From: Candidatus Marinacidobacterales bacterium
GTDB taxonomy: Bacteria > Acidobacteriota > Vicinamibacteria > Marinacidobacterales > SMYC01
Direction: 5' to 3'
DNA length: 64,000 bases
Assembly: GCA_965237955.1 (NCBI GenBank)
Contig: OZ250169.1
Coordinates: 864,001 to 928,000, forward strand
Shown here: in pieces, positions 1 to 64,000 of the stretch
Layout of the letters: the number at the start of each line of letters is the position of its first letter
Numbering within the stretch: the first letter of the stretch is position 1
Program-made: the position numbers and the translations under genes
The notes under the pieces: model-generated
The model's database searches: none
What the model was told of the DNA's origin: nothing
Seen by the model: only the letters and a program-made list of their open reading frames with translations

Positions 1-2186
1 CGCCAGCCCCGACGCAAATCAATCCAAACGCGGTGCGCGAGCACTTTGGCCAACGCCCGCTCCGCGTCGCTGCGGACCACGGCCCCAGCCTCGGGACTCA
101 ACATCCAGTGCACCCGCAGCGCCGTGTTCGCACCCGTAAAACCCAAGGCCCGCTGAACACGGAAGCCAAATTCGTCATCCCGCAGACCATCCTCACCGGC
201 ATCGAGAACAGCCCGCAGGATGGCTCCACGCAGAAGAGTCACGAACAGAAAATCGTTGAAATGACCCACTTGAAGCGCCGCGTCCTGGCGGTTGTCGGTG
301 AACCCAAGCAGCTTCCGCTTGTCCTCGGGAACCGCATTGTTGGGTTGGTTCAACCACTCGAGAGCGCTCGAGACGAGAAGCGTGGTCGCCGAGCTTCGCC
401 CTTCAGCAGTAAGGCCCGCAAGCTTGCTGCGCTCGCGCATGCGGCTTGGCGGCTCATGGAGACAGCAGGCACAAAAGCCGAATTTGCCGGGGATGAACCA
501 GAAGGGCTCACCGTCGTCGTCGGGATGACCGCTACCCGCGACTCTCACCTTCCTCGGCACGCGGGTTTTCCGGTACGGCCGCAGTTTGAGTAGCTCCTTG
601 CGCTCTTCCGTCCAGCCTTCCGGAAAGTTCTCGAGCGTGCCGTCGAACCGGTAGTCCGGCTCCCCGAGACCGGCCGGCGTCAGATACCCGGCAACTTCCG
701 TATCGTCGTCTCTCTCGATTGGGATGTCTTCGATGTTGCGCGGCAGGAAGAGGACACCATCCTCCTGCTCCGTTCTCGTCACCACGTAGTACTCCTGACC
801 GCACTGGCGGCAGAAGCGAATGGGATAGAGCCGGGTTCCAGGAGCATCGGGATCCTCGAGTTGTCCCTCGAGCAGAACGGTTCGCTCCTTCAAACGCAAT
901 GTTGCGAAGATGTCACCCGCACCCGCGATGAAACGATGCAGCTTGAAGGCCATAAACGCGTGTTCGCCACTACCACCCCGGTCCTTATCAGGGAGGCTGA
1001 CGCGAGTCAGGAAGTTCTCCAGCACCTCACCGCAGCGCTTGGGGTCGATTCCGCTATCCTGGGCAAGCAACTTGGTAGCTTCGACAAAGGTTATTGGCCG
1101 TCGCCGCTTGAGAATCTGGCCATCCTCCAGACCGAGCACCAGTTCCACCCAAACTGCCAGCGGATGAGTGACGAGCTCTGCATCGGTCAGCCGTTCGGGA
1201 AGGTCTCTCTTGAGTGCATTCGCAAGCTTCGGGACAACGTCTGCGCGCGCCAGACGCTCGTCCGTGGCCCGGCGCAGCGACTCGTCGATCACTCCGTCCA
1301 GGCCGATCGCGGTTCCAAACAGACGTGAAACCACCTTCGAGACTTCCAAGGCCCGGCTGGCACCACTGCCTTCGCTGGACATCGTCGCAGAAGTCCCAAT
1401 ACAGAGTGGAGCCTTGTTAGGCGTACAGCGATCGCGTAGCCGACGAACAAGAATGGCAACGTCAGCGCCCTGGCGGCCGCGGTAGGTATGCAACTCGTCC
1501 AGGACGATGAACTCAAGCCCCCTCGCGTTCGCCATGACTTGAGAATCGACGGGGTCTTGCCGAGTCAGCAAAAGCTCCGCCATCATGAAGTTGGTTAAGA
1601 GAATATCCGGCGGATTGTCCGCGACCCGCTGGCGTTCCTCCTGGTTCTCCTGTCCGGTGTAACGCCGGACCACCGGCCTGAGATTCTCCGAAAGGCCTGA
1701 CTGGTCGATAAATTTGTTGATTTCCTTGACCTGGCTGTTAGCGAGTGCGTTCATCGGATACACGATGATCGCCCGTGTCCTCGGCGCATCGCCAGCCTTC
1801 CGCGCACGGATAATGGCATCCACGATCGGAACGAAAAAACAGAGGGATTTGCCCGAGCCGGTCCCCGTGGTCACAACGAAACTCTGTCCCGCCCGCGCTT
1901 TGGCGAAGGCCTGTCCCTGGTGCCTGTAAAATGGAAGCCGCTTCGACCCGAACGGGAAAACCTGGGCCGTTTCCGGGCAAACGTCGCCGGAGTTGAGGAG
2001 ATCGTCAGCGGTTGGCCCCGCTTCGTATCGCGGATTCAGGGAAAGAAGAGCGTCCGGCCAGAAACGGCCTTCCTTATACTCGCGTTCAATCGCCTCACGT
2101 AGGTCGGGCGCCTTGATGGTACTGAAAGACTGGGAGAATCGAGCGTAGCTCTCGACAATGTGGCGATCAAAAAGAAAGGCCTTCAT
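1..2186 (-). CDS. Large DEAD/DEAH-box helicase (DUF1998/DruE-like defence-associated type), runs off the window edge
   Basis: Manual minus-strand translation from ATG 2186 (MKAFLFDRHIVESYARF): motif I TTGTGSGKS, YPMNAL, motif II LDELHTYRGRQGAD, TSAT, CRQC, KLLGFTDNRQDAALQ. Not in the ORF track because no stop occurs inside the window. Confidence 0.85.
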   Translation of the reverse strand, partial: MKAFLFDRHIVESYARFSQSFSTIKAPDLREAIEREYKEGRFWPDALLSLNPRYEAGPTADDLLNSGDVCPETAQVFPFGSKRLPFYRHQGQAFAKARAGQSFVVTTGTGSGKSLCFFVPIVDAIIRARKAGDAPRTRAIIVYPMNALANSQVKEINKFIDQSGLSENLRPVVRRYTGQENQEERQRVADNPPDILLTNFMMAELLLTRQDPVDSQVMANARGLEFIVLDELHTYRGRQGADVAILVRRLRDRCTPNKAPLCIGTSATMSSEGSGASRALEVSKVVSRLFGTAIGLDGVIDESLRRATDERLARADVVPKLANALKRDLPERLTDAELVTHPLAVWVELVLGLEDGQILKRRRPITFVEATKLLAQDSGIDPKRCGEVLENFLTRVSLPDKDRGGSGEHAFMAFKLHRFIAGAGDIFATLRLKERTVLLEGQLEDPDAPGTRLYPIRFCRQCGQEYYVVTRTEQEDGVLFLPRNIEDIPIERDDDTEVAGYLTPAGLGEPDYRFDGTLENFPEGWTEERKELLKLRPYRKTRVPRKVRVAGSGHPDDDGEPFWFIPGKFGFCACCLHEPPSRMRERSKLAGLTAEGRSSATTLLVSSALEWLNQPNNAVPEDKRKLLGFTDNRQDAALQVGHFNDFLFVTLLRGAILRAVLDAGEDGLRDDEFGFRVQRALGFTGANTALRVHWMLSPEAGAVVRSDAERALAKVLAHRVWIDLRRGW

Positions 2187-3055
2187 CTAGCGCTCTGGAT
2201 TCGTGCCCGGGAAATGTCTCCGGGGGCATCAGGTTTTCGCCGGGTGCCGTCCCTGATTCTTAACGGATGGAGCCTACCATGGTCAGGTGAATCAGGCGGG
2301 TACTGTCACGTTTTCCACGGCCTGACGGCCACCCTGAATGAACGAAACGCGGTAGTCTCTGGAGGTGGCACCGGCTCAACACGACGCCTGAGGGAGCTCG
2401 GTTTTGACGTCACTGCCCCCAAACGCTACACCCTGAGTTTCTTATTAGTTGGCATCGAACGAGCCAGCCGACCCTGGCCCGGTCGCAAACACAGACACTA
2501 AGCTGCTGATTGATGGTCTATTTCAAAAGGGCCGAGTTTTGGCACAGGACGGGAGCGGGCGCTGACCGGGCCGTGCGGCAGCGGAAAAGAGGCCACCTGA
2601 GAGGCCCAGAATCGAGGCCAGTGCTACCGCGGCGTAGCGGGCCTAGCAAGTTCTGGTCCAGGTGCGGCCCGGTGTGCTCCGCAAAAAGTCGATCCAGCGT
2701 TGATTGCGCGGTTTATACCGGCGTTGTTGCACGGCCCGGAGCTCGCCCCGCAGTCGATTTGAGCCAGCCGTGCGCACCCCCGGTGGGCCTGTCGCTCGCC
2801 ACCCGCAGCCAAGGGTCGTAAGTCAGCCCTGCGGCGCGAAATACCCTCGATTCTGCGCGGATTCCAAGGGCGTCTAAGCTGCTGATTTGTGGTCTATTTC
2901 AAAGGAACTTACAAAGGTAGCTTGACACGCCCGTAAGCCATTGCGTTTAAGCGTCTTCCGAATTAAAGTCCGAGCACCCCACCTCTACATATAGTGGATG
3001 CGCGTTTTAGACCCTGACTACTACATATTGTGCCGACTAGCTCCGGCGTCGCGTG

Positions 3056-3328
3056 TCAAGCGCTTTTTTTCTTGCGGAGTTGCGGGAGATGGTCGGCGGC
3101 ACATTCCTCAATTTCGAAAGTTCGCACCAGTGAGCGCACTACTGCCCTCTCGATACTGGCCTTCCCGGACCTGTGCTTTATATGTTCACCTAAAGGTAGC
3201 TGGTGGAAAAGCTTACTGCCACACTTGATGATCCATTTGTGCCTGCCTTTTTTTTTGCTGTATCCAGGAAGGCATTCATCAAGCATCTTCCAGATCTTAG
3301 TGATTAGAATCTGTCCGTAGCCAGACAT
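3056..3328 (-). CDS. HicA-like small basic toxin candidate
   Basis: 90 aa, basic, KGRH...LPLGEH pattern resembling the HicA G-S-H...P-H motif; lies directly downstream of a HicB-like gene. Confidence 0.45.
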   Translation of the reverse strand: MSGYGQILITKIWKMLDECLPGYSKKKGRHKWIIKCGSKLFHQLPLGEHIKHRSGKASIERAVVRSLVRTFEIEECAADHLPQLRKKKSA

Positions 3329-3339
3329 GCGCGAAGATT

Positions 3340-3849
3340 TTACGCAGCCGTAGCGATATAATTATCGACTCGTTCAAAGGCTTGCCTGGGTTCTCTTTTA
3401 ACTGGCCTTATGGTTAAAGCGCTTTGCCAGAAATCGTCGGTATCGCGATTGAGTGGCACTGAAGGTGTTATCTCACCGCGCCGTACTGCTGCTCGGGCCG
3501 CAACCCAATCTCTCTCTTCTGGGACATTGACCTGCCTAACGAATCCGGTCACTCTGGCCTTGAAGTCTTCGAAATCGTCGGAAAGATATGACAGCTCCGA
3601 CAAAATCTGTGCCAGAGAATTCTTGAAAGCATAGTAGGATTCGTTCAATGTGTCTCCCTCATCGGCGATCCCACCCGGCTCAACTCCATTAAACGAATAC
3701 ACGACATGATCGTCCACTTCTTCCTTGATTGACATCGCCCTGCCTTTGATGTTGACCTCGGCTACGAAATCTGGACCGATCACGGTATCCTGAAACGTGT
3801 AAAACAGGGGTAATGTTTGGAGGGCATTCTCATCCATGGACAGTTCCAT
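3340..3849 (-). CDS. HicB-like antitoxin candidate
   Basis: GVEPGGIADEGDTLNESYYAFKNSL resembles the HicB PG..T.GDT.EEA motif; purine-rich RBS before ATG 3849. Confidence 0.45.
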   Translation of the reverse strand: MELSMDENALQTLPLFYTFQDTVIGPDFVAEVNIKGRAMSIKEEVDDHVVYSFNGVEPGGIADEGDTLNESYYAFKNSLAQILSELSYLSDDFEDFKARVTGFVRQVNVPEERDWVAARAAVRRGEITPSVPLNRDTDDFWQSALTIRPVKREPRQAFERVDNYIATAA

Positions 3850-3902
3850 TTCTTTTCCCTCTCTTTGGGGGAAGGGAGGATATTGCGCGCCAGGTGGACT
3901 TG

Positions 3903-4157
3903 TCAAGTATGGCTTTGGCTTGGGGCGCGGCTCCAGCGTGCTTTTGCCGCTTTCTTTGCGATGAAGGAGCGTTTGGTCGCAGAGAGCTTAGCGGCACGCG
4001 CTTTGCCTCCGGCGATAGCCCTCTCAACGACTTTCGGATCATCGGGAGCCTCCGGCGGCTCGTAAGTCTCTTCGCTTTCGCCTGCGGCGATCTTGCAGAT
4101 GTGAGCGGCGAGAGCGCCAGCTCCGACTGGACGCCATTGCCCCTGTGGTCCTCTCAT
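3903..4157 (-). CDS. Small basic protein of the type often found beside IS1595 transposases
   Basis: RGPQGQWRP...GGKARAAKLSATKRSFIAKKAAKARW signature. Confidence 0.6.
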   Translation of the reverse strand: MRGPQGQWRPVGAGALAAHICKIAAGESEETYEPPEAPDDPKVVERAIAGGKARAAKLSATKRSFIAKKAAKARWSRAPSQSHT

Positions 4158-4442
4158 CCCGTTCTTCTTGTGAAATTATGGGAATTTTCTTTTTTCGTTC
4201 TTGACAAACTCTTAAACTTAAGAGTTTCATTGTATGCCATTGTATACCATTCCATATCATTACAAGTCACATTGTGCACGTTTTCATTTCAAAGTGAGAC
4301 ACTGCCCGACCTTGCCGGCGCGATCCCCGACACCACAACATGTTGTAAAGTGCGAGGCCACAACATGTGGTGGTTTGAGGAGAAGCTGTCAAGCTACCTT
4401 TGTAAGTTCCATTTCAAAAGGGCCGAGTTTTGGCACAGGACG

Positions 4443-4586
4443 GGCTCGACCCAACGTCGCCGGTGCCGAGACTACTCGACTTGGTGCGTGAACCCTATGG
4501 AGGCCCTTACGAGGAGTGTGCCGTTAGCACCAGAGTAAACAGCGTTCGGAATGACGACCCGGACACTATTGCTCCCAGGTCGGAGA
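4443..4586 (+). pseudogene. C-terminal fragment of SRAP/YedK (SOS response-associated peptidase)
   Basis: LDP...AVSTRVNSVRNDDPDTIAP, between an A-end and an IS5. Confidence 0.6.
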
Positions 4587-5385
4587 GGCGTTGTTGCACC
4601 GCTCTGGCTGAGAGCGAAATCCGCCTATGGTGGTGGCCGAGGTATGTTCGAGCATGAAGTATCCCAAGCGCTGCCAGTACAAGCACGCGAAGCAGAAGAA
4701 GTACCACGTTCGCAACTGGGCGGAATACAACGAAGGGCTGCGCCGCCGGGGCGATTTGACAGTCTGGTTTGACGAGGAGGCAATCGCGAACTGGAAGGCC
4801 GACAAGACCGGTAAGCCTGGCGGTCAACGGGTCTATTCAGACATGGCGATTGAAACGGGCCTGGTTGTCCGGATGGTGTACAAGCTCGCCTACCGACAAA
4901 CCGAAGGCTTCTTGCACTCGATCGCCTCGCTTCTCGGGCTCGGTATCGAGATCCCGGACTACTCGACGTTGTGTCGGCGCTCGAGGTTGCTCCGCAAGAA
5001 GCTGCGGATTCCGAAAGAGCACTCAACCCATCCACCTGATGATCGATAGCACGGGCTTGAGGATTCATGTTGGAACCGCCCGCAAACCGCCAAAGCTGCG
5101 CGCATGGCGCAAGTTGCACATCGCCGTTGATCGCGAGACCGGGAACATTGTTGCGTCCGAACTGACGGCGTCACGAGCTCGCGACGCAACCCGAGTCCTC
5201 GCTTTGCTAACACAGATTCAAGCACCTCTAGTGTCGGTGGCGGCGGACAGTGCATACGACAAGGAAGCGGTCTACGAAGCCATCGAAGCGCACAGTCCTG
5301 GACGAAGGACGCGCGTGGTGGTTCCGACGCAACGAAACGCGACGCTCAGTCAGAATTCGAACACCGCCATGCAGGAGCGCGATCG
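4587..5385 (+). mobile_element. IS5-family (IS903-like) type A, frameshifted and 3'-truncated
   Basis: Left IR GGCGTTGTTGCACC; near-identical to 57722-58806; small deletion near 5017; cut by a MITE at 5386. Confidence 0.9.
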
Positions 5386-5514
5386 CGTCCTGTCCAAAAA
5401 CACAAACGAACTCAAGACTGGCGCGCCGGGCCGTCGCCGAGTTTCATCTATCATTATGATGGAGAGCGCAACCATCAAGGGCTTGGCAACGTGTTTGTGT
5501 TTTTGGACACGACG
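5386..5514. mobile_element. ~129-bp MITE derived from an integrase-core IS ('C-end')
   Basis: IRs CGTC(C/G)TGTCCAAAAACACAAAC at both ends; the interior encodes [14 protein letters not shown], a relic of the transposase C-terminus. Confidence 0.75.
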
Positions 5515-5589
5515 GCGTTGGCTATGTTGTGCAGGAGTGTTTTATCATCTGCCGAGTACCACAACCGAAAAGAAACGGAGATTGGAACA

Positions 5590-6810
5590 GTGAGCTTGAA
5601 GAAAGGCGAGCTGGTTGATTTCGAGGCTCACCTTGTCGGTCGGTCACGGAATGCCGCAAAGCCGAGGGTCAAGCGCGGCCGGAAGAGCACATTGACCGCA
5701 GACCGCATGGAGAAGCTCCTTGGGTGCGTCAGGCGCGGATTGAGTAACAAGGATGCCTGTATGGTCGCAGGTATAAGTGAGACAACATTTTACAGGTGGA
5801 TAGAAAAAGGAAAACACGCGAAGCGCGGGCTATATCGGGAATTTTGGGATTCACTCCAGGCCGCTCATGCCCACTTCCAGAAATTCCACCTCAAAGCCAT
5901 TGCGCGGAGCTCGCTGGAAGAGACGCAGAGTACCCGAGAGGTGATCGAGTACGAAGGTGGCGAGGTCGTAACCCTGCCGGACGGGAAGAGGCAGATCCGC
6001 CCTGGGAAGGTGAAGTCGGTGAGGCTAGAGATTCACACGCACCCACCGACGCCGAAGGGTTCGATGTGGCTGCTCGCGCATCGGTTCCCTGACAAATGGG
6101 GCCGGCGGCGCACAAAACTTCCGGCAGCAGATGCAAATGCATATGCAAAGATTGTGCTTTATATCCCGGACGATGGCAGGAGTCGAGATTCGCAAGTAAG
6201 CTTGAAGGAAGGCGACGTGGTTGATTTCGAGGCTCACCCTGTCGGTCGGTCACGGAATACCGCAAAGCCGAGGGCCAAGCGCGGCCGAAAGAGCAAATTG
6301 ACCACAGACCGCATGGAGATGTTCCTTGAGTGCGTCAGGTACGGATCAACCAACAAGGATGCCTGTATGGTCGCACGTATAAGTGAGACAACACTTTACA
6401 GGTGGATTGAAAAAGGAAAACACGCGAAGCGCGGGCCACATCGGAAATTTTGTGATTCACTCGAGACCGCTCTTGCCCACTTCCAGTACGTCCACCTCCA
6501 AGCCATTGAGCGGTGCTCGTTGGAAGAGACGCAGAGTACCCGAGAGGTGATCGAGTACGAAGGTGGCGAGGTCGTAACCCTGCCGGACGGGAAGAGGCAG
6601 CTCCGCCCTGGAAAGGTGAAGTCGGTGAGGCGAGAGATTCGCACGCACCCACCGACACTGCAGGGTTTGATGTGGCTGCTCGAGCGTCGGTTCCCTGACA
6701 AATGGGGCCCGCCGCGCAAAGAGCTTCCGGCAGCAGGTGCAAAGGGGAAGGCTGTGACTTATTATCTCCCGGACAATGGTAGGAGTCGAGATTCGAAGCT
6801 GAAGATCTAG
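5590..6810 (+). CDS. Tandemly duplicated HTH protein, terminase-small-subunit-like
   Basis: Two ~606-bp units (starting 5590 and 6196), each with GRKS.LT...NKDACMVA.ISETT.YRWIEKG and WLL..RFPDKWG; GTG start after GGAG. Confidence 0.55.
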   Translation: MSLKKGELVDFEAHLVGRSRNAAKPRVKRGRKSTLTADRMEKLLGCVRRGLSNKDACMVAGISETTFYRWIEKGKHAKRGLYREFWDSLQAAHAHFQKFHLKAIARSSLEETQSTREVIEYEGGEVVTLPDGKRQIRPGKVKSVRLEIHTHPPTPKGSMWLLAHRFPDKWGRRRTKLPAADANAYAKIVLYIPDDGRSRDSQVSLKEGDVVDFEAHPVGRSRNTAKPRAKRGRKSKLTTDRMEMFLECVRYGSTNKDACMVARISETTLYRWIEKGKHAKRGPHRKFCDSLETALAHFQYVHLQAIERCSLEETQSTREVIEYEGGEVVTLPDGKRQLRPGKVKSVRREIRTHPPTLQGLMWLLERRFPDKWGPPRKELPAAGAKGKAVTYYLPDNGRSRDSKLKI

Positions 6811-7040
6811 GCGTAGAGCGTCTTCTCATTGGCTGGGCAATTGGCTTGGAAAAACAGCCCGATCAACCCCGTCCTGTGCCAAAACTCGGCCCTCTTGAAA
6901 TAGACCACAAATCAGCAGCTTAGACGCCCTTGGAATCCGCCGACCCTTGGGCTGCGGGGCGAGCTGCGGGCAGTGAACTGCGCACCCGGAAGTCCCTCAT
7001 TAGGCTGGACTTTATCGAGCACAAGAGCGAACGTTCGGTG

Positions 7041-7472
7041 ATGCCGCAGGATACAGGGGTTGGCCGGAACGTCGTTTTGGACGGTTTGGACTTCGCCAGC
7101 TTACGGCGGGTCTGGGAGCAGACCTTTGGGGCTGCTCCTCCAAGCTCGCTCTCGCGTGTTTTCCTGCGCCGCGTTCTCTTGCACGAACGCCAGTGCCGGA
7201 CCCATGGCGGGCTTTCGGCCGCAACCCGGCGCGCTCTGGCCGCCATGGCGAACGAGACACCAAGCTCCGGCGCTCCCGCAGGGTCCGTTTCTGCCGGCAC
7301 CCATCTCGTCCGCGAGTGGAATGGCCGGACCTACCAGGTCGAGGTAATCGACAACGGCTATCGGTTCGATGGCAAAACCTATCCGTCCCTCACTACCATC
7401 GCAAAGCGAATCACCGGCACCCACTGGTCAGGACCACGCTTTTTCGGTCTGACGCCCAAGCGCAAGGCCTAA
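7041..7472 (+). CDS. DUF2924 domain protein
   Basis: GTHLVREWNGRTYQVEV...YPSLTTIAKRITGTHWSGPRFFGL; adjacent to a serine recombinase. Confidence 0.85.
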   Translation: MPQDTGVGRNVVLDGLDFASLRRVWEQTFGAAPPSSLSRVFLRRVLLHERQCRTHGGLSAATRRALAAMANETPSSGAPAGSVSAGTHLVREWNGRTYQVEVIDNGYRFDGKTYPSLTTIAKRITGTHWSGPRFFGLTPKRKA

Positions 7473-7473
7473 C

Positions 7474-9136
7474 ATGAAGAAGATCCGCTGTGCCATCTAT
7501 ACGCGAAAGAGTGCGGAAGAGGGTCTCGAACAGGAGTTCAACTCCCTCGATGCGCAGCGAGAAGCCTGCGCCGCGTATGTCGCGAGCCAGAAAGCGGAGG
7601 GCTGGGTGCTGCTGCCAACCGTCTACGAGGACGCGGGGCTCTCGGGAGGAACCCTGGAGCGCCCGGGCCTGCAGCGCTTGCTCGCCGACATCGACGCAGG
7701 TCTCGTCGACCAGATCGTGGTCTACAAGGTCGACCGGCTGACCCGTTCCCTCTCCGACTTTGCAAAGCTCGTCGAGCGGCTCGAGGCGGCCGGCGCGGTT
7801 TTCGTCTCGGTGACTCAGTCCTTCAACACCGCGACCAGCATGGGACGACTGACGCTGCATATGCTGCTGTCCTTCGCACAAATTCGAACGCGAGGTCACG
7901 GCCGAGCGGATCCGCGATAAGGTCGCTGCCTCCAAGCGCAAGGGACTATGGATGGGCGGCCGCGTACCGCTAGGCTATGAGAAGGACGGGCGCACGCTGC
8001 GCATCAACGAGGCTGAGGCCGAAACGGTCCGGACGCTCTATGCGCTGTACCGAAAGCACGAAACGCTCCGGCAGGTGAAGGCCGAGGCGGACCGTCTGAG
8101 ACTGCGTACCAAGCAACGCTTCGCCGCGGATGGAACCCGAACGGGCGGGCTGCCGTTCCGTCGCGGACACCTCCACTGCCTGCTGACCAATCCTCTCTAC
8201 GCCGGCCGCATCCGGCACCAGAGGCGTGTCTACGAGGGCCAGCATCCATCGATCATTGCTCCGGAGCTCTGGGACACGGTCCAAACGCAGCTGCAGGCAG
8301 GGGCTGCCAAACCAAGGAGACGCACGACGAAGGGCCGTGCAGCCCCCTCCCCACTGGCAGGCAAGCTCTTCGACGAGACCGGGGACCGGCTGACGCCGAG
8401 CCACACCAAAAAGAAAAACGGGCAACGGCTCCGCTACTACGTCTCCCGGCGCCTCATCCAGCACAGTGGCCAAAAGGACCTCTCCGGCTGGCGACTGCCC
8501 GCCCCGATGCTGGAACAGACCGTCGTGCATCTCATCCGACAGCATGTGGATGCCACGACCTTCTCGGCCTCGTTGATCCACACTCCGACGATGCAAGAGC
8601 TCGCCTCGGTGCGTCGCTTTTTAGACGGGCTGTGTTCCGGTAGCAATGATGATAGTGCCTCGGCAGCCCCCCTGCTCCGTCTTATCCGGCAGGTCGATAT
8701 CAGCCCCGGCTCTGTGTCCATCCTGCTCGACCGCAATGCGTTCGCTGATTGCCTGTCTATGGGACCTGACCGCATTCGCGAGGATGCACTCCGCATCCTC
8801 GCACCGTTCCGCTTGCGTCGACGCGGCGTCGAGACCAAGCTCGTTCTGGGCAACCCCACGAAATCCGTCGACCGCACACTCCTGCGCAATATCAGAAACG
8901 CCCTCTCCTGGCTCGACCGAATCAAAGCAGGCAAAACCTATGAGCAGATTGCCACCGAAAACGCCATCCCAACGGACCGCGTGCGCAAGGCAATCCGTTA
9001 TGCCTTCCTGGCTCCCGACATCGTCCGCGCCATTGTCGAAGGCCGCCAGCCCGTTGGGCTGACCTCGAGCTACCTCTTGCATCATCCGCTTCCCGACGAT
9101 TGGGAGAAACAGCGAGTGCTCGTCAAAACGCTGTGA
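7474..9136 (+). pseudogene. Large serine recombinase, frameshift near 7880
   Basis: CAIYTRKS, SGGTLERPGLQRLL, VYKVDRLTRS; the AQFERE motif is broken by an extra A; the second ORF has the recombinase and zinc-ribbon-like regions. Confidence 0.85.
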
Positions 9137-10296
9137 GCCTGCCAGCGCCCACTTCGTGAATGGGCTCGGTTAGCAGCAAGCTGCTCTCCGACACTGGCCT
9201 CCACCAATCAGACTCAAACTGGCCCAAATTCCCTGTCATGGTTTCCAGACTCGGATAGCTCCTTGTACTGGACCGTCTGCGGAGTCATCTTCGTTTCCTC
9301 CGTAAAACTCCGCTGGATGAATTCGAGGTTTGGCTAATTCGAATTCCGCTATTCGCCTTCTCCTCAGGCGCGATCTAGGCGTTAAGCGTCTTCTCATTGT
9401 CTGCACGATTAAGCGCAAAAACGTCCCGATAAGGCCCCAAAATCGCCCCAAACTGCACGTTAATGGCCTGTTGTGCTCTGTTTCTGATCGTTTCCAGCCA
9501 CGAACCGGAAGCTCCACTCAAGCCTCCCGACTGCGATAGCCGGAAAGATGTTCCCGTCGACGAACATTCGCTGATGAGACGTAAAGCCTTTTGCGACAAT
9601 GAGTAACGGTCGGAGCCGCCTCCGGAGGGTTTACGACACGGCCCTCTTTCAAGCGTCCAGGAGGTTGAGATTGCCGTACAAGAAATTTGATTGAAGCAAA
9701 TTCGATTCCGGCTCGGAACGAGCACCCGTCGATGAGATGTGCGGGGACCAGCACGTGGTGGCTTCCGTTAAGTCACTGTAAAAAAACAGGATAGAACGCT
9801 GTGGGCATCAGGGCTTCTCTGAGTTTTCGCTACATTGCCCCAACCACGCGCACGGCCAAAAGTTCGATCCTGACTCCCAAAATTGCCAAAATACCTTTTG
9901 CCGAGACCGGATGGCTCGAGACTGCACCATCCGCCATCCAGTCTGCCCAATTGTGGCACTGCAGAGACGGGTGAGATTTTCCGCGCGCTTGGCGGGGTTT
10001 TGCAGGATCAGGTGGCACTAGAGATGCGCTAGAAAGGCTGAACGGGCCTCATTTTCGGTTTTCGTCTCTAATCGCGATTTTCGAGTGCCACGTTTGCGCC
10101 AAAGGGGGGGAGCGGGCCGCTGACAGGGCCGTGCGGCGGCGGAAAAGAGGCCACCCGAGAGGCCCAGAATCGAGGCCCGGGCTACCGCGGCGTATCGGGC
10201 TAGCACGTTCTGGTCCAGGTGCGGCCCAGGCCTGGATCCAGACTAAGCTGCTGATTTATGGCCTATTTCAAAAGGGCCGAGTTTTGGCACAGGACG

Positions 10297-11272
10297 GGGA
10301 ACAGGTGGTGGTACTCACGCGGATGGTCTTTGGAGGTGATGGACGCAACCGTAGCTCGGGCACCGTCGGCCAGGTCCTCTGCCCCGGCCTTCAGCATCAA
10401 GGCGAGCAGGCCACGACCCAATATGGACTTGCGTTTTGGCCAATCGGCCTGCAGCACCATCTCCAATGTCGGGGACGGATAGGACTCCTCGTTAAGGATG
10501 GGTACCGCATCCTCGCCAGTGTCCTCAGTCAATATGCGCCGCAGACCGCGATAGTCCTGCAAGGGATTGGTCGTCGACGACTGTTCGTAGCGGCTCGTAA
10601 GAAATGCTCGCCAGAGAAAAATTCTCAGCAAGTGCCGCGCGTTGCCCAACTGGTCTGGATGCGTGGGAAGGTACTCCCAGATGGCCGCTATGATTGGGAT
10701 CGCCGTATAACTCGGCAGGCGCTGATCATCAAAGATGCTCTCATCCTCAAGGAAGGTCACCATTCCTTGAATGCCCTTTACCACCGAATCCCACTCAGTG
10801 AGCATCCTGGTGTAATCGATCCCTCGATAGCCTGCCTGACTTGGCACGCGATCCTGTCGCAGCGCAACCACATCGAGGACAAGGCTTGGAAGATCCGCGT
10901 AGTCGGTCGCTCTCGGCACCGCCGCCGCCAAAGCATCCACGTGCTCGTGAAGCGACTTGCCGGTCTCGTCCTCTACCAGCGCAACGACGATGTCGTATGT
11001 AGAGAGCTTCACTGAGCTCGTGTTCATCTTGATGAACACATCCAGCGCTACTTCCTTCGGCGTCTTCGCCGGCAAGGCGAGGTAAGGAAGGTTGAATTCG
11101 CGAACGTTGGTCCGGAGAACACTGATCAAACCGGAAATCGTCTTGTATGCGGCGAACCTGTCCGGTGTGTCATCCGGAATAGCCTTCTCGATCCATTGGT
11201 CGATCTCGTCCCGGATGTCCTCCGGCCGCAGCAAAGAGATGGGTATGAAGCCTCTCTGCCAGGACTCGGCAG
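10297..11272 (-). pseudogene. DUF262/DUF1524 (GmrSD-like) internal fragment
   Basis: DVFIKMNTSSVKLSTYDI and terminal EYHHLFP; cut by an A-end on one side and an IS end on the other. Confidence 0.7.
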
Positions 11273-12140
11273 GGTGTCCTTCATCATTATTGATCCAGCG
11301 GGAATGGTACCGCTGGTGGTCCTACGACGAACGAAGAAACCCGGGTCGGCGCGCGCGGGCACTTGCCGAGATCACGCGATCAATGGGCCGCGGAGCTGGA
11401 CAACGCAATCGCGAGGGACCCCAGCAATCGACGCGCAGCGACTAAACTGGCTCAGGCGGCGTCGCGCCATTCGTAGCGGTGGTGGAGCCCACCCACTCGC
11501 GGCAACGCGACGACTTTTGCGATCGGTGATGGTCGGGGCGTGACGGGTCTTGAGTTCGGGGTGTCTTTGTCGAGACCCAAGTGGCAACGGTCCTCGTGGT
11601 AGTAGCTGATGTACAAGCGCATGAGGCGGACGAGATGCCGCTCACTGAGGACAACTACACGCTCTAACATCTCGCGGCGGCAGTTTCCGATCCAGCGTTC
11701 GGCGGTACCGTTTTGCCAAGGGCTGCGATAAGAAATGCGAACAGGCTTTGTGCCCATGGCCCTGATGAACTCCACCACTGCAGGGCTGAAAATCGCGTCG
11801 CGGTCAAAGACCAAGTATCGTGGTGCCGTGTCGTATGGGAACGCCTCGCGCAGTTGTTGAATCACCCACGCTGACGTGGGGTTGTACGTCGCGTTGAAGT
11901 GCAAGATATGGCGACGGCCGTGCTCGATGACGAAGAAGCCGTACAGCAGCCGTAGCGACGCCGTCGGTACGGCGAACAGATCCATCGCGGCGATGTCGTC
12001 CTTGTGGTTCCGCAAGAACGCAATCCATCGCTTCACTTCGTCGGGTTCGGCTCGGCGGCGCGGCATGTATCGCGACACCGTCATCTCGCTGACAACGAAT
12101 CCGAGCTTCGTCAGCTCAGCGTGGATACGAGGTGCACCCC
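11273..12140 (-). mobile_element. 3' half of an integrase-core (rve) transposase element, B-type family
   Basis: GAPRIHAELTKLG...AMDLFAV...FDRDAIF...SPWQNGTAERWIG...GGLHHRYEW; right end ...AATAATGATGAAGGACAC. Confidence 0.8.
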
Positions 12141-12616
12141 CGTCCTGTGCCAAAACTCGGCCCTTTTGAAATAGGCCATAAATCAGCAACTTAGTGTCTG
12201 TGTTTGCGACCGGGCCAAGGGCCGTGGGCTTTACAATCGTCTTGGGCGGGCGGGTCGTCACCATGCAGATGACCACCTAGTCGAGAGCGAATATCGAAGC
12301 GTGTGCCTGAAGCTGTTTTCACGCTACGCCGAGCGGGCCCACCAAGGGGCTACCGTCGCCGGCGACAATCTACGCGGCACGGCAGTAGTAGTTGAGAATG
12401 CCCCCAAGTCGCTCTCGCGACACGATGGGGCCAGCGTCATTCGCGCTTGCCGGCAGAGGTGTGAGGAGCTCGTTGCCGAGACCTTGGTGGTTCCGTTCTG
12501 TGTGATAGTGCACTACGTATTCGGTTACCGCTGTGCGCAGGTGTCGCTCACTGAGAGGTACGAAGCGGTCGAGACACTCTCGACGTATGGAGAGAACGAA
12601 TCTTTCCGCATATGCG
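12141..12616 (-). mobile_element. 3' fragment plus right end of the A-type integrase-core IS
   Basis: Reverse complement of ~30672-31148; truncated by an IS5 end at ~12618. Confidence 0.9.
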
Positions 12617-12969
12617 TGGCGTTGTTGCACCGCTCTGGCTGAGAGCAAAATCCGCCTATGGTGGTGGCGCGCCGCGCTTGCTCCTGAGCCAGCTTGAGGA
12701 GTCCTCCGAGAGTAGGAGGAGGGGGAGCGATCATTTCAACGGCCCTCCCGCGATGTGCCAGCGACCACACGGACGGGTTCTTTCTGAGCGTTTCCCGCAC
12801 AGCCCCCCATCCGGCTTCCCCATATCGGTTGACCAATATGATCTGCACCCCGTCCTGTGCCAAAACTCGGATCTTTCGAAATAGACCATAAATCAGCAGC
12901 TTAGCAAGTTCGGTGCGCGCGGATGAATAAATAGAAGGCACACCCAAAATCGGGTGCTTCCGCCATCAA

Positions 12970-14395
12970 GTGATGGAATGGACTCCTCCGCTGACATAGA
13001 CGGCATCGATGTGCCAAAGTCAGTCGAATACGCATCGAAAAGGAGGAGTCCGAATGAAAGATACGACGATCGCTGTGGATCTTGCAAAGAACGTCTTCGA
13101 GATTGCCATCTCGGGAGAAGCGGGGAAGGTGTCCAAGCAACTCCGTGTGAGTCGACCCAAGTTGGTGTCGTTTTTTGCCAAACAGAGCGCTGCCACCGTG
13201 CTTCTCGAAGCCTGCGGCTCTGCTCACTTCTGGGCAAGGACGTTCCGAAGGTTGGGACACGACGTCGTCCTGCTCCCACCTCACCTCGTGAGGCCCTATC
13301 GACGCGGGAGCAAGAACGACCGCGCCGACGCCAAAGCGTTGCTCGAGGCCTACAGGAACGAGGAGATTCTTCCCGTGCCCATTAAGTCCGTGCACCAGCA
13401 CAGCCTCGCCGCGCTCCATCGCCTGCGCTCAGGATGGCTCTCCACACGGACCGCACGCATCAATGCCGTACGCGGGATCCTGCGCGAACTCGGATTCATC
13501 ATCCCAAAGGGCGCTCACTTCGTCGTGCCCGCCCTCTTCGAACTCGTCGAAGACGCTGATTCTGATTTGCCCGACGTGCTCCGTTCGCATCTCCGTGATG
13601 CCTGCTCCGAGATTCGAGAACTCAAGGACAAGTGCGCTGGCATCGAGCACGAGCTCAAGGCGCTCACCAAGCAGCTTCCTGAAGTCCAACGACTTCTCGC
13701 CATTCCCGGCATCGGACTTCTGACCGCGACCGCCATCGTGGGCTTCGTCGGCGATCTTCGCCGCTTCCCATCGGGGCGCCGCTTCTCGAGCTACCTCGGC
13801 CTAGTTCCCAAGGAAAACTCCAGTGGCGACATTCGCCGCCTCGGACGCATCACCAAGCGTGGCGACTCCTACCTCCGTATGCTCCTCACCCAGGGCGGGC
13901 GCGCCGTGCTCCGCGCGGCGAACGTCAGTAAGAGCCCGCCCGACAAGCTCCGCGCCTGGGCTCGGAAGGTCCACCGCTCGCGGGGACACAACAAGGCCGT
14001 GATTGCTGTCGCCAACAAACTCGCCCGGATCGTCTGGGCCGTCTCCACCCGCGAGAGTGAATTCCAGTCGCCGATGGCCGCTTAGACTTAGAGGCTCCAC
14101 TTTCGTGTTTTCCTTTTTCCCTTCCAAAAGAGGCTGCGACGATACCCATCCAACTGATGGCGTACCGGTCGGACCGGCGCGGGGTCAAGCCGATAGCAAC
14201 ACTGGCCCTAAGAGGTCGTTCAAAGTGATTGGCTCCTCGCGCGCGGATTTTCCATCATGGCCCGGAGCACCCAAGACGCTCCTCACTGAGGCCGAAGATA
14301 CGTTTGCAGTCTGACCCACTCGTCACGACGCGATGGATGCGCAGCTTCGATGGAAGATTTATTAAGAAAGGGGCTTGACTAGAGGAGTCCAGATA
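12970..14395 (+). mobile_element. IS110 family, IS1111 subgroup; transposase 13054-14085
   Basis: DEDD residues (AVDLAK, LEACG, KNDRAD), C-terminal SSG; subterminal IR TGGACTCCTC/GAGGAGTCCA; ~300-bp 3' non-coding region; TTGACT near the right end. Confidence 0.9.
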
Positions 14396-14620
14396 TGTTG
14401 CTACGCCGTGTTTGAATGCTAATGTCAGCTGGCCTGCCTGTGTCGGCGAACGCCATTAATAAGGATGTCGGCGTGCACACGAAGGCGTCCCTGAACGTCA
14501 GGCACCGTGTGGTCAGCCCAGCCCGCATCGCCGAAAGAACTGCGTCTCTCGAAATCAGGCTCAAACTCTAGCACACGAGCGGGTTACGCGGCAGCCACCA
14601 ACACTGGATTGCGGAAGCAC

Positions 14621-15556
14621 CTTCGAGCCCGCATCTCCGGCCCGATGATCGCCTTGTAACGATAGACCGCGTTCTCCACCATGCTTCGCTTGGTGTAGCC
14701 TGAGAGCTTGTACCATTCACGTCGGCCGTGTCTTTCGATTGCACGAATATGGCGATCGCGCTCCTGCATGGCGGTGTTCGAATTCTGACTGAGCGTCGCG
14801 TTTCGTTGCAGCGGAATCACCACGCGCGTCCTTCGTCCAGGACTGTGCGCTTCGATGGCTTCGTAGACCGCTTCCTTGTCGTATGCACTGTCCGCCGCCA
14901 CCGACACTAGAGGTGCTTGAATCTGTGTTAGCAAAGCGGGGACTCGGGTTGCGTCGCGAGCTCGTGACGCCGTCAGTTCGGACGCAACAATGTTCCCTGT
15001 CTCGCGATCAACGGCGATGTGCAACTTACGCCATGCGCGCTGCTTTGGCAGTTTGCGAGCGTTTCCAACATGAATCCTCAAGCCCGTGCTATCGATCATC
15101 AGGTGGATGGGTTGAGTGCTCGCGGCTTTCGGAATCCGCAGCTTCTTGCGGAGCAACCTCGAGCGCCGACACAACGTCGAGTAGTCCGGGATCTCGATAC
15201 CGAGCCCGAGCAGCGAGGCGATCGAGTGCAAGAAGCCTTCGGTTTGTCGGTAGGCGAGCTTGCACACCATCCGGACAACCAGGCCCGTTTCAATCGCCAT
15301 GTCTGAATAGACCCGTTGACCGCCAGGCTTACCGGTCTTGTCGGCCTTCCAGTTTGCGATTGCCTCCTCGTCAAACCAGACTGTCAAATCGCCCCGGCGG
15401 CGCAGCCCTTCGTTGTATTCCGCCCAGTTGCGAACGTGGTACTTCTTCTGCTTCGCGTGCTTGTACTGGCAGCGCTTGGGATACTTCATGCTCGAACATA
15501 CCTCGGCCACCACCATAGGCGGATTTCGCTCTCAGCCAGAGCGGTGCAACAACGCC
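14621..15556 (-). mobile_element. IS5 type A, 3'-truncated
   Basis: Same sequence as the other copies; left IR ends at 15556. Confidence 0.9.
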
Positions 15557-15679
15557 CAGCAACCTCCAGAACTTGTTTCCACGGCCGGCAAAGTGATGGC
15601 CAAGCTCATCGGATCGCTTCCCTGGATTGATCCCGACCAGCAGGACGTCGAGGCCGTGGGAAAGGTAGTCCGGTAACAC
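15557..15679 (-). pseudogene. mug: N-terminus of mismatch-specific uracil-DNA glycosylase
   Basis: LPDYL..GLDVLLVGINPG..S...GHHFAGRGNKFW; cut by IS5. Confidence 0.75.
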
Positions 15680-16019
15680 TCGGAAAGCATAGCGCAGGGC
15701 GGTGTGCTCCGTAAAAAGTCGATCCAGCGTTGATTGCGCGGTTTAGAGCTGCCATGCTCGGCTGCTTCGTGCTGGTCGACCGGACGACGCCACCGGCGTC
15801 TTAGGGACGTGGAGAGGCTCGCTCTTGCGACTGTTTTCGAATATCCGGCCTATTCTCCTGGACGCCGTCGCGTTCGCTCGCAACGTATGCTGCTCGCGCA
15901 GCGCCCTCGCCGCAGAGAACTTTTCCGGAAGACGATTGCGTGCGAGCACGACTGCAAACGTGGCACAGCGGTCATTACCAAGGGGCTGAGGGATCGTCGT
16001 TCCAACACGCGCGGGTAGG

Positions 16020-16340
16020 ATGTGTCTGCGGTATGCGGGCCAGCGTGTCGGGCAACGTGAGGCCTAGAGCGTGTCCTTCGATTCCAGCCTCTTCGAAGAG
16101 CTTTGCCAGGAACTTGCCTATCGCCTCCAGCTCGCTGAGGTTCGGGGTGAGCATCTAAAAGTGCACCACCCCCGGTGGGAGGGGCGCACGCACGCAAAGA
16201 TCCATGTCCCCACGCCCACTGTCGGCGAAGCGGGCAACGACCATCTCGTCGGGACGGAGCTCGATCCCCACACCGGGTGGGGCCGGCTCCAAGAGCCAGC
16301 GCTTCAATTGGCTGAGTCTAGACAATAGTGACCTTGTTGA
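16020..16340 (-). pseudogene. Possible PilM-like N-terminal fragment with an internal stop
   Basis: VGIELRPDEMVVARF...PLPPGVV...GLTLPDTLAR; weak pattern only. Confidence 0.3.
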
Positions 16341-16369
16341 TCTCCTCCAATGTCGTTATGCCATCGAAC

Positions 16370-16463
16370 TGTGCTCCGCAAAAATTCGATCCGGCGTTGA
16401 TTGCGTGGGTTAGACCTACCATAGTCGGCTGCTTCTGGCCGGTTTTCTTTTTTGAGGATCACA
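16370..16463. mobile_element. ~94-bp MITE ('E'), TGT...ACA ends; inverted second copy at 53099-53193
   Basis: TGTGCTCCGCAAAAA...TTTTTGAGGATCACA; solo ends also at ~2673, 15703, 18737. Confidence 0.75.
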
Positions 16464-16875
16464 CCCGGCAAACCGGAGACTAATCAAGTTCGGTGCGCGC
16501 GGATGAATAAATAGAAGGCACAGGTACCATGGTTTGTCTTCTTCCTTAAGGTCAATGGGGTTTGTCCTTTCCACTGCAGCCCGCACATCGAGCTCCGTTT
16601 CCCAAGCCAGCCACCCGAGGAGCCCAACTGCCAAGGACAGTTCTTGAAACGGTTCGCCGTCACACTCTTTGAGAGCTCGCGGCCCCAACGATGAACTACC
16701 CCACGTGAGCGCCAAGCCGCCAACTTCGAAGAGCCGCCTCTCATGATCGAGATCTACGAGCTTCAGGTACTTCGAGCGCCACTCGATGCGCTGCTCGGCG
16801 ATCCGAAGGGTGTGAACTACGCTGAGTACCGCCGCAAGCTGCACCACAGCGCGCCGGGCCATCCCAGTGCGTACC

Positions 16876-17615
16876 TTCGCGGTAGGGACCGCCCTTACGG
16901 GCGGCCCCCCGCACAGATCCCAGCGAGCGCTGCTAACGCACTGGGCTCCTACCTCAGGTCATGACGCGCAGTCGCTCCTGCCGTATCCGCTCCAGCGCGC
17001 TTTGCAGGTCAGGGGGACCGAACGTAGGCGCACTCCCTTGGCTGTTTCCGCGGTTTCTCGCTTCGTGCCCGTTTAGGGTTGTCCATATTCACTCCCTGCC
17101 CGGCGCTGTGTCCGGGACCTGATTTGCCGTAACGGATTTCCTTTGGTCAGCCCCCTTGGCTCCACCTCCTCCGCGAGCTGAGGCGCACCCCAGCCTTTGT
17201 TCAAAGGCTTCTCAGCTACTATGGGGCTGTCAGACTTCCCGCATCCGTACGTCGCTGTCGTGCTCCTTGCGGATTCACAGCGCGGACCCCGATGCCACTC
17301 AGGACCAGATGCGGGACCTCCCGGCTCCCATGTATGTCTCTTGGCGTGCGTGCGCAGGGTCTCGGACCACGCGGGGGCGGAACAGCTCTTGCGATAACGA
17401 TCTGCTCCGTGTTGCCTTCCGTGCCATACGACGCCGTCGGCCCCCCGAAGTTTATTTTACTTTCGCGGCTCAATATCCAGCCCGCACGTCTCCCTGTCAA
17501 CGCTTCGCCTTTGCTCTCGCGAACAACAACGCATGACTCGGGGCCAATCTGGTTCGCTACTCCTTCATTAGGCGGGACTTGCACCCGCGAGACTTACCGG
17601 TTTGTGCCGGCGCAC
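16876..17615 (-). ncRNA. Group II intron with the RT ORF deleted (~740 nt)
   Basis: 5' GTGCG, domain I-type sequence, RT relic LQSALERIRQ joined to ERLRVMT*, DV GAGCCCAGTGCG...GCTGGGATCTG, DVI GGGGGCCGCCC-GTAA-GGGCGGTCCCTAC. Confidence 0.85.
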
Positions 17616-17745
17616 CGTGAGGTCAAAACACTCATGCGGCTTCCCGATGGTAGAAACGTAGCAACCCGCCAAGCTGTTCACGGGAGCGCACCTTGCGCTC
17701 GGACGTTAGACCCACCGGGCCTCCGGGGAGGTAAGATGTCGGGCA
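17616..17745 (-). mobile_element. 3' tip of an integrase-core IS (D'-end)
   Basis: REQLGGLLRFYHREAA* followed by GTGTTTTGACCTCACG; homologous intron-free tip at 52753-52803. Confidence 0.75.
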
Positions 17746-17746
17746 G

Positions 17747-18670
17747 GTGAAGTCCATGATACTCGTTTCGTACATGAAGGTCGCCTGGGTCCTGTGTACG
17801 ATTCTCTTGCTGCCAGTGACGCCATGGGCAAGCGAGGAGAAGAAGCTCGCGAGCGTCGCCTGCAGCGATACGGTGCTCCTCCGTGTCTCCGACGGCGCAT
17901 CCAGGCAGGGGAGTATCGCCATCGTCGAGGTGCGCAGCGAGACGCCACTCGACTCAGTCGATGGATTCGCCGCGGGCGAGACGCTTTTCTTCTGGCATGA
18001 CGCCGATGCTCGAGTGTTTCAGGCTCTTCTCGGGGTGGATCTTCGCAGGAGCTCCGGCACCACGTTGCTTCGCGCGCGGGTGGCTCCCAAGTTCGGAGAG
18101 CCCGTGGATTGTCGGCTGGAGCTTCCGATCGGAAAGGGGGAGTTTCCCGTTCAGCAGCTCACAGTGGCTCCCAAGTACGTGGAGCTGAGCGCGGACGACC
18201 TCGCCCGCTCGCAACGGGAGTCGAGGGAGCTCGACCGCATCTTCTCCTCGACGACCAGGGAGCGATTGTGGCGAGGGGGCTTCCAATCGCCGGTTCCCGG
18301 GAGCAAGGCCTCGGGAAGCTTCGGCAAGAGAAGAATCTTTAACAACCAGCCCCGAAGCCCGCATAGCGGGGAAGATTTCTCCGCTCCTACGGGAACGCCG
18401 GTCCTGGCTACGGCGCGGGGCCGCGTCGCACTGGCCAAGGACCTCTTCTTTCTCGGCAGAACCGTGATCCTGGACCACGGCTTCGGGTTGTACTCCTTCT
18501 ACGGTCACCTCAGCTCTTTGGGTGTCGAGCCGGGAACGAACGTCCAGAGTGGTACCGTCATCGGCAAAGTCGGAGCCACCGGAAGGGTCACCGGGCCACA
18601 CCTGCACTGGGGGGTACGACTCGGAGATGCCCGAGTCAATCCGATGGAGCTACTCGCGCTCGCCCGTTGA
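17747..18670 (+). CDS. M23 family metallopeptidase
   Basis: Signal peptide, HSGEDF (HxxxD), GPHLHWG (HxH). Confidence 0.9.
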   Translation: MKSMILVSYMKVAWVLCTILLLPVTPWASEEKKLASVACSDTVLLRVSDGASRQGSIAIVEVRSETPLDSVDGFAAGETLFFWHDADARVFQALLGVDLRRSSGTTLLRARVAPKFGEPVDCRLELPIGKGEFPVQQLTVAPKYVELSADDLARSQRESRELDRIFSSTTRERLWRGGFQSPVPGSKASGSFGKRRIFNNQPRSPHSGEDFSAPTGTPVLATARGRVALAKDLFFLGRTVILDHGFGLYSFYGHLSSLGVEPGTNVQSGTVIGKVGATGRVTGPHLHWGVRLGDARVNPMELLALAR

Positions 18671-19157
18671 CGCGCCGTCAGACGAGGTAGCAAGCTACTT
18701 TGTGCGTGCTGCTGATGTCACGAAGCTCCGGCAGGCTGTGCTTCGCAAAAACTCGATTCGTCGTTGATTCCGCAGTTTAGACCTGCCAGGATTGGCCGTT
18801 TCGCGGCGAATGGATGACGTGATCCGGCGTCATTGTAAACGTGGAGGTCGTCTGGTCAAAATACTCGAACGCCCAGTGGGTCAGCAGGTTGCACCTTTCC
18901 AAGGGCTGCCTGAATCCGGCATCGCGGTCGGATACGTGTTCCTTCCGGGTGCGCAGTTCGTTGCCTGCAGCTCGCCCCGCAGCCGATTTGAGCCAGCCGT
19001 GCGCACCCCCGGTAGGCCTGTCGCCCGCCACCCGCAGCCCAGGAGTCGGAAGCCAACTCTGCGACGAGAAATACCCTGGATTCTGCGCGGATTCCAAGGG
19101 CGTCTAAGCTGCTGATTTCCAGTCTATTTCAAAAGGGCCGAGTTTTGGCACAGGACG

Positions 19158-20122
19158 GGGTCGAAGGTCATACGGCTATCCTTGCTGCCGCGCTTTCCGA
19201 CATCGAGCACGCGGTTGAGCTTTCTCAAAACGAACCCGTATTCCAATCGAGCTACAAGAAAACCCTCGCCGACCTTAGAAAGCATGTATCGTCGCTCTCG
19301 GTATCTCCCCAGACTTCTTTACGTCGTGACGTGCGATGGATTTGGGAATCGAGATTAGCGCTCAACCCTTGCCCGCTGTGCCGACAGGAGTCACCAGAAG
19401 CATTCGACCTGTTCCCACTCGCGGCGCGGCTGGAAGGTGGCCGCCGAAAGCCGGGGGTCGATGTCGTCCTGGATTTAGTCAATAGTCTTTGCCGAAACTA
19501 TGCGACGGCACGTTGGATCTTATACAAAGCCGTAGAGGATCCGCCGCTTGAATCCGATCACGTGATCACAATTGAAGGGAATCCGTCCGCCCGTCACGAG
19601 CTTTCGGTAGGGCTACTCATGTCGGCCGCCTCAGGTTTCTACGGATTGCTCGGCCAGATTGCGTTCGCACTGAACAGTTACTACCGGCTCGGCCACGATG
19701 CTCGGGACGTGACGTTTGAGAACGTGTGGGGCCAGCCAGGAAGCCGTGGTTTACCCAGCGACCGTACCATCCTGCACCCGGCTCTACAGCGGCGCTCCGT
19801 TCCTGCACTTGCGGCCTTGTATTGGCTCGCACAGTCTTTCACCCATGGGCTGGGGCGTTACGTGGATTTGAGGAAGTGTAGAAATTCATTAGAACACCAT
19901 GTTGTTTGCGCCTTCGATGCGCCTGTAGAGTCGCCCTACTATGTCGCGTTTAACCGGAGGCGGCTTGAAGAATCCACGCTTCGGCTGGGACAAATTGCAC
20001 GAGCTGCCATTTGGTACTTTGGCGGTGCCGTCTTGTACGGCGAACAGGAGCGGGCCGAACGCTCGATCCGTCGAGGATGGAAAGTTACCAAAGGGACTCG
20101 GGGAACGGTTCGGCGCACGTGA
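19158..20122 (+). pseudogene. 5'-truncated LA2681-like HEPN domain protein
   Basis: Y.TARW.LY, QIAFALNSYY, RNSLEH (RxxxxH); begins at an A-end tip. Confidence 0.6.
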
Positions 20123-20284
20123 TGCGGAGAGGAGAGGCGAAGGATCCGGGCTTTCCGCTAAGCGTTTGCAACTCGAAACGCCGTTATCGGCGATTCGTGA
20201 ATCAGATGGAGGATATTGCGTCAGGGAGGCAGTGATTTTCGTGCGAAACGCCATCGTTCACACTAATCGCCCGAATACGTTGCC

Positions 20285-20718
20285 ACGTGGCGCAGCTTCG
20301 TGTATGTCGCCTTCGTCGTCGACGTCTTCGCTCGACTCATCGTCGGTTGGCGAGCGACGACATCGTTGACTGCAGGCATCGCTCTCGATGCGTTGGAGAA
20401 GGCGCTGCACGAGCGCCGACTAAACCCAGAAGATCCATTGGTGCATCACAGCGATCGCGGCGTGCAGTACGTCTCGACCCGTTACACCGAGCGGCTCGCC
20501 GAGGCGGGTATTGAGCCGTCCGTCGGCAGCCGAGGCGACTCTTACGATAACGCTTTGGCTGAATCCATCATCGGCCTCTACAAGACCGAGGTGATCCGTC
20601 GATGCGGGCCCTGGCGTGGTCCGTCGAGTACGAGACGAACTACTATCGGTCGCGGGAAGGCTCGCTAGAGATGGCGAGACTCAACTAAAACAGTCTCCGG
20701 AAAACCCGGGGCGGTTCA
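20285..20718 (+). mobile_element. IS3-family orfB 3' fragment and right IR
   Basis: YVAFVVDVFARLIVGW, HHSDRGVQY, DSYDNALAES; ends ...CCCGGGGCGGTTCA. Confidence 0.85.
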
Positions 20719-20719
20719 G

Positions 20720-22140
20720 GGCCGGGCGCCGGTCTGATAGCGGCTCTCGTCATAGCAGTCCATCCTTCTTTTGTCGCGACTTCTAGCGTTGCCTCACCCG
20801 ACACTCCTTACACGACCGCAGCGCTGCTCAGTCTATGGCTCATGCTTATTGCACGAAATCCAATCCGCTTCGGATTGATTCAGGTCAGCCTCCTAGCCGC
20901 ACTCGCAGCGTTTCTGACTAAGTATCAAGCCCTTCCTCTGGTGGGCTTGCCCTTTCTCGTGATGTGTTTTTTCGGCCGAAGCGATCCTCGATTCGTCAGA
21001 CACTTGACCGCCGCGGCGATTCTCTCGGCGGGCGTCGCGCTTTGGCTTCATTTCATCTACGACATCTATCAAGTCCACAACATACCGTATGCGTACACCC
21101 CCAGTCTTCTGACAAAAGACAATCTGCTCATTCCGATCTCGCTCGGCGAAGGTGTGACTCGATTACTCGTGGGGCTCGAACCTCCTTATTTACTCGTTAC
21201 CGTGTTCTTTGGCCTGCTGGCCGCTTACATCCGGCCACTTGATAGAGGCCGGATGGACTGGATCGGTATCGGCCTGATCGGGCTGTTCGTCGCTTCCTTC
21301 ACTCTCTTAATGTCTCTTTTTCAGCAAGTGGCATTGAGCTATTGGCAACCGGCGATCGTTTTCCTATGTATCCTCTGGGCCATCGCGGTCGACTACGTAG
21401 CGAAACGGCTTTGCCTGATGGGTACCGGGCTGCTTCGGACGCGCGGTCTTCCTGAAGGCATTTCAGCCTGGACCGCAAGGCTCGTTCCCGGTGCGCTGAT
21501 TCTATTGCTTCTGTGGCCTCTCGCGGCGCAGAGCATGTCGCAGGCGGAATACCTCGGCCGACCCGATAGCCGGTCCGCGACGGTCGAGTGGTTTCTGGAG
21601 AATGTCCCGAGCGGAACACACATCGCGGTCGAGAACAATGCGGTCGAGTTTCTTCCCAACGCTGGCCCCCCACGATCCAAGGTCTTTTTCGTGAAAGTCA
21701 TCAACTCTATCCGAAAGGGGTCACTGCAGGGACTCGTGAGACGGGGTTTTGAGTTCGCTGTTGCCGATTCGCGTAGCGAGAACGGCCTTTTTAATGTCAA
21801 CCGATGCGAACAAAAGGCTCTCCTGGCAAAACTTGAGCCGGTCTTGGAGCTCCTCAATGACGACAGCCACCAAGGACCCGATCGGTGCATATTTCGACTC
21901 CCTAGAGTGATAGAGAATCCGATGCACATCTTCTTCGGCGAGCCCACTCCGGGACTCTTTGCCTTCAACCGGCACCAGCTACTACCGCCAGTTATTTTTC
22001 ATGGGTTCGATCTAGGAAACAACACCGTGTCGAACGGCGAGTCTCTGGAGCTGGCACTGTATTGGGACGCTCAGAGACAACTAGATGCCCGCGGGTACGA
22101 CATCGTTGCTTCGGCTGAGGGAGCCGGGCGGGACAACCGC
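20720..22140 (+). pseudogene. ArnT/GT39-like membrane glycosyltransferase, truncated at both ends
   Basis: Multiple TM helices, LTKY, DSRSATVEWFLENVPSG; flanked by an IS3 end and an intron remnant. Confidence 0.55.
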
Positions 22141-22145
22141 TCTGG

Positions 22146-22404
22146 AACAGACGAAGCCCCTGGATAAAAAGCCCGCAGCGTAGCTGAGATGAAGGATATA
22201 CGTCAAGGCGAAGGCCATCCCGGTCACATAACCCTTGACGCGAAGTGTGCAGGAGCGCGTAGTGCGGGAAATCCGCACGCTGCGTGCGAAGAGGCGGGGG
22301 GCTGGAAACGGACTTACGGTGTGGCTAGTGAGGCACTCCCAGAGGAAACGGGGAGCAACAGATAGGCCACGCCTACGGAGCACCGCGCCAGCCCTCGACC
22401 CTAC
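22146..22404 (+). ncRNA. Group II intron 3' remnant (DV/DVI)
   Basis: GAGCGCGTAGTGCGGGAAATCCGCACGCTGCGTGCGAAGAGGCGGGGGCTGG...GCCAGCCCTCGACCCTAC. Confidence 0.8.
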
Positions 22405-22517
22405 CGGGCGACTCCACCATCTGCCGGCGCTCCTCCGGAGGAAGACCGGAGGTGAGAAAGTCCTGGAGCTCTCCCCTCTCGTCGATGGTCGTGATCACGC
22501 CGTGGCGGGCGCCTGAC

Positions 22518-22664
22518 GAAGCGACTTCTCACCGAACAGGCTGAGCTTCGAAAGACATTCCTCTTCGACTGACTTCACCCAGCGCTCCGCGAACGAGTTC
22601 AAATCCGGGCTCCGTGCGGGCAGCTTTGCTGACCCGCTGGGCGTTCGAGTATTTTGACCAGACG
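22518..22664 (-). mobile_element. Integrase-core fragment fused to a D-end
   Basis: [26 protein letters not shown]; end ...GAGTATTTTGACCAGACG, second copy inverted at 18849. Confidence 0.65.
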
Positions 22665-23327
22665 CGCCTCAGACGTTTTTTATCTCGTCTAGATTAGAGA
22701 AACGTCCAGTTTCATAGAACTTTGACGTCATTTATTAAAGTATAACTTTAACTGTGAACGCTTATCTGCTAACATCTAGGGAAGATCTCAACTTGGCGAG
22801 ACCTCGACGGGATGATGAAGCGGTGCGCTACACACACTTGAATCCGGGCCTACTGGTCGGGCACTTTCGAGTGAACGAACGATTTCGGTCACTCCCCGAT
22901 GACCTCCGCCCACGCGGGCGGTGCCATTGCTGTCAAGTTGACGAAAAGCTAGCTGACCGACCCCCAAGATACTGGGCTCGAGCCCGTCGTGAACCCGCCA
23001 TGTTGAGCATCAGGAACAGCTCTCAGCCTCAACTTGGCAGTACCCTTCTTAACCAGGCGTTCATCGGCACGTCCTATCGTCGGAGGCCTGCGATAAGTGA
23101 GTTAGAAGACTCCTGCCGGGAGGGATGGAGGTTTTGTTGAAGCGTGCGGTTCCAGGCCAACCGGCTGCGCGCCAGCGAGAGCCCTCGGACGAAAACCTGC
23201 TCGACGGCCAGCTCTGTATCCAGTCCATCGCGCACGTAGCGGCTGACATCGGCCCGGAGCACACGATTCTCCTCTCGCAGGTAGTCAATCACATCCTGGT
23301 GCTGGCGATTGACCCGGACAGACAGAA

Positions 23328-23717
23328 CGGGGTTGGCCCTGCTCATGTTCCGAATCAGCTCACGTATTTCGGGAGCGACGCTTGGCCGTCCAGGTCTACG
23401 CCGTCGGCTCTTCCAAGTCCAATATCGTCTGAACCCACAACGGTGCCAACGGACGACCGTCTCAGGTTTCACGATGACGAGGACGCTCTCCCAGTCAGTC
23501 CAGATTCTGCGCAACAGCACCCAAAACTCGCGGTCGACATTCGAGAGCCGCGGCCGTTTCACCGAACGGCGGAGGACGGCGAGCTACTGCCGAAGAGCGA
23601 CATTCTCGAGAGCCAGCTCGCGACGAGCCTTGAAGGCAGAGACGAGCGCGCGAACAAACGACGAAATCATGCAGCCATCAAGTTCGGTGCGCGCGGATGA
23701 ATAAATAGAAAGGCACA
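23328..23717 (-). mobile_element. 5' part of the B-type integrase-core IS
   Basis: LALENVALRQQL...VKPETVVRWHR...GRPSVAPEIRELIRNMSRANP plus B-end. Confidence 0.8.
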
Positions 23718-24225
23718 CCGCCCTTACAAGACGAGTGAGGCACGAAAATTGCGTAGAAACAAAACCAAGACCGCTCGGAGGGATGCAACCATGAACCGCC
23801 AAATCGACAACAGTGAGGCAGAACCCGAACCCAGGGGCTCATTGGGTCTCTATCACGAGGCCCAGGCAGACGGAGTCCCTTACACGGACATCGACGAAGA
23901 AGAGCCCTTCGGTCCTCCCACGCCAGCCAAGGGTACTTTCGAGTGAACGAACGATTTCGGTCACTCGAAAGTACCGTGCAAAACCTCTTTCGCGTCGGAC
24001 GGCATTTGTTGCAAGCGCATCATCATCGGGAGCTACGAAACCGCGCTTTCATCGTCTGGCACGAGATAACGTGTGCCGCCTGACGAGAGCAAAGGAAGTC
24101 AGGTCGACGCGATGGGTTCGCTCGATCGACGTCAACTTGACAATACCGTTGTGGCTGCTGTGGTCGGCACCGCCGGCCGCACAGGATGGCAGACGGTGAA
24201 TGCCGAAATGCGCCTTTAGGGGAGC

Positions 24226-27200
24226 ATGGTGTTGAAGCATACCCAGAAACGGTGCCTGTCCCTCGGATCCCGCGGTCAGCGTCTAGTCGCCTTCGCCGTC
24301 ACGCTGTCGGCGTTGCTGTCCGGCATCGCGGCGCCGCGGGTACACGCCCAGACCACCTGGGGAGTGGAGGTGTCGCCGACCACGCTGACCATTGACGAGG
24401 GAGAATCTCTCACCTACCGCCTGAGACTGACTGAGCCACCCCGCGCCGACGGATGGTGGGTCGTGCTGCGCGTCAACGGCTCGATGCGCGCCGACGGCCG
24501 CTACAGAGGCATCAGTTGGGTGCCGTCGGTCGGCTGGGAGTTCAATCGGGACAACTGGGACACTTGGCGGGAGGTCAGGGTAACGGCGCTTCAGGATGAA
24601 GACAGATTGGATGGGTCGGTGACCTTCACCCATGACGTGTGGGATGAGAATTCCGATTGCCCGGTGAAGGGTGAGAGCCCGGTGACGGTGCGAATCATCG
24701 ACGACGACGATGACCAGGGCAGCAGCCTGCCCACCCTGTCCATCGCGGACGCCGCGGTGGACGAAGGGGGCACGGCCGAGTTCGTCGTGACGTTGACACC
24801 GGCCAGCACCGAGCCGGTGACGGTGAACTTCGAGACGGCGGACGGGACGGCCAAGGCGGACTCGGACTACACGGAGACATCGGGGACGCTGACCTTCACA
24901 GCGGGGCAAACAACGAAGACGATCTCGGTGTCGACCGTGGACGACGACGCCCAGGAGTCGGACGAACGCTTCACGGTGACCCTGCGCAACCCGGACGGGG
25001 CCACGCTGGACGACCACACCGGGGAGGGGACGATCAGGGACAACGACGACGACGACGGCGGTGGCGGTAGAACTCCAGAGCTGTCGATCGGGGACGCGGC
25101 GGTGCAAGAGGGGGGAACGGCCGAGTTCGAGGTGACGTTGAGACCGGCCAGCGAGCAGATGGTGACGGTGCGCTACCAGACGAAGAACGGGACCGCGCTG
25201 GCGGGCTCGGACTACACGGAGACATCAGGGACGCTAACTTTCACAGCAGGGCAAACAACGAAGACGATCTCGGTGTCGACCGTGGACGACGACGCCCAGG
25301 AGTCGGATGAACGCTTCACGGTGACCCTGCGCAACCCGGACGGGGCCACGCTGGACGACCACACCGGGGAGGGGACGATCAGGGACAACGACGACGACGG
25401 CGGTGGCGGCAGAACTCCAGAGCTGTCGATCGGGGACGCGGCGGTGCAAGAGGGGGGAACGGCCGAGTTCGAGGTGACGTTGAGACCGGCCAGCGAGCAG
25501 ATGGTGACGGTGCGCTACCAGACGAAGAACGGGACCGCGCTGGCGGGCTCGGACTACACAGAGACATCGGGGACGCTAACTTTCACAGCAGGGCAAACAA
25601 CGAAGACGATCTCGGTGTCGACCGTGGACGACGACGCCCAGGAGTCGGATGAACGCTTCACGGTGACCCTGCGCAACCCGGACGGGGCCACGCTGGACGA
25701 CCACACCGGGGAGGGGACGATCAGGGACAACGACGACGACGGCGGTGGCGGCAGAACTCCAGAGCTGTCGATCGGGGACGCGGCGGTGCAAGAGGGGGGA
25801 ACGGCCGAGTTCGAGGTGACGTTGAGACCGGCCAGCGAGCAGATGGTGACGGTGCGCTACCAGACGAAGAACGGGACCGCGCTGGCGGGCTCGGACTACA
25901 CGGAGACATCGGGGACGCTAACTTTCACAGCGGGGCAAACAACGAAGACGATCTCGGTGTCGACCGTGGACGACGACGCCCAGGAGTCGAACGAACGCTT
26001 CACGGTGACCCTGCGCAACCCGGATGGGGCCACGCTGGACGACCACACCGGGGAGGGGACGATCAGGGACAACGACGGCGGGGGGGGCGGTAGCCTCCCG
26101 ACCCTGTCCATCGGCAACGCTGCGCCGGTGCCCGAAGGGGGCACGGCCACGTTCCGGGTGACGTTGAGCGCGGCGAGCGAGAACGTGGTGACCGTATCAT
26201 ACAAGACGAAGGACGGGACGGCGGTTGAAGGCTCGGACTACACGATGACCGGGGGAACGCTCCGTTTCGAGCCGAGGGAGACAACGAAGACACTCCGGGT
26301 ACCGACCGTGAACGACGACACGCCGGAGGAGACCGAAGTCTTCACCGTGGAGTTGAGCGCCCCGTCGGGGGCGACGGTGGCCGACGGAACTGGGATGGGG
26401 ACGATCACAGACGAAGACGGCGGGGGCGGTAGCCTCCCGACCCTGTCCATCGGCGACGCCGCGCCGGTGCCCGAAGGGGGCACGGCCACGTTCCGGGTGA
26501 CGTTGAGCGCGGCGAGCGAGAACGTGGTGACCGTATCATACAAGACGAAGGACGGGACGGCGGTTGAAGGCTCGGACTACACGATGGCCGGGGGAACGCT
26601 CCGTTTCGAGCCGGGGGAGACAACGAAGACACTCCGGGTACCGACCGTGAACGACGACACGCCGGAGGAGATCGAAGTCTTCACCGTGGAGCTGAGCGCC
26701 CCGTCGTGGGCGACGTTGGCGGACGACACAGGAGTGGGAACGATCACCGACGACATGGAGCGCCGCATCGGGCTGGTTAACCAGACCGTCCTTCCGGAGA
26801 TAGGGCGGGCGCTGGCTTTCAGCGCTGTCAGGTGTCGCATCGATCAGGCGTTCTCGGACGCCGCCCAGGGCAGGGCGGAGGAGCCGGTTGGCCGTCTGTC
26901 GCTATCTCTCGCGCCGACCTCCGACGGGTGGGCCGCGGCGGGCACCGAACCGCTGACCCTGGAGCAGGCGCTCGGCGATTCGTCGTTCCTGATGCCGTCG
27001 AAGGAGGAAGAGGGCGGCGCGGGGCGTTTCGCGGCGTGGGGCTGCGGCGACTACCGCAACCTGGCGGGCGGCGGCGAGGACGGCGTGGTCGCTTGGAACG
27101 GCGAGGTGTTCAGCGTGCACCTCGGGACCGATGTGCGGCTTGGTTCCAACGTGCTGGCGGGGCTGTCCGTATCCTGGTCGAGGGGTTCGTTCGACTACTA

Positions 27201-28128
27201 CGCGGGCGGCAGAGACGCCGGGGGCGGCGCGTACGAGCTGCAGCTGACGGGCGTCCATCCCTACCTGGGCTGGTCGGTGTCGTCCGACCTGGACGTGTGG
27301 GGAACGGTCGGTCACTCCTGGGGAGAAATCCGGATCGTGGACGACCTCGCCGGGGATCCCCGGACGAGCGAGGCGATGCTGGACTCTGGAGCGGTAGGCG
27401 TCAGCGGTCGGCTCCTGGCGCGCGGGACGACGAGTGTGAAGCTGAAGGGAGAGGGGGCGCTGGCGCGGCTCGACGTCGCGGGCGATGGGGAGACGTTCGG
27501 GGCGGTGACGGTCGACATGCGGCGGCTGCGGCTGAGCACCGAGGCCAGCCATGAGCACGTGTTCTCCTCCGGTGGGTCGCTCACCCCGTGGGGAGAGCTA
27601 GGTGTGCGCCATGACGGCGGCGACGGAGAGACCGGCGCCGGCCTGGAAGTTGGCGGCGGCCTGCGCTACCACAATCCGGAGGCGGGGTGGACCACCGAGG
27701 GCTACGGCCGCTGGCTGGCGGTGCACGAGGGCACGATACGGGAATGGGGCTTCGGCGCGCTGCTCCGCTTCGCTCCTGGAGCGTCCGGCCACGGCCCGTC
27801 GGTGAGCCTGATGCCGGCCTGGGGCGAGACCACGAGCGGCGTGCAGCGCCTCTGGGAGCGCGGCGCCACCGACCCGACCGTGCCCAGCGCCTTGGGCACG
27901 CGCCTGGATGCGCAGCTCGGCTACGGGTTCGCTGCGTTTCGGGAGCGGGGCGTGCTGGCTCCCTTCGGAGCCGTGAGCCTGGCCCGCGAGGAAGGACGGA
28001 GCTACCGGCTGGGCGTACGGCTGGCGGTGGGCCACTCGGCCACCGTGAGCCTGGAGGCCGAACGCCGGGAGCGCACCGCCGCGCCGATGGTCTACGCGGT
28101 CATGGTGCGCGGCGACGTGCGGTTTTAG
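24226..28128 (+). CDS. Calx-beta repeat surface protein with autotransporter-type beta-barrel
   Basis: Signal peptide; six Calx-beta units (V.Y.T.DGTA.AGSDY...GTL.F..G.T.KT); C-terminal barrel ending in F. Confidence 0.9.
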   Translation: MVLKHTQKRCLSLGSRGQRLVAFAVTLSALLSGIAAPRVHAQTTWGVEVSPTTLTIDEGESLTYRLRLTEPPRADGWWVVLRVNGSMRADGRYRGISWVPSVGWEFNRDNWDTWREVRVTALQDEDRLDGSVTFTHDVWDENSDCPVKGESPVTVRIIDDDDDQGSSLPTLSIADAAVDEGGTAEFVVTLTPASTEPVTVNFETADGTAKADSDYTETSGTLTFTAGQTTKTISVSTVDDDAQESDERFTVTLRNPDGATLDDHTGEGTIRDNDDDDGGGGRTPELSIGDAAVQEGGTAEFEVTLRPASEQMVTVRYQTKNGTALAGSDYTETSGTLTFTAGQTTKTISVSTVDDDAQESDERFTVTLRNPDGATLDDHTGEGTIRDNDDDGGGGRTPELSIGDAAVQEGGTAEFEVTLRPASEQMVTVRYQTKNGTALAGSDYTETSGTLTFTAGQTTKTISVSTVDDDAQESDERFTVTLRNPDGATLDDHTGEGTIRDNDDDGGGGRTPELSIGDAAVQEGGTAEFEVTLRPASEQMVTVRYQTKNGTALAGSDYTETSGTLTFTAGQTTKTISVSTVDDDAQESNERFTVTLRNPDGATLDDHTGEGTIRDNDGGGGGSLPTLSIGNAAPVPEGGTATFRVTLSAASENVVTVSYKTKDGTAVEGSDYTMTGGTLRFEPRETTKTLRVPTVNDDTPEETEVFTVELSAPSGATVADGTGMGTITDEDGGGGSLPTLSIGDAAPVPEGGTATFRVTLSAASENVVTVSYKTKDGTAVEGSDYTMAGGTLRFEPGETTKTLRVPTVNDDTPEEIEVFTVELSAPSWATLADDTGVGTITDDMERRIGLVNQTVLPEIGRALAFSAVRCRIDQAFSDAAQGRAEEPVGRLSLSLAPTSDGWAAAGTEPLTLEQALGDSSFLMPSKEEEGGAGRFAAWGCGDYRNLAGGGEDGVVAWNGEVFSVHLGTDVRLGSNVLAGLSVSWSRGSFDYYAGGRDAGGGAYELQLTGVHPYLGWSVSSDLDVWGTVGHSWGEIRIVDDLAGDPRTSEAMLDSGAVGVSGRLLARGTTSVKLKGEGALARLDVAGDGETFGAVTVDMRRLRLSTEASHEHVFSSGGSLTPWGELGVRHDGGDGETGAGLEVGGGLRYHNPEAGWTTEGYGRWLAVHEGTIREWGFGALLRFAPGASGHGPSVSLMPAWGETTSGVQRLWERGATDPTVPSALGTRLDAQLGYGFAAFRERGVLAPFGAVSLAREEGRSYRLGVRLAVGHSATVSLEAERRERTAAPMVYAVMVRGDVRF
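24730..26755 (+). repeat. Intragenic tandem repeats, four of ~342 bp and two of ~339 bp
   Basis: Near-identical DNA units visible in the sequence and the translation. Confidence 0.9.
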
Positions 28129-28168
28129 CGGTACTTTCGAGTGAACGAACGATTTCGGTCACTCCCCG
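28125..28168 (-). repeat. Tn3-like terminal IR; copies at ~22862-22898 and a palindromic derivative at 23932-23975
   Basis: Reverse complement GGGGAGTGACCGAAATCGTTCGTTCACTCGAAAGTACCGCTAA has the GGGG...CGCTAA pattern. Confidence 0.55.
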
Positions 28169-28239
28169 ATGACCTCCGCCCACGCGGGCGGTGCCATTGC
28201 TGTCAAGTTGAGGTCTAGAGCTCGGAGCGGGCCGCTAGA

Positions 28240-28423
28240 TAATGGGGCTCGAGCAACGCGACGTACAACGAGAACACGGCCACGCGCACAGCACCGCCGT
28301 CCAGATCCCGACCCTGCAACCTCCGTAGGATGTCGAGCAGGTCGTCCCAAGTGATCGTGGAGCCGGATCCGGCGGCCCGCCGATGCTCGCACAGGCGCTG
28401 GAACAGGCGCACCAAGAAGATGC
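28240..28423 (-). pseudogene. Fragment of an N6-adenine methyltransferase (type IIG-like)
   Basis: IFLVRLFQRL...G.DLDGGAVRVAVFSLYVALLE. Confidence 0.55.
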
Positions 28424-29508
28424 GGCGTTGTTGCACCGCTCTGGCTGAGAGCGGACTCCACCTATGGCGGTGGTCGAGGTATGTTCGACCATGACGTATC
28501 CCAAGCGCAGCCAGTACAAGCACGCGAAGCAGAAGAAGTACCACGTTCGCAACTGGCCGGAATACAACGAAGGGCTGCGCCGCCGAGGCGATTTGACGGT
28601 CTGGTTTGACGAGGAGGCAATCGCGAATTGGAAGGCCGACAAAACCGGCAAGCCGGGCGGTCAACAGGTCTATTCAGACATGGCGATTGAAACGGGCCTG
28701 ATTGTCCGGATGGTGTACAAACTTGCCTACCGCCAAACCGAAGGCTTCTTGCACTCGATCGTCTCGCTTGTCGGGCTGTGCATCGAGATCCCGGACTACT
28801 CGACGTTTTGTCGCCGGTCGAGGCTGCTCCGCAAGAAGCTGCGGATTCCGAAAGCCGCAAGCAATCAACCAATCCACCTGATGATCGATAGCACGGGCTT
28901 GAGGATTCATGTTGGAACTGCCCGCAAACCGCCAAAGCGGCGCGCATGGCGCAAGTTGCACATCGCCGTCGATCGCAAGACTGGCAACATTGTTGCGTCG
29001 GAACTGACGGCGTCACGAGCTCGCGACGCAACGCGAGTCCCCGCTTTGCTAAGACAGATTCAAGCACCTCTAGCGTCGGTGGCGGCGGACAGTGCATACG
29101 ACAAGCAAGCGGTCTACGAAGCCATCGAAGCGCACGGCCCTGGACGAAGGACGCGCGTGGTGATTCCGCCGCAACGAAACGCGACGCTCAGTCGGAATTC
29201 GAACACCGCCATGCAGGAGCGCGATCGCCATATTCGTGCCATCGAAAGACACGGCCGACGAGAATGGTACAAGCTCTCAGGCTGCACCGAGCGAAGCATG
29301 GTGGAGAACGCGGTCTATCGCTACAAGGCGATCATCGGTCCCGAGATGCGGGCTCGAACGTTGGCGAGGCAGCGAGTTGAACACCGAATTGGATGCGAGA
29401 TCCTCAACAAGATGACCGCGCTCGGGATGCCTGATACATACTGCGCCGGGTGAAACTGCGACCGGCGCAGAGGGCTCAGCGATTTGCTCCGGGCCGTGCA
29501 ACAACGCC
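28424..29508 (+). mobile_element. IS5 type A, complete diverged copy
   Basis: Both IRs GGCGTTGTTGCAC; 329-aa ORF with IDSTGL, ADSAYD, RS.VE motifs; no TSD. Confidence 0.92.
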
Positions 29509-29720
29509 GACCTTTGGGGCAGCTCCGCCAAGCTCGCTCTCGCGTATCTTCATGCGCCGCGTTCTCTTGCACGAACGCCAGTGCCGGACCCATGGCGGGC
29601 TTTCGGCCGCAACCCGGCGCGCTCTGGCTGCCATGGCGAACGAGACACCAAGCAACGCCGCTCCCGCAGGGTCCGTTTCTGCCGGCACCCATCTCGTCCG
29701 CGAGTGGAATGGCCGGACCT

Positions 29721-31148
29721 CGTCCTGTGCCAAAACTCGGCCCTTTTGAAATAGGCCATAAATCAGCAGCTTAGTGTCTGTGTTTGCGCCGGGGCTAAGG
29801 GCCGTAGGCTTTACAATCGTCTGGCCCGAGGGTGTTATCTTCAGCTCCATGATGACGTACCACGTGCAATTCCTACTGCTCGTTCTAGCTGGCTGGGTCA
29901 ACCGCCAGCAGCAGGATGTGATCGACTACCAGCAAGAGGAGAACCGTGTGCTCCGAGCCGGGCTTCGGGGCAAGCGTCTCAAGCTCTCTGACGACGACCG
30001 TCGTAGGCTCGCGGTCAAGGCCCAGGCTTTGGGCCGCGAGGCGCTGGCCCAGATTGCGTCCGTTGCCACACCCGCTACGCTTCTGCGTTGGTACCGCTGC
30101 CTCATCGCAGCCAAGTACGATGGCAGCAAGAACCGGAGTCCAGGCCGACCTCCGACGGCGAAGGACATCCGTGAGCTCATTGTGCGCGTGGCGCGGGAGA
30201 ACCCGACGTGGGGATATACGCGCCTGCGAGGCGCACTCAAGAACCTAGGACATGAACTCGGACGCAACACTATCAAGAGGATCCTCGCCGAGCACGGTAT
30301 CGCTCCTGCGCCGGAGCGGGGCAGGAGCATGTCGTGGAGCACCTTCATCAAGGCTCATTGGGGCGCCATCGCTGCGACAGACCTGTTCACCGTCGAGGTT
30401 GTGAACCCGTTCGGGCTCGTCCGCTACCATGTCCTGTTTGTCATCGATATCGCCACTCGCTGCGTGTGCATCGGTGGGATAACGTCGGACCCCAACGGGG
30501 AGTGGATGAAGCAGGTGGCAAGAAATCTCACTGACATGTGGGATGGTTTCCTCCTTGGCAAGCGATACCTCATCCACGACCGGGACCCACTATTCACCGA
30601 GGCGGTACGTGGGCTGTTGAGAGATTCAGGCGTGAAGCCCCTTCGCCTTCCCGCTAATAGTCCGAATCTGAACGCATATGCGGAAAGATTCGTTCTCTCC
30701 ATACGTCGAGAGTGTCTCGACCGCTTCGTACCTCTCAGTGAGCGACACCTGCGCACAGCGGTAACCGAATACGTAGTGCACTATCACACAGAACGGAACC
30801 ACCAAGGTCTCGGCAACGAGCTCCTCACACCTCTGCCGGCAAGCGCGAATGACGCTGGCCCCATCGTGTCGCGAGAGCGACTTGGGGGCATTCTCAACTA
30901 CTACTGCCGTGACGCGTAGATGGTCGCCGGCGACGGTAGCCCCTCGGCGGGCTCGACCGGCGTAGCGTGGAAACAGCTTCAGGAACACGCTTCGATATCC
31001 GCTCTCGACTAGGAGGTCATCTGCATGGTGACGACCCGCCCGCCCAAGACGATTGTAAAGCCCACGGCCCTTGGCCCGGTCGCAAACACAGACACTAAGT
31101 TGCTGATTTATGGCCTATTTCAAAAGGGCCGAGTTTTGGCACAGGACG
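29721..31148 (+). mobile_element. Intact integrase-core (rve, IS481/ISNCY-like) IS with ~100-bp TIRs; transposase 29849-30919
   Basis: DDE motifs ATDLF / HDRD / YAERF; 29721-29823 is an imperfect inverted repeat of ~31046-31148. Confidence 0.88.
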
Positions 31149-31222
31149 GCCTACAACCAGGATGCTTTGGTGGTCTTCATGTAGGACGTTTTAAGAGCCG
31201 GCGTCGGCTCTACTCAGGGGTA

Positions 31223-31363
31223 GGTGCTTCCGCCATCAAGTGATGGAATGGACTCCTCCGCTGACATAGACGGCATCGATGTGCCAAAGTCAGTCGAATA
31301 CGCATCGAAAAGGAGGAGTCCGAATGAAAGATACGACGATCGCTGTGGATCTTGCAAAGAACG
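31223..31363 (+). mobile_element. IS110 left end fragment with the same upstream flank as the 12953 copy
   Basis: Matches 12953-13093; cut by an A-end. Confidence 0.85.
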
Positions 31364-31684
31364 CGTCCCTGTGCCAAAACTCGGCCCTTTTGAAATAGAC
31401 CATAAATCAGCAGCTCAGTGTCTGTATTTGCGACCGGACCAAGGGCCGTAGGCTTTACAATCGTCTGGCCCGAGGGTGTTATCTTCAGGTCCATGATGAC
31501 GTACCACGTGCAATTCCTACTGCTCGTTCTAGCTGGCTGGGTCAACCGCCAGCAGCAGGATGTGATCGACTACCAGCAAGAGGAGAACCGTGTGCTCCGA
31601 GCCGGGCTTCGGGGCAAGCGTCTCAGTCTCTCGGACGACGACCGGCGCAGGCTCGCGGTCAAGGCCCAGGCTTTGGGCCGCGAG
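31364..31684 (+). mobile_element. A-type IS 5' fragment
   Basis: Left TIR plus [10 protein letters not shown]...; interrupted by IS256. Confidence 0.9.
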
Positions 31685-32647
31685 GGGGGATGTCCCGCCG
31701 GATGTTGAATTTGGGGTAGCGGCGGCTCCTTGGCCGGCCTAAGAATAGGTCTGCCAATAAACCGTCTCCAGAGGGGGACAAGGAGCCACCAAGGCCTAGG
31801 AAATCAAAGAAGCCAGTAAGAAAGCAAACGCACTCGCCTACGGGCAAGGTAGTTGGCCAAGTCGGTCAGATACTGCTACCGATGATAGCTGGGATCGCGG
31901 CCACGAAGGCGGATCTGACGGAATGGGTGTACGAGCAAGGACTGACAGCTCTGCACCTACTGCTCAGAGAGGACGCCGAGGAGATCGCGGGGCTCAAGGG
32001 CAAGCACGAGAAGGAGCGAACTCATAACCACTGGGGGAGCACGAACGGAGAGCTGAGCTTCGGTGGTCGTCGCATCCAAGTGTCGCGACCTCGAGTTCGC
32101 TCGAAGTCGGGCGAGGAGGCGTCGCTTCCACACTTCGAAGCCTTCCGCGAAGAAGACCCGCTTCCAGAGCGAGTGTTGAATCAGATCTTGGTGGGGGTAT
32201 CGACCCGAAATTACGAATCGAGTCTGGACAAACCCGCGGCCAAGTTGAAGTCTCGTGGCACGAGTAAGAGTGCCGCCAGCCGTCACCTCGTGAGCCAGAC
32301 GACTAAGAAGCTCGAGGAATACCTGTCTCGGCGGCTAGAGGAGTTCGAGCTTGCGGCACTGATGCTGGATGGCCTTGAGGTGGCCGGACAGACCGTCGTC
32401 GTAACTCTCGGTATCACAATAGATGGAACGAAGGTGCCCCTGGGTATATGGCTGGGCTCGACGGAGAACTCTCGGGTGTGCACCGCGATGTTGCAGGACC
32501 TTCTCGAGCGAGGCTTGCGCGTCGATGAGTCGATTCTCTGCGTAGTGGACGGGGGCAAAGGCATCCGCAAGGCACTCGTCGACGTTTTTGGGGACCTCGC
32601 GGTCATCCAAAGGTACCAGATCCATAAACTCCGAAATCTTCGCTCGT
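31685..32647 (+). mobile_element. IS256-family transposase, truncated
   Basis: RPRVRS, GVSTRNY, LMLDG, VVDGGKGIRKA..DVFG, QRYQIHK.RN; cut by an A-end. Confidence 0.85.
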
Positions 32648-33027
32648 CGTCCTGTGCCAAAACTCGGCCCTTTCGAAATAGACCATAAATCAGCAGCTTA
32701 GCGACTGGGCCAAAGGCCCTTAGGCTCTACAGTTACCCAAAACTCGCGGTCGACGTTCGAGAGCCGCGGCCGTTTCACCGAACGGCGGAGGACGGCGAGC
32801 TGCTGCCGAAGAGCGACATTGTCGAGAGCCAGCTCGCGACGAGCCTTGAAGGCGGAGATGAGAGCGCGAACAAACGACGAAATCAAGCAGGCATGGTGCC
32901 GGCAGACCGGAGACTAATCAAGTTTGGGGCGCCCGGATGAATAAATAGAAGGCACAGGCCCTTGGCCCAGTCGCTAAGCTGCTGATTTATGGTCTATTTC
33001 GAAAGGGCCGAGTTTTGGCACAGGACG

Positions 33028-33447
33028 GGAGACGGACATTGAGCATATCGTCGCACGCTCCGAGGCGCACGACAGTGGGCTCTGTGCGGCGGATGAGGCA
33101 ACTCGACGACGCTTTGCAACAGATCTGCTGAATCTGACGCTGGCAAGTCCCGGCGTGAACCGGAACCAGAAGCGTGCTCGCGACGCCGCGGAGTGGCTAC
33201 CGGACCGGAACCGGTGCTGGTTTGCGGACCGTAGCCTTGCGGTCCGCCGAAAGTACGGTCTGACGATAGACCAACGGGAGGCAGACGCCCTTGAGGGCGT
33301 ATTGTCTGGCTGCCAGTCGACCGACTTGGTCGTGTTGGCCCACGGCGTCTCACCAGTCGCTCAGGACATCACCTCGACGGCCGCCGATGTGCATGAGATG
33401 CTTGTTCAGTGGGACGACAACGACGACGGCCGTATCACGTGTGCCGA
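33028..33447 (+). pseudogene. DUF1524/HNH-type nuclease fragment with EF-hand-like tail
   Basis: DIEHIVARSEAHDSG...FATDLLNLTLASPGVNRNQK..RDAAEWLP; WDDNDDGRITC; bounded by two A-ends. Confidence 0.7.
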
Positions 33448-33516
33448 CAGACACTAAGCTGCTGATTTATGGGGCTATTTCAAAAGGGCCGAGTTTTGGC
33501 ACAGGACGGGAACGCC

Positions 33517-34956
33517 TCAACCCGTCCGCCTCACGATATGAAGGACCGGAGGAGCGGACTTCCGAAACCTCGACAACGCGCCCGCCGCTAGAACAAAAGC
33601 ATGTGCTGGATCATCTCGCTCGGTTTGGTTTGTACCAGCCTTGATAAGTCTGCAATTCCCGGATGTGTCGCTCTGCACCGTCGCGGCCGCCAGCGCAACG
33701 CGCATCAACGCCCGAGACGAAGGCTCAACACTGAGCTCGCCATCCAAGGCAAGCGCACGTACAGCGCGTATATCGGCGGAGCTTTCCGACCATCGAGTTA
33801 CCCTTGGGAAAATGCGAACCTTGCCGGCGAAGGCGTCCAGGAGCTCGGGGAGTCTAAACCTATCGCACACCAAGAACGCGAGCCCCGGCCATCGCCTAAG
33901 AACTTCATCGGCCAGAACGGAAACCCGTGGAATATTCCTGCCACGGTCTACCAACAACGAGCCCTCATCAACAAGCCGTTGATAGGCTCCTCTCACCGCA
34001 ACGTCTCTTTTTTCCTGTGCTGCGATATCGGGAAGCCCGCTTGTGATCGCGACCGCTTCAACACGCCCACCAGGAAAAACGGCGGTGGCTGCACTCCACG
34101 ACCTACCCGAGCCCAAATCGACGCCGACCACTGGCGCACCGCAGTCCGGCCCGAGCTCGCGGCCCTCGCACTTTCGCCACTCGGGAACGGTAAGCAGCAT
34201 TGTGGATTCGTCGGTGCTTTCCAGGTTCAACCGAAAACTCAAAAATCTGGCTTTCAACCTCTCGTCTTTTCTTGCTGCGTCTCTCTCTTGCAACAGCTTC
34301 TTGCGAAACTCCGACGAGATTTCAGTGAGCGGATTGCACCGTCTAATCTCTGCCCATGAATCCCAGCGATCGAGACGGCCGCGGAGCTCTTGAACGTACA
34401 CGCTCCCGCCCGAGCCCTTGTCGATAAGCGCAAGCCACCATGAGCCCGGCCGCGAAGGCGCACGAGTGCCAACGGCCAGAACACGGAGTTTGCTCGACGG
34501 CTTCCCTTGCGCCGTGAGAATCGCGTCCCACATATCGGAGCCCGCTTGGTTTTCCCAACTTGAAGGTTCGTCGCAGAAAACCATAGACACACCGACAAGC
34601 CCGTGAGCCGTTCGCGGATTGCTCGACATCACCCGGAGCTCGACGCCGTTCTTAGTGTCCCGAGCGCCCATCGAAGTTAGAGACGAGCTCCAACGGTACA
34701 GGCCCAGTTCTTCAAGCTCCCGTTTCACAAACTTGTGAGCGAACCTGCTTTGAGCCGTGCTACCGCTAATCAACACGACCTCGTTGTTGGGCTTGTAGAG
34801 ACTGGAGCCAGGTGTCATCGCCAGCGCAACAACGTGGGCTGCTAACGCCGTTTTTCCGTTTCCACGCGGAATACTCAGGACTCCCAAGTCAATACCAGGA
34901 GCCAGAGAACGTCGAATCCACGTCCGTTGAAACGACCTCAACTGGCTGTCCAGCAC
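33517..34956 (-). CDS. Phage terminase large subunit
   Basis: SIPRGNGKT Walker A, FCDEP Walker B, VGVDLG nuclease motif, C-terminal RDDPAHA. Confidence 0.85.
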   Translation of the reverse strand: MLDSQLRSFQRTWIRRSLAPGIDLGVLSIPRGNGKTALAAHVVALAMTPGSSLYKPNNEVVLISGSTAQSRFAHKFVKRELEELGLYRWSSSLTSMGARDTKNGVELRVMSSNPRTAHGLVGVSMVFCDEPSSWENQAGSDMWDAILTAQGKPSSKLRVLAVGTRAPSRPGSWWLALIDKGSGGSVYVQELRGRLDRWDSWAEIRRCNPLTEISSEFRKKLLQERDAARKDERLKARFLSFRLNLESTDESTMLLTVPEWRKCEGRELGPDCGAPVVGVDLGSGRSWSAATAVFPGGRVEAVAITSGLPDIAAQEKRDVAVRGAYQRLVDEGSLLVDRGRNIPRVSVLADEVLRRWPGLAFLVCDRFRLPELLDAFAGKVRIFPRVTRWSESSADIRAVRALALDGELSVEPSSRALMRVALAAATVQSDTSGNCRLIKAGTNQTERDDPAHAFVLAAGALSRFRKSAPPVLHIVRRTG

Positions 34957-35047
34957 CCCTCAGATACCCCCGTTTATGGAATCAAGCCCCAAAGCGTTGT
35001 AGGGAACCTCTATATGCACGAACAGGGTCCCCCCCTCATGCTCTGGC

Positions 35048-35335
35048 TTAGATGAGAATCCTATTGAACTCATCATCGTTTACGTGTTCGTGTTTGCCAT
35101 GATGAGACAGCCAAGCATGAGCCTTGCTCTTGCTAATCTGCACCCACACGTTGCCGTCGGCCGGGCGCACATAATTGTGAAACTCGGTTTCCCAAAGGGA
35201 CTCGCCCGGAGTGTGATCGAACCCGGTCCCCGGTTCGACCTTGTGTTCTATTGCTCGAGACTTGTCGAACACAGCCGATTCCACACCGTCACCTACAAGG
35301 ACTTGCTGTAGATCGCGTTCCTCACGTTTCATCAT
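35048..35335 (-). CDS. Hypothetical protein (prophage remnant)
   Basis: 95-aa ORF with AGGAG RBS, upstream of terL. Confidence 0.5.
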   Translation of the reverse strand: MMKREERDLQQVLVGDGVESAVFDKSRAIEHKVEPGTGFDHTPGESLWETEFHNYVRPADGNVWVQISKSKAHAWLSHHGKHEHVNDDEFNRILI

Positions 35336-35649
35336 TCGACTCTCCTTTCAAGAGGGGGTAGGAGCGCAGCGCCTAAGGAGAAACAGGGAGACGCCGCGCC
35401 CCTTGATAGCGTCGCGGGTATGACGAAGACCCAACGACGCCCTTGTGAGGGAAGGCGGGTGAAAATGCCGTACACCCAGCCTCCCACATGCGAACGTGCA
35501 ACACAGGGTTTTATTTGCACGTTCGCAGCTTCTTGTCATCGACATCATCCGCGATAGGCCGGAAGCCCAACAGGTGCAACTCAAGCAACCCCTGCGGTCT
35601 GACTCCCCGGACATCAATGCCGTCCTCGACCACGGCGGCACCGTGCAGC

Positions 35650-35763
35650 TGCCTTGGTGCATAACTCTGGACAACTCTAAAGGAATCAGCAGGTTACGTT
35701 TTTGGTGCAAAAATAGCAGAGTCGATGGAATCAATGACTTACCTGTATTTATGCACCAAGGCA
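35650..35763. mobile_element. MITE with IS5 type B ends
   Basis: TGCCTTGGTGCATAA...TTATGCACCAAGGCA; AT-rich interior with two IHF-like boxes. Confidence 0.75.
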
Positions 35764-35830
35764 GCCAGGGCCTAGAGTCCAGTCCCGGACTAATAATGAT
35801 GATGGACAACCACCCGCGTGCCCCATCCGG

Positions 35831-36358
35831 CTATTGGCCGACAGGGCTCATGAAGCCGCCGCTCACGGCGATCAGCACGAGCATGACACCCCACCCGGCC
35901 ACGCACACCACCACCGCGCGCCATGTCGTCGTGAAATCAAGCGCCTGCCGCACCGCCACCACCATCGCGACGAGCATCCAGATCGCTACCACCAGAAGAA
36001 GCAGGTCGCCGAGCAGCCCTGGCACGATGCCAAGCACGCGCACCACGCCTGGGGCCGCGGCGAAGCCGGTGGTCCGGAGCAACTCCTCCACATCGGAGCG
36101 CGTCTGGGGCTGCGCGAAGACCTTGGTGCCGAGGACGTAGATCAGGACAGCCCAGATGAGCCAGCCGAGCAGCGCCCCCAGGGTGCCGACGATGAAGTCC
36201 GCACCCTGGCCCCCCGCCAGGCCGATACCGCCGGCCACGCTCGAGAGGACAACCACACCCATCGCCTGCGCGGTGGCTCTCGGATCCGCCTCGACCTCCT
36301 CGTAGATGTTTGGTTTCAGACGGGCAGCGCCAACGACGCGTTCAGCAAAGGTATGCAT
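35831..36358 (-). CDS. Yip1-domain membrane protein
   Basis: AARL...YEEVEAD..AT.QA..VV, LLRTTGFAAAPG, AVRQALDF; five TM segments. Confidence 0.8.
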   Translation of the reverse strand: MHTFAERVVGAARLKPNIYEEVEADPRATAQAMGVVVLSSVAGGIGLAGGQGADFIVGTLGALLGWLIWAVLIYVLGTKVFAQPQTRSDVEELLRTTGFAAAPGVVRVLGIVPGLLGDLLLLVVAIWMLVAMVVAVRQALDFTTTWRAVVVCVAGWGVMLVLIAVSGGFMSPVGQ

Positions 36359-36737
36359 ACGCTTACAGAGTATGCCATGCCTCGTTGTGATCCGCATAAA
36401 AGAAGATCGCCTATCGATGGGCCCTTGGTCCGGTCGCAAACACAGGTACTGAGCTGCTGATTTATGGTCTATTTCAAAAGCGCCGAGTTTTGGCACAGGA
36501 CGGGGACCAATTGGCGATATCCCACCGACGGAATTCGAACATTGGTATGATTGCCGGCAACGGTCTGGTCTCGCTGAGGCCGGACTCAACTAAAACACTC
36601 TCCGGAAAACACGGGCGGTTCAGTTTTGATTTAATAAGCTTCTCTTGGGTCGTCATGGGTCTCTTTCCTCCTTATGTCGTTTGGCCCTGCTAGAGACCGT
36701 CAAGGCAGGCACTGCAAGTACTGAATAGTCAGGAGAG

Positions 36738-38874
36738 ATGATGCAGCTCACGAAGGTGTACATCCGTTTTTTCAAGTCCTTCAACTACGACTATGAGCGG
36801 AAGTTCGCTCGGACGTCAACGCCAGATCCGTGGGAATATATCGATGGTGCATGGTACCCCTTCGTTCGGATCGATTTGGAACCATCAATCACCACAATCG
36901 TCGGTGCGAACGAATCTGGGAAGAGCCACCTGCTTGACGCCATCGAGAGGCTGATCACCGGATCCGGAATTGACCGGAGCGAGTTTTGTCGCTACTCACA
37001 CTTCTTCTCTGTCCAACAGGGCGAGCGTCGTTCACCTGATTTTGGAGGCGAATTCGAACTCGTCAACGAAACGGACGTCGAGCTTGCGAATACGCACCTG
37101 CAGATTGATGCACCGGTGGGCGAGCGGTTCCACTTGTTTCGCCTAAACGGAGGTTCTCCGGTCATTTACCGTTCCGGGCAGGATGCGCCCATCAAGGTTA
37201 AGGCGAAGCAGGCTAAGCTGAGCCTCGTACTGCCGGCTGTGTTCAGGCTTGATGCTCACGTGCCCCTTCCAGCCAATATCCCGCTCTGTGAACTTGCGCC
37301 GAATGCGAACCGCCCGCACGGGACCAGGCGGTCAAGGCGTTCAGTCTTTGAGGGCATCCTCGGTAAGGCTTGGTCAAATGCCGACGAGTTCACCAAAGCA
37401 GCCCCGAAGCTCTACGGTCTATTCTCTGGTACGCCAACCGATGATGGCGACTGCGGCGGCGTCGAACAGCAGTACGAACTTGGCCGATCCCTGCTCTTTA
37501 GAGTCGCGAAAATTGATCCAACGACTTTTGAGGATTTATCCGAGGCGATTGCCGACGAACGGGAAGGGTACGTCAACGGCGTCCTCCAGAAGATCAACGA
37601 CGCTCTGGCCAGTCATCTGAATTTCCAGCGCTGGTGGGCACAAGACCGTGAGTTCCGGCTGATGGTGTCTCCACGCGAACATGAACTCGTGTTTACTATC
37701 CATGACTGCACACGGACAGACTACTCGTTCGCGGAGCGCAGTAATGGGCTGAAGTACTTCCTGAGCTACCACGTCCAGCTGCTTGCTCACCAGCCGCCGG
37801 TAACGGGACAGCCGGAGATCTTGCTCATGGATGAACCAGACGCCTATTTGTCGAGTCAAGGGCAGCAGGACCTCCTTCGCATCCTGGAGGCGTTCGCCCT
37901 TCCAGATGACCACAGTCGACGAGACCAAGTTGTCTACGTGACGCATTCGCCCTTCCTCATCAACCGTAATGCCGGCGACCGCATCCGTGTCCTCGATAAG
38001 GGCGTCACTGACGAAGGCACTCGGGTGGTGAAGGATGTCGCGCGAAACCACTACGAGCCGCTCCGATCGTCACTGGGCGCGTTTGTCGGTGAAACATCTT
38101 TCATCGGTGGGTCGAATCTCTTTGTTGAGGGCTTGGCCGACCAAGTTCTGCTCGCCGGCGTGAGCACGCACTTGCTGGCCGTAGGCGCGCCGAAGATGGA
38201 CACACTGGACTTGAATACTACGACGATCGTGCCCGCGGGATCGGCCTCCAGCGTCCCGTATCTGGTCTACCTCGCACGAGGTCGCGATGTGGTTCGTCCC
38301 GCGTGCGTCGTACTGCTTGACAGCGACAGGCCAGGCGACGATGCCGTCAAAGTACTGGCACGGGGTGGCCCACGTCACCGAGAGCTCCTGCCTTCTAATT
38401 TTGTGGTGCAGATGGGCACTTGGGCAGCAACGAAACCAACCATCGTAGCTAATGTCGTTGTGCGGGAGCTTGAGGATCTGGTTCCGGTTTCCGTCGCCGT
38501 TGCCGCCGCACGGAACTACGCTGTGAAAGTGGCGGATGTTTCGCATGAAGCAGCGGACAGGCTTGGCGAGGATCATGTCACGCAGATACGGAAAGAGTCG
38601 GGCTCGCTGTTCGATGCCCTCGCCTTGGCATTTACGGATTGCTTGGGACAAGATGCCCACATAGAGAAGGTCGGATTCGCCAAAGAGGTCATTGCGGTGC
38701 TGGCGGCGTCGCGCGGCGCCGCACCGTCGCCAGCTATTGAGGAGCTTCAGCTAAAATTTGGCCAGCTTCTAAGTCACCTCGCGAAACTCCTACGACGGGC
38801 CAACCAGCGCGAAGAAGAGCGACGCTTGAACAACAGGTTGAATCGAACGATCGCCGCATTTCTCGACGACTACC
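36738..38874 (+). pseudogene. OLD-family ABC ATPase/TOPRIM protein, 3'-truncated by IS5
   Basis: GANESGKS, ILLMDEPD, VTHSPF, FVEGLAD, LLDSD. Confidence 0.8.
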
Positions 38875-39959
38875 GGCGTTGTTGCACGGCCCGGAGCAAA
38901 TCGCTGACCTCCCTGTGCCGGTTGCAGAGTCACCCGGCGCAGTACGTATCGGGCATCCCGAGCGCAGCCATCTTGTTGAGTATCTCGCACCCAATTCGGT
39001 GTTCAACTCGTTGCCTCGCCAACGTTCGAGCCCGCATCTCCGGCCCGATGATCGCCTTGTAACGATAGACCGCGTTCTCCGCCATGCTTCGCTTGGTGTA
39101 GCCTGAGAGCTTGTACCATTCACGTCGGCCGTGTCTTTCGATTGCACGAATATGGCGATCGCGCTCCTGCATGGCGGTGTTCGAATTCTGACTGAGCGTC
39201 GCGTTTCGTTGCGGCGGAATCACCACGCGCGTCCTTCGTCCAGGACTGTGCGCTTCGATGGCTTCGTAGACCGCTTCCTTGTCGTATGCACTGTCCGCCG
39301 CCACCGACACTAGAGGTGCTTGAATCTGTGTTAGCAAAGCGGGGACTCGGGTTGCGTCGCGAGCGCGTGACGCCGTCAGTTCGGACGCAACAATGTTCCC
39401 TGTCTCGCGATCAACGGCGATGTGCAACTTGCGCCATGCGCGCTGCTTTGGCGGTTTGCGGGCGTTTCCAACATGAATCCTCAAGCCCGTGCTATCGATC
39501 ATCAGGTGGATGGGTTGAGTGCTCGCGGCTTTCGGAATCCGCAGCTTCTTGCGGAGCAACCTCGAGCGCCGACACAACGTCGAGTAGTCCGGGATCTCGA
39601 TACCGAGCCCGAGAAGCGAGGCGATCGAGTGCAAGAAGCCTTCGGTTTGTCGGTAGGCGAGCTTGTACACCATCCGGACAACCAGGCCCGTTTCAATCGC
39701 CATGTCTGAATAGACCCGTTGACCGCCAGGCTTACCGGTCTTGTCGGCCTTCCAGTTCGCGATTGCCTCCTCGTCAAACCAGACTGTCAAATCGCCCCGG
39801 CGGCGCAGCCCTTCGTTGTATTCCGCCCAGTTGCGAACGTGGTACTTCTTCTGCTTCGCGTGCTTGTACTGGCAGCGCTTGGGATACTTCATGCTCGAAC
39901 ATACCTCGGCCACCACCATAGGCGGATTTCGCTCTCAGCCAGAGCGGTGCAACAACGCC
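38875..39959 (-). mobile_element. IS5 type A, complete
   Basis: Both IRs; 329-aa ORF; no TSD. Confidence 0.92.
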
Positions 39960-40080
39960 GCCCAGGGGTCGGAAGCCAGCCCTGCGGTGCGAAATACCCT
40001 GGATTCTGCGCGGATTCCAAGGACGTCTAAGCTGCTGATTTGCGGTCTATTTCAAAAGGGCCGAGTTTTGGCACAGGACG

Positions 40081-40310
40081 GGGAACGGGTCAGCCGGTCG
40101 ACCTTGTAGACCACGATCTGCTCGACGAGACCGGCATCGATGTCGGCGAGCAAGCGCTGTAGGCCCGGGCGCTCCAGGGTTCCTCCCGAGAGCCCCGCGT
40201 CCTCGTAGACGGTTGGCAGCAGCACCCAGCCCTCCGCTTTCTGGCTCGCGACATACGCGGCGCAGGCTTCTCGCTGCGCATCGAGGGAGTTGAACTCCTG
40301 TTCGAGACCC
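40081..40310 (-). pseudogene. Internal fragment of the same large serine recombinase
   Basis: Matches ~7520-7750; bounded by an A-end and a C-end. Confidence 0.9.
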
Positions 40311-40526
40311 CGTCGTGTCCAAAAATACAAACGAACTCAAGATCGGCACGCCGGGACGTTTCGGAATAGATTGATGACAGCTAGTGGACCCACTGGTAGT
40401 TGATGCGGGCACGAATCAAAGCTGGGGATTATTACAGCGAATTGGAATCCTCGTTCAAGGGGAAACCGTAGTATCCTGGGAGCGTCTTTCAATACAGAAG
40501 GGGGCAACGCCATTTGGAGGAGAACT

Positions 40527-40778
40527 ATGGCAAAAGCGCGAGTGTTGACGCGGTTGGAACTAGCCGAGCATTTGGGTGTCGATAAACAGATGGTAACGAA
40601 ATGGGAGCGGTCTGGGATGCCGGTCCACACCAGAGGGCGCGGCGTGGCGTCTCAATTCCGTCTGGGGGAGGTCCGGGCGTGGCTAAGGGTGCGGGAAGCG
40701 AAGGCCAAAGCGGCGGAGAAGGCGAAGGTGCGGGAAGCCAAAGCGTCAGAGAAGGCGAAGAAGACAGCGAAGGGTTAG
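40527..40778 (+). pseudogene. Nu1-like terminase small subunit N-terminus
   Basis: ELAEHLGVDKQMVTKWERSGMP...F.L.EV..W winged-helix pattern; truncated by the DUF2924 leader. Confidence 0.65.
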
Positions 40779-41133
40779 CCCCAAAGGTTTGCTCCCAGAC
40801 CCGCCGTAAGCTGGCGAAGTCCAAACCGTCCAAAACGACGTTCCGGCCAATCCCTGTATCCTGCGGCATCACCGAACGTTCGCTCTTGTGCTCGATAAAG
40901 TCCAGTCTAATGAAGGACTTCCGGGTGCGAAGTTCACTGCCCGCAGCTCGCCCCGCAGCCGATTTGAGCCAGCCGTGCGCACCCCCGGTGGGCCTGTCGC
41001 TCGCCACCCGCAGCCCAGGGGTCGGAAGCCAGCCCTGCGGCGCGAAATACCCTCGATTCTGCGCGGATTCCAAGAGCGTCTAAGCTGCTGATTTGTGGTC
41101 TATTTCAAAAGGGCCGAGTTTTGGCACAGGACG

Positions 41134-43164
41134 GGATCCTGCTCGATCACATGAACGAAGTTGAATGGCTCGATGTCCGCGGTGACGAGGCTGGTCCAGG
41201 TGGTGCCGTAATCCATGGTCTTGAAGACGTACGGCGTGTTGTCGCCCCGACGGTGATCGTCGAAGGTCACGAACGCCGTGCCGCCGTCGAACTTGGAGGC
41301 CTCGATGTGCGACACCCAGGAGTTCGGGCGCACGCCGCGGATCCGCTCCACCACGTTGAGCCAGGTGCGGCCGCCGTCGCGCGTCAGCTGCACGTTGCCG
41401 TCGTCGGTGCCGACCCAGAGCACCCCGCGCTCGACCGGCGACGGCGCGATGGTGAGGATGGTGGTGTGATTCTCCGCCCCGGTGTCATCGAGCGTGAGCC
41501 CGCCGGACTCGTCCTGCATCTGCTTCTCAGGGTCGTTGGTGGTGAGGTCTGGGCTGATGAGGGTCCACGTCCTTCCCATGTCCGTGCTGCGATGGACGAA
41601 CTGGCTCCCGATGTAGAGCGCTTGGTCGTGGGGGTCGATCGCCATCCCCGCGTTCCAGCTGAACCGGAGCTCGATCGCCTCGGGATGGGCCGGCACGATG
41701 GACTTGCGCTCGCCGGTTTGAAGATCGGACTGGAGGATGCGGCCGCCTTGCCTCGTGGCGTAGACGTAGCGCGGGTCGTTGGGCTCGGCGAGCACGGCGA
41801 AGCCATCACCGAATCCGATGTTCTTCCAGTCGTAGAAGCGGATGCCGCCGTTGTGCCACACGGAGCTCGGCCCGTGCCACATGTGGTTGTCCTGGAGCCC
41901 ACCCATGATGTTGAACGGCGTCGCCAGGTCCACGTTGACGTGGTAGAACTGGCCGAGCGGCAGGTTCTCGATGAAGCGCCACGAGGCGCCGCGATCGCGC
42001 GAGAGGTAGACCCCGCCGTCGTTGCCGTCGATCAGGAACTTGCCGTCGGGGCTCACCCAGAACGCGTGGTGATCCCCGTGCACCCGCCCCAAGCGGAGGA
42101 GCGGCCGAAAGAGCTTGCCGCCGTCCTCTGAGCGATCAATCGTCCCGTGCAAGTTATACACGCGGTCCTCGTTGGTGGGGTCGACCCGCACCTGCGCGTA
42201 GTAGAACGGCCGCCCGGCGATCCTTTCAGCGACATCGCTTCCGTGAACGTGGAAGGCCGTGAACGAGTCGTTCACGACCTTCCACGTGTCGCCACAGTCG
42301 TGGGAGCGCAGCATTACGCTGCGCTTGGCCTCGACCACGGCATAAACCACCTGGGGTCCCCCGCGCGAAGTCGAGCCCCATGCGGCCGAGCTCGCCCTCG
42401 GGGAGGCCTTCGTTGGGACTCAGCCGCTTCCAGCTCTCGCCGCCGTCGTACGTGACGTGGAGCCCGCTCCCCGCTCCACCCGAGCGGAAAAACCACGGCC
42501 AGCGTCGGTGATCCCACATGGCGGCGATGAGGTGATTGGGGCTCGCGGGATCCATGACGAGGTCGCCGGCACCGGTGGTCTCGTTCACGTAGAGCACCTT
42601 GTCCCAGCTCTTGCCGCCGTCGGTGGTCTTGTACACGCCCCGGTGCGGGCTCTCCTTCCAGGTGTTGCCGAGGGCGCCGACGTAGGCAAGCTCCGGATTG
42701 CTCGGGTGCAACACGATCGCGTCGATCGCGCCGCTCGACTCGAGCCCTACGTGTTGCCAGCTCTTGCCGCCGTCCAGCGACTTGTACACCCCGGTGCCGA
42801 CCCCGGCCGAGTTGCGGCGGTTGCGCTCGCCGGTGCCGATCCAAACGAGCTCGGGCGCCGCCTGGTAGATGGCGATCGCCCCCACCGAGGACGCGGGCAG
42901 GCTGTCGGTGAGCGGCGTCCAGGTCACGCCGCCGGAGGTGGACTTCCATAGACCGCCGGTGGCCGCGCCCGCGTAGATGATGTTGGGGTCGGCGTTCACG
43001 GCATCAATGGCGCTGATGCGGCCGCTCATGCCGGAGGGGCCGATGCTCCGAGCTTTCAAAACGAAAATCTCGGAGATGTCCGTCTGGGACCGCGCCGTTG
43101 ACGCCGCGGCAAGGATGGTCATGAGGAAAATCGCCAAAAGGCGGGGGGAAAGACCCGCGTGCAT
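41134..43164 (-). pseudogene. VPS10/BNR-repeat glycosyl hydrolase-like protein, frameshifted (~42350) and truncated
   Basis: RSIGPSGMSGRI, Asp-box repeats S.DGG..W, GGLQDN, ISPDLT. Confidence 0.85.
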
Positions 43165-43628
43165 CGTGGCTGACTCCCTGTATTGAATTTTGGTAAATTT
43201 CGTGCGTCCCCCGGGCGTTGCCGCACGGAATACTACACCATCACCGCGAGGGTCACATCACCTTGCTTGTGGCGTTCAAAAAAATCGCCGGTTAAATGTC
43301 GCCGGTTAACCATGATTCCGACTATTTGGGTCAAAAATCCAATCTCCCGAAGGCGCCGATCCATCGTTCTGAACGACGGATTCGTCAGTCGCTAGTCCCT
43401 CCAAGCTATTCTCAGATAGAAGATTAATCTGATCGAGGGTTCCGGACTGACCGTCTGGTCGGTCGGATGACATCCAAATTTTTGAACAGGAAAGGGTATC
43501 GGGCAGGGGTACGGCCATCTAACACGTTTATTTCTATGGACTTATGTGTTATTTTTCGGTGGCTGGCAGTGGAATACAACTTGCATATGTTCGCGCAGGA
43601 GTCTTACATTCACAGGAGGTAGAACTAA

Positions 43629-46628
43629 ATGTTATTTAAGGCAATTGCTCAAGGTGGACCACGACGCGCCTTGGTGGTGGTGCCGCTGGCCCTTTTACTG
43701 GCCTGCGGGGCGGCCTTCGCGCAGGAAGACACCGGAACCATCTACGGCAAGGTAACAGATGATCAAGGGCTTGCGGTACCCGGCGCTACGGTGACGGTCT
43801 CGAGTCCGGATCACATCAAGTCGGAAGTTCGAGTCACGACCGACCTGGGTACCTACCGTGTTCTGAGGCTACAGCCCTCGTCCAACTACTCGGTGCAGGT
43901 GGAGTTGGGGGGATTCGCAACCCGTAACTTTAGAGAGGTCAATGTGCATGCCGGGCAGCATATTGAAGTCAATGCGATACTGTCCCCGTCCGCGGTGCAG
44001 GAGACCGTGACCGTCATTGGAGAGACGCCACTGGTTGACGTCAAGAGTACGCAGCAGATGCGGACGCTCGAGCAGGATCGGCTCCAGAACATCCCCCTGG
44101 GGCGAGGTTATGACGATCTCCTCGTTTCGATGTCGGGCGTCCTGGATACTGAGTATGTTTTCGCTCCGAACCAAACGGTTCTCGGGAGCGACGCCCGGGG
44201 CAACCGGTACACCATCGATGGAGCGTATGCCAATGACACCACGGCAGGCTACATCTTGACGGATATCCCGATCGACATGATCGAGGAAGTCCAGGTAACG
44301 ACCGGGGGTGCAACGGCGGAGTTTGGTAATTCCAATGGCGGGGTTTTCAACTTCGTGACCAAGTCAGGAGGGAACGAGTTCTCCGGTTCAGGGTACTATT
44401 ACTACCAAGGCGAAGGCACGGAGTGGAGCAACATCACGCCTGAGCTCGAGCGGGAACTGGGGGCGAAATCGAGTATCATAAAGGACACGGACGTAGGCGG
44501 AACTTTTGGGGGACCGATCAAGAAAGATGCTGTCTGGTTCTTCGCCAATGCCCGTTACCTGGACAAAAGTTTCCTATCACCCCTCATCCCCACCCAGCCG
44601 GACGAGACCACTCAGAGACAGGGCTTCTTTAAGGTCACCGGTCAGATAGGCGACAACACCCGCGCTTTCGGCTCGGCGACGCTTCGGCAGCAAAATAGAT
44701 TTCCGTCCAACGTTACCGATTTTAGTAGGGCCGCCGACCCGCTAACCTGGGACAGCCAAATACGGAAACAGAAGATCTGGAATCTCGGTTTGACGCATCT
44801 AATCGGCACCGATACCATTGTGGACCTCAGGTGGAACCGGCAGGAAAAACAGTTTATTCACGATCAACCCAACAACCCGGACCGCATAATGGGCTTTTTT
44901 GACGTCGCTACGGGCTTGTATTCTGGGGGGTTAACCCGGCAGGTGGACCATCCGTCTTGCCGGTGTTCGTGGGGAGCGGGCGCTAATGTCTCGCACTTCC
45001 GCGAGAATGCGGCTGGCTCACACGAGCTCAAGGCCGGCTTCTACATGGATCGCCCTAACTCGAAAAAGTCCTTTTTTGTCCCCGATGGTGGGGACACCTA
45101 CCAACAGCTCTTTGACGGAGTGCCCTTTCGTGTATCCCTTCGGAACTTGCCGAGGGTTACACGCAGCGCTATTAACCGCTATGCATTCTTTTTGCAGGAC
45201 CAATGGACGATTGGAGATCGGCTCACCCTGAACCTGGGAGTGCGGTGGGAAAACACGGAAGGCTGGCTCCCCGAGACAACTACGGGTGGCGGCCGCTGGT
45301 TCCCCGAGGTCACCTTCCCGGAGACCCGCGACGCCGTCAACTGGAACACCGTCGCGCCGCGTCTTGGTGTGGTGTATGCGCTGGGTGAGGCAAAAAGGAC
45401 TTCTCTCAAGGCCTATTACGGGCGACACTACAGGTCCATGCTCACCGGGATTTTGGGTCCCCTTTCACCCTCTTCGGGAGGAAGCGAAACGTACGCATGG
45501 AACGACCTGAATGGTAACGGCACGTTCCAGGACGGTGAGCAGGGAACGCTTATCGGGAGTGGATTCGACCCTCGAAGGCTGGACCCCGAGTTTGGGAAGC
45601 GAGTGGACCGCCAACGCGACTTGACAAATTCCTACGTGGATGCGTTTCACTTCACGGTCGAGCATGAGCTGAATAACAACACGGTCGTGTCGGTGGGAGC
45701 AAGCTTCAAGCGCGACAAAAACATCATCGAGACCACTACGGTGCGGGAAAGAGGAGACCAAGAAAACCCGTTCAATGATTACCGCGAGATTCAGGTACTC
45801 AACCAGTGGGACCAAACGCCTTTCACCATCTATGCCCTGAGGCCGGAATTCTTGGGGGACCGCAGTACTTCTATCATTATGAACCCCGACTTTGCGGTTA
45901 CGGGGGGGCTTTTCCGAGACTACGACGGAGTGGAGTTTCGTGTGCAAAGGCGCTTTCGTGACGGCTGGCAACTGATGGCCTCCTACAACCTCAGCGAAAC
46001 CTATGGCAACATCGCCAATGACTACGCCGGCACCTCGTCCACCAACGTTATATACAGGAACCCCAATGCGACAATCGTCCATAATATAGGCCCGCTGGTC
46101 CTGGACGCTCCCCACCAGTTCAAGCTCCAGGGGACCTACACGCTCCCCGGCGAGGTTCTCGTGAGCGGCTTCTTCCAGGCCGTGTCCGGTTATACCCACC
46201 AGATAAAGAAACAAAGTAGCTCTCTCCGACTGGGTCAGGGAAACTACGTGGGGCAATACTTCCCGCTCTGCCCCTCCGGTAGTGCTGGCGGCGGAGCGAA
46301 AGGAGATGGCGGCGGCGGTGGCGGTTGCAGGACCGCCGAGGCAGGCGGTGTTCCCGGTATCGTGGTGGAGAGCCTCATCCAAATACCTTTACAGGCAAGG
46401 GGTACTTTTCGCCACGACTTCAGAACGAAATTAGACCTTCGAGTCGAAAAGCAGTTTCGGTTCGGGGACACCTACAGACTGGGGCTCATCGTCGATATGT
46501 TCAATGTAACCAACATCAACCGGGTTACGGCTTATCAGTCATTGTTCCTCGGCATACCCCAATTCCTGAAGCCATCGGACATCGAACTACCCCGTGTTTT
46601 GAGATTGGGAATACGCTTCAATTTTTAA
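43629..46628 (+). CDS. TonB-dependent receptor (Oar-like, carboxypeptidase-regulatory N-domain)
   Basis: G.VTDDQG.AVPGATV, AEFG...GGVFNFVTKSGGN, LTLNLGVRWE, C-terminal RFNF. Confidence 0.92.
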   Translation: MLFKAIAQGGPRRALVVVPLALLLACGAAFAQEDTGTIYGKVTDDQGLAVPGATVTVSSPDHIKSEVRVTTDLGTYRVLRLQPSSNYSVQVELGGFATRNFREVNVHAGQHIEVNAILSPSAVQETVTVIGETPLVDVKSTQQMRTLEQDRLQNIPLGRGYDDLLVSMSGVLDTEYVFAPNQTVLGSDARGNRYTIDGAYANDTTAGYILTDIPIDMIEEVQVTTGGATAEFGNSNGGVFNFVTKSGGNEFSGSGYYYYQGEGTEWSNITPELERELGAKSSIIKDTDVGGTFGGPIKKDAVWFFANARYLDKSFLSPLIPTQPDETTQRQGFFKVTGQIGDNTRAFGSATLRQQNRFPSNVTDFSRAADPLTWDSQIRKQKIWNLGLTHLIGTDTIVDLRWNRQEKQFIHDQPNNPDRIMGFFDVATGLYSGGLTRQVDHPSCRCSWGAGANVSHFRENAAGSHELKAGFYMDRPNSKKSFFVPDGGDTYQQLFDGVPFRVSLRNLPRVTRSAINRYAFFLQDQWTIGDRLTLNLGVRWENTEGWLPETTTGGGRWFPEVTFPETRDAVNWNTVAPRLGVVYALGEAKRTSLKAYYGRHYRSMLTGILGPLSPSSGGSETYAWNDLNGNGTFQDGEQGTLIGSGFDPRRLDPEFGKRVDRQRDLTNSYVDAFHFTVEHELNNNTVVSVGASFKRDKNIIETTTVRERGDQENPFNDYREIQVLNQWDQTPFTIYALRPEFLGDRSTSIIMNPDFAVTGGLFRDYDGVEFRVQRRFRDGWQLMASYNLSETYGNIANDYAGTSSTNVIYRNPNATIVHNIGPLVLDAPHQFKLQGTYTLPGEVLVSGFFQAVSGYTHQIKKQSSSLRLGQGNYVGQYFPLCPSGSAGGGAKGDGGGGGGCRTAEAGGVPGIVVESLIQIPLQARGTFRHDFRTKLDLRVEKQFRFGDTYRLGLIVDMFNVTNINRVTAYQSLFLGIPQFLKPSDIELPRVLRLGIRFNF

Positions 46629-46684
46629 CCAGGGTTTCTAAGGTTGAGAAGGCGTAAGTTCTAGGTCTCGAAGGACGACACAAA

Positions 46685-46716
46685 CCGGGGCGCCAGGTTG
46701 GCGCCCCGTTTTTTTT
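46685..46716 (+). terminator. Rho-independent terminator
   Basis: CGGGGCGCCA-GGT-TGGCGCCCCG followed by a T run. Confidence 0.8.
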
Positions 46717-46794
46717 GGTGCGCCAGGCATGGCGCTGTCAACCGTGGAGCGAAAGCGAAACGGGAAGTGACTAGGAGGTGCCCTTTGAAAAAAA

Positions 46795-48178
46795 GGGTCT
46801 ACGCGGGTTCGTGTGGGTTGAAAACGGCATTTCTGGGTAATGGCGGAAGGAATGCCGCCACGATCTTCAGCTTGAGATATCCCTCGTCACGATAGCCGTA
46901 GGCGCGTCGTTGCAGAACACGGATTTTGTTGTTGACCCCTTCAACCAGTCCGAGACTGACTTTGTTCTCAGGATGACAGTAGGAGGCGATACCATCCCAA
47001 TGGGACTCAATCATTCCGGCGAACTTCTGGTAGGGATGCAGGCGCTGCCATTTGAGGCTGTCTTTCCAACGTGTGAAAAAGGCGCGAGCCCCGCGTTCGG
47101 TGCGGTAATCCCAGAGTTGCCCGAAGGCCTCCTTCAAAACATAGGCGGTGTTCAGGCGCCGGTTGGCCTGGAGCAACTTCTTGAGTGCGCGGCGACCGTC
47201 CAGGCTCAGGTTCTCCCGCCGGGAAAGCAACGTGTAACGCTGCCCCTTGATATACGACCGGTCCTCGCCGCTGAGGCGTTTGTACTCACGGCGCCGGACC
47301 TCATCGAGAGCCTTTGACAGGTGACGCATGATATGAAACTTGTCGAAGATGATCCGCGCATTGGGTGCGTTGTTAATCACCGAGTTCCGGAAGGGCTTCC
47401 ACATATCCATGGCGGCCAGCTTGATACGGGCGCTTTTCTTCCCGCCCAGCGCCTTGAAGAACAAATCGATGTCGGTTTCTTTGCGACCCTCACCGCCCAC
47501 CCAGATGGGACGCGCCCGCTCCAGGTCGCTGACAATGACACGATAGTTATGTCCCTTGCGGATGGAGATCTCATCGATACCGATGGCCCGAGGCGCCGGC
47601 AGCCCCGCCCGCTCGACTTGCTCTTGCATGTAGAGCTTATCCAGGTCCTTCACCGTAGTGTGGTGCAGACGTTCCATCTCGGCCACCGCCTTGTTCGGCA
47701 TATCCCGGCACAGCTTGCCCACATGCGTCGCAAAGCGCTGGGTGTAGCGCGGGTTGTTCGCCAGCCAGTCCAAGTGTTCTACATGCACACCACCGCACCC
47801 ACGACAGTTGACGCGCCAACGCTCGTATTCCAGATAGATCCGCCAGCCTGCCAACGACAGGTCGCGGACCCGGCACACTTGCTTGTCATAGCGCCCCCGG
47901 CACCGATGCCCACAGTACGAGCACACGGCTGTTTTTTTCGCCTCTTGAGCTGGATGACGCGGGCGTATCGGTCACCGAATACACCGTTCAATCGGGCGCC
48001 AGCCACGAAACCTGGTAGCGCAAAAAGCGAGCGGATCGACTGGGGATTTTTCACTCGGTTAGCCTATCCTAAAAACGGATCACTTCTCAGCACCTGATGA
48101 AGTGCTGAATACCTTTTCCACACAATGAGTTACACTATTTCTCCGTCAGCATTCGCCCACAGATTTCCGCGTAGACCC
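46795..48178 (-). mobile_element. ISL3-family IS, two overlapping ORFs
   Basis: IR GGGTCTACGCGG, 8-bp TSD GAAAAAAA; zinc finger, GIDE, MDMW, FDKFH; A7C slippery site near 47931-47938. Confidence 0.92.
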
Positions 48179-48345
48179 GAAAAAAAAGGAAGTCCTCTGG
48201 GGACCTTAATGGCAGGAACCCCTAGTCCCCTGGATCTTTGATTACTATACAAAGTTAGGCTTTTCGCCAGCCCATAAGATTCATAAGATTCATGCACTTA
48301 GAAGGGTTTCGGCAAGCTCTGCTTTATCTAGTTTGTTCTGATACA

Positions 48346-48540
48346 GGGGACTAGCCGAACAGCAACTGCGTCACCGCGAGGTGGGGTGGGAAGGAAGCTG
48401 TAAGCAAACTCCTGGCCCGAGGAACACGAAGTGCATACGAGGCGGCTTGTAGGTGGGCGAGAGGGCCAGAAGACTCGAAGCCCAATGCCATCCGGACCGA
48501 CAGGACGTATATGCACCGGGTATATGGGAGTAAAGTCACG
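48346..48540 (+). ncRNA. Group IIC-like intron domain I fragment
   Basis: CCGAACAGCAACTGCGTCACCGCGAGGTGGGGTGGGAAGGAAGC...GGAACACGAA; cut by IS21. Confidence 0.65.
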
Positions 48541-48954
48541 TGCGTATTCCAGCCATCGTGAACGCCGAATCCAGAGCAAGCTGAACAGCGAATCCGGTGA
48601 AGCCGAACGCTCATCGAAGCGATGAAGTGTTGGGTGACCTCCTTTCCACTGATTGAAAACGTGAACCTATCTTACCTGCGTGTTGTGTAGCAAGGGGCGG
48701 CAGGTCGGTGCCGGAGGGAGCGGGCGTAAGGAAAGACGCGAAGCGACCTTCCCGCTCCCGTAGGCAGCGACCTGCCGCGGCCGAACCCCGGGCGATGTGG
48801 GGCTGGTTTCGGGGGGTTGCTGGGGTATGGCCTGGCTCGAGAAGACGCTTCCTGAGGCATTCTCGCGCGTCGTTTTGGCGCCGCATCGTCTGGTACCCCG
48901 GGTTTGGCGGTTTCACCCGTTTTTATCGCATCGACGCTGTGGTCCCTCGCTCGC

Positions 48955-49713
48955 TCATGCATCGGCGTTGTCAAATGCCTTTGGCGCAGCCTTGGTCTTT
49001 CTCAGAGAAGCTCCTTTGAGAGTGATGCGGTGCGCGCTGTGGAGAATGCGATCGCAGATAGCGTCTGCCTGGTTTGGGTCGCCAATCGCTTCGTGCCACT
49101 GCTTGAGCGGAATCTGGGTCGCGATGAGTGTGGAGCCACGCTCGGCGCGGTCTTCGATGACCTCCATTAGATCCCGTCTCTCCGATTCTTTCAGCGGGTG
49201 AAGCAGCCAATCATCGATAGCCAGTAAGTCCAGCTTGGCGAGTTTCGTCAAAAGCCGGGCGTAGGAACCATCACCACGAGCGACCGCGAGCTCGTGGAGC
49301 AAGCGCGGTGCTCGCACGTAGCATCCGGTGAAGCCGCGACGACAGGCCCGCTCCACGAAGGCGCAAGCCAAGAACGATTTGCCAATCCCCGTCGGGCCGG
49401 TGATGAGCAGGTTATGGCGCTCACCGACAAAGCGGCAGTTGCCCAGGCTCAAGATCTGTTCGCGGTTTAAGCCTCGAGGCGCTTGGAAGTTCACGTTCTC
49501 CAAACATGCCGGATAGCGGAGCTTTGCCGCTCGCAGTCGTCGAGAAAGCTTACGCTGTTCGCGGGCGGTCCACTCGGCATCGACCAGGAGTCCCACACGT
49601 TCCTCGAAGCTCAGCTCCTTGTATTCGCTCGAGCTCAACTGGGTTTCGAACGCGGACACCAAGCCGAACAACTTCATGGCGTTCATCTTTTCTATCGTTT
49701 CGGGTGTCAGCAT
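48955..49713 (-). CDS. istB: IS21 helper ATPase
   Basis: GPTGIGKS, LLAIDDW, ADAICDRI. Confidence 0.92.
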   Translation of the reverse strand: MLTPETIEKMNAMKLFGLVSAFETQLSSSEYKELSFEERVGLLVDAEWTAREQRKLSRRLRAAKLRYPACLENVNFQAPRGLNREQILSLGNCRFVGERHNLLITGPTGIGKSFLACAFVERACRRGFTGCYVRAPRLLHELAVARGDGSYARLLTKLAKLDLLAIDDWLLHPLKESERRDLMEVIEDRAERGSTLIATQIPLKQWHEAIGDPNQADAICDRILHSAHRITLKGASLRKTKAAPKAFDNADA

Positions 49714-51262
49714 CGGGACTCTCCTCCTTCGTAGTGATCCGCGCCTCGGATGTTCTCGTGCTCCTCTCGCGGTTTCGCTTCGGCGTCCGATTCGAGCACC
49801 ACACGATCCAGACCAGCCGAGAGAATGTTTTTCACCGTGCGATAGCTGTAAGAGCTCAAAGCTTCCGCTCGTGCGCAAGCGGCCTCGAGACGCTCACTGC
49901 CCCAGCGGCTGCCTAGTCGCATGACTCCCAGGCAAGAGCGAAATCCCTGCTCCGGGTGAGGCCGACTCTCTAGAATCCCCGCAACCAGCCTTCCCGTGGC
50001 GCGACCTGACTGCTCCGCCCAGTGGAGCAGCCGCGACGGCGTCCACTCCAGGTGCTCCCGATGCGAACGTGGCATATGCTCCGGGTTCGTGGAGTAGTGC
50101 CCCTTTCCTTTCTTGCGGGGATGCGACGCGACGCGCTTTCCCTTGAACAGGACCTCCACCACCGAGGCCGTCACCCGTGCCTCGACTTTCTCGTGAATGA
50201 GCTGATAGGGAACGCTGTACAAGTTGTTCTCCACCTCCACGTGGTAGTCGATGTTCACTCTGCACCGCTTCCACGTCGATAACTCGTAGCTCTCCTGCGG
50301 TAGCGGTTTCAGTACGGGCCGGTCTAGCCTTTCGTACAACTCCCGCCGACTCACACCGAGCTTCTGCATCGGACGCGCATTCAGGACCTCTAACTTCTCC
50401 CAGATGGCTTCGTTCAGTTCCGCCAGGCTGAAGAACGTGCGATGACGAAGCACCGCCAGGATCCAGCGCTGCGCCACCTGCACTGCCGACTCCACCTTCG
50501 CTTTGTCTTTCGGCTTGAACACCCGAGCCGGGACCACAACCGCACCGTAATGCGTCGCCAGCTCTTCGTACGTCCGGTTGATCCCTGGCTCGTAACGGTC
50601 CACCAAATCCACGCCGCTCTTCAAGTTGTCCGGAACCCAGATCTCCGTACTGCCACCGAAGTAATCCGACATCCCCTTATGGGCCTTCGCCCACGATTCC
50701 AGCGACTGGTTCAGTGTCGCTTCGACGTAGGTGTAACTGCTCGCGCCCAACGTCCCGACGAACAGCTCCATTTCGACGAGCTCTCCCGTTTTCGGATCGA
50801 CGATGTGAGGCTTCTTCCCCGAAAATCGACGAATGTCTTCTCGCCTGCTCGATGCCGTTGACGCATCGTCGGGTTCAGCTTCTTCTTCCACTGACCGTAC
50901 AGCTCGCAATAACGGCTGTAGCCGTACGCTCCCGGCTTATTCTCCGCGTACTCCACCCACAGCTGCAGCAACGTCAGCTCTCGGTGACGCCTCAGCTCCT
51001 CGTGGATGTGGGCATAGTCCAGACCCGGCCGTGCGCCAGACGAGCCCGGCGGCGGAAACAGCCCTGCCTCCAGCTCCCCTTCGCTCAGCTCCTCCGGGAG
51101 CGGCCAGCTCAGACCACCCTTCTTCGCCTTGGCCAGGTACTCACTCACCGTTCCAACCGCCACGCGAAGTGCCTTTGCGATCATGCGGTGAGTAAAACCC
51201 AGCTCGTACTTTAACCTTAGAACCTCTCGTATTTTTCTCATCGATAACCTCTTAGCTGCCAT
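49707..51262 (-). pseudogene. istA: IS21 transposase, frameshift near 50820
   Basis: MRKIREVLRL, VPDNLKS, KPKDKAKVE. Confidence 0.9.
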
Positions 51263-51482
51263 TTCCTAGATCGTCCTCCTTCCGGGTACGACCTAGAGTT
51301 GCCTTGAAACGTGCTATCGATGAGCGTTCGCGATGCCGGAACCGGCGTTCACGTTGCCTGGAATCCGTGTTCACCTTCCCCGGAATCGATGTTCACGATC
51401 CCCGGAATCCGTGTTCACGATGCTTTGGAATGGATGTTCACCTTCGGCTGGAATCTGCGTTCACGATGCCCCGGAATACGCA

Positions 51483-51916
51483 GTCGACCGCTTCGTACCT
51501 CTCAGTGAGCGACACCTGCGCACAGCGGTAACCGAATACGTAGTGCACTATCACACAGAACGGAACCACCAAGGTCTCGGCAACGAGCTCCTCACACCTC
51601 TGCCGGCAAGCGCGAATGACGCTGGCCCCATCGTGTCGCGAGAGCGACTTGGGGGCATTCTCAACTACTACTGCCGTGCCGCGTAGATGGTCGCCGGCGA
51701 CGGTAGCCCCTCGGCGGGCTCGACCGGCGTAGCGTGGAAACAGCTTCAGGAACACGCTTCGATATTCGCTCTCGAATAGGTGGTCATCTGCATAGTGACG
51801 ACCCGCCCGCCCAAGACGATTGTAAAGCCCACGGCCCTTGGCCCGGTCGCAAACACAGACACTAAAGTTGCTGATTTATGGCCTATTTCAAAAGGGCCGA
51901 GTTTTGGCACAGGACG
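51483..51916 (+). mobile_element. A-type IS 3' fragment and right TIR
   Basis: Matches ~30717-31148. Confidence 0.9.
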
Positions 51917-51970
51917 GGGTGACGATCTTCTCAACATCACAATCGGGATGGAAACGCCTCGTTTACAGGC

Positions 51971-52414
51971 TCAGGACGCGAACGCCCAGAATTTAACCTT
52001 CTCCGGAACGATCTTGATGAGTAGTCGTTGAGGGATGCTAGACGAGGCATACTGCGGGTACTTCTTTCTCAGGAGCTTGACCGCTGCCCGGTGCTCGCTC
52101 CCGAAGGGGCCGTTGGGGCCAATGGTGGAGGCCGACCCGCTCACGAGCACGTAGGCGAGCTCGCTCCAGTCGTGGGAGTAGGTGTCGACCACGAGCGATA
52201 CGCTGGGGTTTGCCTCGATGTTTCGAAGTCGCTGGAGCCGCCCCCAGGAGACGCTCTTCGGTTTGTCGTCGATGGGAGAGTAGAATCGGCCATCGCATAG
52301 GACAAAGCAGACCGGAACCACTGTCGGGGAGCCAGCCTCGTTGACGGTCGCTAGGCGAGCTACCGGCTGGGAGAGCAAGAGCTGTTTCGCTCTGTCCTTG
52401 AGGTTCTCTAGCAT
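51971..52414 (-). CDS. PPOX-class (pyridoxamine 5'-phosphate oxidase-like) oxidoreductase
   Basis: VARLAT...P.VVPVCF, IDDKPK, RLRNIEANP.VSLVVD.Y..DW, KYPQY. Confidence 0.88.
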   Translation of the reverse strand: MLENLKDRAKQLLLSQPVARLATVNEAGSPTVVPVCFVLCDGRFYSPIDDKPKSVSWGRLQRLRNIEANPSVSLVVDTYSHDWSELAYVLVSGSASTIGPNGPFGSEHRAAVKLLRKKYPQYASSSIPQRLLIKIVPEKVKFWAFAS

Positions 52415-53266
52415 ATCGACACCAAGCGCATCCGTCGTCATCTCGTCTCACAACCCGTGCGGATGAATAAATAGAAGGCACGGAGGTCCTCGCCGGCGAC
52501 CGCCAGTTCATCGCGCGCCCTCGAGAAGCGGAAGTGCCCGCCCCCTGCTGACGTGGCCGACGCGGTCGCCAAGTTGCTCGACGCGCTGAAGACCCCGGTC
52601 AAAGTCGTTACCGCATTCGCTCTCGACATGGTGACGACCCGTCCGCCCAAGACAATTGCAGAGCCCACGGCCCTTGGCCCAGTCGCAAACACAGACACTA
52701 AGCTGTTGATTTTATCAGCTATTTCAAAAGGGCTGAGTTTTGGCACACGACGGGCTGCTACGTTTCTACCATCGGGAAGCCGCATGAGTATTTTGACCTC
52801 ACGAGCTTGGCGATGAGCGATTGAGTTGACGAGCGCCGCCGGTATCCCTTTGGACCCCGTCCTGTGCCAAAACTCAGCCCTTTTGAAATAGACCACAAAT
52901 CAGCAGCTTAGACGCCCTTGGAATCCGCGCAGAATCGAGGGTATTTCGCGCCGCAGGGCTGGCTTCCGACCCCTGGGCTGCGGGTGGCGAGCGACAGGCC
53001 CACCGGCCGACCGGAGACTAATCAAGTTCGGTGCCCGCGGATGAATAAATAGAAGGCACAGGAGTAGCTGTTGCCGGCGGCTTTCGCCAAGTGCCGGTTG
53101 TGATCCGCAAAAAAGAAGATCGACCAGAAGCACCCGACCATAAGCAGGTCTAAAACGCGCAATCAACGCTGGATCGACTTTTTGCGGAGCACAGCTCTCT
53201 GTTGGGTGTCTTGGTCATTTCTCCGCCGTTTCCGGCATGCGGAATCAATCATCGCCGCGTCGGCCA

Positions 53267-53698
53267 TCACTCTGGACCCATCACCAAGTCCTCTAGAATC
53301 GCCACCCCGCCGCCGTGCTCGGTCGCTGCCACGGCATTCGCGAAGCGCGTATCAGCCGTCGCCAGCGTGGCGCCGATGCGATGCGCGAGCGCCAAGTAAA
53401 CGCAATCGTAGACCGGCCTGTCGAGCGCAAGTGCAAGGCGGACCGCGTCCGCACAAATGAGCTCGTCATCGGACCAGCGGATCGGCATTTCACGAACGGC
53501 AGCAGCCAGCACCCCGGCCTCGCCATGCCCAATCTCGCCCAGCCGGGCCTTGCGCCACAGCGCATTGGCGATCTCAGATACCATCAGGCGCGGTGCGTGC
53601 AGGTCATGGTCGCCTTCGAGCAGCCGCTCCGCCGATGCAGATCCCTCTTCCTCGACCAGCCACTTGACCGCAACGCTGGCGTCCACGACCAAGCGCAT
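53267..53698 (-). CDS. vapC: PIN-domain toxin
   Basis: VVDASVAVKW, EIANAL, VYDCVYLALA, TAD. Confidence 0.9.
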   Translation of the reverse strand: MRLVVDASVAVKWLVEEEGSASAERLLEGDHDLHAPRLMVSEIANALWRKARLGEIGHGEAGVLAAAVREMPIRWSDDELICADAVRLALALDRPVYDCVYLALAHRIGATLATADTRFANAVAATEHGGGVAILEDLVMGPE

Positions 53699-53955
53699 TA
53701 GACAATCCGATGTCCGCTCTCGCGATCTTCCCGGATGAGAATTTCAGAGGGTGTCTGTACGCGACCCTTGGTGCCGCGCCGCAGTTTTACAGCTAGCTCT
53801 TGGAAGGACTTCCGCTTCATCGCCATATCGTCTTCAGCAGCGGCGGAGAGAATGTGCCGCGCCTCGCTCTCCAAGGAACGATTGTTCGCGGCGGCGCGCC
53901 GCTTGAGACGCTGCACTACGTGGTCATCGAGTTGCCGCACGTTGACTGTTGCCAT
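53698..53955 (-). CDS. FitA-like ribbon-helix-helix antitoxin
   Basis: MATVNVRQLDD....LKRRAA.NNRSLE.E.R.IL; overlaps the toxin start. Confidence 0.88.
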   Translation of the reverse strand: MATVNVRQLDDHVVQRLKRRAAANNRSLESEARHILSAAAEDDMAMKRKSFQELAVKLRRGTKGRVQTPSEILIREDRESGHRIV

Positions 53956-54075
53956 GGCTTTCTCCAGAACTTAATGCTATCAAAATGTTATCACAACACA
54001 GCGGCAGGTACAAAAACCAGCCGCCCGCGTCTTCAATTGCTGGTATGGGATCCCGGTAGGGTCGAGGGCTGGCAC

Positions 54076-55794
54076 GGTGCTCCTGCCATTTCAGTGGATC
54101 CTCTCGAGGGTGAGACCGCCACAGTTTAGGTAGACGAGACTGATGAGAGCTTCGGCAGAGTGGAGTCCAAAGCTGCGGTGGCTCAGCAGCCGGATTTTGT
54201 TGTTCATTCCTTCGAGTCGGCCGTTGCTGAGTCTCCACGTGACCCACGCGATGACGCCATCGAAGTGGCTGCGGATCATCTTCGCCGCGCGTTTGACGGG
54301 CTCTATCCTCGAGCTCATAGCGCGCCGCAGCCATCCTCGGAGAAACTTCTTGGCCCATGTCTCGGTTTTGTAGGTGTAGAGGTCCATGAAGTCGTCGCGC
54401 AGAAGCATGGCGCGGTAGAGGCGACGATTAGCTCGCACCTGCTCGCGGAGCACCCGTTTGTCTTTCGCGCTGCGGTTGTGTTTGGCCTTGAGAAGGGGAA
54501 ACTTGGTGTTCTTGAGGTTGCGCCGGGCAGTCCCTTTGAGCTCGCGCACCAGCTCGCGCCGGGTCTTATCCACGGCCTCGTTCAGATGCTTGACGATGTG
54601 GAAGCGGTCAAAGATCACCCGTGCCTGAGGAGCCTTTTTGCCGACGACAGTTATGTACGGCTCCCACATGTCCATGCTGACCGCTTCGAGCTCCGCGGCT
54701 CTTTGTGGTCCGAGCTTGCGGAAAAACCGCAGCAGCGTCTTGGCCTTGCGCTCCTTTCCCGCCCAGACGACCCGGCCGCTGAGATGGTCTATTACCACTG
54801 TTAAGTACTTGTGGCGTTTGCGGTAGCTGATCTCGTCCATCCCAATCACCCGCAATCCATCGAGCTCGCGCCGCTCATCCCGCTGCTCGGCAACCACTCG
54901 CTGGATGATCCGTCGCACCGAACGCCACGTCACTCGGAAATAGTTCGCTACGGCGCTGACGTCCGTCCTCTGTGCCAGCCACGCTACCTCTTGTTCGAAG
55001 CTTTTGGTAAAGCGGCTTCCCTTGTCGGCCCAAGGCACCTTTTCTCTGACCACTCCACACCGCCGACATACCACTCGTCGGATCGAGTAGCGAAGATAGG
55101 TCCGGACTCCGAACAGGTCCAAGTGCCGCCAGTAGCGATTGTAGCGATCTTTGTTCTTGCGGACCTTTCGTCCGCAAATCCCGCACAGAGGCTTCCTCCT
55201 CCGTGGTACTACATCCACCACCACTCTGGCTTTGTCCGCCTGGAAGTGGAAACCTCGGACCCACAGGCCTTGCAATCCGATGAGCTTGTTGACTAACGTA
55301 GTAACGCGCATCGCGGGAACGCTCTTTTCTCTTTCGGAAAAAAAGATTCTAGCGTTCTCGCCGATGCGCATCTACACATGGCTTACCCTCTCAACCCACG
55401 GGCCTCACCAAATGCCACTGCCCCTCAGCGGGAGACGAGGCTGTGGGAAACGCCCCCACGGTTCTGGTCGTTCAGACCTTGCTCACGACTGAGTTCTCTT
55501 CGAAGCCTGGAAGGGCGTTTTCCATAGCCTCCACTAATCGAGCCCCCCCTTCCTTATTCCATATGAATTAATCTTTCTTGTATATATATCAGGTGGGGCC
55601 TGTGGGCGCTCGTGGGAAACGCGAAGCGTTTTCCAAGCGATTGTGGAAAACGCCGCTCCACGTTTGTACGTGCTCACAACCTTTCCCTAAACGCCTCTCT
55701 CGCCCGGAGTTTCCGGCGTTTTCCACAATCGCGGCAGCGTCCATAGGCCATGCCCTCCAACACAAATCAGATCCCCCGAAACGACAGGAGAACC
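54076..55794 (-). mobile_element. Second ISL3-family IS; transposase 55311-54091
   Basis: CxxC pairs, GMDEIS, SMDMW, FDRFH, SNGRLEGMN; imperfect IRs GGT(G/T)CTCCTG(C/T)C. Confidence 0.85.
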
Positions 55795-55976
55795 CTATTT
55801 AATTCATCCGCGGGCACCAGCTCGCAACGAGCCTTGAAGGCAGAGATGAGCGCGGGAACCAACGACGAAATCATGCAGGCATAGTGCTGGCAGACCGGAG
55901 ACTAATCAAGTTCGGGGCGCGCGCATGAATAAATAGAAGGCACAACCAGATTCCATGGAAGAGAAGCGCGATTGGA

Positions 55977-56013
55977 AAGAGCCCGAGACCCTTCGTAGGT
56001 CTCGGGCTTTTCG
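55977..56013 (-). terminator. Terminator hairpin after the RRM gene
   Basis: AGCCCGAGACC-CTTCGTA-GGTCTCGGGCT. Confidence 0.7.
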
Positions 56014-56048
56014 CCAGCAAAAATCTGGTCCGAGTCGAGGAGTGGGGC

Positions 56049-56339
56049 TTACCAGCGCCGCCCGCCGCCACCGCGACCGCCACCGCCGCCTTCGGTCCGG
56101 GGTTTGGCTTCGTTGACGTTCAATGTACGACCACCGAGATCAGTTCCATTGACGCCACGGATGGCCGCTTGCGCGGCCGAGCTGTCCGACATCTCAACGA
56201 AAGCGAAACCACGCGGGCGACCGGTGTCGCGATCGGTGATCACGTTGACGCTACTCACCTCGCCGTAAGTCCCGAAGACGTCTCTGAGCTGTTGCTCGGT
56301 GACGTCGAAGGAACAATTGCCTACATAAATCTTACCCAT
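56049..56339 (-). CDS. RRM RNA-binding protein with Gly-rich tail
   Basis: RNP2 IYVGN, RNP1 RGFAFVEM. Confidence 0.92.
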   Translation of the reverse strand: MGKIYVGNCSFDVTEQQLRDVFGTYGEVSSVNVITDRDTGRPRGFAFVEMSDSSAAQAAIRGVNGTDLGGRTLNVNEAKPRTEGGGGGRGGGGRRW

Positions 56340-56810
56340 GAAATGAACTCCTGAACGGAAAGGGCCTAAGCGAGGGCTGACGGAGGTGTGGTGGAAGTCA
56401 CCAGCAAAAAAAACTACGAAGAGCCGTCGGATAGCTGACGGCGCCATACTGGACTATTCCCGGGTGCGTGTCAAACCCGGCATGTGCCGTGACTATCCAC
56501 GGGCTGTGCTGGTTCAAGTCGCTCCGACGCTCTACCTCGAGGACGACCGAGGACTTCAGATGGGTGTCCCTTCCATAAACTCGAGCTGCATGAGATTGGC
56601 GAACTCCTCGTGTCCGAAAACGCGAACGGAGCCGAAACCTCGAATCCTAGAGGTGTTCTCGAAACGCAATAACGTGCTGGAGAAAGATCTCGCTCCTCCC
56701 GCGCAGCCCCGCTTTGCGGGCCGCCAATCCAAGTGTCGTCGACCTCGACCGCTGGGCGTCCTGTGCCAAAACTCGGCCCTTTTGAAATAGACCACAAATC
56801 AGCAGCTTAG

Positions 56811-57198
56811 ACGCCCTTGGAATCCGCGCAGAATCGAGGGTATTTCGCGCCGCAGGGCTGGCTTCCGACCCCAGAGCTGCGGGTGGCGAGCGACAGGCCC
56901 ATCGGGGGTGCGCACGGCTGGCTCAAATCGGCTGCGGGGCGAGCTACGGGCAGTGAACTTCGAACCCGGAAGTCCCTCATTAGACTGGACTTTATCGAGC
57001 ACAAGAGCGAACGTTCGGTGATGCCGCAGGATACAGGGGTTGGCCGGAACGTCGTTTTGGACGGTTTGGACTTCGCCAGCTTACGGCGGGTCTGGGAGCA
57101 GACCTTTGGGGCTGCTCCTCCAAGCTCGCTCTCGCGTGTTTTCCTGCGCCGCGTTCTCTTGCACGAACGCCAGTGCCGGACCCATGGCGGGCTTTCGG
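56811..57198 (+). pseudogene. Leader and 5' part of the DUF2924 gene
   Basis: Matches ~6924-7218; cut by IS5 type B. Confidence 0.88.
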
Positions 57199-57721
57199 TG
57201 CCTTGGTGCACAACTCGCGATCTCGGTCCACAATTGTCCTTTACTCACGGATTCGAGGTTCCCCATGAGCATTTTCAAACGCACTCAGCGGAAGTATGTG
57301 AAGAAGGCCTATCGCGTGAGGAATTGGCGTGAATATGAGGCGGGTCTACGCAACCGTGGGAGCCTGACCGTCTGGATCTCGCTCACCGCCGGCAAGCTTG
57401 TGAACTGGGACGCGCCCCGGCCGAGGAGGAGGAAACCGGGCCGTCAACGCAAGTACTCGAACCACGCCATCGAGACGGCTGTCACCCTGGGCATGGTGTT
57501 TCATCTGTCATCTAGGCAGAGCGAGGGATTGCTGCGATCGTTGTTCGCTCTGATGAAGCTAGACAATGATGTGCCCGATCACACCACGATCTCGAGGCGC
57601 AAGGCGAAGCTGGGTAAGGTCCCCTTCTTACCAAGACAAGCAGAAGACGCCGTTGCACATCTTGATCGACAGCAGCGGTCTCGCTGTCCACGCCGGCCAG
57701 CTGCGCAGAGCACCAAAGAGC
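57199..57721 (+). mobile_element. IS5 type B, 5' fragment
   Basis: IR TGCCTTGGTGCACAACTC; MSIFKRTQRKY... Confidence 0.88.
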
Positions 57722-58806
57722 GGCGTTGTTGCACCGCTCTGGCTGAGAGCGAAATCCGCCTATGGTGGTGGCCGAGGTATGTTCGAGCATGAAGTATCCC
57801 AAGCGCTGCCAGTACAAGCACGCGAAGCAGAAGAAGTACCACGTTCGCAACTGGGCGGAATACAACGAAGGGCTGCGCCGCCGGGGCGATTTGACAGTCT
57901 GGTTTGACGAGGAGGCAATCGCGAACTGGAAGGCCGACAAGACCGGTAAGCCTGGCGGTCAACGGGTCTATTCAGACATGGCGATTGAAACGGGCCTGGT
58001 TGTCCGGATGGTGTACAAGCTCGCCTACCGACAAACCGAAGGCTTCTTGCACTCGATCGCCTCGCTTCTCGGGCTCGGTATCGAGATCCCGGACTACTCG
58101 ACGTTGTGTCGGCGCTCGAGGTTGCTCCGCAAGAAGCTGCGGATTCCGAAAGCCGCGAGCACTCAACCCATCCACCTGATGATCGATAGCACGGGCTTGA
58201 GGATTCATGTTGGAAACGCTCGCAAACCGCCAAAGCAGCGCGCATGGCGCAAGTTGCACATCGCCGTTGATCGCGAGACAGGGAACATTGTTGCGTCCGA
58301 ACTGACGGCGTCACGAGCTCGCGACGCAACCCGAGTCCCCGCTTTGCTAACACAGATTCAAGCACCTCTAGTGTCGGTGGCGGCGGACAGTGCATACGAC
58401 AAGGAAGCGGTCTACGAAGCCATCGAAGCGCACAGTCCTGGACGAAGGACGCGCGTGGTGATTCCGCCGCAACGAAACGCGACGCTCAGTCAGAATTCGA
58501 ACACCGCCATGCAGGAGCGCGATCGCCATATTCGTGCAATCGAAAGACACGGCCGACGTGAATGGTACAAGCTCTCAGGCTACACCAAACGAAGCATGGT
58601 GGAGAACGCGGTCTATCGTTACAAGGCGATCATCGGGCCGGAGATGCGGGCTCGAACGTTGGCGAGGCAACGAGTTGAACACCGAATTGGGTGCGAGATA
58701 CTCAACAAGATGGCTGCGCTCGGGATGCCCGATACGTACTGCGCCGGGTGACTCTGCAACCGGCACAGGGAGGTCAGCGATTTGCTCCGGGCCGTGCAAC
58801 AACGCC
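57722..58806 (+). mobile_element. IS5 type A, complete
   Basis: Both IRs; 329-aa ORF; no TSD. Confidence 0.92.
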
Positions 58807-59043
58807 TAGCGATGGCATTCCGAAAATCGATATTTGCACATTGTCGTTTTTGATTTGCGCGACGAGAACCCCCGTGCCTAATATGGGTTCGAGTGGGGCG
58901 AGGGCCCACACCGATACTTACTCAATGAGACTGGGACCACATGTCGCCTACGGGCGATAAACTTCCATAAAACTACTCCTTGGTTTTTCCCTCCTTAATT
59001 AGGCCCTCGCTCCTCTTCACCTTTCCCGGGCCATCCCGTTTTG

Positions 59044-59072
59044 TTGACTTGGCTACGCCCCTTGGCTACGAT
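59044..59072 (+). promoter_or_regulatory. Sigma70-type promoter for the tRNA
   Basis: TTGACT-17 bp-TACGAT. Confidence 0.7.
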
Positions 59073-59087
59073 AAGAGTCTCCATCGT

Positions 59088-59163
59088 GGGGCTGTGGCGC
59101 AGTTGGGAGCGCGCCTGAATGGCATTCAGGAGGTCACGGGTTCGACCCCCGTCAGCTCCACCA
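59088..59163 (+). tRNA. tRNA-Ala(GGC)
   Basis: GGGGCTG acceptor stem with G3-U70, anticodon arm CCTGA-ATGGCAT-TCAGG, GTTCGA T-loop, CCA end. Confidence 0.95.
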
Positions 59164-59471
59164 TTTTTGCGACCTCTGGTCGCAAGAATGTCCGCCGAAG
59201 CTGAAATCCAATCGCACCAAGCGAAGGCGGACCGATGTCTCCCCGTTTTCGAGCGGATCTCGAGATGCGCTCGGCCACTTGAACGAAACAAGGGTTCGCT
59301 ACGCTTCAGGCGGTGAGCGACCTCCCCACCGTAAGCTATGGCACTTCTCATGGGTACACCTTCGAACATCGATGACCAAAACCGGTAGTGGTCTAGTTTG
59401 AACTAGACCACTACCCCAAAACCCTTCGGATCCGTCCGCGAAGGGTAGAGTGATAATATTGGGCTCTTCGC

Positions 59472-61823
59472 TGCCTTGGTGCACAACTCCGATAGAGGCC
59501 GATAGCTCGCTTGGCCCCGACTCCCATCATCCGATCATCTCGCTATCAGGCATCCCGAGCGCCGTCATGGTGTTGAGAATCTTGCACCCGATCCTTGCCT
59601 CGACTCTCTGTGCCGCCAACCCTCTCGCTCGCATCGCTGAGCCCACGATAGCCTTGTAGCGATGGAACGTTGTCTCGACTTTGCTCCGTTTGCTGTAGCC
59701 CGATTCTGTGTGCCACTTTCGTTTGCCGAGCCGAGCTTGTGCTGCAATGTTGCGATTGCGCTGTCGGCTGCTCGCCGGCCCCGATGCGAGCTGGGCGCCC
59801 TTGCGCGGCGGTATCAGCACCCTCGGCGAGCGATGAGCGCTGTGATTCTCGATTGCCTCATAGACGCCGCTGGCGTCGTATGCGGTGTCAGCTCTGGCCG
59901 ATGAGATGGGACTTGACCCTGCCCGGGTTTTGTGGACACCAACCGAGGCGCGACAATGCGCCTGGAGGCGTCCATGGGAAAGCGACGACGAAGGAAGTTC
60001 ACGGGGGAGTTCAAGAAGGAAGCGGTCCGGCTGTTCAAAGCGGGCGAGCGCAGCATCGGCCAGGTCGCTAAGGAACTGGACCTGACGGAATCAGCCCTTC
60101 GAAACTGGGTGAAACAATACGAGGTTGATCACGGTGAAGGTCCACGCGAGGCTCTGACGACGGCGGAACGTGATGAGCTCCGTTCGCTGCGACGTCGAGT
60201 ACGCACGTTGGAGCAAGAGCGAGAAATATTAAAAAAGGCGGCGGCCTTCTTCGCGAAGGAAAGCGAATGAGATTCAAGTTCATTCACGCGGAGCGGGCCA
60301 ACTATCCGGTGCGGGTGATGTGCCGAGTCCTGAGGGTATCGACCAGCGGCTACTACGCTCAGATGAAGCGCGCGCCCAGCAGGCGACAGTGTGAGGATGG
60401 GAAGCTGAAGCTGCGCATCCAAGCGATCCACGCCCATAGCCGTGGTACCTACGGCAGGGAGCGTGTACGTCGCCAGCTTGACGGGGAGAACGTCGAGGTG
60501 GGCAAGCAGCGAGTGGCACGGCTGATGCGTGAGATGGGCCTGCAGGGCCTGCCCAGCAAGCGTTTTCGCCGCACGACCGACAGCAAGCACGATCGCCCTA
60601 TCGCGCCCAACGTGCTCGGCCGGCACTTCGAAGCCGAACGAGCGAACCAGTTCTGGGTGACGGACATAACCTTCATCCGGACTTGGGAAGGCTGGCTCTA
60701 CTTGGCGGTCATCCTCGATCTGTTCTCGCGTCGTGTCGTCGGCTGGGCGATGCAGTCCCACCTGCGCGCAGAGCTTGCTCTCGAGGCGCTTCACATGGCC
60801 TTGGGGCGCCGTCTGCCTGGAAGTGGCTTGTGCATCATTCAGACCGTGGTACTCAATACGCGGCTGCGTCTTACCAGGCCGTGCTCGATGAGTACGGCAT
60901 CGTGTGCTCGATGAGCCGCAAAGGTAATTGCTGGGACAACGCCGTGAGCGAAAGCTTCTTCGGTACGCTCAAGACCGAGCTCGTCAACCGGCGGAGCTGG
61001 CCAACCCGGCGGAGCGCCAAAGACGCCGTCGCCAGCTACATCGAAGGCTTCTACAACCCGCATCGACTTCACTCGTCGCTCGGCTACGTGAGCCCGATGC
61101 TGTTCGAGCAATTACACGCTCTTAAATCTGCTGATGCGAGATGATCAACCCGTCCACTTTTCCCGGGCAAGGTTAACTGTCGATCTGTCCGACAAGCGAT
61201 GCAACCCGCGATGAATCGCGGGCTCTTTTGCTCGTCAGCTCGCCGGCGACGACTTCGCCACTCTGCTCGTCGACACACAGATGGAGCTTGCGATAGTCCC
61301 TGCTCTTTGGTGCTCTGCGCAGCTGGCCGGCGTGGACAGCGAGACCGCTGCTGTCGATCAAGATGTGCAACGGCGTCTTCTGCTTGTCTTGGTAGAAGGG
61401 GACCTTACCCAGCTTCGCCTTGCGCCTCGAGATCGTGGTGTGATCGGGCACATCATTGTCTAGCTTCATCAGAGCGAACAACGACCGCAGCAATCCCTCG
61501 CTCTGCCTAGATGACAGATGAAACACCATGCCCAGGGTGACAGCCGTCTCGATGGCGTGGTTCGAGTACTTGCGTTGACGGCCCGGTTTCCTCCTCCTCG
61601 GCCGGGGCGCGTCCCAGTTCACAAGCTTGCCGGCGGTGAGCGAGATCCAGACGGTCAAGCTCCCACGGTTGCGTAGACCCGCCTCATATTCACGCCAATT
61701 CCTCACGCGATAGGCCTTCTTCACATACTTCCGCTGAGTGCGTTTGAAAATGCTCATGGGGAACCTCGAATCCGTGAGTAAAGGACAATTGTGGACCGAG
61801 ATCGCGAGTTGTGCACCAAGGCA
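59472..61823 (-). mobile_element. IS5 type B interrupted by IS3
   Basis: Both IRs; ...VGQIDS | PISSARADTAYD... rejoins across the IS3. Confidence 0.9.
59914..61175 (+). mobile_element. IS3-family IS (orfA ~59974-60270; orfB frameshifted near 60825)
   Basis: IR TGACC(C/T)TGCCCGGG, 3-bp TSD ACT, A6G slippery site ~60231, WVTDIT/HSDRG/WDNA motifs. Confidence 0.92.
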
Positions 61824-61971
61824 TCAGAACTCCAGTCCTCCTGAGTCCTCTAGAGTCCTCCCCAGTTTTGGAGACGTTTTGGAGACGGAGGACAGGTCCC
61901 GCCATCCGCTGATTGAAGCTCGCGCTGGTCCCAACTAGAATGTCCATCCAGAAGACCGACGAGTCGCCAAA

Positions 61972-63153
61972 GTGATCGGCCAAACCCTCGCCCACTACAA
62001 GATCTTGGAGAAGATCGGCTCGGGCGGTATGGGCGACGTCTATCTGGCCGAGGACACCAAGCTAGACCGCAAGGTGGCGCTGAAGGTTCTCCCCCCGGAG
62101 CTTGCCGAGAGCGAGATGCGCCGGGCTCGGTTCCAACGAGAAGCCAAAGCCATCGCCGCGCTCAATCATCCCAATATCGTTCACGTCTATTCGGTGGAGG
62201 AGGTTGAGGGAGTCCACTTCATCACGATGGAGCTGGTCCAGGGGAAGACGCTCACGGAGCTGATCCCGAAGAAGGGCCTGGCGCTGAACAAGTTCTTCGA
62301 GTTGGCGATTCCCCTCGCCGATGCGGTGAGTGCGGCGCACCAGAAGGGCATCATCCACCGGGATCTGAAACCGGACAACTTGATGCAGGACGAGGAGCGG
62401 CGTCTCAAGATTCTCGACTTCGGCCTCGCGAAATGGAGGCAAGAGCTCCTCGAGGCAGGTCTGAGCGAGCTACCAACCCTGGAGGCTACGGGAGAAGGAC
62501 GCATTGTGGGGACGCTGAACTACATGTCTCCCGAGCAGGCGGAAGGCAAGACGGTCGATCACCGCTCGGACATCTTCTCGATTGGAATCATCCTTTATGA
62601 GATGGCGACGGGACAACGCCCTTTCACAGGACAAACGGCCGCTTCGGTTCTTTCCTCAATCATCAAAGAGACGCCTCCGTCGATCACCGAAGTCAATCCC
62701 GCTCTACCAAAGTCCCTGTGGAGAATCACCAGACGGTGTTTGGCCAAAGATACGGAACGTCGGTATCAGTCTGCCAAAGAGATCCGAAATGAACTGGAGG
62801 AATTGACGGGAGAGCTGGCCTCGGGAGAGCTCGTGGAGGGAGCGGTCGTTCCGATGCGCTCCCCGGTCGTGAAGTGGTTTGCCGCGGCCGCCGTGACGCT
62901 AGCCCTGGCCCTCGTGGGAGCGCTCGGCTACTTCCTCCGAGAGGCATCGAGCGCCCGTCTTCGCTTCACCAACCCGATTCAGATCACCTCGGCGGTGGGC
63001 GTGGAAGACTTCCCCACGTGGTCTCCCGGTGGCGAGCGCCTGGCATTTCAGTCGGACGAGAGCGGCAATAATGACATCTGGGTGGCCCAGCTCGGAGGCG
63101 GGGGAGCGCTCAACCTTACGGTGGCTCGCGTCGAGGAAGACCGAAGTCCGAGG
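61972..63153 (+). pseudogene. Ser/Thr protein kinase with TM segment and PD40 repeat, truncated by IS5 type B
   Basis: GSGGMG, VALK, HRDLKPDN, DFG, YMSPE; PTWSPGG. Confidence 0.9.
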
Positions 63154-64000
63154 TGCCTTGGTGCACAACTCGCGATCTCGGTCCACAATTGTCCTTTACT
63201 CACGGATTCGAGGTTCCCCATGAGCATTTTCAAACGCACTCAGCGGAAGTATGTGAAGAAGGCCTATCGCGTGAGGAATTGGCGTGAATATGAGGCGGGT
63301 CTACGCAACCGTGGGAGCTTGACCGTCTGGATCTCGCTCACCGCCGGCAAGCTTGTGAACTGGGACGCGCCCCGGCCGAGGAGGAGGAAACCGGGCCGTC
63401 AACGCAAGTACTCGAACCACGCCATCGAGACGGCTGTCACCCTGGGCATGGTGTTTCATCTGTCATCTAGGCAGAGCGAGGGATTGCTGCGGTCGTTGTT
63501 CGCTCTGATGAAGCTAGACAATGATGTGCCCGATCACACCACGATCTCGAGGCGCAAGGCGAAGCTGGGTAAGGTCCCCTTCTACCAAGACAAGCAGAAG
63601 ACGCCGTTGCACATCTTGATCGACAGCAGCGGTCTCGCTGTCCACGCCGGCCAGCTGCGCAGAGCACCAAAGAGCAGGGACTATCGCAAGCTCCATCTGT
63701 GTGTCGACGAGCAGAGTGGCGAAGTCGTCGCCGGCGAGCTGACGAGCAAAAGAGCCCGCGATTCATCGCTGGTTGCATCGCTTGTCGGACAGATCGACAG
63801 TTGACCTTGCCCGGGAAAAGTGGACGGGTTGATCATCTCGCATCAGCAGATTTAAGAGCGTGTAATTGCTCGAACAGCATCGGGCTCACGTAGCCGAGCG
63901 ACGAGTGAAGTCGATGCGGGTTGTAGAAGCCTTCGATGTAGCTGGCGACGGCGTCTTTGGCGCTCCGCCGGGTTGGCCAGCTCCGCCGGTTGACGAGCTC
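63154..64000 (+). mobile_element. Inverted copy of the IS5B::IS3 composite, runs off the window
   Basis: 63154-64000 is the near-exact reverse complement of ~60977-61823, including the IS3 junction. Confidence 0.9.

Follow-up and report, generated by a model that had tools for sequence, protein, structure and literature searches.

How does a bacterial chromosome come to hold, within 64 kb, twenty copies of one insertion sequence (IS) end and only one intact element? Searching the window, by which we mean the whole 64-kb stretch of DNA analysed, with a 25-nt end core (at most 4 mismatches), we obtained exactly 20 matches, from 2498 to 56810, and one full element, at 29721-31148 (Table 1), in agreement with the sequence-only reading that had raised the question; the core in backwards order has 0 matches in 8.13 Mb. 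At least 54 bp of the IS end are kept at 19 of the 20 ends, and 32 bp at the 4442 end. The outer tip (...GACG) had been described as constant, and all 20 tips do begin with CGT when read inward, the copy at 31364 with one extra C. Genome-wide, the same start is found in 475 of 491 tips, and intact targets place the junction at CGT. Our recount of tips that abut GG again gave 15 of 20. The genes reported as cut (SRAP, DUF262, HEPN, DUF1524, recombinase, VPS10, IS256 and IS110) were found by Pfam or through an intact copy; the GmrSD_N/DUF262 call at 10296 is weak, under the Pfam cut-off, and the VPS10/BNR call at 41133 is under or close to it. That the GG at 40081 derives from the target is borne out by 37 intact copies of the resolvase gene, which read ...GGAGA-GGGAAC, and an uncut copy at G000:7,879,195 (G000 being the genome that holds the window) matches the 2,141 bp beyond the tip at 33508 with 99.95% identity. 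An ORF of at least 150 aa holds 140 of 238 intact targets genome-wide, and some tips cut non-coding DNA. The full element itself has its left tip in a DUF2924 gene and its right tip in an unrelated multi-copy sequence.

Table 1. Features of the 64-kb window (type-B, IS end whose base 54 is the point of fusion with the DUF2924/recombinase leader)
Feature	Coordinates	Strand	Details
Solo end	2498..2551	-	Tip 2551, flank GG; recombinase module tail cut
Solo end, 32 bp kept	4411..4442	-	Tip 4442, flank GG; SRAP gene cut
Type-B end	6870..6923	+	Tip 6870, flank GG
DUF2924 + large serine recombinase	6930..9136	+	DUF2924 6930-7472; resolvase 7474-7920; recombinase 7952-9136
attP-like site of recombinase element	9900..10010	+	Core TCCGCCA (9930-9936) = tRNA-Ser(tga) 3' end
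Solo end	10243..10296	-	Tip 10296, flank GG; GmrSD_N (DUF262) gene cut
Right-hand IS fragment, 477 bp	12141..12617	+	Tip 12141, flank GG; sister rve_3 transposase gene cut
Solo end	12851..12904	+	Tip 12851, flank GG
Type-B end	19104..19157	-	Tip 19157, flank GG; HEPN gene cut
IS903-like IS5-family element, control	28424..29509	+	Symmetric 9-bp target, no paired TSDs; outside the system
Complete IS, 1,428 bp	29721..31148	+	Terminal inverted repeats ~100 bp, start CGTCCTGTGCCAAAACTC; no TSD
Transposase, 356 aa, single ORF	29849..30919	+	N-terminal helix, HTH_32, HTH_21, rve_3
Left-hand IS fragment, 321 bp	31364..31684	+	Tip (one extra C) cuts IS110 gene 5' part
Inward end pair, 380 bp	32648..33027		Left tip flank AC, IS256 cut; right tip flank GG, GmrSD_C (DUF1524) gene cut
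Solo end	33447..33508	-	Tip 33508, flank GG
Solo end	36420..36502	-	Tip 36502, flank GG
Type-B end	40027..40080	-	Tip 40080; resolvase gene cut at GGAGA^GGGAAC; 37 intact copies
Type-B end	41080..41133	-	Tip 41133, flank GG; VPS10/BNR gene cut
Right-hand IS fragment, 433 bp	51484..51916	-	Tip 51916, flank GG
Solo end, 126 bp	52627..52752	-	Tip 52752, flank GG
Type-B end	52858..52911	+	Tip 52858, flank GG
Type-B end	56757..56810	+	Tip 56757, flank CC

The ends of the 1,428-bp IS are inverted repeats, and its transposase has an RNase H-like DDE fold with a catalytic triad (D178, D244, E279) that is invariant among 76 homologues. The protein belongs to a family of at least 7,993 members in Acidobacteriota, Myxococcota, Gemmatimonadota and actinomycetes, annotated merely as 'integrase core domain' or 'transposase'. 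The IS3 profile NF033516 gives 80.5 bits (cut-off 160); IS3 elements have an OrfA/OrfB frameshift, TG..CA ends and a 3-4-bp target site duplication (TSD), whereas the 1,428-bp IS has a single ORF, CGT tips and no TSD. The best NCBIfam match is IS481 (NF033577; 99.9 bits, cut-off 224), a family that shares the single-ORF HTH plus rve-type DDE transposase and whose termini are 5'-TGT...ACA. Unlike IS481, the present element scores far under the cut-off and has CGT-NN-TGT tips, no TSD at any copy and an asymmetric target. Four resident IS481 copies in SBW25 carry a putative 4-bp repeat, according to a section of one study (PMC11708052).

Mapped genome-wide, the ends are clustered and not uniform: the chromosome holds 491, all within 16 clusters that make up 22% of it, and among 1009 sliding windows of 64 kb, 48 contain at least 20 ends and 665 contain none. 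The window is therefore one piece of a far larger zone, and the claim that its locus is specially re-targeted does not hold. Only 46 of the 491 ends lie inside full-length copies, about nine outside for every one inside; for a control IS the figure is 164 of 220. Neither an even density nor ordinary paired IS copies with TSDs were seen. Near-complete copies number 25, of which 20 have an open frame, so both ends are somehow kept together. Zones like those of G000 are present in eight related genomes, the IS being near-identical (98-99%) across genera, and 61 type-B ends have 59 different flanks.

The flank logo, built from 194 distinct intact sites, is sharp and direction-specific: RSN^GGRTC, with A60/G29, C64/G26 and G40/T30 at positions -3, -2 and -1, and G79, G89/C10, G62/A27, T64 and C48 at +1 to +5. 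This target is asymmetric and has no mirror image. A mirror of +2 requires C at 0.89, and no overlap between -12 and +15 gives more than 0.64; the best mirror distance is 0.26, against 0.067 (maximum 0.111) in a null symmetrised at overlap +1. The same logo was given by 29 new targets in a 400-kb sample of genome G015 and by 33 flanks of homologues from other lineages, and distant transposase homologues are accompanied by the same end motif and flank logo. No pair of ends with matching flanks had been noticed, and we found none in the window or genome-wide. One target is rebuilt by 0 of 97 testable inward pairs in G000 (of 121), 0 of 13 pairs in the G015 sample (of 21) and 0 of 19 full copies in relatives (of 26); among full-size pairs, a repeat of at least 3 bp occurs in 0 of 23 and a rebuild in 0 of 17 testable. 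The reciprocal TSD partners that were to be sought elsewhere did not emerge, TSD-like pairs (n=4-14) staying within the shuffled maximum.

Unmatched flanks prove little, because two IS903-like elements here are also without matched flanks: the first rebuilds its target at 0/38 copies in the zones and 0/7 in the core (0/45), the second at 0/43, so other routes also lead to the loss of paired flanks in this lineage. The discriminating evidence is the asymmetric target together with the missing reciprocal partners. Both controls have a mirror-symmetric target at 9 bp, the first with a mirror distance of 0.18, level with the top of the symmetrised null for that control (mean 0.111, maximum 0.179), and one has seven reciprocal 9-bp pairs where 0.73 are expected. 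These observations bear on the reading of the 1,428-bp IS as an ordinary two-ended replicative element of the IS26/IS903 type that has lost its paired flanks through repeated rounds of adjacent deletion, inversion and inter-copy recombination. Intramolecular transposition is an established route for the loss of flanking repeats, in the relevant part of one account (PMC7986276), and the absence of rebuilds in the controls also favours erasure. A two-ended reaction, however, gives a mirror-symmetric target, which the controls have and the 1,428-bp IS does not, and reciprocal pairs of the kind found for one control are absent for it. The asymmetric logo has already largely refuted this explanation, which we regard as quite improbable.

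We consider it probable that the transposase of the 1,428-bp IS transfers a single end and that replication resolves the product, as happens in the asymmetric step of IS3 and IS30. The enzyme likely joins ends singly to RSN^GGRTC: the 3'-OH at the ...GACG tip would attack one strand of a target in the same chromosome or its sister, after which replication would fix the end-target junction while the other half of the target is dropped. Each junction would then be a half-crossover finished by host replication, not a two-ended insertion. Where the target lay ahead of the tip, the product would be an adjacent deletion; where it lay behind, a one-end circle or a tandem duplication. For a distant target, either a further crossover between copies of a shared repeat or another end would be required. 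In IS30, IS911 and IS256, asymmetric transfer of a single end, with resolution by replication, is an established step, and the first step of IS30 has been termed one-ended site-specific transposition, in passages of the published accounts (PMC9333248, PMC7780238, PMC7986276). Of the earlier suggestion of one-ended or intramolecular transposition, single-end action is supported by the asymmetric target, the lack of reciprocal junctions and one-end duplications, while two-ended intramolecular transposition fits poorly. One-end tandem duplications occur at 3 of 46 close same-orientation neighbours in G000 (one of 421 bp with 98.8% identity, one of 115 bp with 93% and a third, less exact, of 268 bp with 90.5%), exact ones at 0 of 13 close neighbours in the G015 sample. 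The flank lies in direct orientation with respect to the intact copy in 18 of 25 cases (p=0.04), a modest preference. A search for chimeras of target-left and old flank found none, and no abutted tip-to-tip junction (spacer up to 12 bp) is present in the chromosome, whose assembly would not hold free circles; the smallest gaps are 25 and 27 bp. Six distinct opposite-strand end pairs have a 3-bp gap, those listed being at multi-copy sites.

The duplications also bear on a reading in which a single complex transfers the two ends, but to separate RSN^GGRTC sites, leaving the IS at a deletion or duplication joint, with solo ends as debris of later overlapping events. Such a reaction yields no one-end tandem duplications, its chemistry at each end is still a single-end joint, solo-end families keep gaining new flanks, and the two flanks of 34 pairs are collinear within 3 kb no more often than in shuffled pairs (4 vs 3.99). 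It does account for full-length copies in which each flank matches the motif yet the two are unrelated, and for the spread of full copies across genera, and an IS481 copy without TSD was seen once at the joint of a 60-kb duplication in P. fluorescens SBW25, as one part of that report describes (PMC11708052). We think this reading unlikely.

Could the end-flank junction be a short recombination site (GAC-NGG-GTC), exchanged reciprocally with look-alikes by a recombinase? The target is near-palindromic, with -3 to -1 resembling the tip ACG (match 0.60, 0.64 and 0.40), most clusters co-occur with a serine recombinase gene, and 24 of 40 shared junctions have different inner sequences. Yet the serine recombinase has an att core of its own, reciprocal products are not enriched at the junction position, and the end motif and logo stay with distant transposase homologues, so that we give such exchange very little probability. 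An assembly artefact, in which repeats are wrongly joined or island variants of many cells are strung together, seems to us extremely unlikely. Mis-joining cannot create a sharp sequence preference at junctions; 18 of 154 and 23 of 101 junctions of relatives recur in G000, contigs from other studies depart from the window sequence at 10297, 19158 and 29720, and three IS families of 1.4-1.7 kb keep TSDs of 7-11 bp in the core (29/32, 23/27 and 12/12) and in the zones (2/3, 3/3 and 5/5), which makes mis-assembly unlikely. We note that the zones are 30-66% repetitive, that the contamination estimate is 6.2%, that a zone of G025 spans a contig break and that zone size might still be inflated.

The IS end had been credited with stitching the mosaic and also with accumulating foreign DNA. 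The stitching is supported; the influx is better assigned to a DUF2924/serine-recombinase element than to the IS end alone, the large zones being marked by att sites of that element. Its recombinase is split into two ORFs in the window and is a single long ORF in other copies (Resolvase and Recombinase domains lie within one ORF in another copy, and at least 19 of 45 recombinase ORFs measure at least 550 aa stop-to-stop). The att site lies about 0.8-0.9 kb downstream of the large serine recombinase gene. We located attL at tRNA-Ser(tga), 126,912; of the relatives that lack the element, 4 of 4 have the two tRNA-Ser genes 1.4-5 kb apart. One att-bounded island, from attL to attR, measures 32 kb, its two sides adjoin in 6 of 7 relatives' loci, and it contains a 7,910-bp copy, 99.86% identical, with the att core at one limit and a type-B tip at the other. 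There are 37 P' arms, 21 of them co-oriented over 0.75 Mb, and 80 IS ends fused to the recombinase module leader; in relatives, the att arms are of mixed orientation. The att motif is confined to the same 9 of 31 genomes that have the near-identical IS. Four small clusters without att arms have module matches or a type-B end (one has a type-B end only), and two clusters, with 4 ends in all, have no module match, att arm or type-B end. A stretch of 9.5 kb is common, at 98%, to G000 and a genome of another family.

Elements that integrate at tRNA genes can accrete in tandem. The present one resembles them in its att core at a tRNA 3' end, attL and attR, P-P' hybrid junctions and large serine recombinase, and differs in the number of P' arms and in having an IS end fused to its module leader. 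For the single-end reaction, events in core genes would be lethal, and the ends may for that reason be restricted to dispensable DNA rich in repeats; such DNA was likely supplied by the recombinase element integrating at tRNA 3' ends and piling up in arrays. The fusion in 80 copies suggests that the recombinase would move cargo already trimmed by the end. From the sequences, an enzyme that likely joins ends singly, together with a tRNA-targeting integrase, likely built very large accessory-gene mosaics. More tentatively, and doubting it slightly more than we believe it, we propose that an unclassified, widespread DDE family has lost symmetric integration and performs half-crossovers only, and that with the fused tRNA-targeting serine-recombinase module it would form a two-part shuffling device, the end sizing the cargo and the recombinase re-integrating it, with a 0.1-1.8 Mb mosaic traded between host families.

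DDE insertion sequences are defined by two ends joined to one target. If the single-end reading is true, a family whose normal product is a lone end at a direction-specific site would be a deletion and duplication engine and not a jumping gene, a DDE counterpart of IS91/ISCR. It would explain why TSD-based tools fail to delimit such elements, and how 22% of a chromosome became a mosaic with restriction-modification, HEPN and surface-protein genes cut and copied. IS91/ISCR elements likewise have no TSD, a short direction-specific target, one-ended events with adjacent DNA and gene mosaics, but they use an HUH (Y2) enzyme and unlike ends, oriIS and terIS, whereas the present IS has a DDE enzyme and two near-identical ends that form the same junction. 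ISEcp1 (IS1380) is similar in that variable lengths of adjacent DNA are mobilised from one true end; it employs a surrogate second end and has 5-bp TSDs, whereas we see neither TSD nor second junction. In the copy-out/paste-in elements IS3, IS30 and IS256, with their asymmetric first step and the IR-targeting of IS911 and IS30, a single 3'-OH likewise attacks one strand, and the product is resolved by replication or branch migration; what is attacked there, however, is the partner end, at a few bases beyond its tip, and symmetric integration with a TSD follows, whereas the 1,428-bp IS targets a short genomic motif and we found no abutted-end junctions or symmetric products. End clusters of IS26 (IS6 family) and IS903 without paired TSDs organise accessory regions, and circles with adjacent DNA are formed, as part of one source relates (PMC7986276), but these elements use two ends on a symmetric 8-9-bp target and have reciprocal partners, as the controls do here; the 1,428-bp IS has neither such a target nor such partners.

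The 5' part of the transposase is unevenly oriented, at 6+/31- in three plus-oriented zones (p=4e-5), with 20+/22- for the IS903-like control; in the B zones the orientation bias is weak (8+/14-).

The window comes from a single contig of 8.13 Mb, and most of what the sequence-only reading had described there is borne out: 20 copies of the 54-bp terminal repeat of an insertion sequence (hereafter the IS), each with the outer tip CGT, 15 of them abutting GG, genes cut by the tips, and one full element only. That reading had also taken the window to be a specially re-targeted locus, which we can no longer maintain. The whole genome (G000) contains 491 ends with 442 distinct junctions, and these are clustered, not uniform: all 491 fall into 16 clusters (below, zones, as opposed to the core) that amount to 1.79 Mb (22%), which rules out a hot spot specific to the window. 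Scarcity of targets does not cause the clustering, since the target motif has a density of 4.28 per kb inside and 3.91 per kb outside the clusters. Homologues of ISL3, IS256, IS21 and IS5 are found across the whole chromosome. Only 46 of the 491 ends belong to full-length pairs; there are 25 near-complete copies of the IS, 20 of which have an open frame. By their inner sequences the ends comprise 179 of IS type, 80 of type B (in which base 54 is joined to the leader of a DUF2924/large serine recombinase module), several mini-elements and 79 singletons, while the outer flank differs at nearly every copy. The reversed end motif has no match in the genome. We also observed that 106 ends diverge from the IS exactly after ...CAGCAGCTTAG (base 54), a second breakpoint, and then run into several different sequences.

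For 238 of the 491 ends the flank is also present uncut elsewhere. These intact targets carry the GG, which is therefore target-derived, as had been proposed, and not part of the IS. Among them, 194 clear and distinct targets give the consensus R-S-N^G-G-R-T-C, where ^ marks the junction, and the logo was reproduced from 29 new targets in a 400-kb sample of the related genome G015. A two-ended insertion requires a mirror-symmetric target; we found no mirror for any duplication of up to 15 bp or gap of up to 12 bp. Over positions -45 to +45, the signal outside -4..+6 is one weak position (-36), which rules out subterminal IR-like targets. A constant 2-bp CG duplication is contradicted by the presence of CG in only 60 of the 238 intact sites, an insertion with a short target deletion by flanks that are collinear within 3 kb no more often than expected, and an NC flank class reciprocal to the NG class by the upstream logo common to both. 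Target positions -3..-1 resemble the tip, with ACG in 36 of 194 targets.

The earlier remark that no two ends have matching flanks holds genome-wide: none of 97 testable inward pairs in G000 rebuilds one target, subsets of these being full copies (0/17) and mini-elements of 300-330 bp (0/16). The same was observed in relatives (0/19) and in the 400-kb G015 sample (0/13). Reciprocal pairs elsewhere in G000 that resemble target site duplications (TSDs) are within the shuffled range in number, and both-strand matches to a palindromic multi-copy site are among the six pairs with a 3-bp gap. Chimeras of target left side and old flank are not enriched, and no abutted ends were found in G000.

Three other IS families, which we take from their end motifs to be of ISL3 and IS256 type, keep TSDs of 7-11 bp in core and zones alike (at most 40 copies per family, restricted to copies whose two boundaries coincide with the modal position); the assembly therefore does not shuffle the flanks of 1.4-1.7-kb repeats. 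Against a single-end reading of the IS counts the behaviour of two IS903-like elements, in which no target is rebuilt either (0/38, 0/7 and 0/43), even in core DNA. Unlike the IS, however, these controls have a symmetric 9-bp target; one of them shows 7 reciprocal 9-bp pairs versus 0.73 expected, with 164 of its 220 ends in full copies, and the second shows 3 reciprocal pairs. They correspond to one element in the window and to a G000 family with TGCCTTGGTGCAC ends, and a paired 9-bp TSD occurs in no tested copy. They make a strong case for replicative intramolecular transposition, matching the signature given for IS26 (PMC7986276). Because these controls also have no matched flanks, unmatched flanks do not discriminate; the asymmetry of the target and the missing partners do.

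Among 46 close same-orientation neighbours, three are tandem duplications that extend from a target behind a tip up to that tip, and these would not arise from a two-ended reaction. Single-end transfer to the sister chromatid would give such a duplication, as would a one-end circle that recombination reinserts. Directly observed are the end, the enzyme, the asymmetric site, the absent TSD and partners, the one-end duplications and the anatomy of the recombinase att sites. We hypothesize that, after cleavage at the tip, a single strand would be joined to the target, and that replication would resolve the joint, as in the asymmetric first step known for IS30, IS911 and ISCth4 (PMC9333248, PMC7780238). 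In those elements the recipient is the partner end, whereas for the IS it would be a genomic motif; the tip-like bases at -3..-1 may stem from the pocket in which the recipient end normally sits, or from short branch migration. Half-crossovers of this kind would delete or duplicate DNA and be tolerated only in dispensable arrays, which would explain the confinement of ends to zones. The nearest direct precedent that we found is a single IS481 copy without TSD at the joint of a 60-kb duplication (PMC11708052). The mosaic is real, is no artefact and extends beyond the window, and the IS, a new form of DDE insertion sequence, probably acts through single ends.

The 356-residue transposase contains HTH_32, HTH_21 and rve_3 domains, and scores under both the IS481 and IS3 cut-offs. 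Asp178, Asp244 and Glu279 are kept in 76 of 76 aligned sequences (75 of 120 listed matches were taken in). Fold matches, at E about 1e-7, are to generic DDE enzymes only: retroviral integrases (HIV integrase), IstA and TnsB; a PDB sequence search gave nothing below E=0.07. The family has at least 7,993 proteins at E<=1e-20, the closest from Ca. Marinacidobacterales. Homologues at 59-85% identity, from Myxococcota, Gemmatimonadota, Deltaproteobacteria and Bryobacterales, have in common with the IS the end CGT-NN-NGT-N-C-(C/G)-AAA and, over 33 flanks, its flank preference. By eye, no TSD is visible at the complete homologue copies listed from other lineages. A Streptomyces plasmid homologue is also without TSD, and four intact left-flank alleles occur in records without a right-flank match; this is a weak case, since the two alleles inspected diverge from the query at or just before the tip and also differ from each other. 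A Pfam search for genes split around distant homologues found no family common to both sides, and a promoter and terminator scan of the IS found nothing. No description of the transposase family was found in the literature searched, which took in few subscription papers; ISfinder may already hold an entry.

Three sister end types, mostly solo, probably behave like the IS end: TGTGCCTT... (109 copies, 99 in zones), TGTGCTCC... (80 copies, 77 in zones) and CGTCGTGTCC... (167 copies, 141 in zones). ORFs adjoining the TGTGCCTT and TGTGCTCC ends have 33-34% identity to the IS transposase.

Coordinates of the features discussed (window positions unless prefixed G000 or G025, a related genome)
Feature	Location	Remarks
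Full IS element	29721-31148	
IS903-like control	28424-29509	
Sister ends	16370-16524, 15703-15776 and others	Also genome-wide
Base-54 breakpoints	6923, 10243, 12904	Examples
Tips where other-sample contigs depart	10296, 19157, 29721	Some contigs
att core	9930-9936	TCCGCCA
Calx-beta repeat autotransporter	24226-28128	1,300 aa, six ~114-aa repeats
Terminase-like gene and AAA_21 ATPase gene (cargo)	33517-34956 and 36738-39062	Two genes
Clearest one-end tandem duplication	G000:553,474-554,314	421 bp
att right arm after tRNA-Ser(tga)	G000:126,912	
Co-oriented att arms	G000:126,912-873,945	21 arms over 0.75 Mb
Opposite-strand attL and attR-like arms	G000:1.15-2.08 Mb	1.9 Mb apart
32-kb island	G000:2,369,651-2,401,606	
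Stretch without any end	G000:4.7-7.3 Mb	2.6 Mb; includes GC-skew switch ~6.0 Mb (likely terminus)
tRNA-Glu-like gene	G000:421,050 and 2,884,722	Two copies
Second tRNA-Ser(gct) gene (L087)	G025:6,247,858-6,247,952	Within zone

Eight of 30 relatives, belonging to two families, carry the IS at 97-99% identity, and 5 more have weak matches; the five IS-bearing genomes among seven counted have 29 to 476 ends each. A search of 300 further genomes of the phylum did not turn up the exact end. Part of the window is also present in a run labelled sponge metagenome. The pieces recur in contigs from seven other runs (best share 0.53), some of which depart from the window at tips; none of the listed pieces extends across the whole window, and summed depth there does not equal copy number.

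The att site lies about 0.8-0.9 kb downstream of the recombinase. The largest zone begins at the 3' end of tRNA-Ser(tga), which is followed by an att right arm. Of the 37 arms in G000 the 21 in this zone are all on one strand, an unusually large tandem island array; in relatives the orientation is mixed. Four relatives that lack the element have two tRNA-Ser genes spaced 1.4-5 kb apart; in G000 these genes are inverted and separated by 1.9 Mb, attL being located at one of them and an attR-like arm at a distance of 5.6 kb from the second, an arrangement that suggests one array split later by inversions. The opposite-strand arms imply a large inversion with one breakpoint within the att array. 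Nine of 31 genomes contain the att motif, and these are also the nine with the near-identical IS, kinship and assembly quality being confounded.

A 32-kb island, bounded by an attL and an attR arm, lies behind a conserved dam-like gene; at 6 of 7 loci in relatives, this gene adjoins the one that in G000 is found beyond attR. Nine ends lie within the island, as does a 7,910-bp copy (99.86%) of the Type I restriction-modification operon at 305 kb. The copy stretches from the att core precisely up to a type-B tip, so that one cargo block with att at one edge and a tip at the other is directly observed. Circle capture, with long shared cargo after each att, is contradicted: sequences beyond the right arm (P') agree over at most 600 bp in 35 of 37 arms, and one pair agrees over 7.9 kb. 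In G025, 27 of 29 ends lie within one zone, and the only two outliers both fall in the 15 kb that separate tRNA-Asp from an attR-like arm; G025 and G000 have 9.5 kb in common at 98%. Module, att arm and type-B end are all missing from two tiny clusters, of 4 ends in total. The two tRNA-Glu-like copies, in different zones, sit inside a 3.8-kb duplicate (99.97%).
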